Shown here: one piece after another, positions 1 through 54,989 of the stretch
How positions within the stretch are numbered: position 1 is the stretch's first letter
Layout of the letters: each line of letters opens with the position of its first letter
IMG/VR virus record: IMGVR_UViG_3300033146_003879
Span: 1 to 54,989 of that record
Strand: one strand, 5' to 3'
DNA length: 54,989 bases
From: a virus
Lineage: Duplodnaviria > Heunggongvirae > Uroviricota > Caudoviricetes
Made by a program: the position numbers and the translations under genes
Notes under the pieces: generated by a model
Told to the model about the DNA's origin: nothing
The model's input: the letters and a program-made list of their open reading frames with translations, nothing else
Databases searched by the model: none

Positions 1-2
1 CA

Positions 3-203
3 CTTCTTACAACTCCAAGACAGGCCGCCGACAAGTGAGTACTCGTTGACTCTGTATGTCTTCCCGCAAAGCCCGCACTTGCAATACCAGTAGCTTACGC
101 GTTTACCTGATGCGTACACCGTGTCTGGAGCGCGTCGCAAAACTGTCCACTTGCCGTATTTCTCACCAGTAATATCCCTTCTTTCCTTCTTTCTTGGAAC
201 CAT
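3..203 (-). CDS. Partial CDS running off the window edge; Cys-rich DNA-binding domain of the type found in HNH/AP2 homing-endonuclease-like phage proteins
   Basis: Hand translation: MVPRKKERRDITGEKYGKWTVLRR...YWYCKCGLCGKTYRVNEYSLVGGLSWSCKK. This fits the D-x-T-G-x-x-[FY]-G-x-x-T-V...W-x-C-x-C-x-x-C-G...S-C pattern. SD AGGAGGAG upstream. Not in the ORF track. Confidence 0.65.
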   Translation of the reverse strand, partial: MVPRKKERRDITGEKYGKWTVLRRAPDTVYASGKRVSYWYCKCGLCGKTYRVNEYSLVGGLSWSCKK

Positions 204-230
204 AGTGCAGCTCCTCCTTTGTGTGGTTTC

Positions 231-254
231 CTCTATGTTCTTATACCATATTTG
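231..254 (-). promoter_or_regulatory. Conserved phage promoter-like motif (class 1, CAAATATGGTATAAG)
   Basis: 24 bp exact match to 25234-25257; the core also occurs at 11747, 13258, 39649 and 50857; upstream of a minus-strand gene. Confidence 0.7.
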
Positions 255-341
255 GAGTTTGGGTTTAGCAAACACCTCGAACAGATCCACATTTGATTAT
301 AGGAGAAAGACTGATGCGAGTTCGTGGTTTGGGGGAGCGGC

Positions 342-1646
342 TTAAGACAGTGGTAGCTTTATAATTGATGCTTCATACCAGTCCGAGGGCTGATCTGCAT
401 CAGTGTACCGGTATCTCGTCGGTAACATCCCATTACTTATGTGTGCCATGTATGCCGTATCCTCATCAACACATATAGAAAAATCAATATAATCCAGCAT
501 ATCTCCCGATGATGTCGAGATAAGTGGCACTTCAAAACTCTTGTTGATTTTTGATGCTGTCAGTAGACCAGTATTCCAGTCGAAATCATATTCGATATCA
601 ATGACAGCGTATTTTGTCTCGGGGTACTCCAACGAAAATCCTAATTCGTTGAAGGTTGCCGGAACAGAAATCTGACATCTCAGCTTTTTATTTTTGAACG
701 ATAGGATAGTCCCAATGAACCAGTTCTTATTGGTATTGAGTTGAGTTTCATGAGGTGATGTTATATCCCATGACGAGTCAAGCTCAAAATCCAAGAATCC
801 TGATTCGTGTGAAGTATTATAGTCGGTGACCATAACGATAAATCGTTTAGGTGCTATTTCTTGTATATTCGTCACCCCACAAGCCCCGCTCATTGAGTGA
901 AGAGAGACATGCTCTGCTGACAAGACCCCAGACGATGAATGATTCACTTTCAAAACCTCGATGTTTGAACCACTGTCACTATATACGCCATATACCATAA
1001 CAATATCATCGCCATAGACTATTGGATTGAAGTGGTGAAGAGGTCTGTGCGTTATCGTTGTGCTGTGGACGCTGGATGTAGAAAAGTCGTCTAGGAGAAA
1101 AGAAGTGAATTCAACATTCCCAGAAGAGTCTTTGTGTCTTGAAACTAATCGATTATTGTGTACAAGCACTCCACCAATACTTGTGGCGGATGAGAATTTG
1201 AGACCTTCCTCGGCATATCCATCACTTTTCCTCACACGCAACACAGATAATGAATTCACGCCTGATAATTTCGATATCACCTCCATAAAAACATAGTTGT
1301 CGGAAATAGCCATCTCAGCACATTTGTTATATTCAGTGCATAGTATCCCAGATGCTACCCCGTCTCTGTTATTGGTATTATCATTGAATAATTTGAACCA
1401 CTCTGTCATGCCATTATCCTTTCTCACTTTCCACAAGAAAGTATCTCTAGTGCTGGATATATTGGTGAATGTCAGCCCTTCGAACCTGTCGGAATGGATA
1501 GCACCCGATATGTACAAGAAATCATCATCAGAAACCATTGATTGTGAGTATATATACCTCCCCAAATCACTCGTCGAGCTACCTAGGGGAAATTGTCTTT
1601 CCCAACCCCTTCTCCTAGCCCCCGCCAATGCCTTGCTCTTATTCAT
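342..1646 (-). CDS. Hypothetical beta-rich (possibly beta-propeller) virion/receptor-binding accessory protein
   Basis: 434 aa ORF, last gene of the tail-fibre cluster; beta-strand-rich composition. Confidence 0.45.
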   Translation of the reverse strand: MNKSKALAGARRRGWERQFPLGSSTSDLGRYIYSQSMVSDDDFLYISGAIHSDRFEGLTFTNISSTRDTFLWKVRKDNGMTEWFKLFNDNTNNRDGVASGILCTEYNKCAEMAISDNYVFMEVISKLSGVNSLSVLRVRKSDGYAEEGLKFSSATSIGGVLVHNNRLVSRHKDSSGNVEFTSFLLDDFSTSSVHSTTITHRPLHHFNPIVYGDDIVMVYGVYSDSGSNIEVLKVNHSSSGVLSAEHVSLHSMSGACGVTNIQEIAPKRFIVMVTDYNTSHESGFLDFELDSSWDITSPHETQLNTNKNWFIGTILSFKNKKLRCQISVPATFNELGFSLEYPETKYAVIDIEYDFDWNTGLLTASKINKSFEVPLISTSSGDMLDYIDFSICVDEDTAYMAHISNGMLPTRYRYTDADQPSDWYEASIIKLPLS

Positions 1647-1672
1647 AGAGAACCCCCGTTGATTAATCCCAT

Positions 1673-4600
1673 CTACTCTTCCATCCCCCCGGCTGCCTTG
1701 ATTTCTCCCCCGTAGAGAACCCCCACACTAACCAATCCGATATCTTTCGTGCAAGTGGATGTCGGATCGTAATAGACCTCAATCCAAAACGTACTGCCTG
1801 CCTTGGTGTTACTCATACTAATATCGTCGCTTGTTACCTGACTAAGTTCAGCGTATGCGTCCATACCGTCGGGAATATCATGCGAGTTTGTGTCCATTTT
1901 TCCCCACTCCATGGCTCTCAAATCATACTGCATAATAGCAGCACTGCTGTATGCGACTCTCACATTCAATTTGAAAGTCGAAGCTGAGCCATCACCTCCT
2001 TCTGGCGCAACAACAGTCGTCTTAATTTGTATCGATGTATCCTCGGTGTAGTCCTCAGGTAATTCAGTCTGGAAAACGAGTCTTTGCGCTTCCCATGGGT
2101 TCGTCACATCTTCAAACCTGCGAATCCGCATCACCGCCTTCGACAGGGCGTCCGCCTGAGCACTAGAACCAGTTTCATCATTACTCGAATCAGTATTATT
2201 CGGGTTATACACTTCAATGTAAGCGCCTGTGGAAAAATCCGTAATCGGATACAAACCGTTGTTAGCAGAGTTCGTTGCTCCTGTAACATCGACATAGTCT
2301 CCGATGTTACAGTCATCGAAATCAGTCAGGGTTGAAGCGACTATTCTGGTTTGGCCATTCCCTGCTTGATATGTGAATGAATCACAGTCAACAGCAGTAG
2401 CTATCACTGGACGGTACTTCTCTGCTACAAGTGGTGCTGGCAACCCATCCTCAGCTATTTCAACAGGGAGAGTGAACGACTTCTGCCCAGTACTCAAGTC
2501 TTCTGGTAATACGGTGACATTTGTTGCGGCGCTTCTGTCAACAGACACGGAGGCAGGATCAATGTACAGAGCCTTTATAATAGTGTTATGTGAGTTGAGG
2601 GCATTGATTTCTGCCGTTTTCATGACGTCAATAACGGAATCGTTAGCCGCAATGTTAAGTCCGTATCTGGTTCCTGAGCCGGTCTGTGAGCCGTATATCT
2701 CTTTCCCTGAAATACAAGCGTACACACCTGAGAGATACATATTAAACGCAGCTATCCCTATTTCTATTCTGTCGTGGTCACTTCCATAGGAATTATCGGC
2801 ATTCTCCGCCGACACAATATCAATTCTCTGTGCGACTATATGTAGGTTCAAGTAGTTAGTTTCTACCTGAGGGTTGGTATACCCATAATTCTTTATTTCA
2901 GAGATGGTTAACTCCCCACCGTCAGACATGAGAGCACACATAAAACTTTGATCAGCCACGCCTCCGTCCGCAGAGGGCCGGAACTTATTAATATAGACCC
3001 TCGAGTCAAATACATTCAGAGGTAGAAATACAGTAGTAGCGGGCAAGACAGTTGGGAGCAGCCCTGTGTAGGTGACTGCAAATACGTCTATGTCCAGATC
3101 AGAGTCTTCTATATAACCCACAACGCCTACTACACTCTGTACAGGGTTTGCGAGACTTGCAACACCTGTTGTCGTAGCCTCATCATCGGTATCGTCGGTT
3201 CTTGCCGGGATATGGACGTCAACCCATGCCCCGCTGGCGTCAACGTCCTTAATGATAAAGGTCCCATTATTTGAAGCGTTGGCATTTCCTTCAGTAACCA
3301 AAAATTGATTTACTGTCATGTCAGAAGCTTCCGTCGCACTACCAAATGCTACGCGGACGAACCCTGATCCCGACTGGTAAAGCAACGAAGCAATACCTAA
3401 ACCCGTCCTTCCTGTTACATCAGCAGAGGCAGGTGAGGAAGTCTCACCTACACCCGAGGCATTATCATAAACAACATAATTACCTCTTGGATCGATACCA
3501 GTTAGCGTAAAGGTACCGTCATTGGCAGCGTTTGTTGCACCAGATACTATAAATTCTTGACCGACTTGTATGCCGGAGCCCGCTCCCTCAGTGTCAAAGC
3601 TAGCGGTAACAGTAGTCCCTGTCTTGGAAGACAAAGTCTCTACCCCTATTTCTTGGGTGAAGCCTATTTCGTCTATTACGATACTAGATCTCTCAATCTC
3701 TGCCTGAAAAATAGATTCAAGATGGTCACTTGTTGGTGAGAACTGTATTTTAGAGTTAAAAAGTGTTGCTGCATTTCTGAAGAAGTTATCATTATCCTTT
3801 CCTAGTCTAAGCTGTATAGTGGAATCCACTACTGCAGCATAGTTCATTTGAGCACTCTGCATGAAGAACTTGAAACCGAGGAGGGGATCAATTGCTGTGA
3901 AGTGATAGGTATCCATGAAGTCACTTGTTATGCCGAGTGAGAAGTCAAGTACTGCTTGTGATGTCTTAAAATCGACAACTGTTTTATAAGCGTTCCTTCC
4001 ATATACCATGTCTAGCACACTGAGATCGGAGATAACTACGTCAGCCCTTTTCACCGTGTTATCAAACAGAATCATGCTCCCAGTGACTGTGTTGCTTGCG
4101 AGGGGTGGGTAGATAACCATGGACCCTATGTTAACGTGCGGTCTCCCTGTGAAAACGAGAGAAGCTGCCCCGACAAACCCACTCAGTATTCTGGCGTCAT
4201 CTCCAAATACGACCTTCTCAGCTTTGATCGACACCTCGCCAATTACAGAGTGTATCACGCCGACTTCATCAAAAACGCCGTAATCCAAAGTACCTGATGT
4301 CTGATTCAATGGGGCAGTCTCAAACGCCGTGAAAGAACACCCTACGACCAGGACCGACAACTGAGCATAGAGATCAACAGTCCAGTCGTTACTTCCACCC
4401 GGAAGGCAAGAAACCACGCCTCCGGAACACTCGACTAACTCAAGCGCGATAGCTTCGTCTGCAAATCTCCCCGGGTTGAACACCATGCGTGCGGCAGAGA
4501 ACACACATCTTTCAAAGGTAGGAGCAACCCCGTACCTTAGTGCAAGTTTGATCTGGTAGCCATCGTCCCCGATACTAAACTTACAATTGACAAAGTTCTC

Positions 4601-5263
4601 TACATCCTCGACAACGTGCCCGTCGGTGTGACCTACGCCTCCTACGGGCTCCGAACCACTTATCACGAAGTGTACGCCTTCGCTTCCTTTATCAGTTATA
4701 GCCTCTTGTAATGTTGCATACTTGCTCTCAGCAGGCGCTGTTGTGAAGGAGGAGTCAACGTAAACAGTGTTATAATCTTTTGCGCTCCCGCTTGAGGCAG
4801 GTAAGAAATCTGACAGAGGTTTCCAGTAGGCAGCAGGAGTCTCATCCTTGCCGTAGTAAGGGTAAGTCTCTTGATCAGCATAAATAGTTGCACCGGTTGG
4901 TATAGGTCCACTGAATGACCACTCCCCTGCAGTCTGATTCCATGAGGCTATTTCGCCACTATGTCCTGCCCAATCACCTGTCGGCGCAGTGTGAGAGATA
5001 ACACCAGTTGCGTCCTTTGTGAAAGTAGGGGGAGCTGCTGTAGTCCACACATACTGAACCCTATTTCTCCAGTAAGTGTTCTCGCCTCCTGCTCCTGTAC
5101 CGAATTCAGCCCATGCACTGCCATCCGATTTCATGACTCTATTAGGAGTTGTGCTTGTGTCAACTATAAGTGCTCCATCTCCTGCTTCGGAGGCAGAAGG
5201 GAAGTTGCCGCTCCCGTTGAACTCCGGTAAGATTCTTCCAAAATTGTTATATCTCTGTGTCAT
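1673..5263 (-). CDS. Tail fibre/spike-like protein with shared N-terminal module, DUF2793-like segment and three GxxNxxN[DN]G repeats
   Basis: N-terminus paralogous to 5273-6463 and 6474-8372. APTGDWAGHSGEIASWN resembles DUF2793. Repeats GATNAANDGTF, GNANASNNGTF and GATNSANNGLY. Confidence 0.65.
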   Translation of the reverse strand: MTQRYNNFGRILPEFNGSGNFPSASEAGDGALIVDTSTTPNRVMKSDGSAWAEFGTGAGGENTYWRNRVQYVWTTAAPPTFTKDATGVISHTAPTGDWAGHSGEIASWNQTAGEWSFSGPIPTGATIYADQETYPYYGKDETPAAYWKPLSDFLPASSGSAKDYNTVYVDSSFTTAPAESKYATLQEAITDKGSEGVHFVISGSEPVGGVGHTDGHVVEDVENFVNCKFSIGDDGYQIKLALRYGVAPTFERCVFSAARMVFNPGRFADEAIALELVECSGGVVSCLPGGSNDWTVDLYAQLSVLVVGCSFTAFETAPLNQTSGTLDYGVFDEVGVIHSVIGEVSIKAEKVVFGDDARILSGFVGAASLVFTGRPHVNIGSMVIYPPLASNTVTGSMILFDNTVKRADVVISDLSVLDMVYGRNAYKTVVDFKTSQAVLDFSLGITSDFMDTYHFTAIDPLLGFKFFMQSAQMNYAAVVDSTIQLRLGKDNDNFFRNAATLFNSKIQFSPTSDHLESIFQAEIERSSIVIDEIGFTQEIGVETLSSKTGTTVTASFDTEGAGSGIQVGQEFIVSGATNAANDGTFTLTGIDPRGNYVVYDNASGVGETSSPASADVTGRTGLGIASLLYQSGSGFVRVAFGSATEASDMTVNQFLVTEGNANASNNGTFIIKDVDASGAWVDVHIPARTDDTDDEATTTGVASLANPVQSVVGVVGYIEDSDLDIDVFAVTYTGLLPTVLPATTVFLPLNVFDSRVYINKFRPSADGGVADQSFMCALMSDGGELTISEIKNYGYTNPQVETNYLNLHIVAQRIDIVSAENADNSYGSDHDRIEIGIAAFNMYLSGVYACISGKEIYGSQTGSGTRYGLNIAANDSVIDVMKTAEINALNSHNTIIKALYIDPASVSVDRSAATNVTVLPEDLSTGQKSFTLPVEIAEDGLPAPLVAEKYRPVIATAVDCDSFTYQAGNGQTRIVASTLTDFDDCNIGDYVDVTGATNSANNGLYPITDFSTGAYIEVYNPNNTDSSNDETGSSAQADALSKAVMRIRRFEDVTNPWEAQRLVFQTELPEDYTEDTSIQIKTTVVAPEGGDGSASTFKLNVRVAYSSAAIMQYDLRAMEWGKMDTNSHDIPDGMDAYAELSQVTSDDISMSNTKAGSTFWIEVYYDPTSTCTKDIGLVSVGVLYGGEIKAAGGMEE

Positions 5264-5272
5264 CTTATTCTC

Positions 5273-6463
5273 CTAAACGCCTAGTGTTGTCATAAATACT
5301 GTTGCGACCCAGTGCATGTTAGTGGAGGCTAATCCTGTCACAAGCACTTCTATCCGATTGCTATTAACCTCAACAGTCACCTCGCATCCGGTTAGACTTG
5401 CGTCCTCATACTCAGTGGTAATAGATGACCACTTTAGTGAGCTTGCTCCGGCTTGTGTCCTGTTGGCGAGACCCTCAATCTTATAAGAAACCACGTTATC
5501 TATGCCAGATACCTCTGCCCCGACCACGTACGCAGTGAAGCGAATAGCTCTTTGCACTGGCAAATCAAGATGCGACAGATGAGGAGATGACCCTGCAAGC
5601 AGCTCAGTCTGCGTTGCATCTGTTGTGGTTTCTCTGATAACCACGCGCTCGAGTTGAGCAGAACCGTCGGTTGTGAATCTTCCGCTAGCGGAGACGTGTG
5701 CTCCATGTATAGAAGTTTTACTAAACATGCCCTCTGCATGCGCCGCGAACCCATCAGCGGTCGTATCTATCCCTTCTGCATGCGCTGAATTTCCCAAAGC
5801 CTTAGTGCCGTCTCCTTCTGCGTGTGCGTACCATCCGTCAGCTTCTGTGTCATAGCCTTCTGCGTGGGAGTATCTTTGCTTAGCGTACGTACTTCCTCCT
5901 TCTGCGTGCGCTGCCCAGCCTTCCGCATGCGTACTTGTTCCTTCCGCATGCGCCCACTGTTCAGTAGCGCTCGAACTGTTCCCCTCTGCGTGGGATGCTG
6001 TGCCGGATGCAGTTGTGTTAACACCCTCTGCACTGGAGCTTTCACCAAGTGCACGCGTTCCATTGCCAGTAGCGCTCGAGTATAAGCCTCTGAAAGCATC
6101 GTCCCAGCGGTCGTCGGTGACCCTTCCTGCGCGGAATGCACCTTTTGCCTTATCAAAGAACATTCGCGCGTCATAGTCGGTCGTTCCGGAATCGTCGTTG
6201 AGTTGAGGTGATCCGACAACAAAGTCGTCTGTATCGGGGTCAGCGGTCTGCCTTACAACGTGACTCACAGCTGCAAAAGCGCCGCTCCCACCGCCTCCGC
6301 CCTCGCCTAATGTTATCCACGTCGTACCGTCCCACATCTTGTTCTTGTGGGGTGTTGCTGATGTGTCTGTAACAATTGCACCTGCGTATTTGGCAGAGAG
6401 GGTAGGTAAACTGCTATATTCAGGGAATACTTTACCGATGCTTTGATTGAATACTTGTGTCAT
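5273..6463 (-). CDS. Tail fibre protein with YadA-head-like 14-residue (S/A)HAEG repeats
   Basis: About 9 tandem 14 aa repeats such as SHAEGNSSSATEQW, AHAEGTSTHAEGWA and AHAEGGSTYAKQRY; shared N-terminal module. Confidence 0.75.
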   Translation of the reverse strand: MTQVFNQSIGKVFPEYSSLPTLSAKYAGAIVTDTSATPHKNKMWDGTTWITLGEGGGGGSGAFAAVSHVVRQTADPDTDDFVVGSPQLNDDSGTTDYDARMFFDKAKGAFRAGRVTDDRWDDAFRGLYSSATGNGTRALGESSSAEGVNTTASGTASHAEGNSSSATEQWAHAEGTSTHAEGWAAHAEGGSTYAKQRYSHAEGYDTEADGWYAHAEGDGTKALGNSAHAEGIDTTADGFAAHAEGMFSKTSIHGAHVSASGRFTTDGSAQLERVVIRETTTDATQTELLAGSSPHLSHLDLPVQRAIRFTAYVVGAEVSGIDNVVSYKIEGLANRTQAGASSLKWSSITTEYEDASLTGCEVTVEVNSNRIEVLVTGLASTNMHWVATVFMTTLGV

Positions 6464-6473
6464 TCTTGTCCCC

Positions 6474-8372
6474 TTATATTGATGATGTATCTACACGTCT
6501 GTTGTCAGAGCCTGTCACGGTGACCGTCGCTGAATTCGCTCCACTATTAAGCAGCATTACATTTTCATTCCCTGCTATGGTTACTTTGTAAATGAGAGAT
6601 GCAGTAAATACTACGCCTCTGGTTGTTGCGGTTAGTATTACTTCAGGGGAAGTCTCTATGTAGGATGTATTAACAACCCTCGTTCCTCGAAACGTAAAAC
6701 TACCAACAGACTTCAGCGTGTTTCCCACCCCGTCGAGTTCAATAAATGTCGAACCCCGGGTTGCAGTATTGTACCCATAGTAATCAGCAATAAGAGCCGT
6801 GATAGTATCCCCTGTGAAGGATATCCCACATATATTGCCCGGTGCGTGGGTCTGCCCTCCTGATGTGTCCAGTATCTCAACCGAGTGTATTCTCATGTCT
6901 GCTATCCCTGTCACGAATCGCAGTTCTTGAGATGCATTCGCTATTGAGTTATTACTTATCTTTAACTTCTCAATCGTGCATATCCCCTCACCCTCCTCGG
7001 AAGCAATAACCACAGCGCTCCCAATCCCCGCAGAGGGCAGGTGCAGACGAATATCAATGAGAGGCACAGTTACAGTGGACCCCAAACCGACAGATGGGAT
7101 AAATGAGCTGAAGCTCATGTGGGACGACGCGTTTACGTATTGATGCACGGTGCCGCACAACACGTAGACTTTTGAGTTTACACCAAACTCTCCAAATAGT
7201 GCAGGAGGGGAGGCTAAATTTCTATTGAATATGTCTGACTCTAAAGGGCTTGACGTAGGATCCAGCTCACAATGGAATGTGAAGTCCTTCGGGGCTTCGC
7301 CATCCACCTGTACTATCGTAAACGCAGAATCCGCATTTGGGAACGATGTTGTGTCGAGAGATCTTTGCACTACGTTGTCAATCAGTAATGCGCCTGTAAC
7401 CTCATTTCCAGAAGTGCCATCAAACCGCACGTATGAGGAGATAGCGCGCGATGATGCGGATTCAAAAGCAAGCTCCTTTATACGCCAGTCAATGTGAGCA
7501 CCCTCATATACACGCACGAGAGATCCGTCTGACGGAGCACCGTGCCTCATATCAATACTGTAGAGCCGATCTGCCGAGCCGGAGGTCTTACCCTCAAGCG
7601 TTAGCTGCGCGATCCACATCCGCGGAGAGCCTATTATATCAGAATCTGTCAGTGCAAGAACTCCGCAAGAGAAAGATGTGTCAGGTATAGCTACAGTCGA
7701 GTCTTTTATTGTTATTGTGGCTATTTCCGAAGTAGGGCTTGTCGCCTTAACGGAAGTGCCAAGCTTAGTCAGCACACACTGCTGTATGTCAATTGTAAGG
7801 TCAAGGTACTGTGATGCGTAGTCAAAACGTATACTTACACTCCCAACACACCCGTAGAACTCTGTTGTTCTACTGTAGTTTGTGTCTGCGGCGTCTAAGT
7901 GTTTTATTTCTATATTCAGGAATGAGCATGCGGTGAATGCTACGTGGAGGGCAGCGTCGCAATTTATGTTAACGAAGGCAGTCGTGGCTCCCGGTTTTGG
8001 TCTAAATGTGCATGACTTGAATTCTATAGGATCGCCTGTTCCAATCGAGGACAGCCGACTTGAATCACTGGATATGAGTACGAACTCAATGCCATAGTAC
8101 CCCTCTGCGGCTACCGCTTCTTTGATTGTTCTGTATAGGTGGCGTGAGGCATCTGTTGCTGCGCCGGAGTCTATGTACACTGTATTCCGTATCTCAGGGA
8201 TCCCGCTCCCACCGCTTGCACCGAACTCACTCCAAGTGCTCCCATCATACCTCATTGTCTTTCCGGTCACCGAGTCCGTTATAAGGCACCCTTCCTCTAC
8301 GTTGGTCGGGTATGCTCCTGTCGGGTATGTTGGCAGCATGCGCCCGTTAACTTTATCGAAAAATTGCGTCAT
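6474..8372 (-). CDS. Tail fibre/spike-like protein (likely beta-helix)
   Basis: Shared N-terminal module. NTVYIDS...YRTIKEAV segment matches NTVYVDS...YATLQEAI in 1673-5263. Confidence 0.6.
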   Translation of the reverse strand: MTQFFDKVNGRMLPTYPTGAYPTNVEEGCLITDSVTGKTMRYDGSTWSEFGASGGSGIPEIRNTVYIDSGAATDASRHLYRTIKEAVAAEGYYGIEFVLISSDSSRLSSIGTGDPIEFKSCTFRPKPGATTAFVNINCDAALHVAFTACSFLNIEIKHLDAADTNYSRTTEFYGCVGSVSIRFDYASQYLDLTIDIQQCVLTKLGTSVKATSPTSEIATITIKDSTVAIPDTSFSCGVLALTDSDIIGSPRMWIAQLTLEGKTSGSADRLYSIDMRHGAPSDGSLVRVYEGAHIDWRIKELAFESASSRAISSYVRFDGTSGNEVTGALLIDNVVQRSLDTTSFPNADSAFTIVQVDGEAPKDFTFHCELDPTSSPLESDIFNRNLASPPALFGEFGVNSKVYVLCGTVHQYVNASSHMSFSSFIPSVGLGSTVTVPLIDIRLHLPSAGIGSAVVIASEEGEGICTIEKLKISNNSIANASQELRFVTGIADMRIHSVEILDTSGGQTHAPGNICGISFTGDTITALIADYYGYNTATRGSTFIELDGVGNTLKSVGSFTFRGTRVVNTSYIETSPEVILTATTRGVVFTASLIYKVTIAGNENVMLLNSGANSATVTVTGSDNRRVDTSSI

Positions 8373-8410
8373 AGCGGTCGTATCTCCTCGAAGTTATACT
8401 ATCCGCTATT

Positions 8411-8417
8411 ATTATAG
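8411..8417 (-). promoter_or_regulatory. CTATAAT motif (class 2, putative late promoter) before tail-fibre operon
   Basis: The same heptamer lies about 30-40 nt upstream of six structural/lysis operon heads. Confidence 0.5.
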
Positions 8418-8433
8418 GCTTCTTGAGCAAGTG

Positions 8434-8832
8434 CTACCGCTGAGGGTCGATAACTCCAGTGAGATCAAAAAAAGCAAGGAACACGGCGTTTGCGACTGCA
8501 CTGTTACGGTGTTCTTTGTTCAGGTCCGCCTCGGCGATTGTGCTACTGCTTTTTGGTCTTGCTGCAAGATGATGTCTTATGAACTTATTCTTAAACATAT
8601 CAATGTTGTGTACTTTTTGCCACTCAGTTGTGTCTCCGTGCTTCCCTGTGTTTGCTGCGAGTGCTCTATCGAATGCAAGTACGAGCTTGTCGATGGTCGG
8701 ACAGGCACTTCTCAAGTAGTTTGAATAGCCGCTTAACGGGGCTGCTCTTAGATAATCATTCAACACTATCTCCGGTATTGCAAATGATCTCTTTTTTGTA
8801 GCTTCCTCTTCTCTCTTTCCTGTTGGGGTCAT
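8434..8832 (-). CDS. Hypothetical protein
   Basis: 132 aa ORF with AAGGAG SD and its own sigma70-like promoter. Confidence 0.6.
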   Translation of the reverse strand: MTPTGKREEEATKKRSFAIPEIVLNDYLRAAPLSGYSNYLRSACPTIDKLVLAFDRALAANTGKHGDTTEWQKVHNIDMFKNKFIRHHLAARPKSSSTIAEADLNKEHRNSAVANAVFLAFFDLTGVIDPQR

Positions 8833-8865
8833 GGCGTTATCTCCTTGCGAAAAAAATAATAAGTA

Positions 8866-8894
8866 ACTATACAGCTTTGCTTTTTTGTAGTCAA
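8866..8894 (-). promoter_or_regulatory. Sigma70-type promoter TTGACT-17-TATAGT
   Basis: Near-consensus hexamers with 17 bp spacer, upstream of 8832. Confidence 0.65.
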
Positions 8895-8901
8895 GTTTAT
8901 A

Positions 8902-8919
8902 CCGGGGCCGAAGCCCCGG
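8902..8919 (-). terminator. GC hairpin with C(UUCG)G tetraloop, probable terminator or stabilising hairpin
   Basis: CCGGGGC-TTCG-GCCCCGG right after the stop at 8924; the U-tract is weak. Confidence 0.55.
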
Positions 8920-8923
8920 GAAA

Positions 8924-9541
8924 CTACACTATATCATTAAAAACAGCTGTAGCAATATTCATGACGTCTGAAAACTGCTCCCGGTTAGACAGCTCTGGCC
9001 CTGATAATGCCTGCATGTCACTAACCCTGTAATGTTCCTTACCAGTGAACTTACCGGACACGCCGGCGATGTGTATGTGGGAGCACATCTCACTGTGGCG
9101 ATTGTAGTCTTCAACGAATACGCGTGCTACGTCAACTCCCTCAGGATCTAATTTCGTTGCGACTTCAAATTCAATGACACACCTACCTCTACTGAAGAAT
9201 GACACTCTTCCATTTCTTATGTCGAAATCATCAGGGTCCTCTTCAACAAGTGTGAGCACGAAATCGCGAAGATCTTTATCTCCTGATGTCATCAGGTTTA
9301 AGATCTTGTCTCCTTGGTCTTCACAGTACAATGTCTTTGTAGCTGTTTTGTATAGGTGTACGGGGGAGCGCATTACTCTCTCCCACGCAAGTATAGCCTC
9401 TTCAGGAGTGTCCCCGAATCCTACATCAATGCCCTCTACGGAAGGCGCTATAGTGACGCAGTACTTATTCCCTTCTTTTCTTAAGTTCGGTTTGATTGCT
9501 CTGAATAGCTCAAACTCTTTCATCCCTGCTGATGCATCCAT
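8924..9541 (-). CDS. Hypothetical protein (N-terminal part loosely HicB-like: GFGDTPEEAILAW)
   Basis: ORF track 8924-9580; likely start MDASAG at 9541 after GAGG. Confidence 0.5.
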   Translation of the reverse strand: MDASAGMKEFELFRAIKPNLRKEGNKYCVTIAPSVEGIDVGFGDTPEEAILAWERVMRSPVHLYKTATKTLYCEDQGDKILNLMTSGDKDLRDFVLTLVEEDPDDFDIRNGRVSFFSRGRCVIEFEVATKLDPEGVDVARVFVEDYNRHSEMCSHIHIAGVSGKFTGKEHYRVSDMQALSGPELSNREQFSDVMNIATAVFNDIV

Positions 9542-9619
9542 TATACCATTCCTCGTAATTAAAAAATATAGTAAAACCATCGGTAGAGCCAGCGTCCTAC
9601 CAGCTCTACCTAAGTGCCG

Positions 9620-9880
9620 CTACAGTGGCCGTGCATGTGGTTTTTTTGTAAAACGCACAGTACGACGGCCACAATTGTTACTTACCGAAGTAACCTTTAC
9701 GACATCTTTCCGATCATATCGATCGGACGTGCTGGCTAGGTACTTCGATATGTTGACCTTGTCGACCATTGATTCAGCAAGCTCCTCTATGGGAGCATCA
9801 CCTGACATCCACCCCGCCTCATACGCTTTGTTGAGGATCTGTTTGATGATGTTTATACGGTCTTTCCGTGGTATTGCCAT
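9620..9880 (-). CDS. Hypothetical protein
   Basis: 86 aa ORF, translationally coupled (TAATG) to the upstream gene. Confidence 0.55.
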   Translation of the reverse strand: MAIPRKDRINIIKQILNKAYEAGWMSGDAPIEELAESMVDKVNISKYLASTSDRYDRKDVVKVTSVSNNCGRRTVRFTKKPHARPL

Positions 9881-10152
9881 TAGAACATCTCCGTCTGCTC
9901 ATAAGGAGGCATTAACTCTACCTTTTGTTTAATGTCATCTAGCGTTGTCTGCCCAGACAGTTTTCTGTCATTAGCTACCTTGAACATGCGGAATTCCCGC
10001 GCAGGCATAAATGAGTACGGGACATGACTTCTGCGCGCACCTGCTTCGTAGAAGCGTCTTTGCTTCTCGCTAAACACTGGCGCTGCGGTAACAAAATTTC
10101 CGTTCGTGATGAAGAACCAACGTGGCCCCCCTTTAGTTTTCCTATTTGCCAT
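9880..10152 (-). CDS. Hypothetical basic protein with possible clamp-binding C-terminus (QTEMF)
   Basis: Likely start MANRK at 10152 after GGAGGG; ends ...GQTTLDDI...YEQTEMF. Confidence 0.55.
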   Translation of the reverse strand: MANRKTKGGPRWFFITNGNFVTAAPVFSEKQRRFYEAGARRSHVPYSFMPAREFRMFKVANDRKLSGQTTLDDIKQKVELMPPYEQTEMF

Positions 10153-10153
10153 G

Positions 10154-10456
10154 CTACTTCCCTCCGAGAATAAGCCTCTTAACAAAAGGCTTCTTGTCAC
10201 TTTTTATAAATGCCTTTCCAGGCATCCACCAGTATTTTGCGAGGTTGTAGTCAACAACCAGTCTGTTGTATGCTAAATCCATATTCCCAAGACTGTTCAG
10301 ATCTACCCCTGAAGACTTTAGAAAAGAGATGCGTTGCTTTACAATATACATCTTCCTCCGCAACACTCTGCATTCGCGGAGCCCCCTTACGACGACGTCT
10401 TTACTCAAAACACCATTATCCATAATAAATACCTCCTCAGTTAGTGTAAATTCCAA
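10154..10456 (-). CDS. Hypothetical protein
   Basis: About 90-100 aa ORF in a tightly packed minus-strand cluster. Confidence 0.5.
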   Translation of the reverse strand: MEFTLTEEVFIMDNGVLSKDVVVRGLRECRVLRRKMYIVKQRISFLKSSGVDLNSLGNMDLAYNRLVVDYNLAKYWWMPGKAFIKSDKKPFVKRLILGGK

Positions 10457-10472
10457 GTTTCGTAACCAAAGG

Positions 10473-11714
10473 CTACGAAATGTCCACTACGGACAGCATA
10501 ATCTTCGTTAGCAACTCACCATGCTCCCCATTAAGATCTCTTGCTGTGAACGTCAGCCTCTCTGGACCTATGATTCCTACGACATCCTCATTGAGATTGA
10601 TGTGTATCTGCTTAAACGTTAAGTCGTCTTCGTCGACATCTATGGTAACGATGATTGCTTTTCCGTGTTTGAAGGAACAGATGCTTTCACCAGAAATGCT
10701 TGAGCTATTACGGACATTAGAGATGAGGTCCGCGTTCCAGTTCGAGTTAAGCTCAACTAATGCCTCCCCGCTATGCACAAGGTGTGCTGTTGGTGCGTTC
10801 TGTGGTGGAGCAGACGGTCCTCCGTAAATGCCAATCTCTTCTAACTTAGGTCTGATTACTGATCTGTAGGTATTGAGGTGGTTGAATGTTGGGTGATCTC
10901 TTGCGTCGGCAACAAGCTCTCCTTGTGTGCCATAAACACTCTCAACTGGGAAGCTATCAACAGGAACGACACCCCCGTTGCGGTCAACGACGAATGTAAT
11001 GTGCCGTGTGTACCTGCTCCCATTCACGGAGTATGCGGCTACAAGTGTTGCTTCTGCAGCAACACCATCTTCTTGTAAGTCCGGTTCTGACACATGCACA
11101 TCGACCTCGGTGAATCCTCCAGTTGTTACCTGATCACGAGGTGCGTACCCGCGTGCAGCATCTGCGTTGCGTTGTGCTTGCCCGCGTGCAGCATCTGCGT
11201 TGCGTTGTGTCTGAGTTTGTTCCTGAGCCATCCGTGTTTCTTGCCGCCCTCTTATGGAGCAAGGAGCAGTCCCTCCAAGGATAGGTGCCTGTCTTCCGCG
11301 AAGAGCTGGAGCCAGTTTTGGTCGAACTGTCTCTCTAGCCAGTTCAACAATGCGTTGAAACTTCGGCATATTGGATACATCACATTCCGATTCTTTACCG
11401 TCCACGGTAATGACCCTTAGTATCCTATCTTTACCGTTAGTAACAAGCATAATAGAGACATCGTCTCGGATACCTACGGCTTTACCATCAAGTGTGATAC
11501 TCTGAAAGCCCTCTCCTTCATCAATGATTGCTCCAATCATTGAATGCCCAGATGTAAGACGAGTACCGTTAACGGTAAGTTTAACCCGGTTAAGAACGGC
11601 TAGACACGAGTTGTTGTCGTCACCTGCTTTGTCTTGCTGCGTTACGCCGGTGGCCGCCGAGGTAACAATCGCACGATAACCGGAGTTTCCGTACGAGTTT
11701 AATAATCGATTCAT
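10473..11714 (-). CDS. Hypothetical multidomain protein
   Basis: Likely start MNRLL at 11714 after AAGGAGGG; contains duplicated QRNADAARG. Confidence 0.65.
   Translation of the reverse strand: MNRLLNSYGNSGYRAIVTSAATGVTQQDKAGDDNNSCLAVLNRVKLTVNGTRLTSGHSMIGAIIDEGEGFQSITLDGKAVGIRDDVSIMLVTNGKDRILRVITVDGKESECDVSNMPKFQRIVELARETVRPKLAPALRGRQAPILGGTAPCSIRGRQETRMAQEQTQTQRNADAARGQAQRNADAARGYAPRDQVTTGGFTEVDVHVSEPDLQEDGVAAEATLVAAYSVNGSRYTRHITFVVDRNGGVVPVDSFPVESVYGTQGELVADARDHPTFNHLNTYRSVIRPKLEEIGIYGGPSAPPQNAPTAHLVHSGEALVELNSNWNADLISNVRNSSSISGESICSFKHGKAIIVTIDVDEDDLTFKQIHINLNEDVVGIIGPERLTFTARDLNGEHGELLTKIMLSVVDIS
11148..11209. repeat. Intragenic tandem duplication, 29 bp identical, period 33
   Basis: cccgcgtgcagcatctgcgttgcgttgtg at 11148-11176 and 11181-11209. 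Confidence 0.9.
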
Positions 11715-11746
11715 GGGGATTTCCCTCCTTAAAATGTATACGTACA

Positions 11747-11759
11747 CTTATACCATATT
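11747..11759 (-). promoter_or_regulatory. Class 1 motif AATATGGTATAAG
   Basis: Same core as five other sites; about 33 nt upstream of the 11714 start. Confidence 0.65.
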
Positions 11760-12278
11760 ATCAACAAGAATGGCTCCTTGTACACTGGGTATTATGATCT
11801 CGTGGTTTTCCTCAATGGCAGGTCGCCATACGACAGGGTGTCCTTTTAGTACGCACGGGACGGTACCGCAGTCATCATTCCAGTAGACACATACCTCGCA
11901 AGGCGCTCGATACTGTATATACTTTATTCTCCTTGCGACAAGCTTTCCGTACTTCCGAGATCGTTTTCTTCCGTATATCTCACTATGAAATACGATCCTC
12001 TCTCTTGTGAGATTTGATGCAAGCAGAGAAGCGCTTGTTATATTAACGTGGGAGCTCTCACTTATCTTTCTTGCCCGCAAGCAAGCACTACAGGCATTAG
12101 ATCCTCCTAGTATCCGTCGATTTGTAGTTCTAACGACGGGTGACATTAGGCATGAGCAGGTCGCCCATACCTGCTGTGTGCCAGTTACCTCGTCTGGACT
12201 ACCAACCTGCTTAACAGTCAATTTTCCTACAACATCACCTACTTGAAATGCTGGAAAAGTGCTATCTCTATCAGACAT
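11748..12278 (-). CDS. Cys-rich putative DNA-binding protein (homing-endonuclease-type N-terminal Zn domain)
   Basis: GDVVGKLTV...WATCSC...GGSNACSAC resembles the domain at 3-203; second Cys cluster CEVC...C...C. Confidence 0.55.
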   Translation of the reverse strand: MSDRDSTFPAFQVGDVVGKLTVKQVGSPDEVTGTQQVWATCSCLMSPVVRTTNRRILGGSNACSACLRARKISESSHVNITSASLLASNLTRERIVFHSEIYGRKRSRKYGKLVARRIKYIQYRAPCEVCVYWNDDCGTVPCVLKGHPVVWRPAIEENHEIIIPSVQGAILVDNMV

Positions 12279-12307
12279 ATAACAAACCTCGCGTAATGAC
12301 CTAACTA

Positions 12308-12336
12308 ACTCTACACTGAACAGAACATATCTTCAA
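12308..12336 (-). promoter_or_regulatory. Sigma70-type promoter TTGAAG-17-TAGAGT
   Basis: Upstream of 12278. Confidence 0.45.
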
Positions 12337-12361
12337 GTTTTCATCAATTAAAAAATAATAC

Positions 12362-12400
12362 TTTACACACCGTTCCACACCCCTATAATCTACAGGGGTG
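12362..12400 (+). promoter_or_regulatory. Promoter TTTACA-16-TATAAT with overlapping inverted repeat CACCCCT...AGGGGTG
   Basis: Inverted repeat 12378-12384/12394-12400 overlaps and brackets the -10. Confidence 0.5.
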
Positions 12401-12437
12401 CGGTATACCACTCTCGAAGCATACTAGGAGGTGACTC

Positions 12438-12620
12438 ATGTTCACAAAGTACGGTAACTCAGAAATAAAGAATCATCCGCACGGCGTCTGCAAGACATGC
12501 GGGATTCCATTACAAGAGCACGAGCACGAAATTAAGTTGTGTAGTGAGTGCGTTGCACGGGAGGTTGGTTCAGATAAGACTAAAGGTATTCTCCGTGATC
12601 AGCCTCGGCGCGATCCATAA
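12438..12620 (+). CDS. Small zinc-finger protein (CxxC-x13-CxxC)
   Basis: CKTC...CSEC; strong SD AGGAGGTG; own promoter. Confidence 0.6.
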   Translation: MFTKYGNSEIKNHPHGVCKTCGIPLQEHEHEIKLCSECVAREVGSDKTKGILRDQPRRDP

Positions 12621-12765
12621 ATTCCTTTACGTCGTTATACAAAGCCCGATCATTTTTCTTAAATACGCCCGCTATGGGCTTTCGTATCGTCTCATAGATA
12701 GCCACAGCGCCTACGGCCATAATAAAGGCAAAAGCCCCGGCTACCGCTACAAAGAATGTCATCAT
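12580..12765 (-). CDS. Small membrane protein
   Basis: N-terminal hydrophobic helix; GGAGG SD. Confidence 0.55.
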   Translation of the reverse strand: MMTFFVAVAGAFAFIMAVGAVAIYETIRKPIAGVFKKNDRALYNDVKEFMDRAEADHGEYL

Positions 12766-12799
12766 GACATACCTCCATCAAAATGTGTTTGTCAACAAA

Positions 12800-13000
12800 C
12801 TACCCTTTAAGTTTGTACTGCGCTTTCCCCCATGTTGAGTATACGCCGGATCCCGGTTTATCTACATCAACATCTTTAATCACTCTGCCATCTTCCAATA
12901 TAAGATCACCTTCTTTGTCCCGAGAGGCGTGTGCTCTTACTGGGAATACAGAGTCATTACCACGCAGGTTCTTCTTAACGGTATACACGTACGCGTTCAT
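12800..13000 (-). CDS. Hypothetical protein
   Basis: 66 aa; AGGAGGAG SD. Confidence 0.6.
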   Translation of the reverse strand: MNAYVYTVKKNLRGNDSVFPVRAHASRDKEGDLILEDGRVIKDVDVDKPGSGVYSTWGKAQYKLKG

Positions 13001-13008
13001 TGCTCCTC

Positions 13009-13158
13009 CTACTCATGCCTCATTTGTTTCTGGATCTTGTCAATCTCGTCAATTGCTTTCATGAACTCTTCTCTACTGTAGTAGTGGAGCACAAGACCCT
13101 TACCGAAACCAATCGAAGCCTTGAACTTTCCACCAACTCTCGCTACTCTAAGTTGCAT
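13009..13158 (-). CDS. Hypothetical protein
   Basis: Likely start MQLRV at 13158 after GAGGAGG. Confidence 0.5.
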   Translation of the reverse strand: MQLRVARVGGKFKASIGFGKGLVLHYYSREEFMKAIDEIDKIQKQMRHE

Positions 13159-13257
13159 ACAGCACCTCCTCTGTGATAGATCGAAAAACATAACACCTAC
13201 GGTCGGTTACTCGTAGTTGAGATCTCGGCCTTATAAAAATAGATGTTATTACGCCTA

Positions 13258-13271
13258 CTTATACCACATTT
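13258..13271 (-). promoter_or_regulatory. Class 1 motif AAATGTGGTATAAG
   Basis: Intergenic, at the head of the 12.6-13.2 kb small-gene cluster. Confidence 0.65.
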
Positions 13272-13281
13272 ACTGTAACTT

Positions 13282-13443
13282 TTACGCATCTACTCGAGGT
13301 TTGTTGGCGAGTGCGTAAGCCATCAACTTTAACTTAAGCACCTCTAATCGACTTATGTCGACGGCATACCGCTCAACATCTTCACTAAGGTCTTTAATTA
13401 CTGTTTCTACGTGTTTGATTTGGGAATCGTATTCGTGTGACAT
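13282..13443 (-). CDS. Small coiled-coil hypothetical protein
   Basis: Likely start MSHEY at 13443 after AGGAG. Confidence 0.5.
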   Translation of the reverse strand: MSHEYDSQIKHVETVIKDLSEDVERYAVDISRLEVLKLKLMAYALANKPRVDA

Positions 13444-13488
13444 GCGTACTCCTGCTAGAAATGTGTTCGTTAATAATGATAGCACACT

Positions 13489-16389
13489 TTACGAGATTGC
13501 CTCAATAACGGCAACATCTGCCTCTCCGTAGTTCGTCATGAATTTACAGTCAATGCCGATAGACACCGGTAATTCCTTATATCTTTTCTTTGGCATTTTA
13601 TCTACGATGTTTGTAAGTAGCTTCTTGACGGACTCTCCTCTCCCCTTCTCAATAGGTATTGACCCAACAACGCTATCGTGGACTGTGACAAACATCTTTA
13701 TTCCGTACCGTTGCCCATGTATTAGCAGTTCATATAGCATGTCCTGGAAGTAATCAGACGTGGTTGATTGAACCAACATATTGAGAAACTGTCTTACTGG
13801 TCTTCTGTCCCTGTAAAAGTTAGCTCTCTCCGCATATACAGCATCCGCGGCATCGGTGCGTACTGACTCTTGATACGCTTTAAGGAACTTGTGTATTGTG
13901 TATATTGCTGACTTTGTGAATCTCCTCCGTCTACCAAACACCGTCTGCGCGTACCCTGTCTGTTCTATCCTACTAACAACCGTATCGGAGAATGCGCGTA
14001 GAGCAGGATAGGCATCTGTCTCGAGCTTATCGAGCGTCTCCTTGGATTGACTGAGCATCTCTTCCTTTGATGTGCCGGGCTCAAAGCGCATCTGTTTAAC
14101 AAAGCCTGCATACCCAACCCCGTAGATCTTACCGAAGGTAGCTCGCTTTGCATTTGATCGCAGGTTGAGTAACTGTACTTGCCTGTCTGTCAATGGGGGC
14201 CCTGAGTCAGCATCATCAGCTTGCTTCGCTGCAAATGATTCTTCATAAGTGACGCCGTGAACAATACTTGATGCGTAACAATGGAGATCCGTACCTTCCC
14301 TGATAGCTTTCATAAGCTGTTTGTCAGGAACGTATACAGTTAGGACCTTTACTTCCGCATTCTTAAGATCAGCGTCAAATAGAGCATGCTCTTTGCTACC
14401 TGCGTGCAGTACCGGTTTAACATTTATAACGGTGTCCCCCACTCTTATCTTCTTCGGTATATTCTGGAAGTTAGGATCCATCGCACTTAACCTACCGGTA
14501 GCTGTGCCGTGCAGGTTAAGCGAGAAGTACACAATACCTTTGTAAGAATGTTGTATGAAAGGTATTAAGTAGGTGTTGCGTGCTTTTAGCGCCTTCTTGT
14601 AATTGAGCATATGTGGTATCCAAGGCTCTGTTTGAGCAAACATCATTATATGTTCTGAGTCTAATGAGTACTTGCCACTTCTCTCGTCAATAAGAAGTGT
14701 TAAATCGTACCCCTTTACACGCTTAAGGTAATCAAGTACCTCTTTATCTGACTTGTAGTTAAATGTTACCATGCCTTCAAGAATGTCGCTTTCGTCCTCA
14801 ATTAGTATGTCACACCGGGCTATCTCGCGCCGAGTTCTGGCATAATCAATAGGGAATCCATTATACTCCATCTCTGCAGCAACCCGCATTTGCCTTTCGT
14901 GCAAGTGGGTTATAACTTTAGGAATCGTCCCGCCTGTGTCTGCGAGTATTCTAGCAATCATCTTGTGGTATATCCTTGCCGTAGCGTATGCATCATCCAT
15001 ACCATAGCTAAGCAGTAAGCTTGTCGGTATATGCATATACTGCCCAGACCGTATCTCGACAAAGCCATCGCTCACCCGCTTTATCTCTGCATCTACTTCC
15101 TCTATCGTTGTTATGTCTTTTGCTTTTGGTATTGATATGTCGTTGAGGTAAGGCGCTTCGGCGAGTGCGTATGTGAGGCGTGACTTATGAGATGGGTAGT
15201 GCAAGTAGCGCGGTATCTGACTATCCATGGCCATTAAGCCTATCTTGAGCGCGTTTCCGAGAGACCCATAAGTTTCGTTCAGATAGTGGTCAAGTAGCAT
15301 CGTATCCGCTAACTTACCTGCAGGGGTTCTTCCTACGAAGTGTTTCATCCATTTCATATCGTACTTGCCATTCTGGAATACGTATGTCCAGTCAACTTTG
15401 CTTATAATCTTCTTGAGCATCCTGTACCCTAACTCAGGGTTGTTACCTTTGCGGTACGGGTGATCTACTATAAAGGCGAAAGTGAGGTCATCTGTACCTG
15501 CCGAGAACTGGCAAGATAATATACGTTGGCCTTTAAAGTGCGGATTAAGACCTGATGTCTCGAGATCTATTGCTACAGGGGAGTTTGTCGTATCGTCCCC
15601 TCCTTCTTTCTTGTTGTTTATTGAGAAATAAGAATCAATACGGAGAATTGCTGACTCCAGATCCTCTTCGCTCTTTAGGATCTCTCCCTTTACGGATACG
15701 GCTTCTTGTACGTCTTGTATGATGTCAAATATCTCCGACGCTAGATGGAACCCTTTTTCTTGATTCTTGTCCAGCTGTGCCGGAGTAGGAACCACCATAA
15801 GCGTGCGTTTTATACCGCTTATCTCTGCCGTGAAGGGTCGCAACATAAGAGCTTTCGTGGTGCTTCCGTATGGTTTATCTACGTTTGCCATCATATCAAG
15901 CATAATAGCGGAGTCAGCAACCATCACTTTTGTCACAGAAGGGTTTCTGATGAGCCAGGTATACAGTTCTGAGGCTAGACGATGCTTAGCTGCCGCCTTT
16001 AGTATTGAGTAGTCACCGTGCTGTCCGAGCAATACTCGAGGATGCTTTCCCTTATCATCCTCTATAAGATATATACAGTCTGACAAGAAGCTACGGGATA
16101 TACGCTGCCTGTTTCTCGAGTTATCTTTACTTCCAAGACTCTTTGTTCTCGGAATATCTGACGGTATGTATAGAACAGTGTCTTGTGTCAGTTTCGTGTA
16201 CTCTGCTACCGCCTCTCTATATTCTTCCGCGTGCGCGTACCTGACGGCGACATCAATTGAGCTTGCTCCGATAAGTGCTGTTATTGAATCGTAACTAACA
16301 GGTGCATACAAGTGTAACTTGCCATAAGCCGTTATCTCCTCTACCCTTCGATGATTTTGGCGTCTGCTATTCTTCTCAAAGTTCTCCAT
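13489..16389 (-). CDS. polA: Family A DNA polymerase with 3'-5' exonuclease and a degenerate UDG-like N-terminal region
   Basis: ExoI AIDLETSGL, ExoII QNGKYD, ExoIII YGMDD; TATGRLS; motif A DADLKNAE; motif B RSNAKRATFGKIYG; motif C VHDS. Confidence 0.95.
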   Translation of the reverse strand: MENFEKNSRRQNHRRVEEITAYGKLHLYAPVSYDSITALIGASSIDVAVRYAHAEEYREAVAEYTKLTQDTVLYIPSDIPRTKSLGSKDNSRNRQRISRSFLSDCIYLIEDDKGKHPRVLLGQHGDYSILKAAAKHRLASELYTWLIRNPSVTKVMVADSAIMLDMMANVDKPYGSTTKALMLRPFTAEISGIKRTLMVVPTPAQLDKNQEKGFHLASEIFDIIQDVQEAVSVKGEILKSEEDLESAILRIDSYFSINNKKEGGDDTTNSPVAIDLETSGLNPHFKGQRILSCQFSAGTDDLTFAFIVDHPYRKGNNPELGYRMLKKIISKVDWTYVFQNGKYDMKWMKHFVGRTPAGKLADTMLLDHYLNETYGSLGNALKIGLMAMDSQIPRYLHYPSHKSRLTYALAEAPYLNDISIPKAKDITTIEEVDAEIKRVSDGFVEIRSGQYMHIPTSLLLSYGMDDAYATARIYHKMIARILADTGGTIPKVITHLHERQMRVAAEMEYNGFPIDYARTRREIARCDILIEDESDILEGMVTFNYKSDKEVLDYLKRVKGYDLTLLIDERSGKYSLDSEHIMMFAQTEPWIPHMLNYKKALKARNTYLIPFIQHSYKGIVYFSLNLHGTATGRLSAMDPNFQNIPKKIRVGDTVINVKPVLHAGSKEHALFDADLKNAEVKVLTVYVPDKQLMKAIREGTDLHCYASSIVHGVTYEESFAAKQADDADSGPPLTDRQVQLLNLRSNAKRATFGKIYGVGYAGFVKQMRFEPGTSKEEMLSQSKETLDKLETDAYPALRAFSDTVVSRIEQTGYAQTVFGRRRRFTKSAIYTIHKFLKAYQESVRTDAADAVYAERANFYRDRRPVRQFLNMLVQSTTSDYFQDMLYELLIHGQRYGIKMFVTVHDSVVGSIPIEKGRGESVKKLLTNIVDKMPKKRYKELPVSIGIDCKFMTNYGEADVAVIEAIS

Positions 16390-16399
16390 AATGTCTCTC

Positions 16400-17128
16400 C
16401 TAAACTTGGTAATTTCTCACAATATACGCGTCAGGACCCCTCCTGCGTGTATACTTATCTACGTTGTATTCTTGTGCATTGCACATTGCCCTTGCGTCCA
16501 TACCTCCTATAAGCATCACATGCATGCCTTTTATGGACAGGGGATCCATATACGTCGTAAACACTTCCCTTGGTATTGTATCCATATTGAGTATTATCAT
16601 ATCTGTGCGCTCTACATGACGCATCGGGAACCTGTGCTTTGGTGGCACTATGCTCAAGTTCGTATTGTGTAATATTCTCTGCAGTCTCAGCACTGATGCT
16701 ATTGATTTCTCCACTTGTATCTCTCTTTTCATCCGCAACCGGTAGCGAGATATACCGTAGTATTGTACCCTTGTGACTTGTGATGTGGAGATGGCGTGTG
16801 CTATTAATTCAACATCACTTATAGATGTTAGGATACGAGGCCTATAGCGCGTCTCAAATGTGAATGCATTTTTATTTGAAAAAAGTGAAACTAATTCGTT
16901 AATTTGGTCGACACCAAAATTGATAATAGCATGCAGTAAGCGGTATTCGTACTGTGTCTCAGGACGGACAATCATAGACTCCCACTCCTTCATATATATG
17001 AAGATGTCGCTTGAGAACGAGGGATCCACATACACGGTAGCATAATTCGGTATGCGTGTTTTGATCTGCGTCGCCATCCAATACTTATCTAATGGTGACT
17101 TTGTCAAACTCCGTAAGAAGGGTCTCAT
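16400..17128 (-). CDS. Degenerate Dam (D12-class adenine methyltransferase)-like protein, catalytic motifs apparently lost
   Basis: N-terminus RPFLR...KYWMATQIKTRIPNYATVYVDPSFSSDIF and C-terminus DAYIVRNY follow the Dam layout, but F-x-G-x-G and DPPY are absent. Confidence 0.5.
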   Translation of the reverse strand: MRPFLRSLTKSPLDKYWMATQIKTRIPNYATVYVDPSFSSDIFIYMKEWESMIVRPETQYEYRLLHAIINFGVDQINELVSLFSNKNAFTFETRYRPRILTSISDVELIAHAISTSQVTRVQYYGISRYRLRMKREIQVEKSIASVLRLQRILHNTNLSIVPPKHRFPMRHVERTDMIILNMDTIPREVFTTYMDPLSIKGMHVMLIGGMDARAMCNAQEYNVDKYTRRRGPDAYIVRNYQV

Positions 17129-17156
17129 GATACTCCGCTAAATAGTTCATGCTGAT

Positions 17157-17185
17157 ACAGTACTCGATATAAAAGCAGGTGTCAA
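17157..17185 (-). promoter_or_regulatory. Sigma70-type promoter TTGACA-17-TACTGT driving the Dam-like/polA operon
   Basis: Perfect -35 and 17 bp spacer. Confidence 0.6.
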
Positions 17186-17205
17186 CAAAAAAACGGAGGT
17201 CTATT

Positions 17206-17943
17206 CTACTTGTTTCGTATAAGGCTTTTGTAAATCATGTGTCCTGATAGAGGGTCAGCTGTTTCTGCCCCTTCTTTTGATGTAGGGGTTACTTCAAAGT
17301 TGGCATTTGTGAAGAGCTCCCCTACTTGCATAAGAGGGAACTCTAAGTAGTAGACTGTGCGGAAGTTGACGCTCGCTGAGAACGCGAGTGTTGTGTCTCC
17401 AGCCATCGACCCAGCACCAGACCTTACTTGAGATACACGCCCTACGGCGATCGGTCCAATACTCTCAATGTTTACGGTGTGCTCAAGAATCTGCTCTTTG
17501 ATAAGATATAGAGCTGCACCTAGGCGTTCTGCTATTTTATGCGTCTCAATCTTGTTTCTTCCAATAACCGTAAGCGATACTTGCAGATCGTGCCGAGAGT
17601 ACTTCCGGTACTTACCTTTCATATCCATCTTTGTCCTGTTTCCGAGGAGCGCTACATCGGCGTAAGTAACGTCGCCTACATCTATGAAAATAGCAGGCCT
17701 TTTGTTATCATCTGCGAATACCTCTGGTGATAGATTCTCAATCCATATTCCGGTCTTGGATTCATCCCCATCCCATAAGAGGCTATCTCCTGCTACACCG
17801 TTCTGAAATAAGTAACGGATCACACGTAAAAAAAGAAGTAGGATATCTGTCCGGTTTGCAGCCAGCATGTTTATCTCAACAACACCGCTGTCCGGTGATG
17901 CAGGATGGTGCCTTTTTCTCTCAGGGATTACAAACGTGTACAT
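17206..17943 (-). CDS. Putative virion structural protein (tail terminator/neck-like)
   Basis: 245 aa; RPAIFIDVG and alternating beta/alpha pattern typical of tail-completion proteins; inference only. Confidence 0.4.
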   Translation of the reverse strand: MYTFVIPERKRHHPASPDSGVVEINMLAANRTDILLLFLRVIRYLFQNGVAGDSLLWDGDESKTGIWIENLSPEVFADDNKRPAIFIDVGDVTYADVALLGNRTKMDMKGKYRKYSRHDLQVSLTVIGRNKIETHKIAERLGAALYLIKEQILEHTVNIESIGPIAVGRVSQVRSGAGSMAGDTTLAFSASVNFRTVYYLEFPLMQVGELFTNANFEVTPTSKEGAETADPLSGHMIYKSLIRNK

Positions 17944-18968
17944 TATGCTTTAATGTACCCCGCTTTCTCGATCTTCGTCAATGGTACCTGGTATTCAACT
18001 TCCGTGTCGTCCCCAGGCTCCGCTGTATCCCGAGATATGGACATGTATACAGTGTCGCCCGCGACTTCATTTACATCCAGTATACTTCCGGACGGGATAG
18101 CTCCGAACCCACCCCTGATAGCTTTCACATTTGTTATCTTAACGCCCGGTACAATCTTCTTCTTATCTGATCGATTGAGCTCTGCAACAGCTTCAGGAGC
18201 AAGCTTTTCGACGTCATCAAGCTTCTCTTTCTGCTCAGCGTACTTCTGAAGCGCTTCCTTAAACTCAGTAATTGCATAGACAGTTGCTGTGGCTGTCTTA
18301 CGCATACCTGCTCGTCTGTCGGCGTTAAACTTAAGTACATCGATAACTGCTTGGGCATTCTTATCAAGCTTTAGTGCAATGTCTTTATCAAGGGCATCAG
18401 CGAGCCCTGATGTACCATAATACAAACTACTTACTTTGCCAAACGCCATCTCTGTAGCGTCTACGAGTGCTTTAACTCGGTACTTAATGTTAGGATCGCT
18501 CACGGCTGCCTCCAATAATGTTTTTGACCTCGATGCTGACTTAAGCATCGTATGTATTGTATCACCAGCATGCACGGACGAAGCTGTTTTTACACTGCCT
18601 CGCCCGTTAATGCCTACTCGATAACTCGAATACTTCTCGTCACCACTTCTTCTCACAAGATTGTGAGCAAGGGTAGCGTAGATATTTTTGTGCCCAAGCT
18701 CTGCTGCTATCTTCTCAACGCCGAGGTACTCAAGGAAAGGGATGCTCTCCGTTCCGGAATCTACAAGTACTGCATTCAGATGGAATGCATTAAACTTCTG
18801 GATAAGAAATGCAGTAAGCTCAGGTGTCGTATCATACTTCTTTGCAAAGGAAGTGATAAATTGCTTTGCAATAGACTCCCTTTCCGTCATATCTTTGTTA
18901 AGATAATCCGATTTTCTTATCATAGCTCGTATTTGAGCCATGACCTTTAACTTTCCTTTCGGATACAT
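17943..18968 (-). CDS. Putative virion protein with multiple K-x-A motifs
   Basis: 341 aa; KIAA, KTAS, KSAS, KTAT, KYAE, KLAP. Confidence 0.5.
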   Translation of the reverse strand: MYPKGKLKVMAQIRAMIRKSDYLNKDMTERESIAKQFITSFAKKYDTTPELTAFLIQKFNAFHLNAVLVDSGTESIPFLEYLGVEKIAAELGHKNIYATLAHNLVRRSGDEKYSSYRVGINGRGSVKTASSVHAGDTIHTMLKSASRSKTLLEAAVSDPNIKYRVKALVDATEMAFGKVSSLYYGTSGLADALDKDIALKLDKNAQAVIDVLKFNADRRAGMRKTATATVYAITEFKEALQKYAEQKEKLDDVEKLAPEAVAELNRSDKKKIVPGVKITNVKAIRGGFGAIPSGSILDVNEVAGDTVYMSISRDTAEPGDDTEVEYQVPLTKIEKAGYIKA

Positions 18969-18971
18969 GGT

Positions 18972-19991
18972 CTACTCCCCTTCAGGTTCATCTTCCTCAA
19001 TTATAGGGGGCATGTTTATGCCGGTTGTAAGCAGGTATCTGTCCAATGACCAGGATTTTGTTGTTGTCACGTCAGGTTTATTCATTGTTTCTGCTGCGAT
19101 GAACTCACCTAACTTTGAATCAATGTAATCTGCTTCATGTATTATCTGCGCCTCTTTGAACATCGGAGTGATGGCTGACCCCCACTCAAGTCTACCGTGA
19201 TGAGACACACATATGTGAGCTAGCAGGATACGCTTATCCTCACTTAATATGCGTCTAAATACCGCAGGTATATAAGTTGCTCCCATAACGAGGTGTCCAA
19301 GAAGAGCACCTGACTCACTTACCGATGAGGCGAGACCTATGTCGTCAATAGTGAATGACTTGCATTTCCCGATATCATGGAATAGTGCTCCGAAGATAAC
19401 GAGAGGGATATTCATGTTAGGTATCACTCGAGCTACCGCAAGCGCGTGCCTGGCAACCTGGACACTGTGTTCGAGCAAGCCTCTTACGTAGGCTTGATGA
19501 TACATAACCGCTGCAGGGACTGACTTGTATAGATCCCACAGTCTTGCTTTCTCCAGCGCCTCGATAACCTCTGCTGCGTTTGGCCACGTGTTGTCAGTAG
19601 TATTAGCTAAATCAATGAGTTGTTTTAACTCCTCGACAAGCTCTTCTTCAGACAACGTTGATGACTGTACTAGCTCGTCCTTTACCCCTTCTATCTGAGT
19701 GGGTGTTAAGAATTGCTCCGACTCTACGATGCATTGGAGCTCTGATTTGTACTCAGACACCTTGACTACAGCTTCAATAACTTTGCCGGCAGAGTAGTGC
19801 ACGAACACATCCTCTCTACCGTTCCATATCTTGAATGGTATCGATCCAGTAGCATCGCTAAGTACCCCACTCAAGTACGCTCCTCCCTTCCCGTTCTTCA
19901 TCTCACACGTCGCTAGCCGTACTCGTATACGTGCTAGGGATCCAGCTGTCAGTTGTTGCATTTGTGTAAATGGTGTGTGTTGTGTAATCAT
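18972..19991 (-). CDS. yhaM: YhaM/Cbf1-like 3'-5' exonuclease (OB fold + HD domain)
   Basis: OB fold (LSDATGSIPFKIW), HQAYVRGLLEHS, LFHDIGK, GHL, SHHGRLEWGS, HEADYIDSK; likely start MITQH at 19991. Confidence 0.9.
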   Translation of the reverse strand: MITQHTPFTQMQQLTAGSLARIRVRLATCEMKNGKGGAYLSGVLSDATGSIPFKIWNGREDVFVHYSAGKVIEAVVKVSEYKSELQCIVESEQFLTPTQIEGVKDELVQSSTLSEEELVEELKQLIDLANTTDNTWPNAAEVIEALEKARLWDLYKSVPAAVMYHQAYVRGLLEHSVQVARHALAVARVIPNMNIPLVIFGALFHDIGKCKSFTIDDIGLASSVSESGALLGHLVMGATYIPAVFRRILSEDKRILLAHICVSHHGRLEWGSAITPMFKEAQIIHEADYIDSKLGEFIAAETMNKPDVTTTKSWSLDRYLLTTGINMPPIIEEDEPEGE

Positions 19992-20439
19992 ACGATAGTT
20001 TCTCCTCTGGTTCTTCTCCCAGTACTTCATCTGCTAGGATGTTAGTTTCTCTTAGGTCGCGCACAACAATCACTTCGATCCTGTTGTTTCGCTCCCACCT
20101 CTCGATCATCTCGTCAGTTACTCGCACGAGCCCTATCGTGCGATTTGGTATCTTAACAATGGCTCCTATTCTCGCTCCGGTGACATAGGAGGTAAGTGCG
20201 TCGCGTACTGCTAGGTCACCTGCTTGTCCAACAACTCTTCCGTAATTCAATAATGTGAATTCTGTAGTGCGTAGTAGTTGCTCTATTCTTTCGGGAAACT
20301 CACGCGATACGGAAAATACAATATTTGGTCGAAAGGCAACACCTCTTAAAAAGCCCCTATCGCGCAACGGGTAATTACGTACTGCTTGTACGACTTTTCT
20401 TATCGCGTTCTGTGCAGACATGCTAATACTATGACTCAT
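19903..20439 (-). CDS. Last member of small-protein array 1, apparently extended past its C-terminal motif
   Basis: Internal TNILADEVL followed by GGA (20017-20019); the ORF then overlaps the yhaM-like gene. Confidence 0.55.
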   Translation of the reverse strand: MSHSISMSAQNAIRKVVQAVRNYPLRDRGFLRGVAFRPNIVFSVSREFPERIEQLLRTTEFTLLNYGRVVGQAGDLAVRDALTSYVTGARIGAIVKIPNRTIGLVRVTDEMIERWERNNRIEVIVVRDLRETNILADEVLGEEPEEKLSYDYTTHTIYTNATTDSWIPSTYTSTASDV

Positions 20440-20485
20440 ATTACCTCCGTAGGCGCACTATATTGTGTGTCTTGTTAATAGTTAA

Positions 20486-20905
20486 TTAAAGACTCTCGTC
20501 ATCTCGCAGGTTGTCTTCCATAACACTATGTGTCATTATGTTGTATGACCCACGCCCTAGGTAGTAGAACGACTTAACCAAGCTGGTATACCTCCAAATG
20601 CGTACTGTTCCTGCGGGTATCGATATTGATAAGGCGACCTTTCCGTGAGGCCTGTATCTGCGAATCGCAGTGATAAGAGGGACTCTTGATAGTGTCCCTG
20701 GAGCGGCTCTGGTGAGTATGAGCACGCCTGCTATCTTAGAGAGTACTGTTAGGAACTCCTCTGAGTTAGCATCTCCTATAAGATTAACATGAATAACAGG
20801 GTCGCCCTGATCGTCATCGTTTCGGTAATCCCGTAGAGCACGTGCTATCTTCTCTATTGCATTTGCATATGTCATCCTGTGTAGTTTTAACTCCTTCGAC
20901 TCCAT
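20486..20905 (-). CDS. Array 1 small protein, family Q (ends DNLRDDESL)
   Basis: Paralogue of 21300-21725; likely start MESKE. Confidence 0.75.
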   Translation of the reverse strand: MESKELKLHRMTYANAIEKIARALRDYRNDDDQGDPVIHVNLIGDANSEEFLTVLSKIAGVLILTRAAPGTLSRVPLITAIRRYRPHGKVALSISIPAGTVRIWRYTSLVKSFYYLGRGSYNIMTHSVMEDNLRDDESL

Positions 20906-20915
20906 GCTACCTTCC

Positions 20916-21290
20916 TTAGAGTTCTTCACTGTGCCTGATGTTGTTTGTTGCAATAGCATCATCCCTAACATCCGACACCAGCGATATGTGGTATGTGTAC
21001 ATACTAGACCTTGTGAGCGTGTTAAGGGTGCTGCTGTTTTCTATCCAATCAACACGTGTATCGCCACGCATGCCTTTCCGTACAACTAATGCGTGTTTAT
21101 TGTGAGCAATGTGTAGAACCTTGTCTGCCCATCCACGAAACCCGTCGCTCACGGCACCTAGTTTAGCTAGTGTGTTCTGTATATTCATGGATGCCTCTTC
21201 AGATACAGGGATAAGCACTTCATGATACCTCGGGTCCCAATCGGGGATATGTCTTACTAATTCTACAAACTCTTCTTCCGTAACTCTCAT
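20916..21290 (-). CDS. Array 1 small protein, family P (ends NNIRHSEEL)
   Basis: Paralogue of 21737-22111. Confidence 0.75.
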   Translation of the reverse strand: MRVTEEEFVELVRHIPDWDPRYHEVLIPVSEEASMNIQNTLAKLGAVSDGFRGWADKVLHIAHNKHALVVRKGMRGDTRVDWIENSSTLNTLTRSSMYTYHISLVSDVRDDAIATNNIRHSEEL

Positions 21291-21299
21291 AACACCCCC

Positions 21300-21725
21300 C
21301 TAGAGTTCACCGTTATTAACTACATTGTTATGCTTTAGTCCATACCCTCTCACTGTCAACACCGAGTCGTAATTAACGCGTAGCGATGTTATGGCACTAT
21401 CCTCAAAGGGTTCGATGCGCATTATGCTCCCATACACTGACACGTGAACAACTACTGCACCCGATTTACGATGCCTGCGCAGTGTCGCTGTTACCCCGCT
21501 TAACGCAGTAGTTCTGTCCTTCCTGCGTAGAGTATAAAATCGGGCTAGCCTGTTCGTAGCTTTTATAAAGGAGGGGTCTACAGGGTCACCTACTATGTTT
21601 GCGGCAATTGGTGTTGGGCCACCCTGACTTTCTTCCGCCGAGACTACCCGTCTCTTCCTATAAGCCTCGATCATCCTGTCCGCAGCCTCTTTATAAGTCA
21701 TTGTTCTCTTGGGGTAAGCTCTCAT
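21300..21725 (-). CDS. Array 1 small protein, family Q (ends NVVNNGEL)
   Basis: SD AGGAGG; paralogue of 20486-20905. Confidence 0.75.
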   Translation of the reverse strand: MRAYPKRTMTYKEAADRMIEAYRKRRVVSAEESQGGPTPIAANIVGDPVDPSFIKATNRLARFYTLRRKDRTTALSGVTATLRRHRKSGAVVVHVSVYGSIMRIEPFEDSAITSLRVNYDSVLTVRGYGLKHNNVVNNGEL

Positions 21726-21736
21726 TAGACCCTCCT

Positions 21737-22111
21737 TTAAATTGCCCCCTCGGGCGCCATGTTATCTCTTTCTGTTAGCCCTGTTATAGGGCTCTCACTG
21801 TACTCCCATCCGCTAACCTTATTGTTGAATATGGCCTTTGTTCCTAAGCTGCCTATTCGAAGAACCCGCGTCCTCCCGCCAAGGAATCCGCCTCGAGTCT
21901 CCCATCTAAAAACAATTGCATATTTATTCGCAACAGTATACGCATCATCCTCGCTACGATTACCTCTTCTTACAGCACCCATCTTCAGGAGTAACTCTTG
22001 CATTCGCAAGGACATCCTCTCTCCGTTCGGAACTACCACAGCCCAAGATCCATTCGGTGCCACCCATAACATGTGTACAAATCTTTTAAACTCTGTCTCT
22101 GTTACTATCAT
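21737..22111 (-). CDS. Array 1 small protein, family P (ends NMAPEGAI)
   Basis: SD GGAGG; paralogue of 20916-21290. Confidence 0.75.
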   Translation of the reverse strand: MIVTETEFKRFVHMLWVAPNGSWAVVVPNGERMSLRMQELLLKMGAVRRGNRSEDDAYTVANKYAIVFRWETRGGFLGGRTRVLRIGSLGTKAIFNNKVSGWEYSESPITGLTERDNMAPEGAI

Positions 22112-22122
22112 AGAATCCTCCG

Positions 22123-22512
22123 TTAAAGCGCATCCTTGTGGCGAACATTCACTGTAAGGAGGCTGCTGCCCCCTACATCAGTTATCCGTGTTTCTATGTA
22201 CTCGCTGCGATCTCCTCCTTCAAGCACGCTTGAGGTTGCATACGTAATCACCAACGCCCCCGCCTTGTGCGGGAATGGCCTATAGGATAGAAGTAACACC
22301 GGAGCATTACTATTGAGTATGTACTTTGCTCCCGACCCCCACGTTATATCCTGTGCAAACAGGGCTCCTTGCAATCGCTGGCTTGCTGCTGCTGATCGCG
22401 GGCGTATTACTAGTCGAACTATTCTCGGAGGGCTTGCATTATACCCCTCCCTTAAGTACTGCAGGTTACTGTCCGTTATTGTTTTAAGCCGAATATGCGT
22501 TACCAGTGTCAT
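22123..22512 (-). CDS. Array 1 small protein (ends NVRHKDAL)
   Basis: Shares P-x(3-4)-AS-x-x-[LI]Q-x-x-LF-x-x-x-[IV]-x-W core with neighbours; ATGA coupling. Confidence 0.75.
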   Translation of the reverse strand: MTLVTHIRLKTITDSNLQYLREGYNASPPRIVRLVIRPRSAAASQRLQGALFAQDITWGSGAKYILNSNAPVLLLSYRPFPHKAGALVITYATSSVLEGGDRSEYIETRITDVGGSSLLTVNVRHKDAL

Positions 22513-22892
22513 AAGTCACCCCCTTTGGTAAGGTTATCTTCGCACGTTATTATTGCATCTACTATCCAAGACTCCTCGAGAGGCACTATTGCATACCTGT
22601 CCGCAATGGCAACTTCCTCCGATCGTGCCCTTACCAGGTATGGGCTTTTCGTTGGATCTGACGGAACCCCTAGTACGAGACATGTTCGTAGGCGTGTATC
22701 ATTAAGTCTAGTGTCATACCCCTTCTTCTCAAGGGTTATAGATTTTCTACGGAGAGCACGCAATATTCTATCGTCCGCCACCTTATCTCTCGGACGTATT
22801 ATCAAGATGCCTCCACTAGCGTTACCACTTGAGTTATCAATGAACCTTGATACTATAGCAAGCAAACCCTTGCTGGTAATTACTTTTGTCAT
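22509..22892 (-). CDS. Array 1 small protein (ends NLTKGGDL)
   Basis: ATGA overlaps at both ends. Confidence 0.75.
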   Translation of the reverse strand: MTKVITSKGLLAIVSRFIDNSSGNASGGILIIRPRDKVADDRILRALRRKSITLEKKGYDTRLNDTRLRTCLVLGVPSDPTKSPYLVRARSEEVAIADRYAIVPLEESWIVDAIITCEDNLTKGGDL

Positions 22893-23317
22893 AGCTCTGC
22901 TCCTTGTGGCATGTTGTGGTTATTAGACCAAGGTAGTGCGTCTACTATACCAGATTCAACATAAGTGATACCGCTAGTCCCTTTATTCTCTGCTAGCCTA
23001 GCATCTAAATCGCGATCTGTGAAGTACAAGTTAGCGATGTCTATAACGACCGTTCGCTGAGACTTGGTCTCGTACTTATAGGGGCTTATTACTAAGTCCC
23101 GGTCTGTGAAGTTAACTGTTGCGCCTAGGCTACTCCAAACTATCCCTTCTGAGAACAGCATATCCTTCACCTTAGCAGACGCAGTCGCGCTTCTAGGTAG
23201 TATCACGATCCTGTGCTCTAGTCTTCCTTCTCCGGGATAACCTCTTGCTATCTCACGGAGCTCTCTAATTGTTTTTCGTAGGTAATTCAAGGCCTCGTAC
23301 CTCGTCTCTATCGTCAT
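22889..23317 (-). CDS. Array 1 small protein (ends NMPQGAEL)
   Basis: Family core ILPRSATASAKVKDMLFSEGIVW. Confidence 0.75.
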   Translation of the reverse strand: MTIETRYEALNYLRKTIRELREIARGYPGEGRLEHRIVILPRSATASAKVKDMLFSEGIVWSSLGATVNFTDRDLVISPYKYETKSQRTVVIDIANLYFTDRDLDARLAENKGTSGITYVESGIVDALPWSNNHNMPQGAEL

Positions 23318-23682
23318 AGCTCACCTTCCCCTACAATATGACCACTCAGATCAGGAGTCACGTCGGTCATTCCTGTTCTGTAGTAGCTACTTACATCATC
23401 CATGTCACCCGTCCACCTACTTGCGTATAACAGGTTTGTAGTTGTTCGGGTAGGGTGAACTCTAAGTATTAAATAAGGGTGTCTTGTATTGCGTACCACA
23501 GGATCTCCATTTGAACCATTCCAGCACACGTTTATTGTGAATAACACTTCTTGTATCCGAGCGGAGGCTCGGGCGTCTGTTGGTGATAGTATAATAGCGT
23601 GCCTTTCGTTTATACGACCATCCCTCTTGGCCGCACGCTCATTACTAATCAATCCTACCAGTTTCGTCTTCGTCCATCTCAT
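23314..23682 (-). CDS. Array 1 small protein (ends HIVGEGEL)
   Basis: Family core LSPTDARASARIQEVLFTINVCW. Confidence 0.75.
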   Translation of the reverse strand: MRWTKTKLVGLISNERAAKRDGRINERHAIILSPTDARASARIQEVLFTINVCWNGSNGDPVVRNTRHPYLILRVHPTRTTTNLLYASRWTGDMDDVSSYYRTGMTDVTPDLSGHIVGEGEL

Positions 23683-24068
23683 AAGGTGCCTCCATTTTGC
23701 ACATTACACACACTTCTATCAATTAATATGTCAGTTATGTGTGTAGTTGAGTAATACTCACTGTAAGTCGCAAGTAGTGAGTTTGTTTGAGCGTATCTAA
23801 TAACAACCCGTGGAACCCTACGTGTTGGTGTCACGGTCGTCGATAACACTAGGAGTTCCGCGGCTACGTGTTGGACGGAGTGTCTGTCTTTTACGTCATT
23901 GCTCCAAGCTGCGCCCAATGTGAATAATGCTGTTTGCATCCGTTCGCAGGCGGCTTCGCAAGACGGTTCAAGCAATAACTTTTGGTCTTGAGGAGTCTCT
24001 CCTTTTACCTTTCTTCTCATGTGCTCCTCCAGAATATGAGATAGCTCAGAGACTGTTACCCTTGTCAT
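23679..24068 (-). CDS. Array 1 small protein (ends NVQNGGTL)
   Basis: Family core LEPSCEAACERMQTALFTLGAAW. Confidence 0.75.
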   Translation of the reverse strand: MTRVTVSELSHILEEHMRRKVKGETPQDQKLLLEPSCEAACERMQTALFTLGAAWSNDVKDRHSVQHVAAELLVLSTTVTPTRRVPRVVIRYAQTNSLLATYSEYYSTTHITDILIDRSVCNVQNGGTL

Positions 24069-24433
24069 AGGACACCTCCATTCAGGTTATCTTCTTTATG
24101 AACTAGCGTGACTCCTGTAATTCCAGTAATTCCAGTAGCAATACATGCCTCTAATCCACGCAGAGTATCAGCGTAACCTAAACTACCTTCATTTAGTGAG
24201 GTTACTGCAATAACTAGGTGTGGTTTTTCTGTGTGCTTAACAAGGCTTTCCGGTTCGTTACCCGTGGTTTTGTTGGGACTGTCGGACTTCCAGAACACGC
24301 CGATTGAGAACAGTGCCTTTTGGATCTCACTCGAATCTATCTGTGTCTTAGGAGATAGTACTATGCCGATGTTATCTGCCTCGCCGCTTCTGTTAAATAG
24401 TAAAGAACGCAGCTTCCTCTTTGTTACTTTCAT
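24065..24433 (-). CDS. Array 1 small protein (ends NLNGGVL)
   Basis: Family core LSPKTQIDSSEIQKALFSIGVFW. Confidence 0.75.
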   Translation of the reverse strand: MKVTKRKLRSLLFNRSGEADNIGIVLSPKTQIDSSEIQKALFSIGVFWKSDSPNKTTGNEPESLVKHTEKPHLVIAVTSLNEGSLGYADTLRGLEACIATGITGITGVTLVHKEDNLNGGVL

Positions 24434-24801
24434 ATCTCCTCCTTCGGTATGTTGACAACAACTCTTTCTGGGTATGCTCCTGTAATGCCTGTGTCTAAGT
24501 GGTCGTCGTGTAGTCTATGTGTATCGTCGCAGTATCCGATCTGGTGAGGACCTTGTATTCTCACATATACAGTTAGATGGTTGCGGTTAGTGAACATAGG
24601 CTTCTTCCCTACTCTTTCCTGATAAACCCCTCCAGGCAACCACCCTACACCTAACGAAAATAACAACAACTGTATTCGCTCCGACTCTTTCTCAGAGCTA
24701 GGAGAGAACAACAATAGTCTGCCTGGCGGAACACCCTTGGTAGCTTTGTCTCTGTGTTCTTTGTCAAGCAATTCCGTAAGTTTATTAATAGATATTATCA
24801 T
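24430..24801 (-). CDS. Array 1 small protein (ends NIPKEEI)
   Basis: Family core FSPSSEKESERIQLLLFSLGVGW. Confidence 0.75.
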   Translation of the reverse strand: MIISINKLTELLDKEHRDKATKGVPPGRLLLFSPSSEKESERIQLLLFSLGVGWLPGGVYQERVGKKPMFTNRNHLTVYVRIQGPHQIGYCDDTHRLHDDHLDTGITGAYPERVVVNIPKEEI

Positions 24802-25181
24802 AACTCTTCCCCATCTAATATATTGATACTTGGGATATGTCCAATAATTCCCGTTACCCCCGTGTCAACAATGGTGTCGTCAAGCGCCGGTTCCGCAGCT
24901 ACTTCCTCGGGGGCCTTTTTAGAGTGGTAGAGTGTTGGTGTTGCCGACTCTCCGCCTGTACTAAAGTCTCTACCTACTAGTAAACTAGGGGAGCTTGTAT
25001 GTGATATTTTACTACCCTCCGGACCAGTCCACTCTATGCCTAGGTCAAACAGTGCTTCTTGCAACTGGGATGATGCTTTTTTTGTGGACGTATGAAAAAG
25101 GAGGAGTCTCCTTCCTCTTAAAACACGGTTACTCTTTTCACCTAAAATGATATTCCTTAGGCAACTTCTCGATATTAACAT
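24798..25181 (-). CDS. Array 1 first small protein (ends NILDGEEL)
   Basis: Family core ASSQLQEALFDLGIEW; likely start MLISR at 25181. Confidence 0.75.
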   Translation of the reverse strand: MLISRSCLRNIILGEKSNRVLRGRRLLLFHTSTKKASSQLQEALFDLGIEWTGPEGSKISHTSSPSLLVGRDFSTGGESATPTLYHSKKAPEEVAAEPALDDTIVDTGVTGIIGHIPSINILDGEEL

Positions 25182-25233
25182 TATGCTTCTCCACCACGCA
25201 CATTTAGAATATACAGAGAGCATCAATAAGATA

Positions 25234-25257
25234 CTCTATGTTCTTATACCATATTTG
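25234..25257 (-). promoter_or_regulatory. Class 1 motif heading array 1
   Basis: 24 bp identical to 231-254. Confidence 0.7.
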
Positions 25258-25258
25258 A

Positions 25259-27466
25259 CTAGAGGGTTCGGAAGGTATTGCTCAGTACGAACTTGTACAT
25301 TGGCGTACGCATGACGGATTCTTCTTCGTTGATAACACGGGAGGGTAATCCTTTTGCCGTAAGATTTGGTGTGAGGTCTGTTAAGTGCAACGAGTCGGAG
25401 ACAGTGTCCTTTGTAGTTAGGCTTCCCTTCATTACCTCGAGACCGCTCTGTGTGTAGAGTAGCACATCGAGCTTCTTAAGGTGGTACCCTGTTGACTCTA
25501 CAAAATTGTCTGCTATATCTCTCAAGTTGAAGGCTTCTATGTCTAGTGCTCTGGTAGAAAAGTACTCATGCAGCTCACTGTTAAGTATCTTGTACCTGTT
25601 AACTTCATCTGTTGTAGGAGCCTCGCTGAGCGGGTACAAGTAATCCCTTGCTAGCTCAAGATGCATTATTGATGGTCGATACGGTGTTGCTATTGTGGTT
25701 GTGGGTAATTCTTTGTTATCTTTGTTCGTGAGCGCTGCGGAACTTGACGCAAGCTTTTCTACATCCGTGCCTATATAAACAATGTCAACGTCTCTTCCGT
25801 GAAGCATCCGGTATAGATGTATCGCTGATGCTGTATCGGATACCACTTCTAAATAGATGTAGTTATTCGCTACTCCTAGTATGGATGAACCTCGCATTAT
25901 CTTGTTTTCTTTTGTCGCAAGTACCGCCCTCAACTCTGCTGCTTCTGCAAGTGTTGGATGCCCTGCTGGTATGCTTAGCGTTATCTCTCCTATCACTGTG
26001 TGTAATGCTGTCATGTCTGTGAGTTGGATTGTTTTATTACTTAGTTCACTAGGTGTAAAGGCGGCGAGACTCCCTACTGCGTACTCTGTAAGAGATGATG
26101 TCGGGGAGTCGTGTTTATATAAAGTTACAACCACTGACTTATTTCCCGCAGTAAAGTCAAGTGTTACTGGAAATTCAGCGGATTCAGAGATTGGCATATT
26201 ATCTGCTATGTTGTATAACTTCACAGACGCTATCATGCTTGTGAACAGGGAAGGCCCTTTTACATACAGCCCAGGCTCATATATGGCGCTGGTTGAATAG
26301 GCTGGTGCAGGTGACGGTAGTAGGGCTAGTTTAAGTGTGGGGTCTGCGGTTGTATACGTGCGCTTCTTTGCTGTATCAAACTCTTGGGTTGACGTGTAGT
26401 TCTGAGGAAGAGAATTGTATGTGTAGAGCAGAGTGCTTACCTCTGTCGAGAAATCCTTCATATCATCTGAAGAACTGTAAATAGCTACAGGTTGCATAAG
26501 TCCAGCGCTATTCGGTATACGTATTCTGTAGATATCCCTGTTTGGGAATGAAGGCGCGTCGTATGGGCATGGCTCCTCTGGTGAGACATACTCAAGTGTC
26601 CCCTTTGTGCTATGTGTCGTTGTCCCGTAGTCGAACATGACTTTCCCGATACCGCCCGTGCGCACTTGAATTGGTACGCTGATGCCCGTGCTTGTTACCT
26701 TGTAGATCTCCTTGTAGGCTTCTACAAACTCTCTGTCGTTCGCACTCAAGATACGGGTAGCAACGAGATCGTCAGGGCTGAATGCCTTGTCCGTTGCGAA
26801 ATGGTATCGTAAAGCCCTGTGATTAGAGTACGACCTGTTTGATATGCTGTCTGACAATGCCTGCTTCGTTAGAGCAGGGACAGGAGCGTTCGTTATACTG
26901 CGTGTCGTATAGGCGGACACGAGTTCCCCTATGTTAACTACAGCGTTTACATTTGATATATCCCAATTCGGAGACACATCAGCAGAGAAGGCTCCTGTTA
27001 GGGTCTTGACCGGAACCTTGTACGCAAATAGGTCTCCTACAACATCCCACTCAACTGAGTCCGCTGATCCTACCACAGGGAATATCTCAATGGTACTGTT
27101 TCCCAGCACCACAGTGCTTCCTCTACGAATAACGAATCCTGTCTTATCAGTAAATGTGAGATAAATGTAAGAGTCTGTCGCTTTGCTCGCATCTTGTGTT
27201 ATGAAATATCGAGCACGTAGGGTTTCTTCGTAATCGGGGTACTCAAGGTTGCCGTATGCATCGAACAGGAGCAGCACAGAATTAACTTGCTGTAGTACGT
27301 GAGCAGTCTCTCTTCCGGATAGCACAAGGTCGGCAAACGGTGTTATGACAAGATCGTAAATAGGGAACCCTTTCTCTACATTTGCATCTGGTATCCTACT
27401 CTTAACAATATTCTGCATGAGCAGTATTATGTCTCCGAGTGTCGATGTGTACGGTGTAAGAGTCAT
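25259..27466 (-). CDS. Putative baseplate (J/wedge-like) protein
   Basis: 735 aa; N-terminus IPDANVEKGFPIYDLVITP...FITQDASKAT...IYLTF resembles baseplate J-family N-termini. Confidence 0.5.
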   Translation of the reverse strand: MTLTPYTSTLGDIILLMQNIVKSRIPDANVEKGFPIYDLVITPFADLVLSGRETAHVLQQVNSVLLLFDAYGNLEYPDYEETLRARYFITQDASKATDSYIYLTFTDKTGFVIRRGSTVVLGNSTIEIFPVVGSADSVEWDVVGDLFAYKVPVKTLTGAFSADVSPNWDISNVNAVVNIGELVSAYTTRSITNAPVPALTKQALSDSISNRSYSNHRALRYHFATDKAFSPDDLVATRILSANDREFVEAYKEIYKVTSTGISVPIQVRTGGIGKVMFDYGTTTHSTKGTLEYVSPEEPCPYDAPSFPNRDIYRIRIPNSAGLMQPVAIYSSSDDMKDFSTEVSTLLYTYNSLPQNYTSTQEFDTAKKRTYTTADPTLKLALLPSPAPAYSTSAIYEPGLYVKGPSLFTSMIASVKLYNIADNMPISESAEFPVTLDFTAGNKSVVVTLYKHDSPTSSLTEYAVGSLAAFTPSELSNKTIQLTDMTALHTVIGEITLSIPAGHPTLAEAAELRAVLATKENKIMRGSSILGVANNYIYLEVVSDTASAIHLYRMLHGRDVDIVYIGTDVEKLASSSAALTNKDNKELPTTTIATPYRPSIMHLELARDYLYPLSEAPTTDEVNRYKILNSELHEYFSTRALDIEAFNLRDIADNFVESTGYHLKKLDVLLYTQSGLEVMKGSLTTKDTVSDSLHLTDLTPNLTAKGLPSRVINEEESVMRTPMYKFVLSNTFRTL

Positions 27467-27477
27467 GTCATCCTCTC

Positions 27478-28191
27478 TTATTTATAGAATGCGCGGATTG
27501 CGTCTACAATGTTCGTTTCGTCAAGAAATCTATTATTTTCATTCGTATATTTATATTCCGAGTCGCCGAATAACATCGATAGTGTTGCTATCGCGTTTGA
27601 TCGCATCTTAGCTTTTATTGATTTACGGAATAGTGCCATAAAGAAGTATCCAAAACCAAAGAACTCATGCTCTACGTACCAGTCGATGTCTATATATGTA
27701 TACCTAAGAACCCTTGCGAATAATACCTCACTGAACGGGTTGCGGTCGTGTCTCTTGCTGAAATCTGTCGCCCGATTAAGACCGTTCATAATTGAAGACA
27801 CGGTATAAGCGTCTCTTTCGTAGAACGCACGCATCGTGAATAATGTAGGCAGTACAAATAGATAGTTTATATACCATATAAGCTTGCTCTTCTCACGCTG
27901 CCTCATGTGGATAGCCTCGTGAAATACGAGTTCTGCTCTTGTTGTTGATGCGTTTCGAACAAACATTGATTCCGACAAAACGAAAGCGTAATTCGTCATC
28001 TTCACTTGGCCGAATGTAATAATGAGTGTTGCCCAGTATATTAGCTTCCATAAGAATCCTAGGTCTTCGTGTCTCTTAACAGAAATATCTGTGTCTGGGC
28101 AAATAAGTCTCGCAGCAACAACTAAGGCGCGTTTAGCATCACTTCTCAGTTCTTTCTCCGCAGATGTCTCCAGCTTCTTCAGGTCTTTCAT
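27478..28191 (-). CDS. Zincin-like metallopeptidase (HExxH)
   Basis: ELVFHEAIHMRQ with downstream FYERDAY; hydrophobic segments. Confidence 0.65.
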   Translation of the reverse strand: MKDLKKLETSAEKELRSDAKRALVVAARLICPDTDISVKRHEDLGFLWKLIYWATLIITFGQVKMTNYAFVLSESMFVRNASTTRAELVFHEAIHMRQREKSKLIWYINYLFVLPTLFTMRAFYERDAYTVSSIMNGLNRATDFSKRHDRNPFSEVLFARVLRYTYIDIDWYVEHEFFGFGYFFMALFRKSIKAKMRSNAIATLSMLFGDSEYKYTNENNRFLDETNIVDAIRAFYK

Positions 28192-28203
28192 CTTGGTGTT
28201 CTC

Positions 28204-28557
28204 CTATCTTGATAGTATGTCGTATAATCCCGCATCACTGTTGAGCGGGGTGATTCCACCTTCACGTAGAGTGTTTCTTGCGTGCAGAGCTTTTAGCATT
28301 GCATACTGCTCAACTACATCGAGATTGTTGCCGAGCCCTGGCTCTATGTTGTTAAGCTCCCTGCGCAGTACCTGCCTTTCAAATGCGCTTTGTGTATACA
28401 TAGTTTCCTCTGGGTTTGGTCTAGCGAGAGCTAAGTCCGAGTCTAGGTGAAATAGCTTTTCAACAAGGGCCTTATTTACATAAGCTCTTGTGTTAGCGTC
28501 CGTTATCGCATCCAACTTAGCCTGTATGGCGTCTATTACCTGTTCTCGTGTTAGCAT
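28204..28557 (-). CDS. Hypothetical protein
   Basis: Likely start MLTRE at 28557 after GGAGG; first gene of the operon. Confidence 0.6.
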   Translation of the reverse strand: MLTREQVIDAIQAKLDAITDANTRAYVNKALVEKLFHLDSDLALARPNPEETMYTQSAFERQVLRRELNNIEPGLGNNLDVVEQYAMLKALHARNTLREGGITPLNSDAGLYDILSR

Positions 28558-28589
28558 CTCACATCCTCCCATGTTACTTATGCATATAA

Positions 28590-28650
28590 ATTATAGGACA
28601 TGCTGAGTACAATGCAATTTAATTGCTTTATATAGAGCGCGGGCTACAAT
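28590..28650. promoter_or_regulatory. Divergent promoters: minus TTGCAT-16-TATAAT (28590-28617, includes CTATAAT) and plus TTGCTT-16-TACAAT (28623-28650)
   Basis: Intergenic between divergent operons. Confidence 0.55.
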
Positions 28651-28680
28651 TATTGCAGACTAAACTCAAGGAGGTGTGTT

Positions 28681-29241
28681 ATTAACACTATCTATTTAGG
28701 TTTCGATCCAGGACTTACGGGAGCTTTTGCGAGGCTGCATAAAGATACGTACGCCGTATGGCACTACCCGAGGAAAAAAAATAACATTAACTTCGTTAAA
28801 TTAGTCGACACCATTTCTGAGAAAATCAGTGAAGTGTATGATAATAGTGGAGATAACCGAATTGTCATAGTAGTGGAGGAGCAACATTTTTTCAGTGAGG
28901 ATGGAAAAGATGCAGTGTGGACTTCGGCTATGCGCTACGGGCTATTGTTTAATGCATTGGCTATGGTGAATATAAAATACAAGCTCTCCGTTAAGATCGT
29001 AAGTGCTACGAAATGGAAAGGTAGATATGGACTGCTTGTAAAAGCCAATGAGATAATAAAGCTCGGTAAGCTTAACAAAGCTCGTATAAAGCGATACAAG
29101 AAAGAAAAGACGGCTTTGGAAGTCATACGCAGATATCCAAACGCAGACATATATGGTCCTCGCGGAGGACTTCATGATGGTAAGTCAGACGCACTAATGA
29201 TTGCAACGTGGGCTAAAGATATACTAGGAGGTGAAATATGA
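28681..29241 (+). CDS. ruvC: RuvC-like Holliday junction resolvase with apparent ATT start
   Basis: In-frame upstream extension of the track ORF gives INTIYLGFDPGLTGAFA (first catalytic Asp), then VVEEQH and DGKSDALMIA. AAGGAGGT lies 5 nt before the ATT. Confidence 0.85.
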   Translation: MNTIYLGFDPGLTGAFARLHKDTYAVWHYPRKKNNINFVKLVDTISEKISEVYDNSGDNRIVIVVEEQHFFSEDGKDAVWTSAMRYGLLFNALAMVNIKYKLSVKIVSATKWKGRYGLLVKANEIIKLGKLNKARIKRYKKEKTALEVIRRYPNADIYGPRGGLHDGKSDALMIATWAKDILGGEI

Positions 29242-30197
29242 AGTTTATACCAATACCGGGAGCGGTAGCAACTGCAGCAACTCTATTTAGTAAAGGTGAA
29301 TCTAGTGGTAGCGCCGGAACTATTACCGTATCTAGCGGCGATACCATCTTTGATATCATACAAAGACCAGTTACTATCAGTGACGGCGGCGCCCTACCTC
29401 CATACAACATGGAGTTTGTTGCTGCTTGTAATACAATACTTAGCGCAGACATTGTACAGGAGGGTGAGCGTGAATATGTAGTAACAGCTGCTGTTGTTCC
29501 GGGAGCACTTACTGAAAGCACTATGCAAGCCCTGTATCCTGCCGTCGGCGACTTGCCTATTGTTATACAAAGTGGCTGTAGTAAATTAGTACCTCCAGCT
29601 GGTGGTGACTTAGAGATAGCTGATTTCTCTTATTACAGATCGAATGCTGAATCCAATAGCACTTTCGTAGGGGACGGTAGCAATAGTAACTACGGAGATG
29701 ATACAAAGGACTATGTAATACTAGCGGCAGGTGCCGCTTACCGCATATCAGGTAGCTTCTACGTTGCCGATACATCATCCGGTGGAGAACACTCTGATCC
29801 AATAAAAACAATAAGGGTAGCATATAAGTTAGACTACTCGGGGGGCCCAACCTACGGGTTGTTTAATGTAGCGTACCCTGCACCAGTGCTTGATGCGAGT
29901 GATAATATCACAGGATATAGAGTGGTTGTTGATGAGGTTATTGACCTTGTCAGTTTAGGCATAAATACAGAAGTTAAACTATTTATGTACATAGACGACT
30001 ATGAAGAGAAGTTAGCACACCCAGGTGTACCTGGGGGGTTGCTTGGTGTGATTACTGCGGACAAGACCTCTCTTGTTATTTGTGATCTTAACGCATACCC
30101 AGATACAAAGGTTTTTGGTCCGTTCCCTTTATTTGATGCTGCGTTGGGAACTTCTTACAGTATTATATTCCTAGTTCAGGCAGTTACCCAGACGTAA
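29238..30197 (+). CDS. Hypothetical, possibly structural, protein
   Basis: 319 aa; ATGA-coupled to the resolvase; beta-rich and acidic. Confidence 0.55.
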   Translation: MKFIPIPGAVATAATLFSKGESSGSAGTITVSSGDTIFDIIQRPVTISDGGALPPYNMEFVAACNTILSADIVQEGEREYVVTAAVVPGALTESTMQALYPAVGDLPIVIQSGCSKLVPPAGGDLEIADFSYYRSNAESNSTFVGDGSNSNYGDDTKDYVILAAGAAYRISGSFYVADTSSGGEHSDPIKTIRVAYKLDYSGGPTYGLFNVAYPAPVLDASDNITGYRVVVDEVIDLVSLGINTEVKLFMYIDDYEEKLAHPGVPGGLLGVITADKTSLVICDLNAYPDTKVFGPFPLFDAALGTSYSIIFLVQAVTQT

Positions 30198-33100
30198 GTC
30201 TATCTACAAGGTCTATAGCGTTCTGGGCTGCGCCGCTCTTCATATCATCACTTAGCATATCAATAACTTTCATTAGTACTTGATGGGTCATAGCAGCCTG
30301 AGCTTGTATCTGGTTCACTTCGTCCTCTGCGACATCAGAAGCCTTGCTAAGAAAGTTTCCCACCGCTCCTATACGGTTCCCGAACTTCTCTTTTGTATCG
30401 TTAGCTTGCGTCATTATCCTACGGACTTGTGCTTCCGTTTGTCCTGTAGCTTTCGCGAACCCTCTTATCTCGTCTCCGGTTAACACTAACTGGGAGGATT
30501 CGTCTCTGCTCTTCGTGAAGTCCGACATTTTTGTCAGAGCTGTCTTCGCACCTTCTTTAAGGGTGTCATTCATCTTATCATTATCTGAGTATATCCGGTC
30601 CTCGATGGTTGAGTTGAGATTGTTTATCATAGACTGCATTCCACCACTATTCTCAATCATAGCCCCTTGCACTAAATACGTACCTAGTTGCTCTCCATCT
30701 AACTCCCCGCTGAATACTTTTTTCATTGCTTGCTGAAAAGCGTTTGTATCGGAATCGCTTTTGAGCAGGTTGTAATCCTCATGCTCCTTTGCATATGTTA
30801 TTATCTCTCCTATGAGAGCAGTGACATTTGTAGGAGACCCTTTCTTTATTAAGTTGCCGACCTCAGACTGGGGTTGGTTCACCATGACAAGTATTGTCTT
30901 TAACGCCTTCTCTAGTCTAACGGCGCTCTCACCGCTCGCCTGATCGCTATTTAACCTGTTTGTTGATATGCGGCGAGCAATCTCGTTCAATTCAGATTCA
31001 GGCAGCTTTGCTGTCTCCATCTTCTGTGCATCAAGCTTATTACCCTGCGTCATTCTCCCGAACGCTTGTCGGTAAGACATGAATGTTGCTTGCAGTATTG
31101 GCGCTATTCTCTCGTAGCTATTCTGAAACCACTTACTTACTGTATATGATAATATCTGGGCTATTGACGCCTTCTCCTTTGCAAGCTGCGAGTCACCACT
31201 CATAAAGAACGCTTCCATGTCCTTTGCGGCAAATCGGTCTCCGAGGTGCTCTTCTATGTAGTTTATTCCTTGCTCTCCTAGATCTAATGTTTTCGCTCCT
31301 GCCCACGCTACACTAGCTGCACCTACGGTCGTGAGCGCAGTTATACCAACCATACCTGCGGTTACCGGCGTCCCTGCTATTAGTGCTGTTATTGCGCCGG
31401 CACTCCCAGATAGACCTATCCCGAGACCAACACTGCCAATAGACCCTATTGTGTCGATACCGTACTCGACAGCATCGTCTATTAGTCCTTGACCGAATGT
31501 TTTAGCTCTTCCTGATTCATCAAGAATTGCTTTCTGCGACTTTCCATGGCTTCCGAGAAGACCCATGGTTAGGTTCATAAGTGCTGTGTCCTTATCAGTT
31601 ACGTAGTTTCCGCTAGCGTCACCTGTTGCTTTCTGGAATAGCAATAATATACGGTTGCTTTGTGGAAGCATCTTTGCAAGAGATTTATAGAGCTTCTGGA
31701 TACTTGTCTTTCTTATGTACGCCATAACTTCTTGAGTTCTTTTTGTTGCAACAGTCGTTGTTGACCATAGCGTTGAGTCGTTTATGTAGTTAAGGGTTAT
31801 ACTTTGTAGCGCGTTCTTGATGTCTGCCTCTGTTGCCACTCCGTGCATAGCGACTTTTGTTGTCAACTCTTTCAGCTTTACATCCGCATTCTCTGTTTGT
31901 AAAGCTGCGGATATTACTGACAGGGACTGTAGGTCACTGCTAGCTTCTTCTGACCCTAGATATTTTGATGAATACTCACCTGAGTTTCTCATAGAGTAGA
32001 AAGCGCCGCCTGCCCCTCGCAGTCCGTCTTTTGATAAGCTGTAATCGTCAAGGCTTATCGTTTGTCCACCCATGGTACCATCTTCTTGGTGCCATTCTTT
32101 TCCAGCTGCTTGAGCTGCACTCTTGCCGACCATGGACTGGTAAGCTGAGTCCGCTGCGTCTGACGCCGCTAAACCTCTAGTTGTGTGCAGGTTTCGATAT
32201 ACATCGTCTGCGATATCCCCTGTGTAGTTATATGCCCTCTCTCCGTATACTCCGATTTGTTTTACTCGGCTCCATACCCCCGATTTACTTATATACTTGT
32301 CGTAGTCTATTATGTCGCGTGATCCAGGAGGCTTCCACGAGTCATCTCTTTTATTGGTAGCATTCCCGTACAAGGCGCGGGTCTCATTCATATCTTTAGC
32401 GAACTTCAGTCCGCGGCGTCCTTCAGAGTCCTTTAGCGCGGAGTATCGCATAGCGGCTTTAGTATCACCGTTAAATGCTGCTAATGTTGCCATCTCGTCA
32501 GATAAACCAAGATTGTCTCTAAGATAGTTTATCTTCTCTTGTTGTTTGTACATAGCGGCTTCGCCGGAGTTCTGAATATTGCTCATCTCCCTGTCGCGAA
32601 ACGTATTCATAAGGAACTTCGCTGTGTCCTGCTCTTTATCGAACTTCTCTCCGAACTTAGCCATACCATACTCTATGTCACCGTCTCCGATATCCATTAA
32701 GTATCCTGCATCAGATCTAGCAAACCTCTTGCTTCTGCCGTAAACGTCGTTTACAATATCACCTGCACTTCCTAATATGAGTGAGTCTCTTCCTAGTAAA
32801 CTCCGCTCTTTCTCTGTAAGCATGGAGTCTGAGAAGTCTGTTCCACGAGAGAACACGATATCCGATCCTAACGTCTGGCGAGCACGCTGACCATACATCG
32901 CTGCTGACATACTCGCAATGTCGCGGTAATTACCGCTTCCTGCCATACGTCCTGCCATCGCCATGTTCTGGCGAGTCGCACTAAGCCCGCTAGCCTGCAA
33001 CGCCATGCCCATAGCGAGCCCTGTGTTAGACGCTGATCCTGCTAAGTTCTCTACGTTCTGAGCTGCCCTGTTCATAGCTGCGGGATCTGAACTGCCTGCA

Positions 33101-33954
33101 ATTGAGGAGAACCTCATCATAGCATTTTCTAACTGTTCTAACCCCATAAATATATCAGACGCTTTTCCGCTACTAACATCAGCAGAAATAGCACTGACAT
33201 CACGCAGCTTCTTCATGAGCTCTGCTGTCTTGTCAATAGTTGTTCCCATATTCGCAGAGAAATCATTCAACATAGGTAATACAGATTCGTCAAATTCAGA
33301 TCGCGCTATTCCTCCTCCCGCTACACCGAGTTTATTTGCTACGATATTATTAAGAGAGGCTTTCTGGGTACGTTGGTAAAGATCCCTTTGTTGTTCTGCG
33401 AACTCAGCAGTTGCTGCAACTGATGGGTTGTACTGCAGCGACATATCTGCGTACCGAGCGAGCCCTTGGGCTTGCCTACCGGAGAACGGTACATCTCCGA
33501 GATATTCTTTCGCAGCAGCAGTACCGGCAAGAGGTGCGAACTTCGTCATCTCCTCCATGTACATGTTTCCTTGAGAAAGATTCTCTGACGGGGTAAACTC
33601 CGTTCGTTTTCTGTTGTAGTCAGCAGCAAACTGAGCCTGTACCAACTGCTGCTGCATATCTCTCATCACAGCAGCATTATCTTTTAATCCTCTGACGGCT
33701 TCCTTTAGGTCTGCTGATATAGGAGCAGTGCTCTGGGCTTGATCATACACCGCATTTGCTTCTCCTACGCCAATCTGTCCGCTATCCGCTGCGTATGTTA
33801 CTGCGCGGGCTGCTTCTTGGCTTGATGCCATAGATTGAGCAGATGATGCAAGTTGCGCAACAGACTCAGATAGAGAAGTTACAAGTTGCTGCAACTGTAG
33901 CGATTCTTGATTCACTACTCCCATCGTCTGTATTGGTGGTGGTTGTTGTACCAT
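30184..33954 (-). CDS. Tape-measure-like or large internal virion protein
   Basis: 1256 aa, helical, rich in Ala/Ser/Gln/Met, with a hydrophobic Gly/Ala stretch in the C-terminal half. Confidence 0.5.
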   Translation of the reverse strand: MVQQPPPIQTMGVVNQESLQLQQLVTSLSESVAQLASSAQSMASSQEAARAVTYAADSGQIGVGEANAVYDQAQSTAPISADLKEAVRGLKDNAAVMRDMQQQLVQAQFAADYNRKRTEFTPSENLSQGNMYMEEMTKFAPLAGTAAAKEYLGDVPFSGRQAQGLARYADMSLQYNPSVAATAEFAEQQRDLYQRTQKASLNNIVANKLGVAGGGIARSEFDESVLPMLNDFSANMGTTIDKTAELMKKLRDVSAISADVSSGKASDIFMGLEQLENAMMRFSSIAGSSDPAAMNRAAQNVENLAGSASNTGLAMGMALQASGLSATRQNMAMAGRMAGSGNYRDIASMSAAMYGQRARQTLGSDIVFSRGTDFSDSMLTEKERSLLGRDSLILGSAGDIVNDVYGRSKRFARSDAGYLMDIGDGDIEYGMAKFGEKFDKEQDTAKFLMNTFRDREMSNIQNSGEAAMYKQQEKINYLRDNLGLSDEMATLAAFNGDTKAAMRYSALKDSEGRRGLKFAKDMNETRALYGNATNKRDDSWKPPGSRDIIDYDKYISKSGVWSRVKQIGVYGERAYNYTGDIADDVYRNLHTTRGLAASDAADSAYQSMVGKSAAQAAGKEWHQEDGTMGGQTISLDDYSLSKDGLRGAGGAFYSMRNSGEYSSKYLGSEEASSDLQSLSVISAALQTENADVKLKELTTKVAMHGVATEADIKNALQSITLNYINDSTLWSTTTVATKRTQEVMAYIRKTSIQKLYKSLAKMLPQSNRILLLFQKATGDASGNYVTDKDTALMNLTMGLLGSHGKSQKAILDESGRAKTFGQGLIDDAVEYGIDTIGSIGSVGLGIGLSGSAGAITALIAGTPVTAGMVGITALTTVGAASVAWAGAKTLDLGEQGINYIEEHLGDRFAAKDMEAFFMSGDSQLAKEKASIAQILSYTVSKWFQNSYERIAPILQATFMSYRQAFGRMTQGNKLDAQKMETAKLPESELNEIARRISTNRLNSDQASGESAVRLEKALKTILVMVNQPQSEVGNLIKKGSPTNVTALIGEIITYAKEHEDYNLLKSDSDTNAFQQAMKKVFSGELDGEQLGTYLVQGAMIENSGGMQSMINNLNSTIEDRIYSDNDKMNDTLKEGAKTALTKMSDFTKSRDESSQLVLTGDEIRGFAKATGQTEAQVRRIMTQANDTKEKFGNRIGAVGNFLSKASDVAEDEVNQIQAQAAMTHQVLMKVIDMLSDDMKSGAAQNAIDLVDRLTSG

Positions 33955-33956
33955 AC

Positions 33957-35354
33957 TTATCTACCGAAGTATCTAGGTGTTCGTATAGCGGATGATCTTC
34001 TCATTCCGCCTCTATTACGCCACCGTATTTTACCTTCTGTAGAGGCGAGCCCATTCCCTGTGGATTCTGACCGTAGGGCGCCGCTAAGTTCCTCACCGTA
34101 TGCCTCTGGTTCCCACGTCTTCGGGCCTAACAGGTTGAGTGGCTTTGCTGCGTATCCGCCAATTACCGGTATGCCACCAACTGCGGTTGCTAAAACAGGT
34201 GCTACCATACTATCCGCTCCGATTGGTGTAGCCAAACTTCCTATCATACCAGGACCACTGAGTTCCTTGCCTACATTAAACCCTGTCAGTCTGTTGTTTG
34301 TTCCATAAGTTTTTAGCCCACTCGATCGGAGGGTGTTGTCAATAGACTTCCTACCCCCTTCAAATACCTTATCAGATACCGTTGTCGGGTCAATACCCTT
34401 TGATTTAACAAATTCTTGAAGTCTCCCTTTGTTATTGTATAGGGACTTATCCATATGTGTGAAGCCTTTTGATTTGAAGAATTGATCTGAATATTCACTT
34501 GTTTGTTTTATGTCTTTGAACTTATTTCCACGCCACTTCTTAGCAACATTACGGGCTTCATCGCGCAGACCCCTACTCGCCTTTGCGCCAACCATATCCC
34601 CTGCTCCTCGAGAGGCTTTAGCTGCTTTCTGAGCGATGTTGCCTTCTGTCATGGCTGCTTTGTATCCTACCCTACGTGCTTTCGCAGCAATCTGTTTAGC
34701 AACGCTCTTGTTAGTGTAGCCTAAATAGTCCGAGGCCATCTGTGCCATTTGCTTCTGTGATGTGCCGCTCGCTTTTGTCCCTGCACCAAACACATTGCTT
34801 AAGAACCCTTTATTACCAACAGCGTTGTTGACTTGCTTGAGAGCCCCTGCCGCTTCTCCAGATGTGCTAGCAAGGTAGCCACCCGCTCCACGCCATGCCT
34901 TCGATGCGGCGTTGTTGCCGCCTGTGCGCATCATCTTAAGTCCAGTTCTCCCAACAAGATTCCCTAGGGGTTTTGAGGCTGCCTGCGAAGCTGCTGCCGC
35001 GGCGTGATACTTCCAGTTTGTCATGTTGTGGCCGAACCTACTCAGAACTCCTCTATCCGGATGGTTTTCATCAGACCCCATAGCTGCCTGCATTCCGGAT
35101 ATAAGTGCTGTACGTTTTAAATGGGACTTTGCTATATTCCCAAGTGTAGAGGTGGGCTTCAGCACGCGTCCTGCGGTTGATGCTAATCTCCCTGCTCCGG
35201 AAACTACACCTTTACCAAGTAATTTTGTTGCTAACGGCTTTAGGGCTGTCGCCGCTGCCGAGAATAATCCAGCATTCTTAATAAGATCTATGTTAGCATC
35301 CGCTATTCCAAGCTCTACTGCGGCATATTTGACTAATCTTCCGTGGTCTTGCAT
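33957..35354 (-). CDS. Basic Gly/Ala-rich putative virion (internal/ejection) protein
   Basis: 465 aa; N-terminal KYAA...KNAG motifs followed by amphipathic Gly/Ala/Lys-rich sequence. Confidence 0.5.
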   Translation of the reverse strand: MQDHGRLVKYAAVELGIADANIDLIKNAGLFSAAATALKPLATKLLGKGVVSGAGRLASTAGRVLKPTSTLGNIAKSHLKRTALISGMQAAMGSDENHPDRGVLSRFGHNMTNWKYHAAAAASQAASKPLGNLVGRTGLKMMRTGGNNAASKAWRGAGGYLASTSGEAAGALKQVNNAVGNKGFLSNVFGAGTKASGTSQKQMAQMASDYLGYTNKSVAKQIAAKARRVGYKAAMTEGNIAQKAAKASRGAGDMVGAKASRGLRDEARNVAKKWRGNKFKDIKQTSEYSDQFFKSKGFTHMDKSLYNNKGRLQEFVKSKGIDPTTVSDKVFEGGRKSIDNTLRSSGLKTYGTNNRLTGFNVGKELSGPGMIGSLATPIGADSMVAPVLATAVGGIPVIGGYAAKPLNLLGPKTWEPEAYGEELSGALRSESTGNGLASTEGKIRWRNRGGMRRSSAIRTPRYFGR

Positions 35355-35388
35355 AGCGCCCTCTTAGTAAGTTCACAACTACCCTTAA

Positions 35389-35395
35389 ATTATAG
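35389..35395 (-). promoter_or_regulatory. CTATAAT motif (class 2)
   Basis: 35 nt upstream of 35354. Confidence 0.5.
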
Positions 35396-35403
35396 AGGGA
35401 ACA

Positions 35404-36111
35404 TTAGTGTGTGGAACAAGCCTTCTTTGTGTTTTGTTTAAATATAAAAGAATCGAGCCTTGTTTCTGCAGTCTCAAGACGAATCTGAGATTGTTTTATA
35501 CCGAACTCTTTCGCGGTTCGTATAGGGCTACCTTCATCAGTTCCCATGCCTTCTTTCACAAACAAGAGGATACTTTCCTGTAATGTCAGAGAACCTGACC
35601 TGCGCAGGCGCTCGATAAATGCGGGGTAATCCGTTTGTACAAGGTGTCCGTCTCGCGTGTTGTGCATAGCATCACCTAAGTGCATTCCTGATTTTGCTAA
35701 CATTGTTCGCATAACAGCGTCTTCGCCAGGATCAGCTTCCTCATCAGTGGCGAGTTCGGAAAAGGTACTCGCCTCAACACTCTTTATTGTTACTTGATTA
35801 CGGTATGCCCCAAGGACGGCCATCTGAATGCCCCCTGTTGCATACGTTATGAACTGTACTTCGTCAGATATATCGGTGTTATACTTTAGCAACGCATCGT
35901 AGAAACCTTTCCACGCGGCGCCGATAAGCTCATCCTTATCAGTAACGTCTTTTCGTAATTTGTAATAGTACTTGGCTTGCTTGAGTACAACTCCCTTGTA
36001 GTCTACAATAAGTTTCCGCATCGCTGCGTCTTTTTCATGCTGTAGGCTATGGGGATCTTGTATTATCTTAATTACTGCAACGGTATCTTCACGGGACAAC
36101 GAACGTTTCAT
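35404..36111 (-). CDS. Sigma70-family RNA polymerase sigma factor
   Basis: Region 2 pattern AMRKLIVDYKGVVLKQAKYY...DELIGAAWKGFYDALLKYN...QFITYATGGIQMAV; weak region 4 HTH (TAKEFGIKQSQI); likely start MKRSL at 36111. Confidence 0.8.
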   Translation of the reverse strand: MKRSLSREDTVAVIKIIQDPHSLQHEKDAAMRKLIVDYKGVVLKQAKYYYKLRKDVTDKDELIGAAWKGFYDALLKYNTDISDEVQFITYATGGIQMAVLGAYRNQVTIKSVEASTFSELATDEEADPGEDAVMRTMLAKSGMHLGDAMHNTRDGHLVQTDYPAFIERLRRSGSLTLQESILLFVKEGMGTDEGSPIRTAKEFGIKQSQIRLETAETRLDSFIFKQNTKKACSTH

Positions 36112-36176
36112 AGGCGCTCCTGAGTACCAACTGTTACTGACGTTTAAGAGTATACGTGACAGTATTTGAAAATCAA

Positions 36177-36183
36177 CTATAAT
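36177..36183 (+). promoter_or_regulatory. CTATAAT motif (class 2) before the terminase operon
   Basis: About 29 nt upstream of 36212. Confidence 0.5.
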
Positions 36184-36211
36184 AATGGAGTATTTATTTA
36201 TGGAGGATAGT

Positions 36212-37081
36212 ATGTCACTACTCAAGTACGCACAAAAGGCTACGGGCCAGGATGAAGCAACTGTAATGAAAAAGTATGCCTCGGATGAGCTTTATAAGAA
36301 AGCAGTTGATCTTGCTACTACAGAAGCCGTTATTAGAGAGCTTAAGAAATACGAGAAAAAAGAAATGACCAAGGAAGCTGCCGGTATTCCTAAGATACCT
36401 AGTCTCTTAGCTATGCTTAAGAACCTTCCTGTAGGGATTGCTGATGATGTTGTGCGCGGTGCTGTTGGCGCTAGAGATGCGGCTGTACGTAATGCGAACG
36501 CTGTAAAGAATGCAATCGTTCACAACGCAGATGAATTTGGTAGAGGTATGAAGTTTGGTAGGGCTCCGTTATCAGAGCGAGATGCGGCCTACAGAGCTAT
36601 GGAGCAACCGCTACGGGAAGCTATACATAGTTTAGACACGAAGGGTATGGAAAGCGCACTTAGGAGTACTGGTCGTACCACGCGAGGAACACAAAGCACT
36701 TTAAGCTCAGCACAAGAATTACTTGATGTTCTTGCTGGTTACAATAGACAAGGCCCTTTGTCTAAAGCAAACCTTGCCGGTAGGATTACATCCGGTCTTG
36801 GTCTCGGAGGCGCCGGTTTAGGTGCAGGTGCGTACCTCACCAAGGACAGTACCTTTGATGATATATTCTCCGGTTTAGGAGCTATACCTTCTGACGCAGG
36901 CCACATGAACCCCGCAGCTATTGCAGGCCTCGGTGGAGCTCTTGCGGGTGGTATCGGAGGTGCGGCCTATAACGGCGCTGTGGGTGAAGATCAACTTCTC
37001 AGACGTGTTATCCAAGGTGCCTTAGCTGGCGGTGGAGCAGGTGTTGCTGGCGGAGCTTTGTACGGCGATCCACTAACATAA
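36212..37081 (+). CDS. Putative virion protein with K-x-A motifs and C-terminal glycine-zipper helices
   Basis: KYAQ, KYAS, KEAA; GLGLGGAGLGAG, GLGGALAGGIGG and GALAGGGAGVAGG segments; likely start MSLLK. Confidence 0.55.
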   Translation: MSLLKYAQKATGQDEATVMKKYASDELYKKAVDLATTEAVIRELKKYEKKEMTKEAAGIPKIPSLLAMLKNLPVGIADDVVRGAVGARDAAVRNANAVKNAIVHNADEFGRGMKFGRAPLSERDAAYRAMEQPLREAIHSLDTKGMESALRSTGRTTRGTQSTLSSAQELLDVLAGYNRQGPLSKANLAGRITSGLGLGGAGLGAGAYLTKDSTFDDIFSGLGAIPSDAGHMNPAAIAGLGGALAGGIGGAAYNGAVGEDQLLRRVIQGALAGGGAGVAGGALYGDPLT

Positions 37082-37094
37082 TCTAGGAGCCTTT

Positions 37095-38786
37095 ATGGCA
37101 ATAAAGAAACTTAACATCGCTAGCTCTGTGTTGGCGGCGTCACTACTTACCCTTGATAGTGGGGGTCACCCTGACTATAAGGGGTATCCTATGTTTGCGA
37201 ATCTCCTTGATATGCCTTACGTATCAGATCTTACAATACTAGCATCAAGGCAGGTCGGAAAATCAATATATGTTGCAACACGTGCGGTAATACGGAGTGT
37301 AACTCCTGATCATAAGTACGTCTATATCGCCCCGTCAGAAAGGCAGGCCACCGACTTCTCGAGGCTAAAGCTAGGTATCATATTAGAGAAGTCTAAGTTT
37401 GCTCGGAAGCTTCTCATGCATAGAGATAGTCCTCTCCTTCCTCCTGGAGAAAAAGCAGCGCTTAACTCAATAACCAATGATGTATACATGAAGAAGTTTG
37501 CTAACTCTTCGTACATAAAGATTGGGTATGCAGCTGATGCTAAAGGAGTTGAGCGTGTTCGTGGAGGTACCGCAGACGAGCTTACTATTGATGAGGCTCA
37601 GAGTACCGACCTCGATGCCCTCATGCCTGTACTTAAGCCGATGCTTACTCAAGCGAAGCGTCCGATAATGAATACATACGGAACTCCATTGAACGAGAAT
37701 GATTCACTCGTTATTCGTTTTAAATCATCAACACAACATACGGCAGTTGTTAAGTGTGAAGGCTGCAATAGATGGACAACACTAGATAACTTTAGGATCA
37801 TCGGCCTCAATGGTCTTATTTGCCCACGCTGTGGAAAACCCATTGATGCTCGTAACGCAAAGTTTGTTCCGATGAATCCGGGATCAGCTCACCTAGGCGT
37901 GCATATCAACCGTCTCATGCTTCCTAGTACAACATCTACAGAGATAAAGTGGCAACAACTTATTAATGATATCGAGGATCCGAACACTACCGAAGACGGT
38001 GCTATGCGAGAGATATTCGGTAGACCTGCGGGTAGTTCTTCTGAGATGATTGATGAGAGGGATATAGAAAAAATAGCAGTTCTTCCAGCTATATACGTAG
38101 ATAAGACCTTTGAGCAGGTCATCACGATCGCAAATGCTGAACGGATACGCCTCGGTAAGTCTCCCTATAAGTTTATGCACGCAATAGATTGGGGTGGAGG
38201 GGCACTGAGTATAGCCGGCGGTGGGCTAGAGACAGAAAGCCGAACCGCAGAAGTTCTTATTGGTATGCATTACGATAAGGGGTATCTCGGTTTCGATATA
38301 CTGTATCATAATCTATACCCTATGGCACACCCGAGGCACGCTCTCGACTCACTCCTCAATAATATGGGTTACCTACCAGTAAAATCTATCGTCACCTGTG
38401 ATGCTCTTGGTGGAACATTCGCTATATCAGACATACGATCTACACTAAATAAGATGGCAAAGGGACATAAGTTTCTTCCTATACAACTAGGTAGTATTGC
38501 TGCCGATAAGACACATAATGATTTACAAGATAGGATTGTGGTATCAAAGAGTAACGTGGTTACAAAATTCTTCATTGCTCTTCTACATGAGAAAATACGC
38601 ATGCAGAAAGATCCGCATGTTATAAGAGAGCTTACTCGGCAGTTTCTAGCGGAGACTGAGATTGAGAATCATAACGGAAAGCGAATCTGGTTAAAAAAAT
38701 CAGGAATCAACGATGATATCCTTATGGCCTCCATATTTGGTTTTGTTGCAGGGGCTTTCTTTCACGAGCAGGCACTACTTAAGTAA
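37095..38786 (+). CDS. terL: Terminase large subunit (GpA-like, with Zn ribbon)
   Basis: Walker A ASRQVGKS, Walker B LTIDEAQ, coupling motif YGTP, CEGC/CPRC, nuclease AIDWGG and NDDILMA. Confidence 0.9.
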   Translation: MAIKKLNIASSVLAASLLTLDSGGHPDYKGYPMFANLLDMPYVSDLTILASRQVGKSIYVATRAVIRSVTPDHKYVYIAPSERQATDFSRLKLGIILEKSKFARKLLMHRDSPLLPPGEKAALNSITNDVYMKKFANSSYIKIGYAADAKGVERVRGGTADELTIDEAQSTDLDALMPVLKPMLTQAKRPIMNTYGTPLNENDSLVIRFKSSTQHTAVVKCEGCNRWTTLDNFRIIGLNGLICPRCGKPIDARNAKFVPMNPGSAHLGVHINRLMLPSTTSTEIKWQQLINDIEDPNTTEDGAMREIFGRPAGSSSEMIDERDIEKIAVLPAIYVDKTFEQVITIANAERIRLGKSPYKFMHAIDWGGGALSIAGGGLETESRTAEVLIGMHYDKGYLGFDILYHNLYPMAHPRHALDSLLNNMGYLPVKSIVTCDALGGTFAISDIRSTLNKMAKGHKFLPIQLGSIAADKTHNDLQDRIVVSKSNVVTKFFIALLHEKIRMQKDPHVIRELTRQFLAETEIENHNGKRIWLKKSGINDDILMASIFGFVAGAFFHEQALLK

Positions 38787-38811
38787 TGCCTACCCATATA
38801 TAATAATATGA

Positions 38812-39363
38812 TTAAGTTCTGCTATTCTGGTATCCGGACACGATACTTGTTGTTCTTGTAGATGCATTCATTCTGATGTGAGCAACTATACTGTCAGTAT
38901 ATTTTGTGTGGAGCTCCGGTTTCGCTTTCATGATACGAGTCGCTGTTATGGCAATGTCATCATCACGAAGGGATCTCCAATCATGTGTAATAAGATTGTT
39001 GATTGATTGCGCAGACCAACGCGTCGCAATCTCTTTCCTAATAAATGCAGCATCGCTTGGCGGCGCTGTTGTGAGCCACTGGGAGACGACTTCAGTTGGG
39101 GATACCTTGTAAAAGAAATGCATGGCTTCTAGCGGGATCAATTCTCCGAGAGGCATCTTTACCGACATAGCAAGTTCTAAGAACTCGCTTATATGCCCTT
39201 CTTGTTCCTCTGTCCTCTCGATTGCTGCTGAAGCCACAATAGCATTGCCTATAATCACGCTTCGCTTGTCCACCTCAGGGACTAACTGGTCAGGTAGTTG
39301 GCGCGGGCTGCGATACGTACCGTCTTCAACGCCTTTCATAATTACTCTTCCTACTGTTCGCAT
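38812..39363 (-). CDS. Hypothetical protein
   Basis: 183 aa; AGGAG SD. Confidence 0.6.
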   Translation of the reverse strand: MRTVGRVIMKGVEDGTYRSPRQLPDQLVPEVDKRSVIIGNAIVASAAIERTEEQEGHISEFLELAMSVKMPLGELIPLEAMHFFYKVSPTEVVSQWLTTAPPSDAAFIRKEIATRWSAQSINNLITHDWRSLRDDDIAITATRIMKAKPELHTKYTDSIVAHIRMNASTRTTSIVSGYQNSRT

Positions 39364-39386
39364 AGTAACTCTCCTATATCTCGTTG

Positions 39387-39605
39387 TTAGTGTTTATGTT
39401 CTTTGTTAACTTCGTCTTCTGACATACCTCTATATAGTGCAGTATTAAGATCTGCTATTCTTGTTGTTGTGCGCGCGTTGTATTCGTTGTGTGCTATCAC
39501 CGCTCTCAGAAATACCTCCGCACTTGCTACGTTGGTTGGGTAGTACCAAAGGATATCTCCGTGTGTGGAAACCTCTCGAAGAACGTGCATCACCTTACTG
39601 TACAC
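39387..39605 (-). CDS. Hypothetical protein
   Basis: 72 aa, downstream of a class 1 motif. Confidence 0.5.
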   Translation of the reverse strand: MYSKVMHVLREVSTHGDILWYYPTNVASAEVFLRAVIAHNEYNARTTTRIADLNTALYRGMSEDEVNKEHKH

Positions 39606-39645
39606 CGCTATGCCCCTAACAATCCTCTCTAAATGATTTATCCAA

Positions 39646-39676
39646 GTTCTTATACCACATTTGATAATGCTATAAT
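39646..39676. promoter_or_regulatory. Back-to-back promoters: minus class 1 CAAATGTGGTATAAGAAC (39646-39663) and plus TGCTATAAT (39668-39676)
   Basis: Both motifs recur elsewhere; they face divergent genes. Confidence 0.65.
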
Positions 39677-39711
39677 TTATGTGTTAGCAATTGAATACCC
39701 TGGAGGCGACA

Positions 39712-40212
39712 ATGTTATCTTGGGCGACTATCATGAGCTTCGTTATGAAGCACAAGACCGCCATAGCAATTTCACTAGTACTTGTAGTAACTCTCATAGC
39801 ATTTGGTGTTGTGCGGCTGCAACTAAGGCATTGCCGGTCTAAATACGATAAACTCAAAAAGCAGTTTGACGCAACGCTCGTTGCGCAAGAAACGTGTGAA
39901 AAGTCTGTAGCAGCTATTAACGGAGCTGTTCTTACTGCGAAAAAAGATTGCGCGCGAGAGAAGGCGTCTCTAAAGGCAGCGTATGAGTTTGGCAAGGAAG
40001 AGAGAGATAAATATCATAGCAAGGTGGACAAGCTTTTCGCCGACAAAAAGAAAGGGGACAAAGCCAATGGTGCTGTTACACCTGTGACAGAAGTAACTCC
40101 GGATGGCGGCATCTTTGATTATCAGGCAGAGGTGACAGACTTTTATAACGAAGTGAATGAGAAGTGGAATGCATTCGCTGATAAGTATGAGGGGGGACGA
40201 GATGAGGAATAA
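39712..40212 (+). CDS. Putative i-spanin (Rz-like)
   Basis: Single N-terminal TM helix then coiled coil; overlaps the lipoprotein gene; likely start 39712 after GGAGG. Confidence 0.6.
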   Translation: MLSWATIMSFVMKHKTAIAISLVLVVTLIAFGVVRLQLRHCRSKYDKLKKQFDATLVAQETCEKSVAAINGAVLTAKKDCAREKASLKAAYEFGKEERDKYHSKVDKLFADKKKGDKANGAVTPVTEVTPDGGIFDYQAEVTDFYNEVNEKWNAFADKYEGGRDEE

Positions 40213-40540
40213 ATTGTTGCTGGTACTCACTCTTATCGCGATGATGTTCGCGACATCCTGCGTTGAGGTACGGTACATAACAAAAGTACAGAAAGTGTAC
40301 AGGACTCCAGCGAAACTGGCAATACCAACGCTGCCTCGCCTCTCCTTGTACGAAGACGGCGATAGTGTGTTTACGAAAGAGAACTACAAGAAATTATTGA
40401 AAGAGTACAGCGACTCGCTTGTGTTCACGAAGCAATTGTTAATGCTTATAAAGGAACATAACAAGCTTATCGCTGAGATAGAAGCAGAAGAAAAGGCTGC
40501 GGCAATAACAGAGAAAGAGGAGACTAAAGATGCACATTAA
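40202..40540 (+). CDS. Putative o-spanin (Rz1-like lipoprotein)
   Basis: MRNKLLLVLTLIAMMFATSC lipoprotein signal with lipobox-like Cys; Pro-containing segment. Confidence 0.65.
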   Translation: MRNKLLLVLTLIAMMFATSCVEVRYITKVQKVYRTPAKLAIPTLPRLSLYEDGDSVFTKENYKKLLKEYSDSLVFTKQLLMLIKEHNKLIAEIEAEEKAAAITEKEETKDAH

Positions 40541-40790
40541 AGACTTGGTTAGAGAACATGACAAGGACCGCCTATCAAAAGGCGCTATTATGATGTGGAT
40601 AACATTCGCCGTAGCAATAGCTTACTGGCTGACTGGTATTATTACGCAGCATTCTATGCCGATACCTGAAGGATTGCTGAGCTTCTTGCTTGCTCTTCTC
40701 GGCTACAACGTTGCACGTAGAGGAACCGACGGGGCCTCTGCACTGCTTGCAAAAATTAAGAAGCAGTCTATAGACGCAATGCCCAAATAA
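40530..40790 (+). CDS. Putative holin (2 TM)
   Basis: 86 aa, two hydrophobic helices, basic C-tail, next to the spanin-like pair. Confidence 0.6.
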   Translation: MHIKDLVREHDKDRLSKGAIMMWITFAVAIAYWLTGIITQHSMPIPEGLLSFLLALLGYNVARRGTDGASALLAKIKKQSIDAMPK

Positions 40791-40815
40791 ACACTAAGCA
40801 CAGAAGGAGAGTACA

Positions 40816-43800
40816 GTGTCACAAAAGTTATATTCAATTGGATACGGTTCTACGCAAGATCAGATAGAGGATTCTATGAGCAAAGGGTTCCGCAATGTCG
40901 AGTTTAACGACATGTACGACGGGTCTACTTATAAAATGGACAACATTTCATTTAAGCGTAAAGCTGATGCTAACTCTCCTGAGGTGTTCAAGGAAGCCTT
41001 ACTTGGTAATAGAAGTCTCCTTGCTCAAGTTCATGGTGATATATATCGGTATGATAAAGATGGTAAGAAGGATAGGGTTGCGGCTAACGTGCATATTGCT
41101 AGTGTTCCTCAGATGCTTGACTCTCGTGGTACGTTTGTTGTGCGGGGTAGTGATTATAATATCATTAACCAGCTTCGTAAGAACTCTGCACCATACATCA
41201 CACGTGGTAAAACCGATACCGACATTAAGGCTACATTTAACCTTGCAAAGGGTCGTAACTTCCATATAGAAATGAATCCAGCAGATTCTATGTTCTATGT
41301 AAAGATAGGTACATCGAGTGTGGTTATAAAGGCGCTCGCTGAAGTATTGGATATCACTAGATATGATATGGTTAAGGCTATTGGCGAGGATATGGTGAAG
41401 CTTAATTGGGACAATGTATCTCCGTCGCTCGTGCGGTCTAACCTTGTGAAACTATATAAGAAGGTGTTTGAGTATAAACACGATAACCCTTCTAATTTTA
41501 CAGACCATGAATTGAAGACACTCTTGTCAGAGTACTTCAAGACAACGGTTATGGATCCGCATACTACGAAGCTTTTATATAAGCAGGAGATGTCAAGCGT
41601 TGATAAGGCAGCACTACTCAAGATACTGTCCGAGTACATGAAGATCTATAAGAAAGAAAAAGCTCCGCATAACCAAGATGAGTTATATTATCAGAGAGTT
41701 ATGACACCAAATCTGTTGTTTGAAGATCGTATCCATAAGACGGCCCCTACAATAAACAACACAATAAAGTTCAATCTTGCAAGAGCAAAGTCCGCTGATG
41801 ATTACAAGAAAGTATTTAGTAATATATACAGCAAGCCTCTTATATCGATGGTAGCAGGGTCTGATCTCGCACGCATTGATCCGCAGTATAACCCTCTCGG
41901 CGTAATGGTGACTCCGTCATCTATAACCCCTCTCGGTATGGGCGGCGTCAATGATTCTATGGCTATACGTGACTCACAACGAGACATACATGTTTCGTCT
42001 ATGGGAGTTATAGATCCACTCGTATCACCACAAGGTGGTAATGTTGGTATCTTGCTTCGTACTACTGACAACTTCAAGGTTGATGAGAAGGGTCGTGTTC
42101 ATCTCAAAGTTCGTGATAAGAAAGGGAAGGTAGGCCACACATCACTGGCCTCTCTTAAAGACAAGTATCTTGCACTACCTGATGTTCGACCAGGAACAAA
42201 AAAGAGAACGGTGTCTGCTGTACACGACGGGGAGATCGTGAATGTGTCTAAGGATAAGATAACACATTACTTCCCAAATGGCCCGGAAGATACACTTAAC
42301 TCACTCGACAGATTGTTTCCTATGGCGAACGCTGTACAAGGTAACAGGAACTTTATGAGTACGAGACAGATAACGCAAAGTCTCCCTTTGGCATACAAAG
42401 AGCTCCCGTACATACAAACGGAATCGTCTACTGGTAAGAATATGTATGAGAAAGTACGTGAGGATCTCGAGTCTCTTATGCCGTTACGATCTCCCGTTGA
42501 CGGAGTCGTTGAAAGTGTTAAGGATGGTGTAATAACTATAAAAGACGATGACGGAAAGAAGCACGAAGTGAAGTATGCTCGACATCTTCCTCTCGCAACG
42601 AATACCGGTATTCACCAAATACCAACTGTTCATCGTGAAGAGCGTGTCAAGAAACGTCAGATTATACTTAAAGATAACTACACGGTCGATGGTAAAATCG
42701 CATTTGGAGTGAACCTAAAGACGGCGTTCATGCCGTATAAGGGGTATAACGCAGAGGATGCTGTTGTAATATCAGAGACAGCGTCAAAGAAATTGATGTC
42801 TGTACATTACTACAAGTATGACATACTTACTGGTGATGAGAACATTATTGGTAAGAAGTCTTTCCTTAATAAATTCCCCGATAAGTTTCAGCCTGCACAA
42901 GTAGCAAACATAGAAGCTAACGGCATAATAACTAAAAATACACGTATAAATTATGGTGATCCGCTGGTGCTTGCCCTGGCTAAGGTTCTACCTGATGAGT
43001 CCCTGATGAAGATTGGAAGAATAAGTAAGGATATTGTAGTTACACTTGCGGACTCGTCTCTTGTGTACGACCATCACGCAATCGGTGAGGTTGTTGAGAT
43101 ATCTGAACGATCGAAGGTGCTTACGGTAACAGTAAAAACCCTTGAGAGGGCGGTTGTTGGTGATAAGGTTGCTGGTATGTACGGAAATAAGGGGGTTGTA
43201 TCTGTAGTTATCCCTGATGATAAAATGATGCGTAATGAGGAAGGGGATGTTGTTGACGTTATTTACGCAGCATCCGCCGTACCTAGTCGTATGAATCCTG
43301 CGCAAATACATGAACAGGCACTATCGAAGATCGTAAAGAAGAAAGGATTGAAGCCGTATATGTTTCAGCCTCTAACGAACCCTGGCGGTAAGCCGCTTGA
43401 TGAGTTTGTCGAAAAAGAGATGAAGAAACACGGTGTTAGTGATAAAGAGTTCCTTATTGATCCTATAACCGGGAAGAAGACAGACAGGCCTGTTGCGTCC
43501 GGTCAGATGTACACACTCAAATTGCTTAAGGGTGATAAAGATGCTGCAGCGCGTGGCCTCGGTCCTGCATACACATCAAACAAGCAGCCGGCTAAGGGCG
43601 GCTCGGAGGGAGCGAAAGCTATTGGGCAAGCAGAGTTCTACGCACTTGTTGCACATAATGCAAGAGCTACTATGGCAGACTTCAGTTCAATAAAAGGACA
43701 GCACAATGCAGATTACTGGCGTAAGTCTTTGTACGGTGCCCCACCAACTCCTGTTGGAGAATCATTTGCGTTTAAGCGATTCAAAGCAAACCTTACATCG

Positions 43801-46800
43801 GCGGGTTCAGTATTTAACGAAACAAAGGATGGGTATCAACTACTTCCTTTGACAGATAAAGTAACGAATCAACTTGCCGGGCATCGTAAAGTGAAGACTC
43901 CTGCGTTGTTGCGCAGTAAGACCCTTGAGCCTATTAAGAATGGGTTGTATGATAGGGCAATCACTGGTGGTGTTGACGGTACACTATGGTCTAAGATAGA
44001 ACTAGAAGATGGCATGGTGTCACCAATGATAGAGGACTATGTTCGTATCTTACTCGGTATGAAGAAAGCTGATATCAGAAAGTGGCAAGCGGAGCACACT
44101 ACTGCAGAAATGCGAAAGGAGCTTAACAAGATTGACGTATCTTCCAGGATACGCGAACTAAAGGCAAAGGGTAAGAATTCTGGTAAATTAACAAACACCG
44201 AGATAAAGTTGCTGCGTTTCTTACAGAACATAAAAGACAAGGGTACTAACCTTGCTGATCTTATAATAACATCGCTTCCTGTTCCTCCTCCTATCTATAG
44301 ACCGATGACGCAGCTCGGAGATGGTAGCATCCAGATGGCAGACTCTAACCACTTCTATAAGGATATCCTTATTGCTAATGAGGGACTGAAAGATGTTAAG
44401 GGGCTTAAGTCGGTATCAGGTGAGGTTAAAGACGAACTCATCTACAATGTCCATGCTCTCGTAGGAACGGAGAAAACAAAAAATAGAACACTCGCCAATA
44501 AAGGAACAAAAAGCATACTTGAAGCTATCGGCGGTGTTGGTTCTCCGAAGTACGGTTTTGTTCACGCTAATCTTGTTAAAAAGAATCAGGATTTGGCGGG
44601 GCGTGCACGTATTATCCCTAATGCAGATCTCGATATGGATGAAGTTGGTATACCTACGTCTATGGCGTGGGAGCTGTATAGCCCCTTCATAAAGAAGAGT
44701 CTTGTTAGTTCTGGTATGACGCCTATAGATGCAGCTAAAGCAATAACACACAAGTCTACTCCTGCGAAGCGTGCTCTTGTTTCCGAAGTTGATAAGAGAC
44801 CAGTGCTCATAAATAGAGCGCCGACGTTACATAGGTTTGGTATACTTTCGATGAAGCCTCGGCTTGTATCTGGAAATAGTATGCAGGTGTCTATGTTCCA
44901 CACCGCTCCGTTTAATGCTGATTTCGATGGAGATGCGATGCAGGTCCATGTACCGGTAACGCAAGCTGCTATTAGAGAAGCAGACAAGATGCGCATGTCG
45001 CAGAATCTGTTAGGTGACGTGTCTGCAGATCAGCTTATTATGGCATTAACACCAGAGACTATTATTGGATTCTATGATAAGGCGAGGTATGACCGGTCAA
45101 CTGTCGTACGTGATCTTAAGAAGATACTCCCGGCCAATGTTAGTCTTCCTGCTACGTATGACAAGAAGGGGTTAAAACAGTTATCGTTGGGTATTGCGAA
45201 GTCAGGTGCTGCTGATATAGCAGGGATATTCCAGCGCGTGAAAGTGCTCGGCGATGAGTACGCAACACAATCTGGTCGTACTGTTGGTGTTGAAGATGTT
45301 TCTGGTGCAGGCATGAGGAAAGAGAAGGACGCGATACTTGGTAAGTATAAGAAGAAGCTAAGTAGGGTAAAGATGGGGACACCTGAGTATGCGGTTGAAC
45401 TTGAGTCCGCGCAGAAGGAAGTGCAGAGCCTTGCAAAGAAACACCCGGGAGATGTTGGTGAGATGCTACGTGCCGGAGCTAAGGGGAGTGACAACCAGAT
45501 ATCAGGTATGATACTCTCGCCGGTGATTGCGTATAACCCGCACGACCCGATACGCACAGCGCGGATGACTGAGAGCTCATATAGTGAAGGCCTTAACTTT
45601 AACGATTTCTGGAACCAGGTGGCAAAGGCTCGTACGGACATGGTGTCTACTGCTATGAGTGTTGCTGTTCCTGGATCTCTTGCTAAGCTCATGAATGCAG
45701 CGGTTAACAAGATGGTTATATCAGAGTTCGATTGTGAGACAATGGACGGAGTGTTTGTTGACCCATCTACTGACGACGTCCGCGGGTCACTGCTTGCTGA
45801 GAAAGTAGGTATATTTAATAGAAATACTATTATCAATACACTCAACGAAGCTGCTATTAGTAAAAATAAGAAGATAAAGATACGTTCTCCTCAAACATGC
45901 CAGTCTACTGAAGGTGTGTGTGCTCGATGTTACGGCGCTGATGCTATGGGTGTGTTGTATAAGGTAGGAGTAAATGTAGGCGTCCGCGTTGCTCAAGGTG
46001 TGTCTGAGCCTATTGCTCAGATGGCACTTGATAGTAAACACGGAGGAAGATCTATTACGAAAGATATTGGGCAGGGAGGCCTCACGACAATTACCAACAT
46101 ATTTAGTTCTGATGCTACAAAACCTGGTATGGCTATCGTTGCGAAAGAGGATGGTACTGTTAAATCAACATCCGTGCTACCTTCTGGTGCGACAATTATA
46201 AAGATGGTAGACGGAGCATCTTACACGGCGGCTCCAGATGTCACGGTGAAGGTGCATGAAGGGTCGTCTGTAGCTCGAGGTGACTCTATCACCAGCGGAG
46301 TAATCCCATTCACTGATGTTATTGAAGCTAAGGGTATTGTTGCAGGTAGAGCAGCGCTTGCCGGACAGCTTCGGGAGTCGCTTGATGAGAACGGTAGGCA
46401 CTTGTCTACAAGAGTACATGATCTCATCGGTAAAGCGGCGGCAAACTACGTAACACTTATGGCTGACCTCGATAGTCACCCTGCTGGGACAACTATAACA
46501 TATAGTCAACTGAAGCAATCCCTCAAGGATCACAGTTATCCGAAAAAATTAGCGCTTGTTACTGAAGGTATGCAATTAGGTGAGGAATTCGGTGACCTCT
46601 CTGCGGGAACAATTATCACGAAGAAAGAAGCGCGTAAGATCGCAGCTGCTAAAACGATACCAGAAACCGATAAGAAGTTTATCCGTATCGTTGAGAATAA
46701 AGTCCCGTTTGAGTGGGTAGCTCGTACTCTCTATACTGCAGGACTTGCTGATGATGACTGGATGCATCACATCGCAGCCCGATACATTAAAAAAGAACTC

Positions 46801-46914
46801 ACCTCGGCAACAGCAGAAGGTGATGTTTCTAAAAAGAAAACACTGAGTCCGGTAAATGTGTGGATGCAAGGCAAGGCTATGAAGAACGATCCCGATACAC
46901 CTTACTACGAATAA
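40816..46914 (+). CDS. rpoBC: Single-polypeptide fused beta-beta' multisubunit-type DNA-directed RNA polymerase
   Basis: Beta motifs GYNAED, GDKVAGMYGNKGVVS, VPSRMN and GQMYTLKL. In the same ORF follow beta' motifs LPVPPPIYRP, NRAPTLHR, NADFDGD (44914-44934), GAKG, CQSTEGVCARCYG and the trigger-loop AQGVSEPIAQMALDSKH. Confidence 0.97.
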   Translation: MSQKLYSIGYGSTQDQIEDSMSKGFRNVEFNDMYDGSTYKMDNISFKRKADANSPEVFKEALLGNRSLLAQVHGDIYRYDKDGKKDRVAANVHIASVPQMLDSRGTFVVRGSDYNIINQLRKNSAPYITRGKTDTDIKATFNLAKGRNFHIEMNPADSMFYVKIGTSSVVIKALAEVLDITRYDMVKAIGEDMVKLNWDNVSPSLVRSNLVKLYKKVFEYKHDNPSNFTDHELKTLLSEYFKTTVMDPHTTKLLYKQEMSSVDKAALLKILSEYMKIYKKEKAPHNQDELYYQRVMTPNLLFEDRIHKTAPTINNTIKFNLARAKSADDYKKVFSNIYSKPLISMVAGSDLARIDPQYNPLGVMVTPSSITPLGMGGVNDSMAIRDSQRDIHVSSMGVIDPLVSPQGGNVGILLRTTDNFKVDEKGRVHLKVRDKKGKVGHTSLASLKDKYLALPDVRPGTKKRTVSAVHDGEIVNVSKDKITHYFPNGPEDTLNSLDRLFPMANAVQGNRNFMSTRQITQSLPLAYKELPYIQTESSTGKNMYEKVREDLESLMPLRSPVDGVVESVKDGVITIKDDDGKKHEVKYARHLPLATNTGIHQIPTVHREERVKKRQIILKDNYTVDGKIAFGVNLKTAFMPYKGYNAEDAVVISETASKKLMSVHYYKYDILTGDENIIGKKSFLNKFPDKFQPAQVANIEANGIITKNTRINYGDPLVLALAKVLPDESLMKIGRISKDIVVTLADSSLVYDHHAIGEVVEISERSKVLTVTVKTLERAVVGDKVAGMYGNKGVVSVVIPDDKMMRNEEGDVVDVIYAASAVPSRMNPAQIHEQALSKIVKKKGLKPYMFQPLTNPGGKPLDEFVEKEMKKHGVSDKEFLIDPITGKKTDRPVASGQMYTLKLLKGDKDAAARGLGPAYTSNKQPAKGGSEGAKAIGQAEFYALVAHNARATMADFSSIKGQHNADYWRKSLYGAPPTPVGESFAFKRFKANLTSAGSVFNETKDGYQLLPLTDKVTNQLAGHRKVKTPALLRSKTLEPIKNGLYDRAITGGVDGTLWSKIELEDGMVSPMIEDYVRILLGMKKADIRKWQAEHTTAEMRKELNKIDVSSRIRELKAKGKNSGKLTNTEIKLLRFLQNIKDKGTNLADLIITSLPVPPPIYRPMTQLGDGSIQMADSNHFYKDILIANEGLKDVKGLKSVSGEVKDELIYNVHALVGTEKTKNRTLANKGTKSILEAIGGVGSPKYGFVHANLVKKNQDLAGRARIIPNADLDMDEVGIPTSMAWELYSPFIKKSLVSSGMTPIDAAKAITHKSTPAKRALVSEVDKRPVLINRAPTLHRFGILSMKPRLVSGNSMQVSMFHTAPFNADFDGDAMQVHVPVTQAAIREADKMRMSQNLLGDVSADQLIMALTPETIIGFYDKARYDRSTVVRDLKKILPANVSLPATYDKKGLKQLSLGIAKSGAADIAGIFQRVKVLGDEYATQSGRTVGVEDVSGAGMRKEKDAILGKYKKKLSRVKMGTPEYAVELESAQKEVQSLAKKHPGDVGEMLRAGAKGSDNQISGMILSPVIAYNPHDPIRTARMTESSYSEGLNFNDFWNQVAKARTDMVSTAMSVAVPGSLAKLMNAAVNKMVISEFDCETMDGVFVDPSTDDVRGSLLAEKVGIFNRNTIINTLNEAAISKNKKIKIRSPQTCQSTEGVCARCYGADAMGVLYKVGVNVGVRVAQGVSEPIAQMALDSKHGGRSITKDIGQGGLTTITNIFSSDATKPGMAIVAKEDGTVKSTSVLPSGATIIKMVDGASYTAAPDVTVKVHEGSSVARGDSITSGVIPFTDVIEAKGIVAGRAALAGQLRESLDENGRHLSTRVHDLIGKAAANYVTLMADLDSHPAGTTITYSQLKQSLKDHSYPKKLALVTEGMQLGEEFGDLSAGTIITKKEARKIAAAKTIPETDKKFIRIVENKVPFEWVARTLYTAGLADDDWMHHIAARYIKKELTSATAEGDVSKKKTLSPVNVWMQGKAMKNDPDTPYYE

Positions 46915-46934
46915 GGGGAGACTTAGATCTCCCC
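46915..46934. terminator. Hairpin between convergent genes (GGGGAGA-6-TCTCCCC)
   Basis: 7 bp stem directly after the RNAP stop; followed by TTATT on the minus strand. Confidence 0.55.
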
Positions 46935-47241
46935 AGGCTTAGATAGGTTGCTTGTGCGCTCGAACAAATGGTTATATAGATAGTCTGAATTTATACGGTC
47001 TACACTCCCATGGCCTAAGTTTCGTAGTTCCGTCTCTACAGCAAAGAACTCGTATAAACTCTTAACTATAACAAAAACATATGCGTACTTATCATCTCGT
47101 TGTTGAGTTGTATGTGTTATCCGCGGATTGTATCAGCTTTGCTAAAGTATCTAGGTTTAGCATTGCACCTGTGTGTGCCTTATCATGGTCTCCTGCCGCT
47201 TTGCGGAGTTCCTCATCAACAAACTCATTTGATACTTTCAT
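46923..47241 (-). pseudogene. Frameshifted last member of array 2 (ends NLSKPGEI)
   Basis: 47241-47092 encodes 49 aa ending in TGA. The +1 frame continues as DKYAYVFVIVKSLYEFFAVETELRNLGHG...NLSKPGEI*, homologous to 47950-48279. Confidence 0.7.
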
Positions 47242-47591
47242 AACTCCCCCTCACATAAGTTTATTTCGATATGTCTAACCAGCACAGCTTCTATCGGTAC
47301 GTACTGTGCGTTCGCGTAGATAGCGTCATTTATGGTCGAGAACCAGCACATGTAGGGGGGTTTTACTTCTGGGCTGTTGTTAAGTTCTATAGCTACACCT
47401 AGTGCTGTTGCAGCGCGGGCTGTAGCGTTACTGTACCGATGCCTTTCGTTTGCAATTCCTAGTGAGTGAAGTGCTCTTTCAACTGCTCTGAAATGGGCTT
47501 CTGTGCGCGTCCTAATAAGAAGCTTACCTCCGCCTCTCATGCGTTTCTGCTCCAGCATATCCATAAATCTATCTGCATCTATATATATCAT
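47238..47591 (-). CDS. Array 2 small protein, family A (ends NLCEGEL)
   Basis: Likely start MIYID; core FRAVERALHSLG. Confidence 0.75.
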   Translation of the reverse strand: MIYIDADRFMDMLEQKRMRGGGKLLIRTRTEAHFRAVERALHSLGIANERHRYSNATARAATALGVAIELNNSPEVKPPYMCWFSTINDAIYANAQYVPIEAVLVRHIEINLCEGEL

Positions 47592-47953
47592 TATAAGTCT
47601 CCTTCGTGTTTGATGTTGTTTATGTAGAGTAATGACTCTATGGGTATTCCGGGGTCTGTCTGAGACCACCATAAAGTGCAGTATAAAGTGCGGTATGCAC
47701 CAGACTCTGTGTACAGGTGCTCGTGTATTCTAACACCAACTGCTACTGCTCTTAGTTGAGCGTCTCTAGTGAAATACTTATTGGTGCTTCCTAGAATATG
47801 TAAGCGGCGTAGGGCAGCTCCAATATCTAGTACTTCATCCATGCTTTTTACCTTCACAAGTAGTGTGTGCTCACCTTCTTTTGCAGCTTTCTTTATTCTG
47901 TACAGAAGTTTATCTGAGTTTATATTCATGCGTTTATCTGAGTTTATAGTCAT
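47591..47953 (-). CDS. Array 2 small protein, family A (ends NIKHEGDL)
   Basis: Paralogue of neighbours (AVAVGV, IPIESLL). Confidence 0.75.
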   Translation of the reverse strand: MTINSDKRMNINSDKLLYRIKKAAKEGEHTLLVKVKSMDEVLDIGAALRRLHILGSTNKYFTRDAQLRAVAVGVRIHEHLYTESGAYRTLYCTLWWSQTDPGIPIESLLYINNIKHEGDL

Positions 47954-48279
47954 AACTCCCCCGGCTTACAGATATTGCCAATGCGCTCCGTAACAGCCGA
48001 AATAGCAATGTAACATCTATCAGGAGATCCCCCTGACGAGAAACCTAGGGGGTGTCTACCTTGCCCATCACTTATTTTTAAGTTTAGTCCGACAGCAACT
48101 GCGATGTCGGCGACCTTATCACTCGGCTCACCTAAATCATTACCATGTCCTAAGTCCTGTAACGCATCTTTTACCGCGCGAAACTCCACTATTCCGTTTG
48201 TGTAAACAAACAGGTACTTGTGCTTCTTTACCTCCGCATTCTCTATAAAGGTAGAGAGTCTTGCTCGTGATATCTTCAT
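47950..48279 (-). CDS. Array 2 small protein, family A (ends NICKPGEL)
   Basis: Likely start MKISR; core EFRAVKDALQDLG. Confidence 0.75.
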   Translation of the reverse strand: MKISRARLSTFIENAEVKKHKYLFVYTNGIVEFRAVKDALQDLGHGNDLGEPSDKVADIAVAVGLNLKISDGQGRHPLGFSSGGSPDRCYIAISAVTERIGNICKPGEL

Positions 48280-48482
48280 AATCCTTCCTCCTTGCAAGCG
48301 TTGTTTATTTTAGATCCTGCGTTTAGCATATTAATGTAATAGGGGTGTAGGTACGTCAATGTGTTAGTGGTAACTGTGCGGAATACTCTTATCAATATAG
48401 GATAACCAAGGTTACTTATAGCGCGTGGAATATTCTCGGTAAGGCGTTTGTCCGATATTATAATGAATCTCTGCCACTGCAC
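48276..48482 (-). CDS. Array 2 short/degenerate member (ends NACKEEGL)
   Basis: About half the usual length; the expected ATGA junction at 48458-48461 reads ATAA. Confidence 0.5.
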   Translation of the reverse strand: MQWQRFIIISDKRLTENIPRAISNLGYPILIRVFRTVTTNTLTYLHPYYINMLNAGSKINNACKEEGL

Positions 48483-48826
48483 ATATTTGCTCTTATTTCC
48501 TTGAAGTCTGATAGGTTGCGATAGTACTTATTTCGCATACCTCCTCCCGAATATGCTATTCTGTAGTTGCTCATATCATACTTGTTCTTACCTTGTCGGA
48601 TGGGTAGTAGTGAGACACCTACAGATACTATAGGTTTTTCCGTACCATGAGGTGTAACATGCATGCTTGGGATAGGGCTTTCGCCGGGGTTGCACCCGAT
48701 AGAAACAAGAGCGTATTCTGCGGATCGGATCTCATTCAGGTTTGATATATAGATGAACAAGTAAGTATCTCCTCGGTCGAGCGCCCTTGTTATAGCGCCA
48801 ATAAGAAGCCTCTTTGATATTATCAT
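48458..48826 (-). CDS. Array 2 small protein, family A (ends NMCSGRDSL)
   Basis: Likely start MIISK; core EIRSAEYALVSIG. Confidence 0.75.
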   Translation of the reverse strand: MIISKRLLIGAITRALDRGDTYLFIYISNLNEIRSAEYALVSIGCNPGESPIPSMHVTPHGTEKPIVSVGVSLLPIRQGKNKYDMSNYRIAYSGGGMRNKYYRNLSDFKEIRANMCSGRDSL

Positions 48827-49311
48827 AATTCCCCCTCTTCTGCCATGTTTGTATCCAAGCTTACCTGCGTGCCGTATCCAACCAACCATTCCTTTAGCCA
48901 GCAGGCGCCTATGTTCGATACGCTTCCTGAATATCCTCCAGGGTGAACAACGCTCTCAAAGTCGTACCTGTTGTTATTCCCTTCGTACGTGCGCACAATA
49001 AGTATTTTCCCCGCCTCTGCTATCATCCTATTATTTACGTACGCTCTATTTGCGCTAAGGTGGTATTCAGCGTCAGACAGCGCAGCGTCATCCATTGCCC
49101 TCGAGTAGGTGTCGAAGAATCCACCGCGGCGGAATTCCTTGTGAAGGTCTTCCTTGACGGATCTCTTGCGGCGGAGGGATTCCATGCTAGAATATTCTTC
49201 AGACAGTACTTCTAATTGACGAAAGTACGCTACTGGTTTTATCCTCACGATCCTTTCTCCTTTATTTAACGTTCTCATAACTCTCCTTTCTCCTTCATTT
49301 AACGGTCTCAT
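48823..49311 (-). CDS. Array 2 small protein, family B (ends NMAEEGEL)
   Basis: Close paralogue of 49616-50014 (GGF[FY]DTYSR, W-x-x-EWL). Confidence 0.8.
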   Translation of the reverse strand: MRPLNEGERRVMRTLNKGERIVRIKPVAYFRQLEVLSEEYSSMESLRRKRSVKEDLHKEFRRGGFFDTYSRAMDDAALSDAEYHLSANRAYVNNRMIAEAGKILIVRTYEGNNNRYDFESVVHPGGYSGSVSNIGACWLKEWLVGYGTQVSLDTNMAEEGEL

Positions 49312-49319
49312 AACTCTCC
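49251..49319. repeat. 33 bp tandem duplication of the SD/start region
   Basis: Gives MRPLNEGERRV/MRTLNKGERIV, with two GGAGAGTTATG starts. Confidence 0.8.
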
Positions 49320-49619
49320 AGCATTCACTATGTGCCCTTCAGTATTGCGCCATATGCGGTGCACCCAGTCGGGTATCCACATGAAACCCTCACCCCCGCG
49401 CTCTGTGATCATACGGTACTCGTATGGGGGATCTGATACAAGCTCTACATATATGACTCTCCCTGCGTAGGCCAACATTGCACGTAGGAATAGCGCCTCT
49501 CGTATAGGTATCTTTGAATTTGGGAATACTTGGGTACGAATCACGTTTGCTCCTTCTTTGAGAGCAGGAAACTTCCCCATGAAGTAGGCGTGACTTTTTA
49601 CCCTTACCTTAGTCTTCAT
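49308..49619 (-). CDS. Array 2 small protein, family B (ends HIVNAGEL)
   Basis: Likely start MKTKV; core RAMLAYAGRVIYV...WIPDWV. Confidence 0.75.
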   Translation of the reverse strand: MKTKVRVKSHAYFMGKFPALKEGANVIRTQVFPNSKIPIREALFLRAMLAYAGRVIYVELVSDPPYEYRMITERGGEGFMWIPDWVHRIWRNTEGHIVNAGEL

Positions 49620-50014
49620 AACTCCCCCTCCTTGACTACGTTCTTCGTAATATGTGTATCCGACCCGTCCTCTATGAGCCATTCCCTTATCCAAGCCGCT
49701 CCTACCTGGTGTTCGAAGGAGGTTTTGTTTAGTAGTGGCTGGTGTACGTAACTTGTGTAGTCATATTGCTTGTTGTCTCCTGTATAATGCGTTACTACGA
49801 TAGTTTTCCCAGCGAACTCTAACATCTTTGTGTTGACAAAGATACGATCAGCGCTGTCATTAGACCTTCGAGATTCCCCGTCATTTGTTTCGGTACGCCT
49901 CGAGTAGGTGTCATAAAACCCTCCACGCGTAACATCCTCTGAGAGTTCTCTGAGCCTATTGAAATAAGTCCTAGACTGCACTCGTACTTTCTTGTAGCCT
50001 TTCGGTAGTTTCAT
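49616..50014 (-). CDS. Array 2 small protein, family B (ends NVVKEGEL)
   Basis: Core TKMLEFAGKTIVV...WIREWL. Confidence 0.8.
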   Translation of the reverse strand: MKLPKGYKKVRVQSRTYFNRLRELSEDVTRGGFYDTYSRRTETNDGESRRSNDSADRIFVNTKMLEFAGKTIVVTHYTGDNKQYDYTSYVHQPLLNKTSFEHQVGAAWIREWLIEDGSDTHITKNVVKEGEL

Positions 50015-50310
50015 AGATCTCCTCCTTTAGTGTTGTCTCGTCGCAATCCTCTTGTTAGCCAGTCTTTATGCCAGAACCAGTTGCCTGAAGCCCCGCCTCT
50101 ATATGCGTACCTGTCGCTATCACTTAGTTTCTCAACCACTACCTCGGTTCCTGCAAGATTTATCATAGCTCTGTTTAAGAATACGCCCCCTGCGGTGGCG
50201 CCTGCACTGAATGAGAACCCCTCTTCCTGCTCCTCTACATCAGGAGAGTCATGTATAAGTCTGTGGAATCGGGACTTGCTGATAACCATCATCTTGACTC
50301 GCGTCTTCAT
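50011..50310 (-). CDS. Array 2 small protein, family B (ends DNTKGGDL)
   Basis: Likely start MKTRV; core RAMINLAGTEVVV...WHKDWL. Confidence 0.75.
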   Translation of the reverse strand: MKTRVKMMVISKSRFHRLIHDSPDVEEQEEGFSFSAGATAGGVFLNRAMINLAGTEVVVEKLSDSDRYAYRGGASGNWFWHKDWLTRGLRRDNTKGGDL

Positions 50311-50323
50311 ATTAGCTTTCCTC

Positions 50324-50713
50324 CTAGAGTTCACAATTTCCGTTTATGTTATTTAGAGCAATATCCTCAAGCCACATGCCGTGCATGTAATATGACAAAC
50401 CGGGTAGTTCGACCGCTTCCCATAACAAACTTGTCGGGGTAGGCTGGTCAGCCCCTTCTGCGTAATGTAACCGCCTACGCAATAGTACCGTATCTCCGGC
50501 CATACTGACAATGCTCTTGTGTAAGAATACTGAGTCTTCTCTTGTAATATTCTCTGTTGCCTCTCCTGAGAAGATAGGTAACTTCACCTTATACATGTGC
50601 GCGGTCTCCTCTGTCGTCGATTCTCGAGCTATTAACTCCTCAAAGAAGACTTTACTCTTACCTCGTTTTACTACCAATCTTGGTAGATCTCGGGTTGTTG
50701 TTGCTTTGTGCAT
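50324..50713 (-). CDS. Array 2 first small protein, family B (ends NINGNCEL)
   Basis: Core KSIVSMAGDTVLL...MHGMWL; AGGAGGAGGAG SD. Confidence 0.75.
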   Translation of the reverse strand: MHKATTTRDLPRLVVKRGKSKVFFEELIARESTTEETAHMYKVKLPIFSGEATENITREDSVFLHKSIVSMAGDTVLLRRRLHYAEGADQPTPTSLLWEAVELPGLSYYMHGMWLEDIALNNINGNCEL

Positions 50714-50856
50714 TAGGCTCCTCCTCCTATTTTAGTGTAAGTTCCCCCCTCTCGGCCAGGTGTTAATTTGAATAGTGGTGAAAGGGGGTTGGGTGACTCA
50801 TTCGTCAGTGTGCTCCTAAGAATAGGTGCAAGAAGTAGACGTGTGAGTTACATATA

Positions 50857-50873
50857 CTTATACCATATTATAG
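50857..50873 (-). promoter_or_regulatory. Class 1 motif heading array 2 (CTATAATATGGTATAAG; overlaps a CTATAAT)
   Basis: Same core as five other sites. Confidence 0.65.
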
Positions 50874-50880
50874 GGGTAAG

Positions 50881-51087
50881 CTAGGGGGTGTCAAGTGCGC
50901 TCTTCAACGTGTAGACGAGTCGCCTTAGTGAGTGACTGCTCGCTGCGCTATCTATAAGTCTCGCCGCTTCTTTTATATCTTCATCAGTGCTGTCTTTGTG
51001 AAGGTAGGGAAGAGCGAGTTTCAACTCATGTATAAGCGCAGCTACTTCTTGATCTACATGTCGTAGTACGGTATCACGCTTTACCAT
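50881..51087 (-). CDS. Hypothetical protein
   Basis: 68 aa, end of operon. Confidence 0.55.
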   Translation of the reverse strand: MVKRDTVLRHVDQEVAALIHELKLALPYLHKDSTDEDIKEAARLIDSAASSHSLRRLVYTLKSALDTP

Positions 51088-51760
51088 CTTCTTTCTCCTG
51101 GAGGCTGGCTTGATACTCTAAAGCCGCTTCCCTTCGTAGTACCGCCTCTCTTTTGTGGAGTGGACCGAACTTTGTGTTTGAGGCAAGTGCCTTAAACTCA
51201 ACTACCTTACATCCCGGTGTTACTGCTGCATATATCATTTGAGGGTAGGGTTGACCATCTTCCGTAAGGGTGTCGACGTGGGACTCTGCGAGGAGGACTC
51301 CGCTCGTTGCATCAAACACAATGCCTCCTTCTTTGTTCATTGTGATAACCATAACGCCTATTTTATCAAAACGCATAGTTACGGCTGCCTCTTGCTCGCT
51401 TGACATAACAGGAGCAAGTGTTTGTTTAACAGTAAGCTTAAGATTCTTCTTGATGTCAAACCGCCCGGTCATGTAAAGAGCAAAAGTAAACGCTACTGCT
51501 CGCGCTTGCTCATAATTCTGCATAGCAAGTATTTGGGGACGCTCTTTCTGCTGCTCAAGTGTCGCTTGCGGAATCGGGGTTAATAAATACATGTCTGTGG
51601 CATCTGCTTGCTCGTCTGTTAGATCAATGTTGCTAAGCAACGCGTTCTTGTTTCCCATGTAGTGAGCATCTGACTTGTCGTTGATGAGTCGTAGCGCCGA
51701 AAAAAGAACTGTTCCTTTCTCTGCTAACTCCGGTTTCTTTGCTCTTTTAGTTTGTGTCAT
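51074..51760 (-). CDS. Hypothetical protein
   Basis: Likely start MTQTK after GGAGGG. Confidence 0.65.
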   Translation of the reverse strand: MTQTKRAKKPELAEKGTVLFSALRLINDKSDAHYMGNKNALLSNIDLTDEQADATDMYLLTPIPQATLEQQKERPQILAMQNYEQARAVAFTFALYMTGRFDIKKNLKLTVKQTLAPVMSSEQEAAVTMRFDKIGVMVITMNKEGGIVFDATSGVLLAESHVDTLTEDGQPYPQMIYAAVTPGCKVVEFKALASNTKFGPLHKREAVLRREAALEYQASLQEKEDGKA

Positions 51761-52343
51761 GTGACCCTCCATCTGTCATGTCCCATAAGGTAGCAACCGT
51801 TTTGCACCCAGGTATAACATAACGTAGTCTGTTATTTGAAATTGATAGGCCTCCTGATACATCGGATTCTTTCGACATATACCAGTCAATAGGGCCGCTT
51901 GTTATAAACTCCTGAAACGCATCGCCGTCCACTATCTCAACAGCTCGTACGTTAAGCACATGCATATTGAACAATGCCGCCTTTGTTGACCTATCGGTTA
52001 TGCGTGTGCCTTTATCGTAAACATCGTTCGCCAGCATAGAACGCACCATATCTTCCTTCACTTGACGCACATCGGGAAATAACTTCATAAGTATTCCCTT
52101 CTTCTCTCCGTCATCTCTATCGATAAGTTCCATAAACACAGAATGGAGGAATTTATGGTCACGGCTCCGGTGTTGGTATTCTAGATCAGCTGTCTGTGTT
52201 AGTTTAGATATCTCATCCTGCTCTGCGTACACCGCAGCATTATCATAGGTAAGTATTGCGAGGTAGCTACTCTCCTTTTCGGTACTCTCAAGAGAGTTGG
52301 TAGGATCGGTTGGGGTAAGTCTGCGCTTTTTGATTGGTGTCAT
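51747..52343 (-). CDS. Hypothetical protein
   Basis: 198 aa, ATGA-coupled. Confidence 0.65.
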   Translation of the reverse strand: MTPIKKRRLTPTDPTNSLESTEKESSYLAILTYDNAAVYAEQDEISKLTQTADLEYQHRSRDHKFLHSVFMELIDRDDGEKKGILMKLFPDVRQVKEDMVRSMLANDVYDKGTRITDRSTKAALFNMHVLNVRAVEIVDGDAFQEFITSGPIDWYMSKESDVSGGLSISNNRLRYVIPGCKTVATLWDMTDGGSHDTN

Positions 52344-52783
52344 ACTAAGGTCTCCATATACTCTTTTATTTTGCGTATCCCTGCCGTCTTCTTTGTACTT
52401 ACATTTATTCCAGTAGCAACAATAAGGCTGTTGTACTTTGTGGGGCTCCTTCGAGGATTACTAGCGTATGTTGTATAATTACTGAATAGCTCCGCTGCTC
52501 CGACATCGCTACTGAAATGAAGTAAGGCGAGCATCGTTATGCGTGTGAGAACAGGTGTTACTTGCACCTTATCTAGGTGTCCTGCTGTAAGGTTTTCTTT
52601 ATGAATCTCAGCACATAACCACCCGAACCGGCACTGATTGAAGTGCCTGCACCCTTTCCCGTTCACCGTACACGCCGCATGCATAGACTTTGCTAATTGC
52701 AAGATTCCTTGCTGTTTAGTCAATGCAAATTTCTTCTTTTTCTTCACGGTAACGACGGGGTTAAAATAACCTCTATCCTCCAT
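52340..52783 (-). CDS. Hypothetical protein with four-Cys cluster
   Basis: CTVNGKGCRHFNQCRFGWLC; GGAGG SD; TTGACA at 52836-52841 upstream. Confidence 0.6.
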   Translation of the reverse strand: MEDRGYFNPVVTVKKKKKFALTKQQGILQLAKSMHAACTVNGKGCRHFNQCRFGWLCAEIHKENLTAGHLDKVQVTPVLTRITMLALLHFSSDVGAAELFSNYTTYASNPRRSPTKYNSLIVATGINVSTKKTAGIRKIKEYMETLV

Positions 52784-52850
52784 GATGCCTCCATGTCAAA
52801 ACAAGATACGATATACTGCCTCGGCATGTCTTTTGTGTCAAGTTTTTGTG

Positions 52851-53603
52851 TTATTTATTTTTAAGAGCGTCTCGCACTTGGTAAAAAGTAGATGCGGTTA
52901 ACATTGTCATGGGTAGAGCTTTGTACATTAAGTTTGTGCGGCCTTTGTCTTCGTCCAGTATAACCTTGAGTTTCTTCGCAAACTCAACCTTACCTTTTGA
53001 AGAGTATATAGCTGGGAGTACGTGGTCAAATATCAATTCGTTTGTCTTCTTCAGCCTGAACTTGAGTGCTGTGTTAGCTCCATCTAACAGCTCAGGTAAA
53101 CTTCCCTCTACAACTCTCCTATCCGGGAAGTAGTCGGTACCGTCCTTGTATACTGACATAGCGATAACATCGGCCACTTCTGTTGATAGTGGGGAAAGGT
53201 CGTGGGGTACTTTTAGTAAGTAGCACAACACCACATACGCTTCTGCGTATTGAAATGCTGGGCTGTACAGCGCTTCAGCGTAATTAGGGTTCATGCCGAG
53301 TACTAACTGAGATGCGCTCTGAAAGACATGTGGGTCGTCAAACACAATCGACGGGTTTAATGCGAGGACCTGTATCAACGAGAATATATCTGCTAGCTTT
53401 CCCGGAAGAGGCTCCCCTACTTCGTCGGAATACTCCTGCGCAACGTAATCAAGTTCGAGCGCGTGCTGTTCATCATTCGAGAAACTTGTGACAAAGGCCT
53501 TGTATAATTTAGCAAAGCTTACTGTGGGGTTTTCTTTACCATATGCCTTTATGTAGGCAATGAACTTGCCCATACTGTCGTCTCTAATGATGTCGGTAGC
53601 CAT
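52851..53603 (-). CDS. Hypothetical, probably virion-associated, protein
   Basis: 250 aa, co-transcribed with 53605-54927. Confidence 0.55.
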   Translation of the reverse strand: MATDIIRDDSMGKFIAYIKAYGKENPTVSFAKLYKAFVTSFSNDEQHALELDYVAQEYSDEVGEPLPGKLADIFSLIQVLALNPSIVFDDPHVFQSASQLVLGMNPNYAEALYSPAFQYAEAYVVLCYLLKVPHDLSPLSTEVADVIAMSVYKDGTDYFPDRRVVEGSLPELLDGANTALKFRLKKTNELIFDHVLPAIYSSKGKVEFAKKLKVILDEDKGRTNLMYKALPMTMLTASTFYQVRDALKNK

Positions 53604-53604
53604 G

Positions 53605-54927
53605 TTAGTCCTCTTCTACTATGGAGTCCTCATGAAGTAGACCCTCGTCTGGCTCTAAATCAGAAAAGAGTGGAACAATGAGCCTTGCTTTAAACAACTC
53701 TGCGAGTTCCGGATCTTTTTCGCTAACAGACGCAATAAGCTTCATGAAACTTCTCAGTTTATCAATAGTGATAGAATGTTTATCTTCATCATAAACGTAA
53801 TTAGCAAGTGACGGTGTATACTTCGAGGTCGCTTCTCGCTTCGTCATGCTATGTAATTTTGTTAAGTCGACAGGATGCCCGGAAACATGTACGATAGCCT
53901 CACTCACCGCTGGTATCTTTGTGTTGTATACCATTTCGTGGACGGTTCCGTTCTCAGGATCTTCATCGAGAACTTTAACAAGGGCGTCGTGCAAGGCTTT
54001 CTGCTCTTTGCTGTTGTTCAGAGTCACATCACCTTCTTCTGTTACTCTCTTCTGTACTGCCTCGCTCAACGCTTCTAGCTCTCCTGTGTCATCAAGCATT
54101 GCTCTCATTGTGTCAATTGTACCTTTCAGTGCGATAAGGTCTGTGTGGGTAAGGCCTACTTTCTGCAGGTGTGTGTTGGTGAGCATGTGTTTATCGTACG
54201 CTATAAGCGCGGCCTTCTTCTCCATCTCAGTCAGTCCTAAATAGTTACCCTCCAGAGAGGCAATCTTGTCAGACACCTCTGACACGGCTAGAGCATCTTT
54301 CTCTCCACCGTCATTGTGGCTGATAGTCACATTGATGAGTTTATCTCCATCACGGACGGTTATATTACCATCTTTAGCGTCTTCAATAAAAGCAAGAACT
54401 TTCTCGGTAACTTCATCTCCGAGATCTTCTTTTGCCTCTTCTGTGACACCTTCGACAATATCTTTATCCATGTGACTTTCTTGTGCCTTTGCGTAAAGCA
54501 AGGATAGGATAGATTCAAGCGGGTCAGCATGCATTGGGAAGTCATCCCCTGTTACCATGTGTGGATTCCCGAATCCCTGAGCCTCAAGAAGATGCTGTCT
54601 AATACCCATTCCTTGTCCACCGAGTAACCTTGGGCCAATCTCTTTGTGTAAGGTTCGTACTGACTGTATGCTTATGCCGTTTGGTGTAAGTGTTACTTTC
54701 GTCTCACCGGGGTCTCTGTCAGCATCACTTGTAAGTCCGGGAAGCATTCCCGGAGGTAATATTCCACCAAGCATTCCGTCTATCATCATATCCGGGATGT
54801 CTGCTCTCCCGCAACCTTCCGGCATTCCACTAATAGCACCTTGCGGTACAAGCTGACTCAGTAGGCTGTGCAGCCTTGTTAAATGCCTATCTCCTAATGG
54901 TCCAACGACCTTAACAACTTTTACCAT
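53605..54927 (-). CDS. Acidic putative head/scaffold-associated protein with K-x-A motifs
   Basis: 440 aa; DKIASL, EKKAAL; follows a CTATAAT motif. Confidence 0.5.
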   Translation of the reverse strand: MVKVVKVVGPLGDRHLTRLHSLLSQLVPQGAISGMPEGCGRADIPDMMIDGMLGGILPPGMLPGLTSDADRDPGETKVTLTPNGISIQSVRTLHKEIGPRLLGGQGMGIRQHLLEAQGFGNPHMVTGDDFPMHADPLESILSLLYAKAQESHMDKDIVEGVTEEAKEDLGDEVTEKVLAFIEDAKDGNITVRDGDKLINVTISHNDGGEKDALAVSEVSDKIASLEGNYLGLTEMEKKAALIAYDKHMLTNTHLQKVGLTHTDLIALKGTIDTMRAMLDDTGELEALSEAVQKRVTEEGDVTLNNSKEQKALHDALVKVLDEDPENGTVHEMVYNTKIPAVSEAIVHVSGHPVDLTKLHSMTKREATSKYTPSLANYVYDEDKHSITIDKLRSFMKLIASVSEKDPELAELFKARLIVPLFSDLEPDEGLLHEDSIVEED

Positions 54928-54957
54928 CTGTCATACCCTCCGATAGTATTCATCTTA

Positions 54958-54964
54958 ATTATAG
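54958..54964 (-). promoter_or_regulatory. CTATAAT motif (class 2)
   Basis: About 31 nt upstream of 54927. Confidence 0.5.
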
Positions 54965-54989
54965 CCTAAGCACTACATTCCGCTGAGTG

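Follow-up and report, generated by a model that had tools for sequence, protein, structure and literature searches.

The capsid targeting sequence of phage T4, found on IPI, IPII, IPIII, and Alt, is an N-terminal peptide of about 10 residues that is cleaved by the prohead protease (L/I-x-E) on late virion proteins. The cargo-loading peptide of encapsulin systems is GSL-rich, and its receptor is the HK97-fold shell protein. SspB carries a C-terminal ClpX-binding peptide ending in LRVVK, and poxvirus ankyrin proteins carry a C-terminal PRANC/F-box, PRANC being a folded domain. The ssrA tag has a two-part layout and its recognition is abolished by an acidic penultimate residue; known bacterial C-degrons terminate in non-polar residues such as LAA or VAA.

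In an uncultured phage of 183 kb, about 30 small accessory proteins share an eight-residue C-terminal peptide, Asn-hydrophobic-x3-Gly-Glu/Asp-Leu. Genes ending in this motif account for 30 of the approximately 235 in the genome, 23 in the window (the whole 54,989-nt stretch of DNA that was analyzed) and 7 outside it. The consensus of the tail is Asn(-7)-[I/V/L/M](-6)-x-polar-[G/E]-Gly-[Glu/Asp]-[Leu/Ile]-COOH. All of the C-termini listed in a first-pass annotation of this DNA were reproduced on the minus strand with the same stops, and 12 of 12 genes in array 1 and 11 of 11 in array 2 end in [N/H]-hydrophobic-x(1-6)-[L/I]. Array 1 and the gene behind it are laid out as follows.

A1_01, 24798-25181, minus strand: superfamily A, tail NILDGEEL, ATGA overlap with the next gene
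A1_02, 24430-24801, minus strand: superfamily A, tail NIPKEEI
A1_03, 24065-24433, minus strand: superfamily A, tail NLNGGVL
A1_04, 23679-24068, minus strand: superfamily A, tail NVQNGGTL, modelled protein
A1_05, 23314-23682, minus strand: superfamily A, tail HIVGEGEL
A1_06, 22889-23317, minus strand: superfamily A, tail NMPQGAEL
A1_07, 22509-22892, minus strand: superfamily A, tail NLTKGGDL
A1_08, 22123-22512, minus strand: superfamily A, tail NVRHKDAL, stop TAA, Shine-Dalgarno (SD) sequence 3' of the stop
A1_09, 21737-22111, minus strand: family B (grouped with A when profiles were compared), tail NMAPEGAI, no overlap with the next gene
A1_10, 21300-21725, minus strand: family C, tail NVVNNGEL, no overlap with the next gene
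A1_11, 20916-21290, minus strand: family B, tail NIRHSEEL, no overlap with the next gene
A1_12, 20486-20905, minus strand: family C, tail NLRDDESL, followed by a 46-nt spacer
A1_13, 19903-20439, minus strand: family C, internal motif NILADEVL (ETNILADEVL), last codon at 20020-22

A1_13 lies inside the range that the annotation had assigned to the tagged proteins, but its C-terminus lacks the motif, which is internal instead and is followed by a 38-residue extension overlapping the start of the HD/OB gene. The motif-final Leu codon, CTG, is followed by GGA, a codon one base change away from TGA, and to judge from the sequence this looks like stop-codon loss.

Array 2 includes two degenerate tails (NT.. 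and NA..), one frameshifted gene, and one gene without an ATG.

A2_01, 50324-50713, minus strand: family D, tail NINGNCEL, stop TAG, no overlap with the next gene
A2_02, 50011-50310, minus strand: family D, tail NTKGGDL, Thr at the hydrophobic place
A2_03, 49616-50014, minus strand: family D, tail NVVKEGEL, modelled protein
A2_04, 49308-49619, minus strand: family D, tail HIVNAGEL
A2_05, 48823-49311, minus strand: family D, tail NMAEEGEL
A2_06, 48458-48826, minus strand: family A' (superfamily A), tail NMCSGRDSL, stop TAA
A2_07, 48276-48482, minus strand: decayed short member of 68 aa without an ATG, degenerate tail NACKEEGL
A2_08, 47950-48279, minus strand: family A', tail NICKPGEL
A2_09, 47591-47953, minus strand: family A', tail NIKHEGDL
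A2_10, 47238-47591, minus strand: family A', tail NLCEGEL
A2_11, 46923-47241, minus strand: family A', frameshifted

The tail NLSKPGEI ascribed to A2_11 is present and ends at 46923, but it is read in a different frame from the N-terminal half of the gene (47092-47241), which ends TGA TAA. The elements flanking the two arrays are the following.

25243-25254, minus strand: promoter-like motif ATATGGTATAAG, upstream of array 1
50857-50868, minus strand: promoter-like motif ATATGGTATAAG, upstream of array 2
50867-50894, minus strand: perfect sigma-70 consensus TTGACA-16-TATAAT, immediately upstream of array 2
46915-46934, minus strand: terminator hairpin GGGGAGATCTAAGTCTCCCC with a T-rich run, closing array 2 and overlapping its last codons

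Both arrays are thus preceded by a common motif, as had been noted, though ATATGGTATAAG is not array-specific, with 16 copies in the genome, all on the minus strand. The earlier statement that the motif is absent outside the arrays holds within the window but fails genome-wide, where seven further C-terminal carriers and one further internal occurrence, in a family E member, were found; the system therefore extends beyond two separate arrays. The C-terminal carriers are located as follows.

140215-142249, genome positions: three motif-ending genes
143492-145059, genome positions: three motif-ending genes
155527, genome position: a lone family A member with the motif

An unclassified radical-SAM gene (genome positions 145205-146068) adjoins the third cluster, with a terminator hairpin between them; the tail has no Ser/Cys-rich core. 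The tagged families with the motif were found in this genome alone. The tail is missing from homologues of the family A core found elsewhere, and the closest relative fragment, with an RNA polymerase 60% identical, lacks array 2.

Comparison of C-termini with the rest of the genome, a check proposed in the annotation, showed clear enrichment: the regular expression [NH][ILVM].{1,6}[LIV]$ matched 25 of the 28 carriers recognized by then, whereas among the other genes it matched 1 of 181 and among random 10-mers from protein interiors 2%. Between superfamilies, the last 8 residues of carriers had a BLOSUM score of +5.4, versus -7.0 for control C-termini and -7.3 for carrier residues -16 to -9. 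When one member was drawn per superfamily, the observed score was reached by 0.025% of random control C-terminus quartets. The last residue is L, I, or V in all 28 tails, the penultimate residue is E, D, or S in 20 and is directly preceded by G in 17, and position -4 is polar in 16 of 19; a central hydrophobic residue is not conserved. Asn stands 4 to 8 residues ahead of the terminal residue (exactly 7 in 19 of the 28 tabulated tails), which is loose spacing for a peptide ligand. The motif is exactly C-terminal in 30 genes and internal in two exceptions, one each in families C and E. Together with the appearance of stop-codon loss in A1_13, this suggests that a free end is needed.

BLAST, HMM, and hhalign comparisons sorted the carriers into groups A/A'/B, C, D/D', and E, that is, into four superfamilies unrelated by sequence, where the annotation had counted at least three dissimilar families. 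The best between-group profile alignments (A, C, D, and E; hhalign) covered the tails only. AlphaFold predicted an alpha/beta fold for A1_04 of family A (pLDDT 87.9), in which residue 115 closes the final strand and the pLDDT is 59 over the tail (121-129). The model of A2_03 of family D is mostly beta, with a moderate pLDDT of 65.7, a barrel with an SH3-like look (Z up to 4.1), and a tail (118-132) below 50. The tail has no secondary structure in either model and is predicted to be disordered, 6 to 9 residues past the last folded element. The models thus suggest at least two different folds among the carriers, one in each of the two families modelled, A and D.

A tail found next to so many coupled starts could be a nucleotide-level by-product, generated by SD and ATGA coupling, by a promoter or processing signal, or by the ends of recombination cassettes. 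An ATGA overlap with the next start is present in 14 of the 23 window genes, and the G/E-rich codons GGnGAr resemble a Shine-Dalgarno sequence. However, the information in the tail resides in codon positions 1 and 2 (AAY, NTN, GGN, GAN, YTN), while third positions are nearly free at around 0.1 bit (0.07 to 0.2 bit), and Asn, Gly, and Glu codons match genome usage. Where ATGA imposes NNA, the terminal Leu codon is TTA or CTA; elsewhere the last codon is CTT, CTC, ATT, or ATC. The Asn-hydrophobic pair, the acidic residue, and the terminal Leu are retained in uncoupled genes, both where the SD lies 3' of the stop codon (stops at 22123, 21737, 21300, and 20916) and where there is no downstream coupling partner (144658-145059, flanked by two terminator hairpins; 143492, with the tmRNA gene next; and 46923, at a terminator). 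Conversely, the 17 other ATGA-coupled genes of the genome have varied end residues, with the motif on 155527 (family A) only, and no common ending is seen among the small coupled genes of Vibrio phage D69, a phage with a distantly related RNA polymerase; these, too, end in various residues. Neither conservation at third positions nor loss of the motif without overlap was found, and the present sequences already contradict a nucleotide-level origin, to which we give almost no credence; the annotation had itself argued that SD and ATGA account for the G-E-L of coupled genes but neither for the upstream Asn-hydrophobic pair nor for genes without an overlapping start. It had also proposed comparing synonymous with nonsynonymous variation. 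Purifying selection was judged from paralogues of this one metagenomic genome, which are non-independent, because no orthologues are known; among them, conservation lies in the amino acids and synonymous codons occur at genome frequencies. These results support a tail that is conserved and selected as protein, rather than one left by SD/ATGA coupling. Conservation of amino acids that is limited to the residues by the stop codon and independent of fold would also suit a nascent peptide whose last eight residues act in cis in the ribosome at termination, slowing release or aiding re-initiation on the next gene, and the tightly coupled arrays do hold most carriers. Such a role is nevertheless very improbable, given carriers with no gene to re-initiate on, an Asn-to-stop distance that varies by up to four residues and fits an exit-tunnel mechanism poorly, and the use of all three stop codons. 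Part of the sharing is plain homology, because A, A', and B form one superfamily, and the tail might be the best-kept end of one ancestral small protein, perhaps a packing strand with no tag function. Similar N-termini across A, B, and D (M-x-[IV]-[TSK]...) and tolerance of the internal motif in the two exceptions fit such a relic, and all carrier families may possibly share a deep common ancestry. As an account of the tail it is improbable: hhalign found nothing in common among A, C, D, and E but the tail, between-family similarity is confined to residues -7 to 0 with none at -16 to -9, and the models of A and D have different secondary-structure compositions, with the tail unpacked in both.

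Two other possibilities accept a functional tail and differ in what it would do. As a C-terminal degron, it would mark the carriers for timed joint destruction by ClpXP, ClpAP, Lon, FtsH, or an unrecognised phage protease. A flexible tail with a hydrophobic last residue and a need for a free end is what a degron would show, and Asn-hydrophobic plus terminal Leu loosely recalls the two parts of ssrA. The phage encodes its own tmRNA (tag AKTELIAA) and therefore engages the host tagging and proteolysis machinery. But the Glu/Asp-rich penultimate position is unlike known bacterial C-degron endings, the tails do not have the three non-polar last residues of ssrA-like ClpX/ClpA degrons, and neither ClpP nor AAA+ genes were detected by Pfam in the phage genome, most of whose proteins escape Pfam altogether. 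We consider a degron unlikely. Alternatively, the tail could bind the procapsid interior, a scaffold, or the portal and so bring a set of small proteins into the virion for injection; T4 internal proteins and encapsulin cargo show just this pattern, with one terminal peptide carried by small proteins that are unrelated and evolve fast. Against this loading, there is no evident protease site, and the promoter context speaks for earlier expression. A separate gene at 93078-93998 ends in DDDLPF, an ending typical of SSB proteins, and the TGGTATAAG motif is also found upstream of a gene with this SSB-type ending. With the perfect sigma-70 consensus before array 2, this is a pointer to early or middle rather than late expression; for the array proteins themselves, that TTGACA-16-TATAAT promoter is the sole hint of early expression. 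Loading into virions therefore seems to us to have little likelihood.

The explanation we favor, tentatively and at somewhat less than an even chance, is that the tail acts as a portable short linear motif, read together with its free carboxyl end, and docks diverse proteins on one shared receptor. The tail would have been retained on about 30 fast-evolving accessory proteins, or spread among them by recombination at gene junctions. A 24-codon remnant ORF, which copies only the 3' end of a D' gene and its junction, suggests a route for such spreading. The variable bodies may perform different jobs or bind different targets, while the common tail, through its free carboxyl end, would plug all carriers into the receptor, of phage or host, with recruitment, localization, turnover, or packaging as the outcome. 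That a single receptor reads the tail is what we infer. Of the annotation's proposal, a protein-level tail, dissimilar families, and a predicted flexible end such as a docking peptide would have were all supported; the role of the carriers as early effectors or adaptors with one partner is putative.

Several known ligand classes were compared with the tail. A ligand of a PDZ domain or tail-specific protease would have a hydrophobic last residue with a free carboxylate, and a PDZ-bearing partner in phage or host; the terminal residue is L, I, or V in 28 of 28 tails, and no PF13180 match or other PDZ gene was detected by Pfam in the phage genome, where Pfam misses most proteins. The beta-clamp motif (QL[SD]LF or QLxLxL) was rejected, as the tails have Asn/His instead of Gln and no conserved central hydrophobic residue, and Pfam detected no clamp gene in the phage genome. 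An acidic tip of the SSB type (DDDIPF) was also rejected, since acidity is slight in the tails and their last residue is Leu or Ile. A T4-type capsid targeting sequence was set aside because of the extreme C-terminal location of the motif in the 30 genes and because families C and E do not have the common N-termini.

The T4 sequence and the polymorphic internal-protein loci that carry it still offer a parallel, as there too a short terminal address peptide lies outside the fold of fast-evolving, unrelated small proteins encoded in variable clusters. The tail described here differs in being C-terminal, in its sequence, in having no evident cleavage site, and in a promoter context that hints at early or middle expression. 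SspB-type adaptors and poxvirus ankyrin-PRANC proteins have an architecture like that proposed for the carriers, in which a variable body that binds targets is joined through a flexible linker to a conserved C-terminal element docking many different proteins on one machine. Neither has sequence similarity to the phage tail, and a partner protease or ligase was not found for the phage proteins. Encapsulin cargo peptides are likewise C-terminal, follow a flexible linker, and occur on unrelated cargo families that are read by one receptor surface in encapsulins. The motif is different, and the likeness is one of architecture alone: a C-terminal peptide on a disordered linker, borne by unrelated carriers.

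The C-termini that the first-pass annotation had listed for both arrays were all reproduced by listing the ORFs and reading each 3' end codon by codon, with 12 minus-strand genes in array 1 (25181 down to 20486) and 11 in array 2 (50713 down to 46923). Two array 2 members, one of them the last gene, are decaying. The view that the motif is limited to these two arrays had to be abandoned, as a scan of the whole contig added carriers beyond the window. Genes ending in the motif total 30 of ~235 in the genome (13%, about one in eight). The decaying, extended, and additional members are as follows.

Window 48276-48482, minus strand: decaying array 2 gene, short and without an ATG
Window 47092-47241 plus a second frame ending NLSKPGEI at 46923, minus strand: last array 2 gene, split by a frameshift
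Window 19903-20439: family C gene after array 1, motif internal (ETNILADEVL) with 38 residues beyond it
Genome 155527-155907: lone family A gene, tail SNIVEGGNL
Genome 143492-145059: third cluster, three family D-like genes, tails HIVKECSL, DNIGSV, and DNLGGI
Genome 140215-142249: genes of a new family, E, tails NINQDGGL, NIPPLGGVL, and NNLAQEGRLI
Genome 140934-141482, minus strand: fourth family E member, DNMRDDYI internal, followed by a 60-residue tail
Genome about 144277-144351, minus strand: remnant ORF of 24 codons, ending TVGNIGNV

In the gene at 19903-20439, the codon following the Leu is GGA, one change away from TGA, and loss of the stop codon is the simplest reading. The extension runs in another frame and overlaps the 5' end of the gene that follows (window 18972-20030, minus strand), which lies right after array 1 and encodes an OB-fold and HD-domain protein that might, at a guess, be YhaM-like. 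The 60-residue tail of the fourth family E member consists almost entirely of Asp, contains three Trp, ends DDDDVDW, and could be a DNA mimic or a mimic of an SSB tail. The 24-codon remnant, just downstream of a TGGTATAAG promoter copy, duplicates solely the C-terminal end of the neighboring family D-like gene and the junction, indicating that partial duplications of 3' ends occur. Directly after the third cluster lies a gene for a tmRNA (genome 143148-143488, minus strand; Rfam RF00023, 173.6 bits) with the tag peptide AKTELIAA; no tRNA genes were found on the contig. The cluster is also adjoined, with a terminator hairpin between, by a gene for an unclassified radical-SAM protein with a CxxxCxxC motif (genome 145205-146068, minus strand), whose best NCBIfam rows fall far under the cut-offs.

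The tail is enriched at the C-termini of these genes. Of the 28 members then tabulated, 25 match the pattern [NH][ILVM].{1,6}[LIV]$; among 181 other genes 1 does, and random internal 10-mers match at a frequency of 2%. Because paralogs are not independent, tails were also compared solely across different superfamilies. The mean BLOSUM62 score of the last eight residues was +5.4, versus -7.0 for control C-termini, and the same carriers scored -7.3 at residues -16 to -9. With one member per superfamily, the observed score was reached by 0.025% of random quartets.

The annotation had further argued that Shine-Dalgarno/ATGA coupling is an insufficient cause of the tail, and several lines of evidence bear this out. 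Information in the tail codons is strictly three-periodic (AAY, NTN, xAx, GGN, GAN, YTN), with 0.07 to 0.2 bit at third positions, and the Asn, Gly, and Glu codons match genome usage. The terminal Leu/Ile codon is TTA, CTA, or ATA under an ATGA overlap, which requires NNA, and CTT, CTC, ATT, or ATC otherwise. The whole motif is retained where the Shine-Dalgarno sequence sits past the stop codon and also in genes followed by a terminator or the tmRNA gene. Among the 17 other ATGA-coupled genes of the genome, the motif occurs in one, the lone family A member at 155527, and an array of 30 small genes in Vibrio phage D69 has varied end residues. An unrelated gene (window 28834-29241, plus strand) ends DILGGEI with an ATGA overlap, showing that coupling alone can yield G-G-E-I but not the Asn-hydrophobic pair. 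Together, the codon data, the uncoupled carriers, and the coupled controls lacking the motif rule out coupling and cassette-end explanations, and it is now very improbable that the tail is a nucleotide by-product.

The annotation's claim of dissimilar protein families beneath the common tail was upheld by BLAST, family HMMs, and hhalign. Families A (8 genes plus 155527), A' (6 genes of array 2), and B (2 genes) form one superfamily; C (2 genes and the extended gene), D/D' (5 genes and 3), and E (3 genes and 1) each stand alone. The best profile alignments across superfamilies cover the last 11 to 22 residues only. None of the 23 array proteins of the window matched Pfam or PHROGs. The AlphaFold2 model of the family A protein A1_04, built on an alignment, is confident (pLDDT 87.9, pTM 0.80) and consists of a small alpha/beta domain to residue 115 and a tail without secondary structure (residues 121-129, pLDDT 59). 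The model of the family D protein A2_03 (pLDDT 65.7, pTM 0.62) is mostly beta, with residues 118-132 below pLDDT 50. Neither model yielded a convincing known fold (Foldseek nothing below E 0.001; VIA Z at most 4.5): family A weakly resembles uncharacterized phage proteins and no solved structure, and the only look-alikes of family D are weak (SH3, Mib, and PsaE; Z up to 4.1). The two models thus predict that the motif is carried on a flexible tail, 6 to 9 residues past the fold, on at least two different scaffolds.

When the family A and family D profiles were run against 5.8 billion proteins in word-indexed searches, only proteins of this genome came back. Run exhaustively with HMMER against 1.84 billion representative proteins, the family A profile matched outside proteins in the core segment only (a strand, then a helix S..IQ..LF.LG..W). 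This core, which no Pfam family covers, occurs as two to five tandem repeats in uncharacterized bacterial proteins (P0013-P0035) and in a few small proteins; none of these family A relatives has the tail motif. One tandem-repeat relative (6001-6888 of retrieved locus L011) is encoded on a chromosome in the neighborhood of ankyrin-repeat and Lcl_C genes.

By sequence comparison the phage is very novel. The source is a single viral IMG/VR contig of 182,989 bp with 45% G+C, 88% complete by CheckV, and the window covers its first 55 kb. Megablast found no match among known phages; neither the phage nor the tail motif was found described in the literature. It encodes a single-chain beta-beta' RNA polymerase of 2032 aa with Rpb2_6 and Rpb1 Pfam domains (window 40816-46914, plus strand), sharing only 28% identity with the corresponding enzymes of Vibrio phages D69, D181, and D148 and Salmonella phage Arash. 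A second very long ORF (genome 116830-123750, plus strand; 2306 aa) resembles it in size and position. Metagenomes contain many single-chain relatives of ~2000 aa with up to 61% identity, the closer ones on short contigs only, and no relative was retrieved from viral contigs. Three loci from the best two such contigs (L013, 60% identity; L014 and L015, about 46%) and GenBank OR846602 contained no member of the carrier families and no small gene ending in the motif. In the most closely related fragment (60% identity in the RNA polymerase), gene order is retained on the far side of array 2 and the array is absent. Taken together, these comparisons mark the arrays as lineage-specific accessory loci.

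Both arrays lie behind the same promoter motif, ATATGGTATAAG, as the annotation had noted, but the motif is not specific to them: it is present 16 times genome-wide, in each case on the minus strand, and a conserved ATG-like element follows a few bases further on.

Window 240-251, 11747-11758, 13258-13269, 25243-25254, 39649-39660, and 50857-50868, minus strand: copies of AT(A/G)TGGTATAAG, with 10 more elsewhere in the genome

A conserved (A/T)TG follows these copies by about 4 nt, and they probably represent one promoter class that drives far more than the arrays. One ATATGGTATAAG copy is upstream of a gene ending DDDLPF, a typical ending of SSB proteins. Array 2 has a perfect TTGACA-16-TATAAT in front and a hairpin terminator at its end. 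The promoter before the DDDLPF gene and the TTGACA-16-TATAAT of array 2 hint at early or middle expression of the arrays. Among 40 flanking or promoter-linked proteins, Pfam, PHROGs, and NCBIfam gave family matches only to DNA polymerase A, the HD/OB protein, terminase, and the radical-SAM protein, an annotation that offered no clue to expression timing or partners.

These data firmly support the tail as a modular, protein-level C-terminal linear motif, and we infer that one partner reads it. Generic docking or recruitment through the tail is the leading explanation, at slightly under an even chance. No candidate receptor emerged, and Pfam detected no PDZ, ClpP, AAA, or clamp gene in the genome. 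That the tail is a degron is unlikely. Improbable, to an equal degree, are a signal for loading into virions and a structural relic inherited by the carriers, and an effect of the nascent peptide is marginally more so. Several other ideas found no support and were dropped: Asn-dependent self-cleavage, prohead-protease sites, ubiquitin- or Pup-like GG ends, and quorum-peptide precursors. The carriers are ~120-residue folded domains that lack signal peptides, and not every tail has the GG.

A more specific reading, also unlikely, is a private C-terminal address code, in which N-hydrophobic-x3-G-E-L-COOH would be recognized by one receptor, which would thereby assemble or recruit ~30 interchangeable effector modules. 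Possible receptors are one of two single-chain RNA polymerases (the second putative), host hubs, and proteolytic machines; on this reading the arrays would make up the system's fast-changing, strain-specific part.

The tail is an unusually large and clean case, with one eight-residue C-terminal peptide on 30 proteins of four unrelated families. If one receptor reads it, a single pull-down experiment would open a way into 30 orphan proteins together and name a hub that the phage needs, and the tail could be used as a tag to deliver foreign proteins there. Where, as here, sequence and fold searches come up empty, shared terminal motifs can also bring order to the "dark matter" genes of large phages. 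To our knowledge, polymorphic phage proteins carry short terminal address peptides in very few described systems, chiefly that of T4. The T4 capsid targeting sequence, encapsulin cargo-loading peptides, and SspB-like adaptor tails are the closest known systems; each shares its logic with the phage tail but not its sequence, terminus, or a demonstrated partner. If the address-code reading is true, the phage system would be to bacterial viruses what the PRANC/F-box adaptor families are to poxviruses.

Follow-up and report, generated by a model that had tools for sequence, protein, structure and literature searches.

A fused beta-beta' RNA polymerase gene without the beta' zinc finger in an uncultured phage and its relatives

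The window analysed here, 54,989 nucleotides long, belongs to IMG/VR virus record IMGVR_UViG_3300033146_003879, a sequence of 182,989 bp (~183 kb) from an uncultured phage that is 88% complete. An open reading frame on its plus strand, with a GTG start and no internal stops, encodes a protein in which Pfam domains of the RNA polymerase (RNAP) beta subunit, Rpb2_3 (residues 356-414) and Rpb2_6 (561-929), are followed in a single chain by those of beta', Rpb1_1 (1136-1240), Rpb1_2 (to 1392) and Rpb1_5 (1592-1948). The beta' module occupies residues ~1006-2032. The N-termini of homologues line up with the GTG start. This is the only RNAP gene on the record, present in single copy, and phage terminase and DNA polymerase genes are found among its neighbours. 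The features of the gene are as follows.

40804..40809, plus strand: Shine-Dalgarno sequence AAGGAG, 6 nt upstream of the GTG start
40816..46914, plus strand: fused beta-beta' RNAP gene, 2032 amino acids, protein P0001 (open reading frame and translation, Pfam)
40816..43830, plus strand: beta module, residues 1 to ~1005, complete from protrusion and lobe through the C-terminal clamp segment
43159..43194, plus strand: beta barrel motif GDKVAGMYGNKG, residues 782-793 (motif location and alignment)
43831..43941, plus strand: direct beta-beta' junction, residues ~1006-1042 (alignments)
43942..44004, plus strand: site of the missing beta' zinc finger, GLYDRAITGGVDGTLWSKIEL, residues 1043-1063, of the form GLYD...TGG...WSKIEL and free of cysteine
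44914..44934, plus strand: catalytic NADFDGD, residues 1367-1373 (motif location)
45733..45930, plus strand: second zinc site, C1640, C1695, C1702 and C1705 (alignment)
46039..46041, plus strand: trigger-loop histidine H1742, equivalent to E. coli beta' H936 (alignment)
46915..46934, no strand assigned: palindromic stem-loop GGGGAGA-N6-TCTCCCC, directly after the RNAP stop codon and between convergent genes

The fused chain retains every catalytic element; absent from it are all lineage-specific insertions, the zinc finger and some short stretches elsewhere. In the Mg-binding NADFDGD of the beta' barrel, D1369, D1371 and D1373 are invariant in homologues. The active-site lysines K784 and K792 of GDKVAGMYGNKG are both present and invariant among 90 family members; E. 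coli beta R1069 and H1070 are replaced in this motif by M and Y, the family consensus still being R at the position of the M. The bridge helix aligns with that of E. coli, and the trigger loop, in which H1742 is likewise invariant, is without the SI3 insertion. The cysteines of the second zinc site lie in DCETMDG (residues 1639-1645) and CQSTEGVCARC (residues 1695-1705, nt 45898-45930), are the counterparts of E. coli C814, C888, C895 and C898, and are invariant in 16 fused homologues. Its sequence marks P0001 as the catalytic core of a bacterial-type, DNA-dependent RNAP that belongs to the phage, and it is almost certainly active as such. The rifampicin-pocket residues D516, H526 and S531 of E. 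coli beta correspond to P, T and T, and these changes at three key contact positions suggest that rifampicin may not inhibit the enzyme.

The C-terminus of beta passes directly into the N-terminus of beta' at residue ~1005/1006 (nt ~43830). The junction segment aligns with E. coli beta' 19-60 and stands in place of residues 1-18, and nothing in the alignment corresponds to E. coli rpoC residues 68-99, where the four Zn1 cysteines lie. An earlier note on this DNA had described beta and beta' in one stop-free frame of 2032 codons with a junction near 43800-43900, an intact NADFDGD, a missing beta' N-terminal zinc finger, a retained second zinc site and an altered form of the beta motif GDKxAGRHGNKG, and each of these descriptions is borne out; its reading of the protein as a bacterial-like fused phage RNAP agrees with the Pfam domains, the motifs and the virus record.

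AlphaFold2 models of the two halves (pLDDT 91.8 and 89.5), both of them confident in the junction region, superpose end to end with bacterial beta and beta'. The beta half-model matches Synechococcus beta (9dvs_C) with Z 33.0 and rmsd 3.9 over 859 aligned residues, covering chain residues 15-984, and the beta' half-model matches 6wmu_D with Z 31.8 and rmsd 4.1 over 898 aligned residues, and 8i24_D over 950. The best sequence matches in the PDB are likewise to bacterial beta (1.7e-48) and beta' (1.1e-67). The predicted structure has a bacterial-like fold, in which beta is complete and beta' nearly so. The earlier description of the enzyme as minimised and ~700 amino acids shorter holds only in part: some conserved parts are indeed gone, but most of the deficit consists of insertions specific to the E. 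coli lineage (beta 225-265, 307-416 and 935-1046; beta' 946-1133), all of them absent here. The fused protein is ~270 amino acids below the smallest cellular enzymes sampled (~2300 amino acids), and of the alignment columns occupied in at least 80% of cellular sequences, only ~216 are gaps in the phage family. Also missing is the C-terminal tail of beta' (E. coli 1369-1383 and beyond), which contacts omega in the cellular enzyme.

Relatives of the fused RNAP were recovered at no fewer than 561 IMG/VR loci, and cultured members in GenBank are Salmonella phage Arash and Vibrio phages D69, D148 and D181. On sequence comparison the gene belongs to a very large phage family, and its fusion is not unique. 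The cysteine-free junction motif is present in all of 133 aligned family representatives, the best 150 cluster representatives all match across the junction, and at each of 80 IMG/VR loci inspected the junction lies in one frame, in one case only with TGA as a Trp codon. Of these 80 loci, about 50 have the entire enzyme in one chain, and in about 28 beta' is split. Fusion and loss of the zinc finger are, judging from these alignments, ancestral to a large phage clade. Identity within the family, which is spread over many hosts, is 25-60%, and identity to any cellular enzyme is ~25-29%; the 78 cellular loci recovered (E 1e-54 to 1e-71) show 25-29%, and wherever a contig spans both genes beta and beta' are separate ORFs.

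Nesting of the two halves within a cellular fused-rpoBC clade, which would have spoken against the reading in the earlier note, was not found. In a quick LG+G4 tree that included Sulfurimonas, Sulfurospirillum and E. coli among the cellular taxa, with Helicobacter and Wolbachia outside the sample, 22 phage and 21 cellular enzymes are parted by a single branch with 100% SH-aLRT support, and the phage family falls outside Campylobacterota and Pseudomonadota. The NCBIfam models for fused RpoBC of Helicobacter (NF007172, 322.7 bits against a cut-off of 5372) and Wolbachia (NF011417, 299.2 against 4632) are missed ~15-fold. A family already well characterised would also have counted against that reading; the literature searched contained neither biochemical nor structural work on it.

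The closest known systems are Arash (gp206 and gp216, OQ632216; PMC10585845) and the three Vibrio phages, which belong to the same family and have beta fused to beta' through the same junction. They are matched by tblastn with E 7e-157 over query residues 59-1435, the Arash-type cysteine-free junction GLFD..TGG..W...L is also present in the protein described here, and their genomes of ~180-187 kb are similar in size to the present record. In these phages, however, beta' is cut after the active site, with the remainder in a second gene of ~606-609 amino acids, whereas it is continuous here. The second gene of Arash is 4.8 kb away with nine genes between, and in Vibrio phages D148 and D181 the annotation places a homing endonuclease in the matched region; the RNAP genes of the Vibrio phages are annotated as hypothetical. 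As a precedent for packaging, Arash is a two-chain form at only ~28% identity.

The mReC RNAPs (Weinheimer & Aylward 2020, PMC7481178) also come from uncultured tailed phages of partly similar genome size, are recognisable by cellular profiles, carry NADxDGD and branch outside the cellular lineages, as does the enzyme here. Their listed sizes (beta ~1000-1030 amino acids, beta' ~900-1020) mostly match the two halves, but Supplementary Data 2 of that paper gives beta and beta' as separate ORFs, for proteins of at least 800 amino acids, rather than as one, and its text mentions fusion only for crAssphage (PMC7481178). None of the mReC supplement contigs checked is among the RNAP loci found here, and the mReC enzymes are compared by their published descriptions. 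Cellular fused RpoBC proteins, in Helicobacter and Wolbachia, join the C-terminus of beta to the N-terminus of beta' as here, but are 2839-2890 amino acids long, still have the zinc finger as well as lineage insertions, and function together with alpha2 and omega.

The phiKZ/AR9 RNAPs (e.g. PDB 7S00) are phage two-barrel enzymes without alpha or omega, and the virion carries one RNAP set (PMC7824862, PMC13282480). They have beta and beta' each in 2-3 polypeptides, two paralogous sets and no sigma homologue, in contrast to the one gene in one copy described here. They are also far more divergent: the match to 7s00_C reaches 1.1e-17, and those to bacterial enzymes 1e-48 to 1e-67. In the crAss-like and YonO RNAPs both barrels are found in a single polypeptide, as here, and the crAss-like RNAP is virion-borne. 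Beyond the barrel motifs, profiles detect no resemblance between the crAss-like and YonO enzymes and cellular beta and beta' (PMC7481178), whereas the present protein is recognisable as bacterial beta plus beta' over its full length.

Bacterial RNAP is thought to need an alpha dimer for the assembly of beta with beta'. The alpha profiles PF01000 and PF01193 match nothing in the window, as the earlier note had stated, nor anywhere in the 88%-complete record, and the omega profile PF01192 likewise matches nothing in the record; PF01000 also has no match in any of 20 related records, of which 8 are at least 90% complete. The missing part of the record could hold an alpha-like or some other accessory gene, or such a gene could be too divergent for Pfam, and the phage RNAP could depend on host alpha. 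In experiments in which E. coli beta and beta' were tethered, alpha was reportedly still required, the engineered fusions assembling with it. The fused core of the phage is nevertheless probably alpha-independent.

Two further features of the window bear on promoter recognition and timing.

35404..36111, minus strand: divergent sigma-70-family-like gene, 235 amino acids, P0211, candidate specificity factor (profile matches)
39670..39676, plus strand: promoter-like element CTATAAT, ahead of a four-gene plus-strand block (39691-46914)

P0211, encoded 4.6 kb from the RNAP gene, matches PHROG 351 (sigma factor) at 4e-9 and TIGR02937 at 2.2e-5, with 24.2 bits against a cut-off of 42.9. With Pfam, sigma region 2 scores 12 bits and region 4 is not found and has no independent support; hhalign against the sigma genes of related RNAP phages gives a probability of 82%, for region 2 only. 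It has four homologues, at 54-74% identity, and the WW dyad of region 2.3 is replaced by GG. Of 20 relatives, 7 carry Sigma70_r2 genes, in several cases at a distance of 3-11 kb from the RNAP gene, and Arash encodes a sigma factor, gp10, that was also detected in virions (PMC10585845). The chances are slightly better than even that the fused RNAP uses a phage sigma-like factor; P0211 may equally serve the host core.

The raw count of CTATAAT in the window is not above chance and only its placement stands out: genome-wide, 19 of 33 copies are intergenic, and nearly all of these lie 15-47 nt upstream of co-oriented starts, mostly of structural or large genes (P = 1e-13). The RNAP gene is the last of the four-gene block behind this element, which the block has in common with the structural genes, and may belong to the late class, to judge by gene content alone. 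A second, early-type motif, TGGTATAAG, occurs six times in the window where 0.47 are expected, and genome-wide in ~25 well-placed copies, many of them with a common TGYAAAA box upstream; it resembles an extended -10 (TGnTATAA).

The reading that we favour, and consider reasonably probable, is that of an alpha-independent fused core with a phage sigma, made late and possibly packaged. The covalent tether between beta and beta' would stand in for the alpha-dimer assembly platform, so that the core would work without alpha or omega. Promoters would be recognised through a phage sigma-70-family factor, here perhaps the 235-aa protein, and the RNAP gene would be transcribed together with late, structural-type genes. 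The enzyme might then be packaged into virions and, once injected, read phage-specific early promoters of the form TGYAAAA-N14-15-TGTGGTATAAG independently of host RNAP. Packaging is given slightly less than an even chance, and the complete form of the proposal, in which the fused chain and the sigma-like protein make up a two-protein holoenzyme without alpha or omega that is packaged in the capsid, injected and directed to the early TGYAAAA/TGTGGTATAAG promoters, is put forward tentatively, as less likely than not.

If the enzyme manages without alpha, omega and zinc finger, it becomes testable which parts of cellular RNAPs are truly required, and the two-protein holoenzyme, if real, would be the simplest natural bacterial-type transcription machine. 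A core of one gene with one sigma would offer a tractable structural model and a candidate orthogonal transcription system. The proposal would also extend injected multisubunit RNAPs beyond phiKZ, AR9, N4 and crAss to a 130-205-kb environmental phage clade, and may bear on the debated origin of deep-branching phage RNAPs. The single gene described here adds little by itself; the value lies in the family.

An alternative that we regard as unlikely, though it fares best among the rivals, is a middle or late polymerase that is not injected, with host RNAP reading the early genes and the fused enzyme only the later classes. The early-type motif, for its likeness to an extended -10, might be used by a host sigma-70 holoenzyme, but the intergenic copies listed all have G at the conserved final T of the sigma-70 -10 element. 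The phage has one RNAP gene, whereas injecting phiKZ-type phages carry a second set; on the other hand, an RNAP block behind the structural-gene element would be late for a reader of middle genes. In mass spectrometry of Arash virions, gp206 (beta with the N-terminal part of beta') gave the most spectra of any virion protein and gp216 (the C-terminal part of beta') ranked fifth, which speaks for packaging, but this signal could be carry-over, and the authors themselves caution that non-structural enzymes, where abundant, can turn up as contaminants of virion preparations (PMC10585845).

Less probable again is a hybrid enzyme, in which the fused chain assembles on host alpha2, perhaps with omega, after infection and is not self-sufficient. 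Its fold is near to that of bacterial beta and beta' over almost the whole length, so that the surfaces in contact with alpha may be preserved; the analysis turned up no phage-encoded replacement for alpha, and the engineered E. coli fusions would fit such an assembly. Docking on many host alphas is, however, made less likely by the low identity within the family across its many hosts and to cellular enzymes, and the omega-contacting tail of beta' is missing. Packaging of the kind suggested by Arash would require host alpha to enter the virion as well, and the alpha-less phiKZ/AR9 enzymes are a precedent for independence (PMC13282480). An alpha-independent core remains the preferred reading. 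A mis-joining of two genes, or a cellular fused rpoBC on a mis-binned contig, is extremely improbable, as the recurrence of the same in-frame junction in over 130 independent relatives speaks against a faulty assembly, and the terminase and DNA polymerase neighbours on a virus record, the missed NCBIfam cut-offs and the distant cellular loci with separate ORFs argue against a non-phage origin.

The palindrome behind the RNAP stop codon has a folding energy of -13.4 kcal/mol with a z-score of only -1.47, and might possibly serve as a terminator.

The RNA polymerase (RNAP) gene has a GTG start, with AAGGAG visible 6 nt 5' of it on inspection of the sequence, and the start position agrees with the aligned starts of homologues. 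In the encoded protein (P0001) the Pfam domains of beta (Rpb2_3, Rpb2_6) are followed, in one chain, by those of beta' (Rpb1_1, Rpb1_2, Rpb1_5), and each motif quoted in the earlier note was located in its place. The gene, two genes near it and the motifs of its chain are as follows.

40816-46914 (+), fused RNAP ORF, GTG start, 2032 codons without internal stop
37095-38786, terminase large subunit gene
13489-16389, family-A DNA polymerase gene
Residues 782-793 of the RNAP chain, beta motif GDKVAGMYGNKG
Residues 1043-1063 of the RNAP chain, cysteine-free GLYD...TGG...WSKIEL
Residues 1367-1373 of the RNAP chain, NADFDGD
Residues 1639-1705 of the RNAP chain, zinc site DC...C...C..C

The source record is 182,989 bp long, the window being its first 55 kb, and its completeness is estimated at 88%. 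As this is an IMG/VR virus record with terminase and DNA polymerase genes near by, the RNAP ORF sits in a phage genome, where it is present in one copy. Two giant ORFs outside the window, of 2306 aa (G000:C1:116830-123750, +) and 1604 aa (131276-136090, -), had no match in Pfam or PHROG, so that neither is marked as a second polymerase by family membership. On the contig of P0004, a related protein, a 2255-aa ORF is divergent from the RNAP gene. Directly 5' of the RNAP gene in the window lies an 86-aa ORF (40530-40790, +) without family match, whose translation, judged by eye, is hydrophobic and resembles a membrane protein; the label 'lysis operon' for 39691-40790 gains no support from family matches, which are zero in Pfam and a single one, of unknown function, in PHROG. 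No tRNA genes were found in the window, and no Rfam families within 35-48 kb.

Fusion at the junction is common to a large family. A junction query (residues 540-1420) against 1.84 billion cluster representatives returned 1716 proteins at 1e-30 or better; each of the best 150 covers the junction, in nearly every case as one continuous stretch. At least 561 related loci, on contigs reaching 205 kb, were retrieved from IMG/VR with an alignment query, while a lone-protein query retrieved none. Among the best 80 of these loci, about 50 are fully fused, with an ORF of roughly 2000-2190 aa (2469 aa in one), and in about 28 the ORF (1450-1520 aa) covers beta and the N-terminal portion of beta', with the remainder of beta' encoded elsewhere. 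The sole apparent exception among the 80 is locus L086 (IMGVR_UViG_3300025602_000002, 205.5 kb), whose RNAP gene at 10001-16050 has in-frame TGA codons at 10178, 10484, 11048, 12860 and 15953 and no other interruption; read with TGA as tryptophan it forms a single 2024-aa ORF, which suggests a TGA-recoded phage. Within its reach, a search for shorter, unfused relatives gave no separate beta' in the near clade, only contig-end fragments of the family (P0216, P0217) and truncated cellular beta'. On this distribution, fusion at the junction is an old trait of the phage RNAP family.

Loss of the N-terminal zinc finger of beta', also claimed for this gene, extends to the whole alignment. All 133 aligned members (<50% mutual identity) carry the motif GLFD-x3-TGG-x2-G-x2-W-x-[HK]-I-x-L without cysteines, and beta' 68-99 is empty in at least 80% of the phage sequences aligned with cellular enzymes. 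In one of the 133, P0168, an intein-like insert some 480 aa long sits precisely at the site of the zinc-finger deletion in the junction motif, and P0011 and P0021 have LAGLIDADG or intein Pfam matches, so that the RNAP gene of this family appears to have been invaded repeatedly by mobile elements.

The possibility that the enzyme nests within a clade of cellular fused rpoBC, raised in the earlier note, fares poorly: P0001, from a virus record, falls about 15-fold short of the NCBIfam models of cellular fused RpoBC. GTDB species genomes contain only one close relative, a MAG fragment of 3.8 kb; the 78 matches that follow it are ordinary cellular rpoB-rpoC loci of 25-29% identity, with two separate ORFs wherever both genes are on the contig. 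In a quick tree by maximum likelihood (LG+G4, 1970 columns, no outgroup, and without Helicobacter or Wolbachia sequences), a long branch (SH-aLRT 100%) sets all 22 phage proteins apart from Chloroflexota, Patescibacteria, Bacteroidota, Campylobacterota, Aquificota and E. coli.

By sequence, the nearest solved structures are bacterial, 8i23_C for beta (1.7e-48) and B. subtilis 6wvj_D for beta' (1.1e-67). Matches of P0001 are weaker to archaeal and eukaryotic subunits (1e-15 to 1e-23) and to 7s00_C, from the enzyme of phage AR9 (1.1e-17). The halves were folded separately using family alignments, with a pLDDT of 91.8 for residues 1-1030 and 89.5 for residues 1006-2032. The beta model superposes on Synechococcus 9dvs_C over 859 residues (Z 33.0, rmsd 3.9 Å, chain range 15-984), and the beta' model on E. 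coli 6wmu_D over 898 residues (Z 31.8, rmsd 4.1 Å, chain range 19-1367) and on C. thermocellum 8i24_D with 950 aligned residues. Since both models superpose on the bacterial subunits from end to end, P0001 is, as modelled, an entire beta joined to an almost entire beta' rather than a barrel protein in fragmentary form.

Invariant residues include both lysines of beta, the Asp triad, the His of the trigger loop and all four cysteines of the second zinc site. The positions of E. coli R1069/H1070 are M/Y in the subclade of P0001, with R retained in the family consensus, and the secondary channel of the phage RNAP has shorter rim helices. Residues D516, H526 and S531 of E. coli beta, the main rifampicin contacts, are P, T and T in P0001, which is therefore predicted to be insensitive to rifampicin.

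The earlier description of the enzyme as minimised holds in part. The deficit of 700 aa stems mostly from the use of E. coli as yardstick: the large gaps correspond to insertions of E. coli itself, at beta 225-265, 307-416 and 935-1046 and at beta' 946-1133, the last being the trigger-loop insertion absent from P0001. In an alignment of 22 fused phage proteins with 21 cellular beta/beta' pairs from more than 10 phyla, only about 216 columns are occupied in at least 80% of the cellular sequences while at least 80% of the phage sequences lack them. The longest stretches of this kind are the 32-aa zinc finger (beta' 68-99), beta' 153-175, beta 2-21 and the C-terminal tail of beta' from residue 1369 on. 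Totals in this set are 2306-3038 aa for cellular and 1993-2132 aa for phage enzymes, which puts the phage enzyme about 12% below the smallest cellular enzymes sampled (Patescibacteria). With 'minimised' so toned down, the overall observation is confirmed and its interpretation supported.

Neither alpha (PF01000, PF01193) nor omega (PF01192) was found in this genome (record 88% complete), and alpha was found in 0 of 20 related records, of which 8 reach a completeness of at least 90%. The candidate specificity factor is the 235-aa sigma-like gene at 35404-36111 (-), which matches PHROG 351 at 4e-9 and TIGR02937 at 2.2e-5, under the cut-off; it aligns in region 2 with the clear sigma genes of related RNAP phages at an hhalign probability of 82%. 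Four homologues share 54-74% identity with it, and the tryptophan pair of sigma region 2.3 reads GG in it. With the sigma-like protein as query, a tblastn search of phage records gave no match and a phmmer search of the PDB only chance matches. The predicted complex with the N-terminal 430 aa of beta' scored 0.00, which is evidence neither way. Of 20 relatives, 7 have a clear Sigma70_r2 gene; in the three with positions its distance from the RNAP gene is about 3-11 kb, and one more such gene is placed 8 kb from the RNAP gene of P0003. The 235-aa product is a candidate partner of the phage core or of the host core.

The contig of P0003 (ENA ERZ1426827, 60.5 kb) carries, 8 kb upstream of the fused RNAP gene, a homologue of adenylosuccinate synthetase; it is possibly PurZ-like, hinting at 2-aminoadenine DNA. 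Such a gene is absent from the present genome (PF00709 negative).

In cellular RNAP structures the C-terminus of beta and the N-terminus of beta' are adjacent in the clamp, and a direct peptide link between them would carry no cost and would ensure 1:1 assembly. The link is universal in the family, and the downstream split of beta' varies between members, its site lying near the cyanobacterial rpoC1/rpoC2 break in NCBIfam model coordinates. The simplest reading would be that the tether took over the assembly role of alpha, leaving a core of one chain (or two) partnered with a phage sigma. Host factors are known from E. coli work to act through the zinc finger and the tips of the rim helices, and loss of these elements would uncouple the enzyme from them.

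The family has cultured members. By tblastn, gp206 (1525 aa) of Salmonella phage Arash spans query residues 59-1435, with gp216 (606 aa) 4.8 kb distant, and Vibrio phages D69, D148 and D181 also belong to it; no group I intron was found by Rfam in the 640-nt gap of the D69 gene. Arash, too, has a small ORF, gp205 (92 aa), ahead of the RNAP gene, as the 86-aa ORF is here. Shared synteny with Arash was considered and rejected, as there is no homology between its 'portal' gene 5' of RNAP and the terminase-like gene of this phage, so that local synteny is not conserved. Virion mass spectrometry of Arash gave most spectra for gp206, with gp216 fifth and the sigma gp10 also present; its authors caution that abundant enzymes may be carry-over in the virion preparation (PMC10585845). 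Weinheimer & Aylward 2020 (PMC7481178) defined the multisubunit-RNAP-encoding Caudovirales (mReC), with deep-branching phage RNAPs. The mReC tables differ in listing separate beta and beta' ORFs, mostly of about 1000-1030 and 900-1020 aa, the sizes of the halves of P0001; crAssphage is the only fusion mentioned in the text of that paper (PMC7481178), and none of its supplement contigs that were compared is identical to a family locus found here. Two later papers, including a 2026 jumbo-phage review, mention neither this family nor any fused form, and the literature searched gave no biochemical or structural study of the family, nor any sign that it is already well characterised. The best PHROG matches of the RNAP are families of 'unknown function'. 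The family is large, publicly sequenced and partly annotated, and this gene is a further member; its architecture, fused and lacking both alpha and the zinc finger, is a variation on the bacterial-type and phage RNAPs already known, and no description of it was found in the literature searched. It is the family, more than this single locus, that is of interest.

Two promoter-like elements recur in the genome, with these copies in the window.

240, 11747, 13258, 25243, 39649, 50857 (-), class 1 element
8411, 28590, 35389, 36177, 39670, 54958, class 2 element CTATAAT (further copies outside the window)

The class 1 element is TGTGGTATAAG, often with TG(T/C)AAAA 14-15 nt upstream. Its full form, TG(T/C)AAAA-N14-15-TGTGGTATAAGA, is found in about 25 well-placed copies, which with few exceptions are on the coding strand; the 9 exact 12-mers are on the minus strand only, the 8-mer core has 30 copies on the minus strand versus 5 on the plus strand, and the 9-mer is seen 6 times in the window versus 0.47 expected. 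Clusters of small genes have the element at their head, and its density peaks at 162-180 kb of the genome. Among the copies listed, all those in intergenic spacers have G for the conserved final T of the sigma-70 -10 element, which argues that class 1 may be read with a non-host specificity. Canonical sigma-70 promoters around the RNAP gene are not above chance (18 versus 15.1 expected), and the stem-loop 3' of its stop codon is not significant (folding z-score -1.47).

The count of CTATAAT is not above chance; 19 of its 33 genome copies are intergenic, intergenic DNA being 7.5% of the genome (P = 1e-13), and nearly all of these precede, by 15-47 nt, the start codon of a structural or large gene in the same orientation. 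CTATAAT also precedes a 925-aa ORF outside the window (G000:C1:59640-62417, -) with a weak Sigma70_r2 match at 59820-59927 (15.9 bits, E 0.002), possibly a second, fused sigma-like factor and possibly a match by chance. The copy at 39670 heads a four-gene plus-strand block whose last gene is the RNAP gene, and the placement of the element would fit late synthesis of the RNAP and, together with the Arash proteomics, its packaging.
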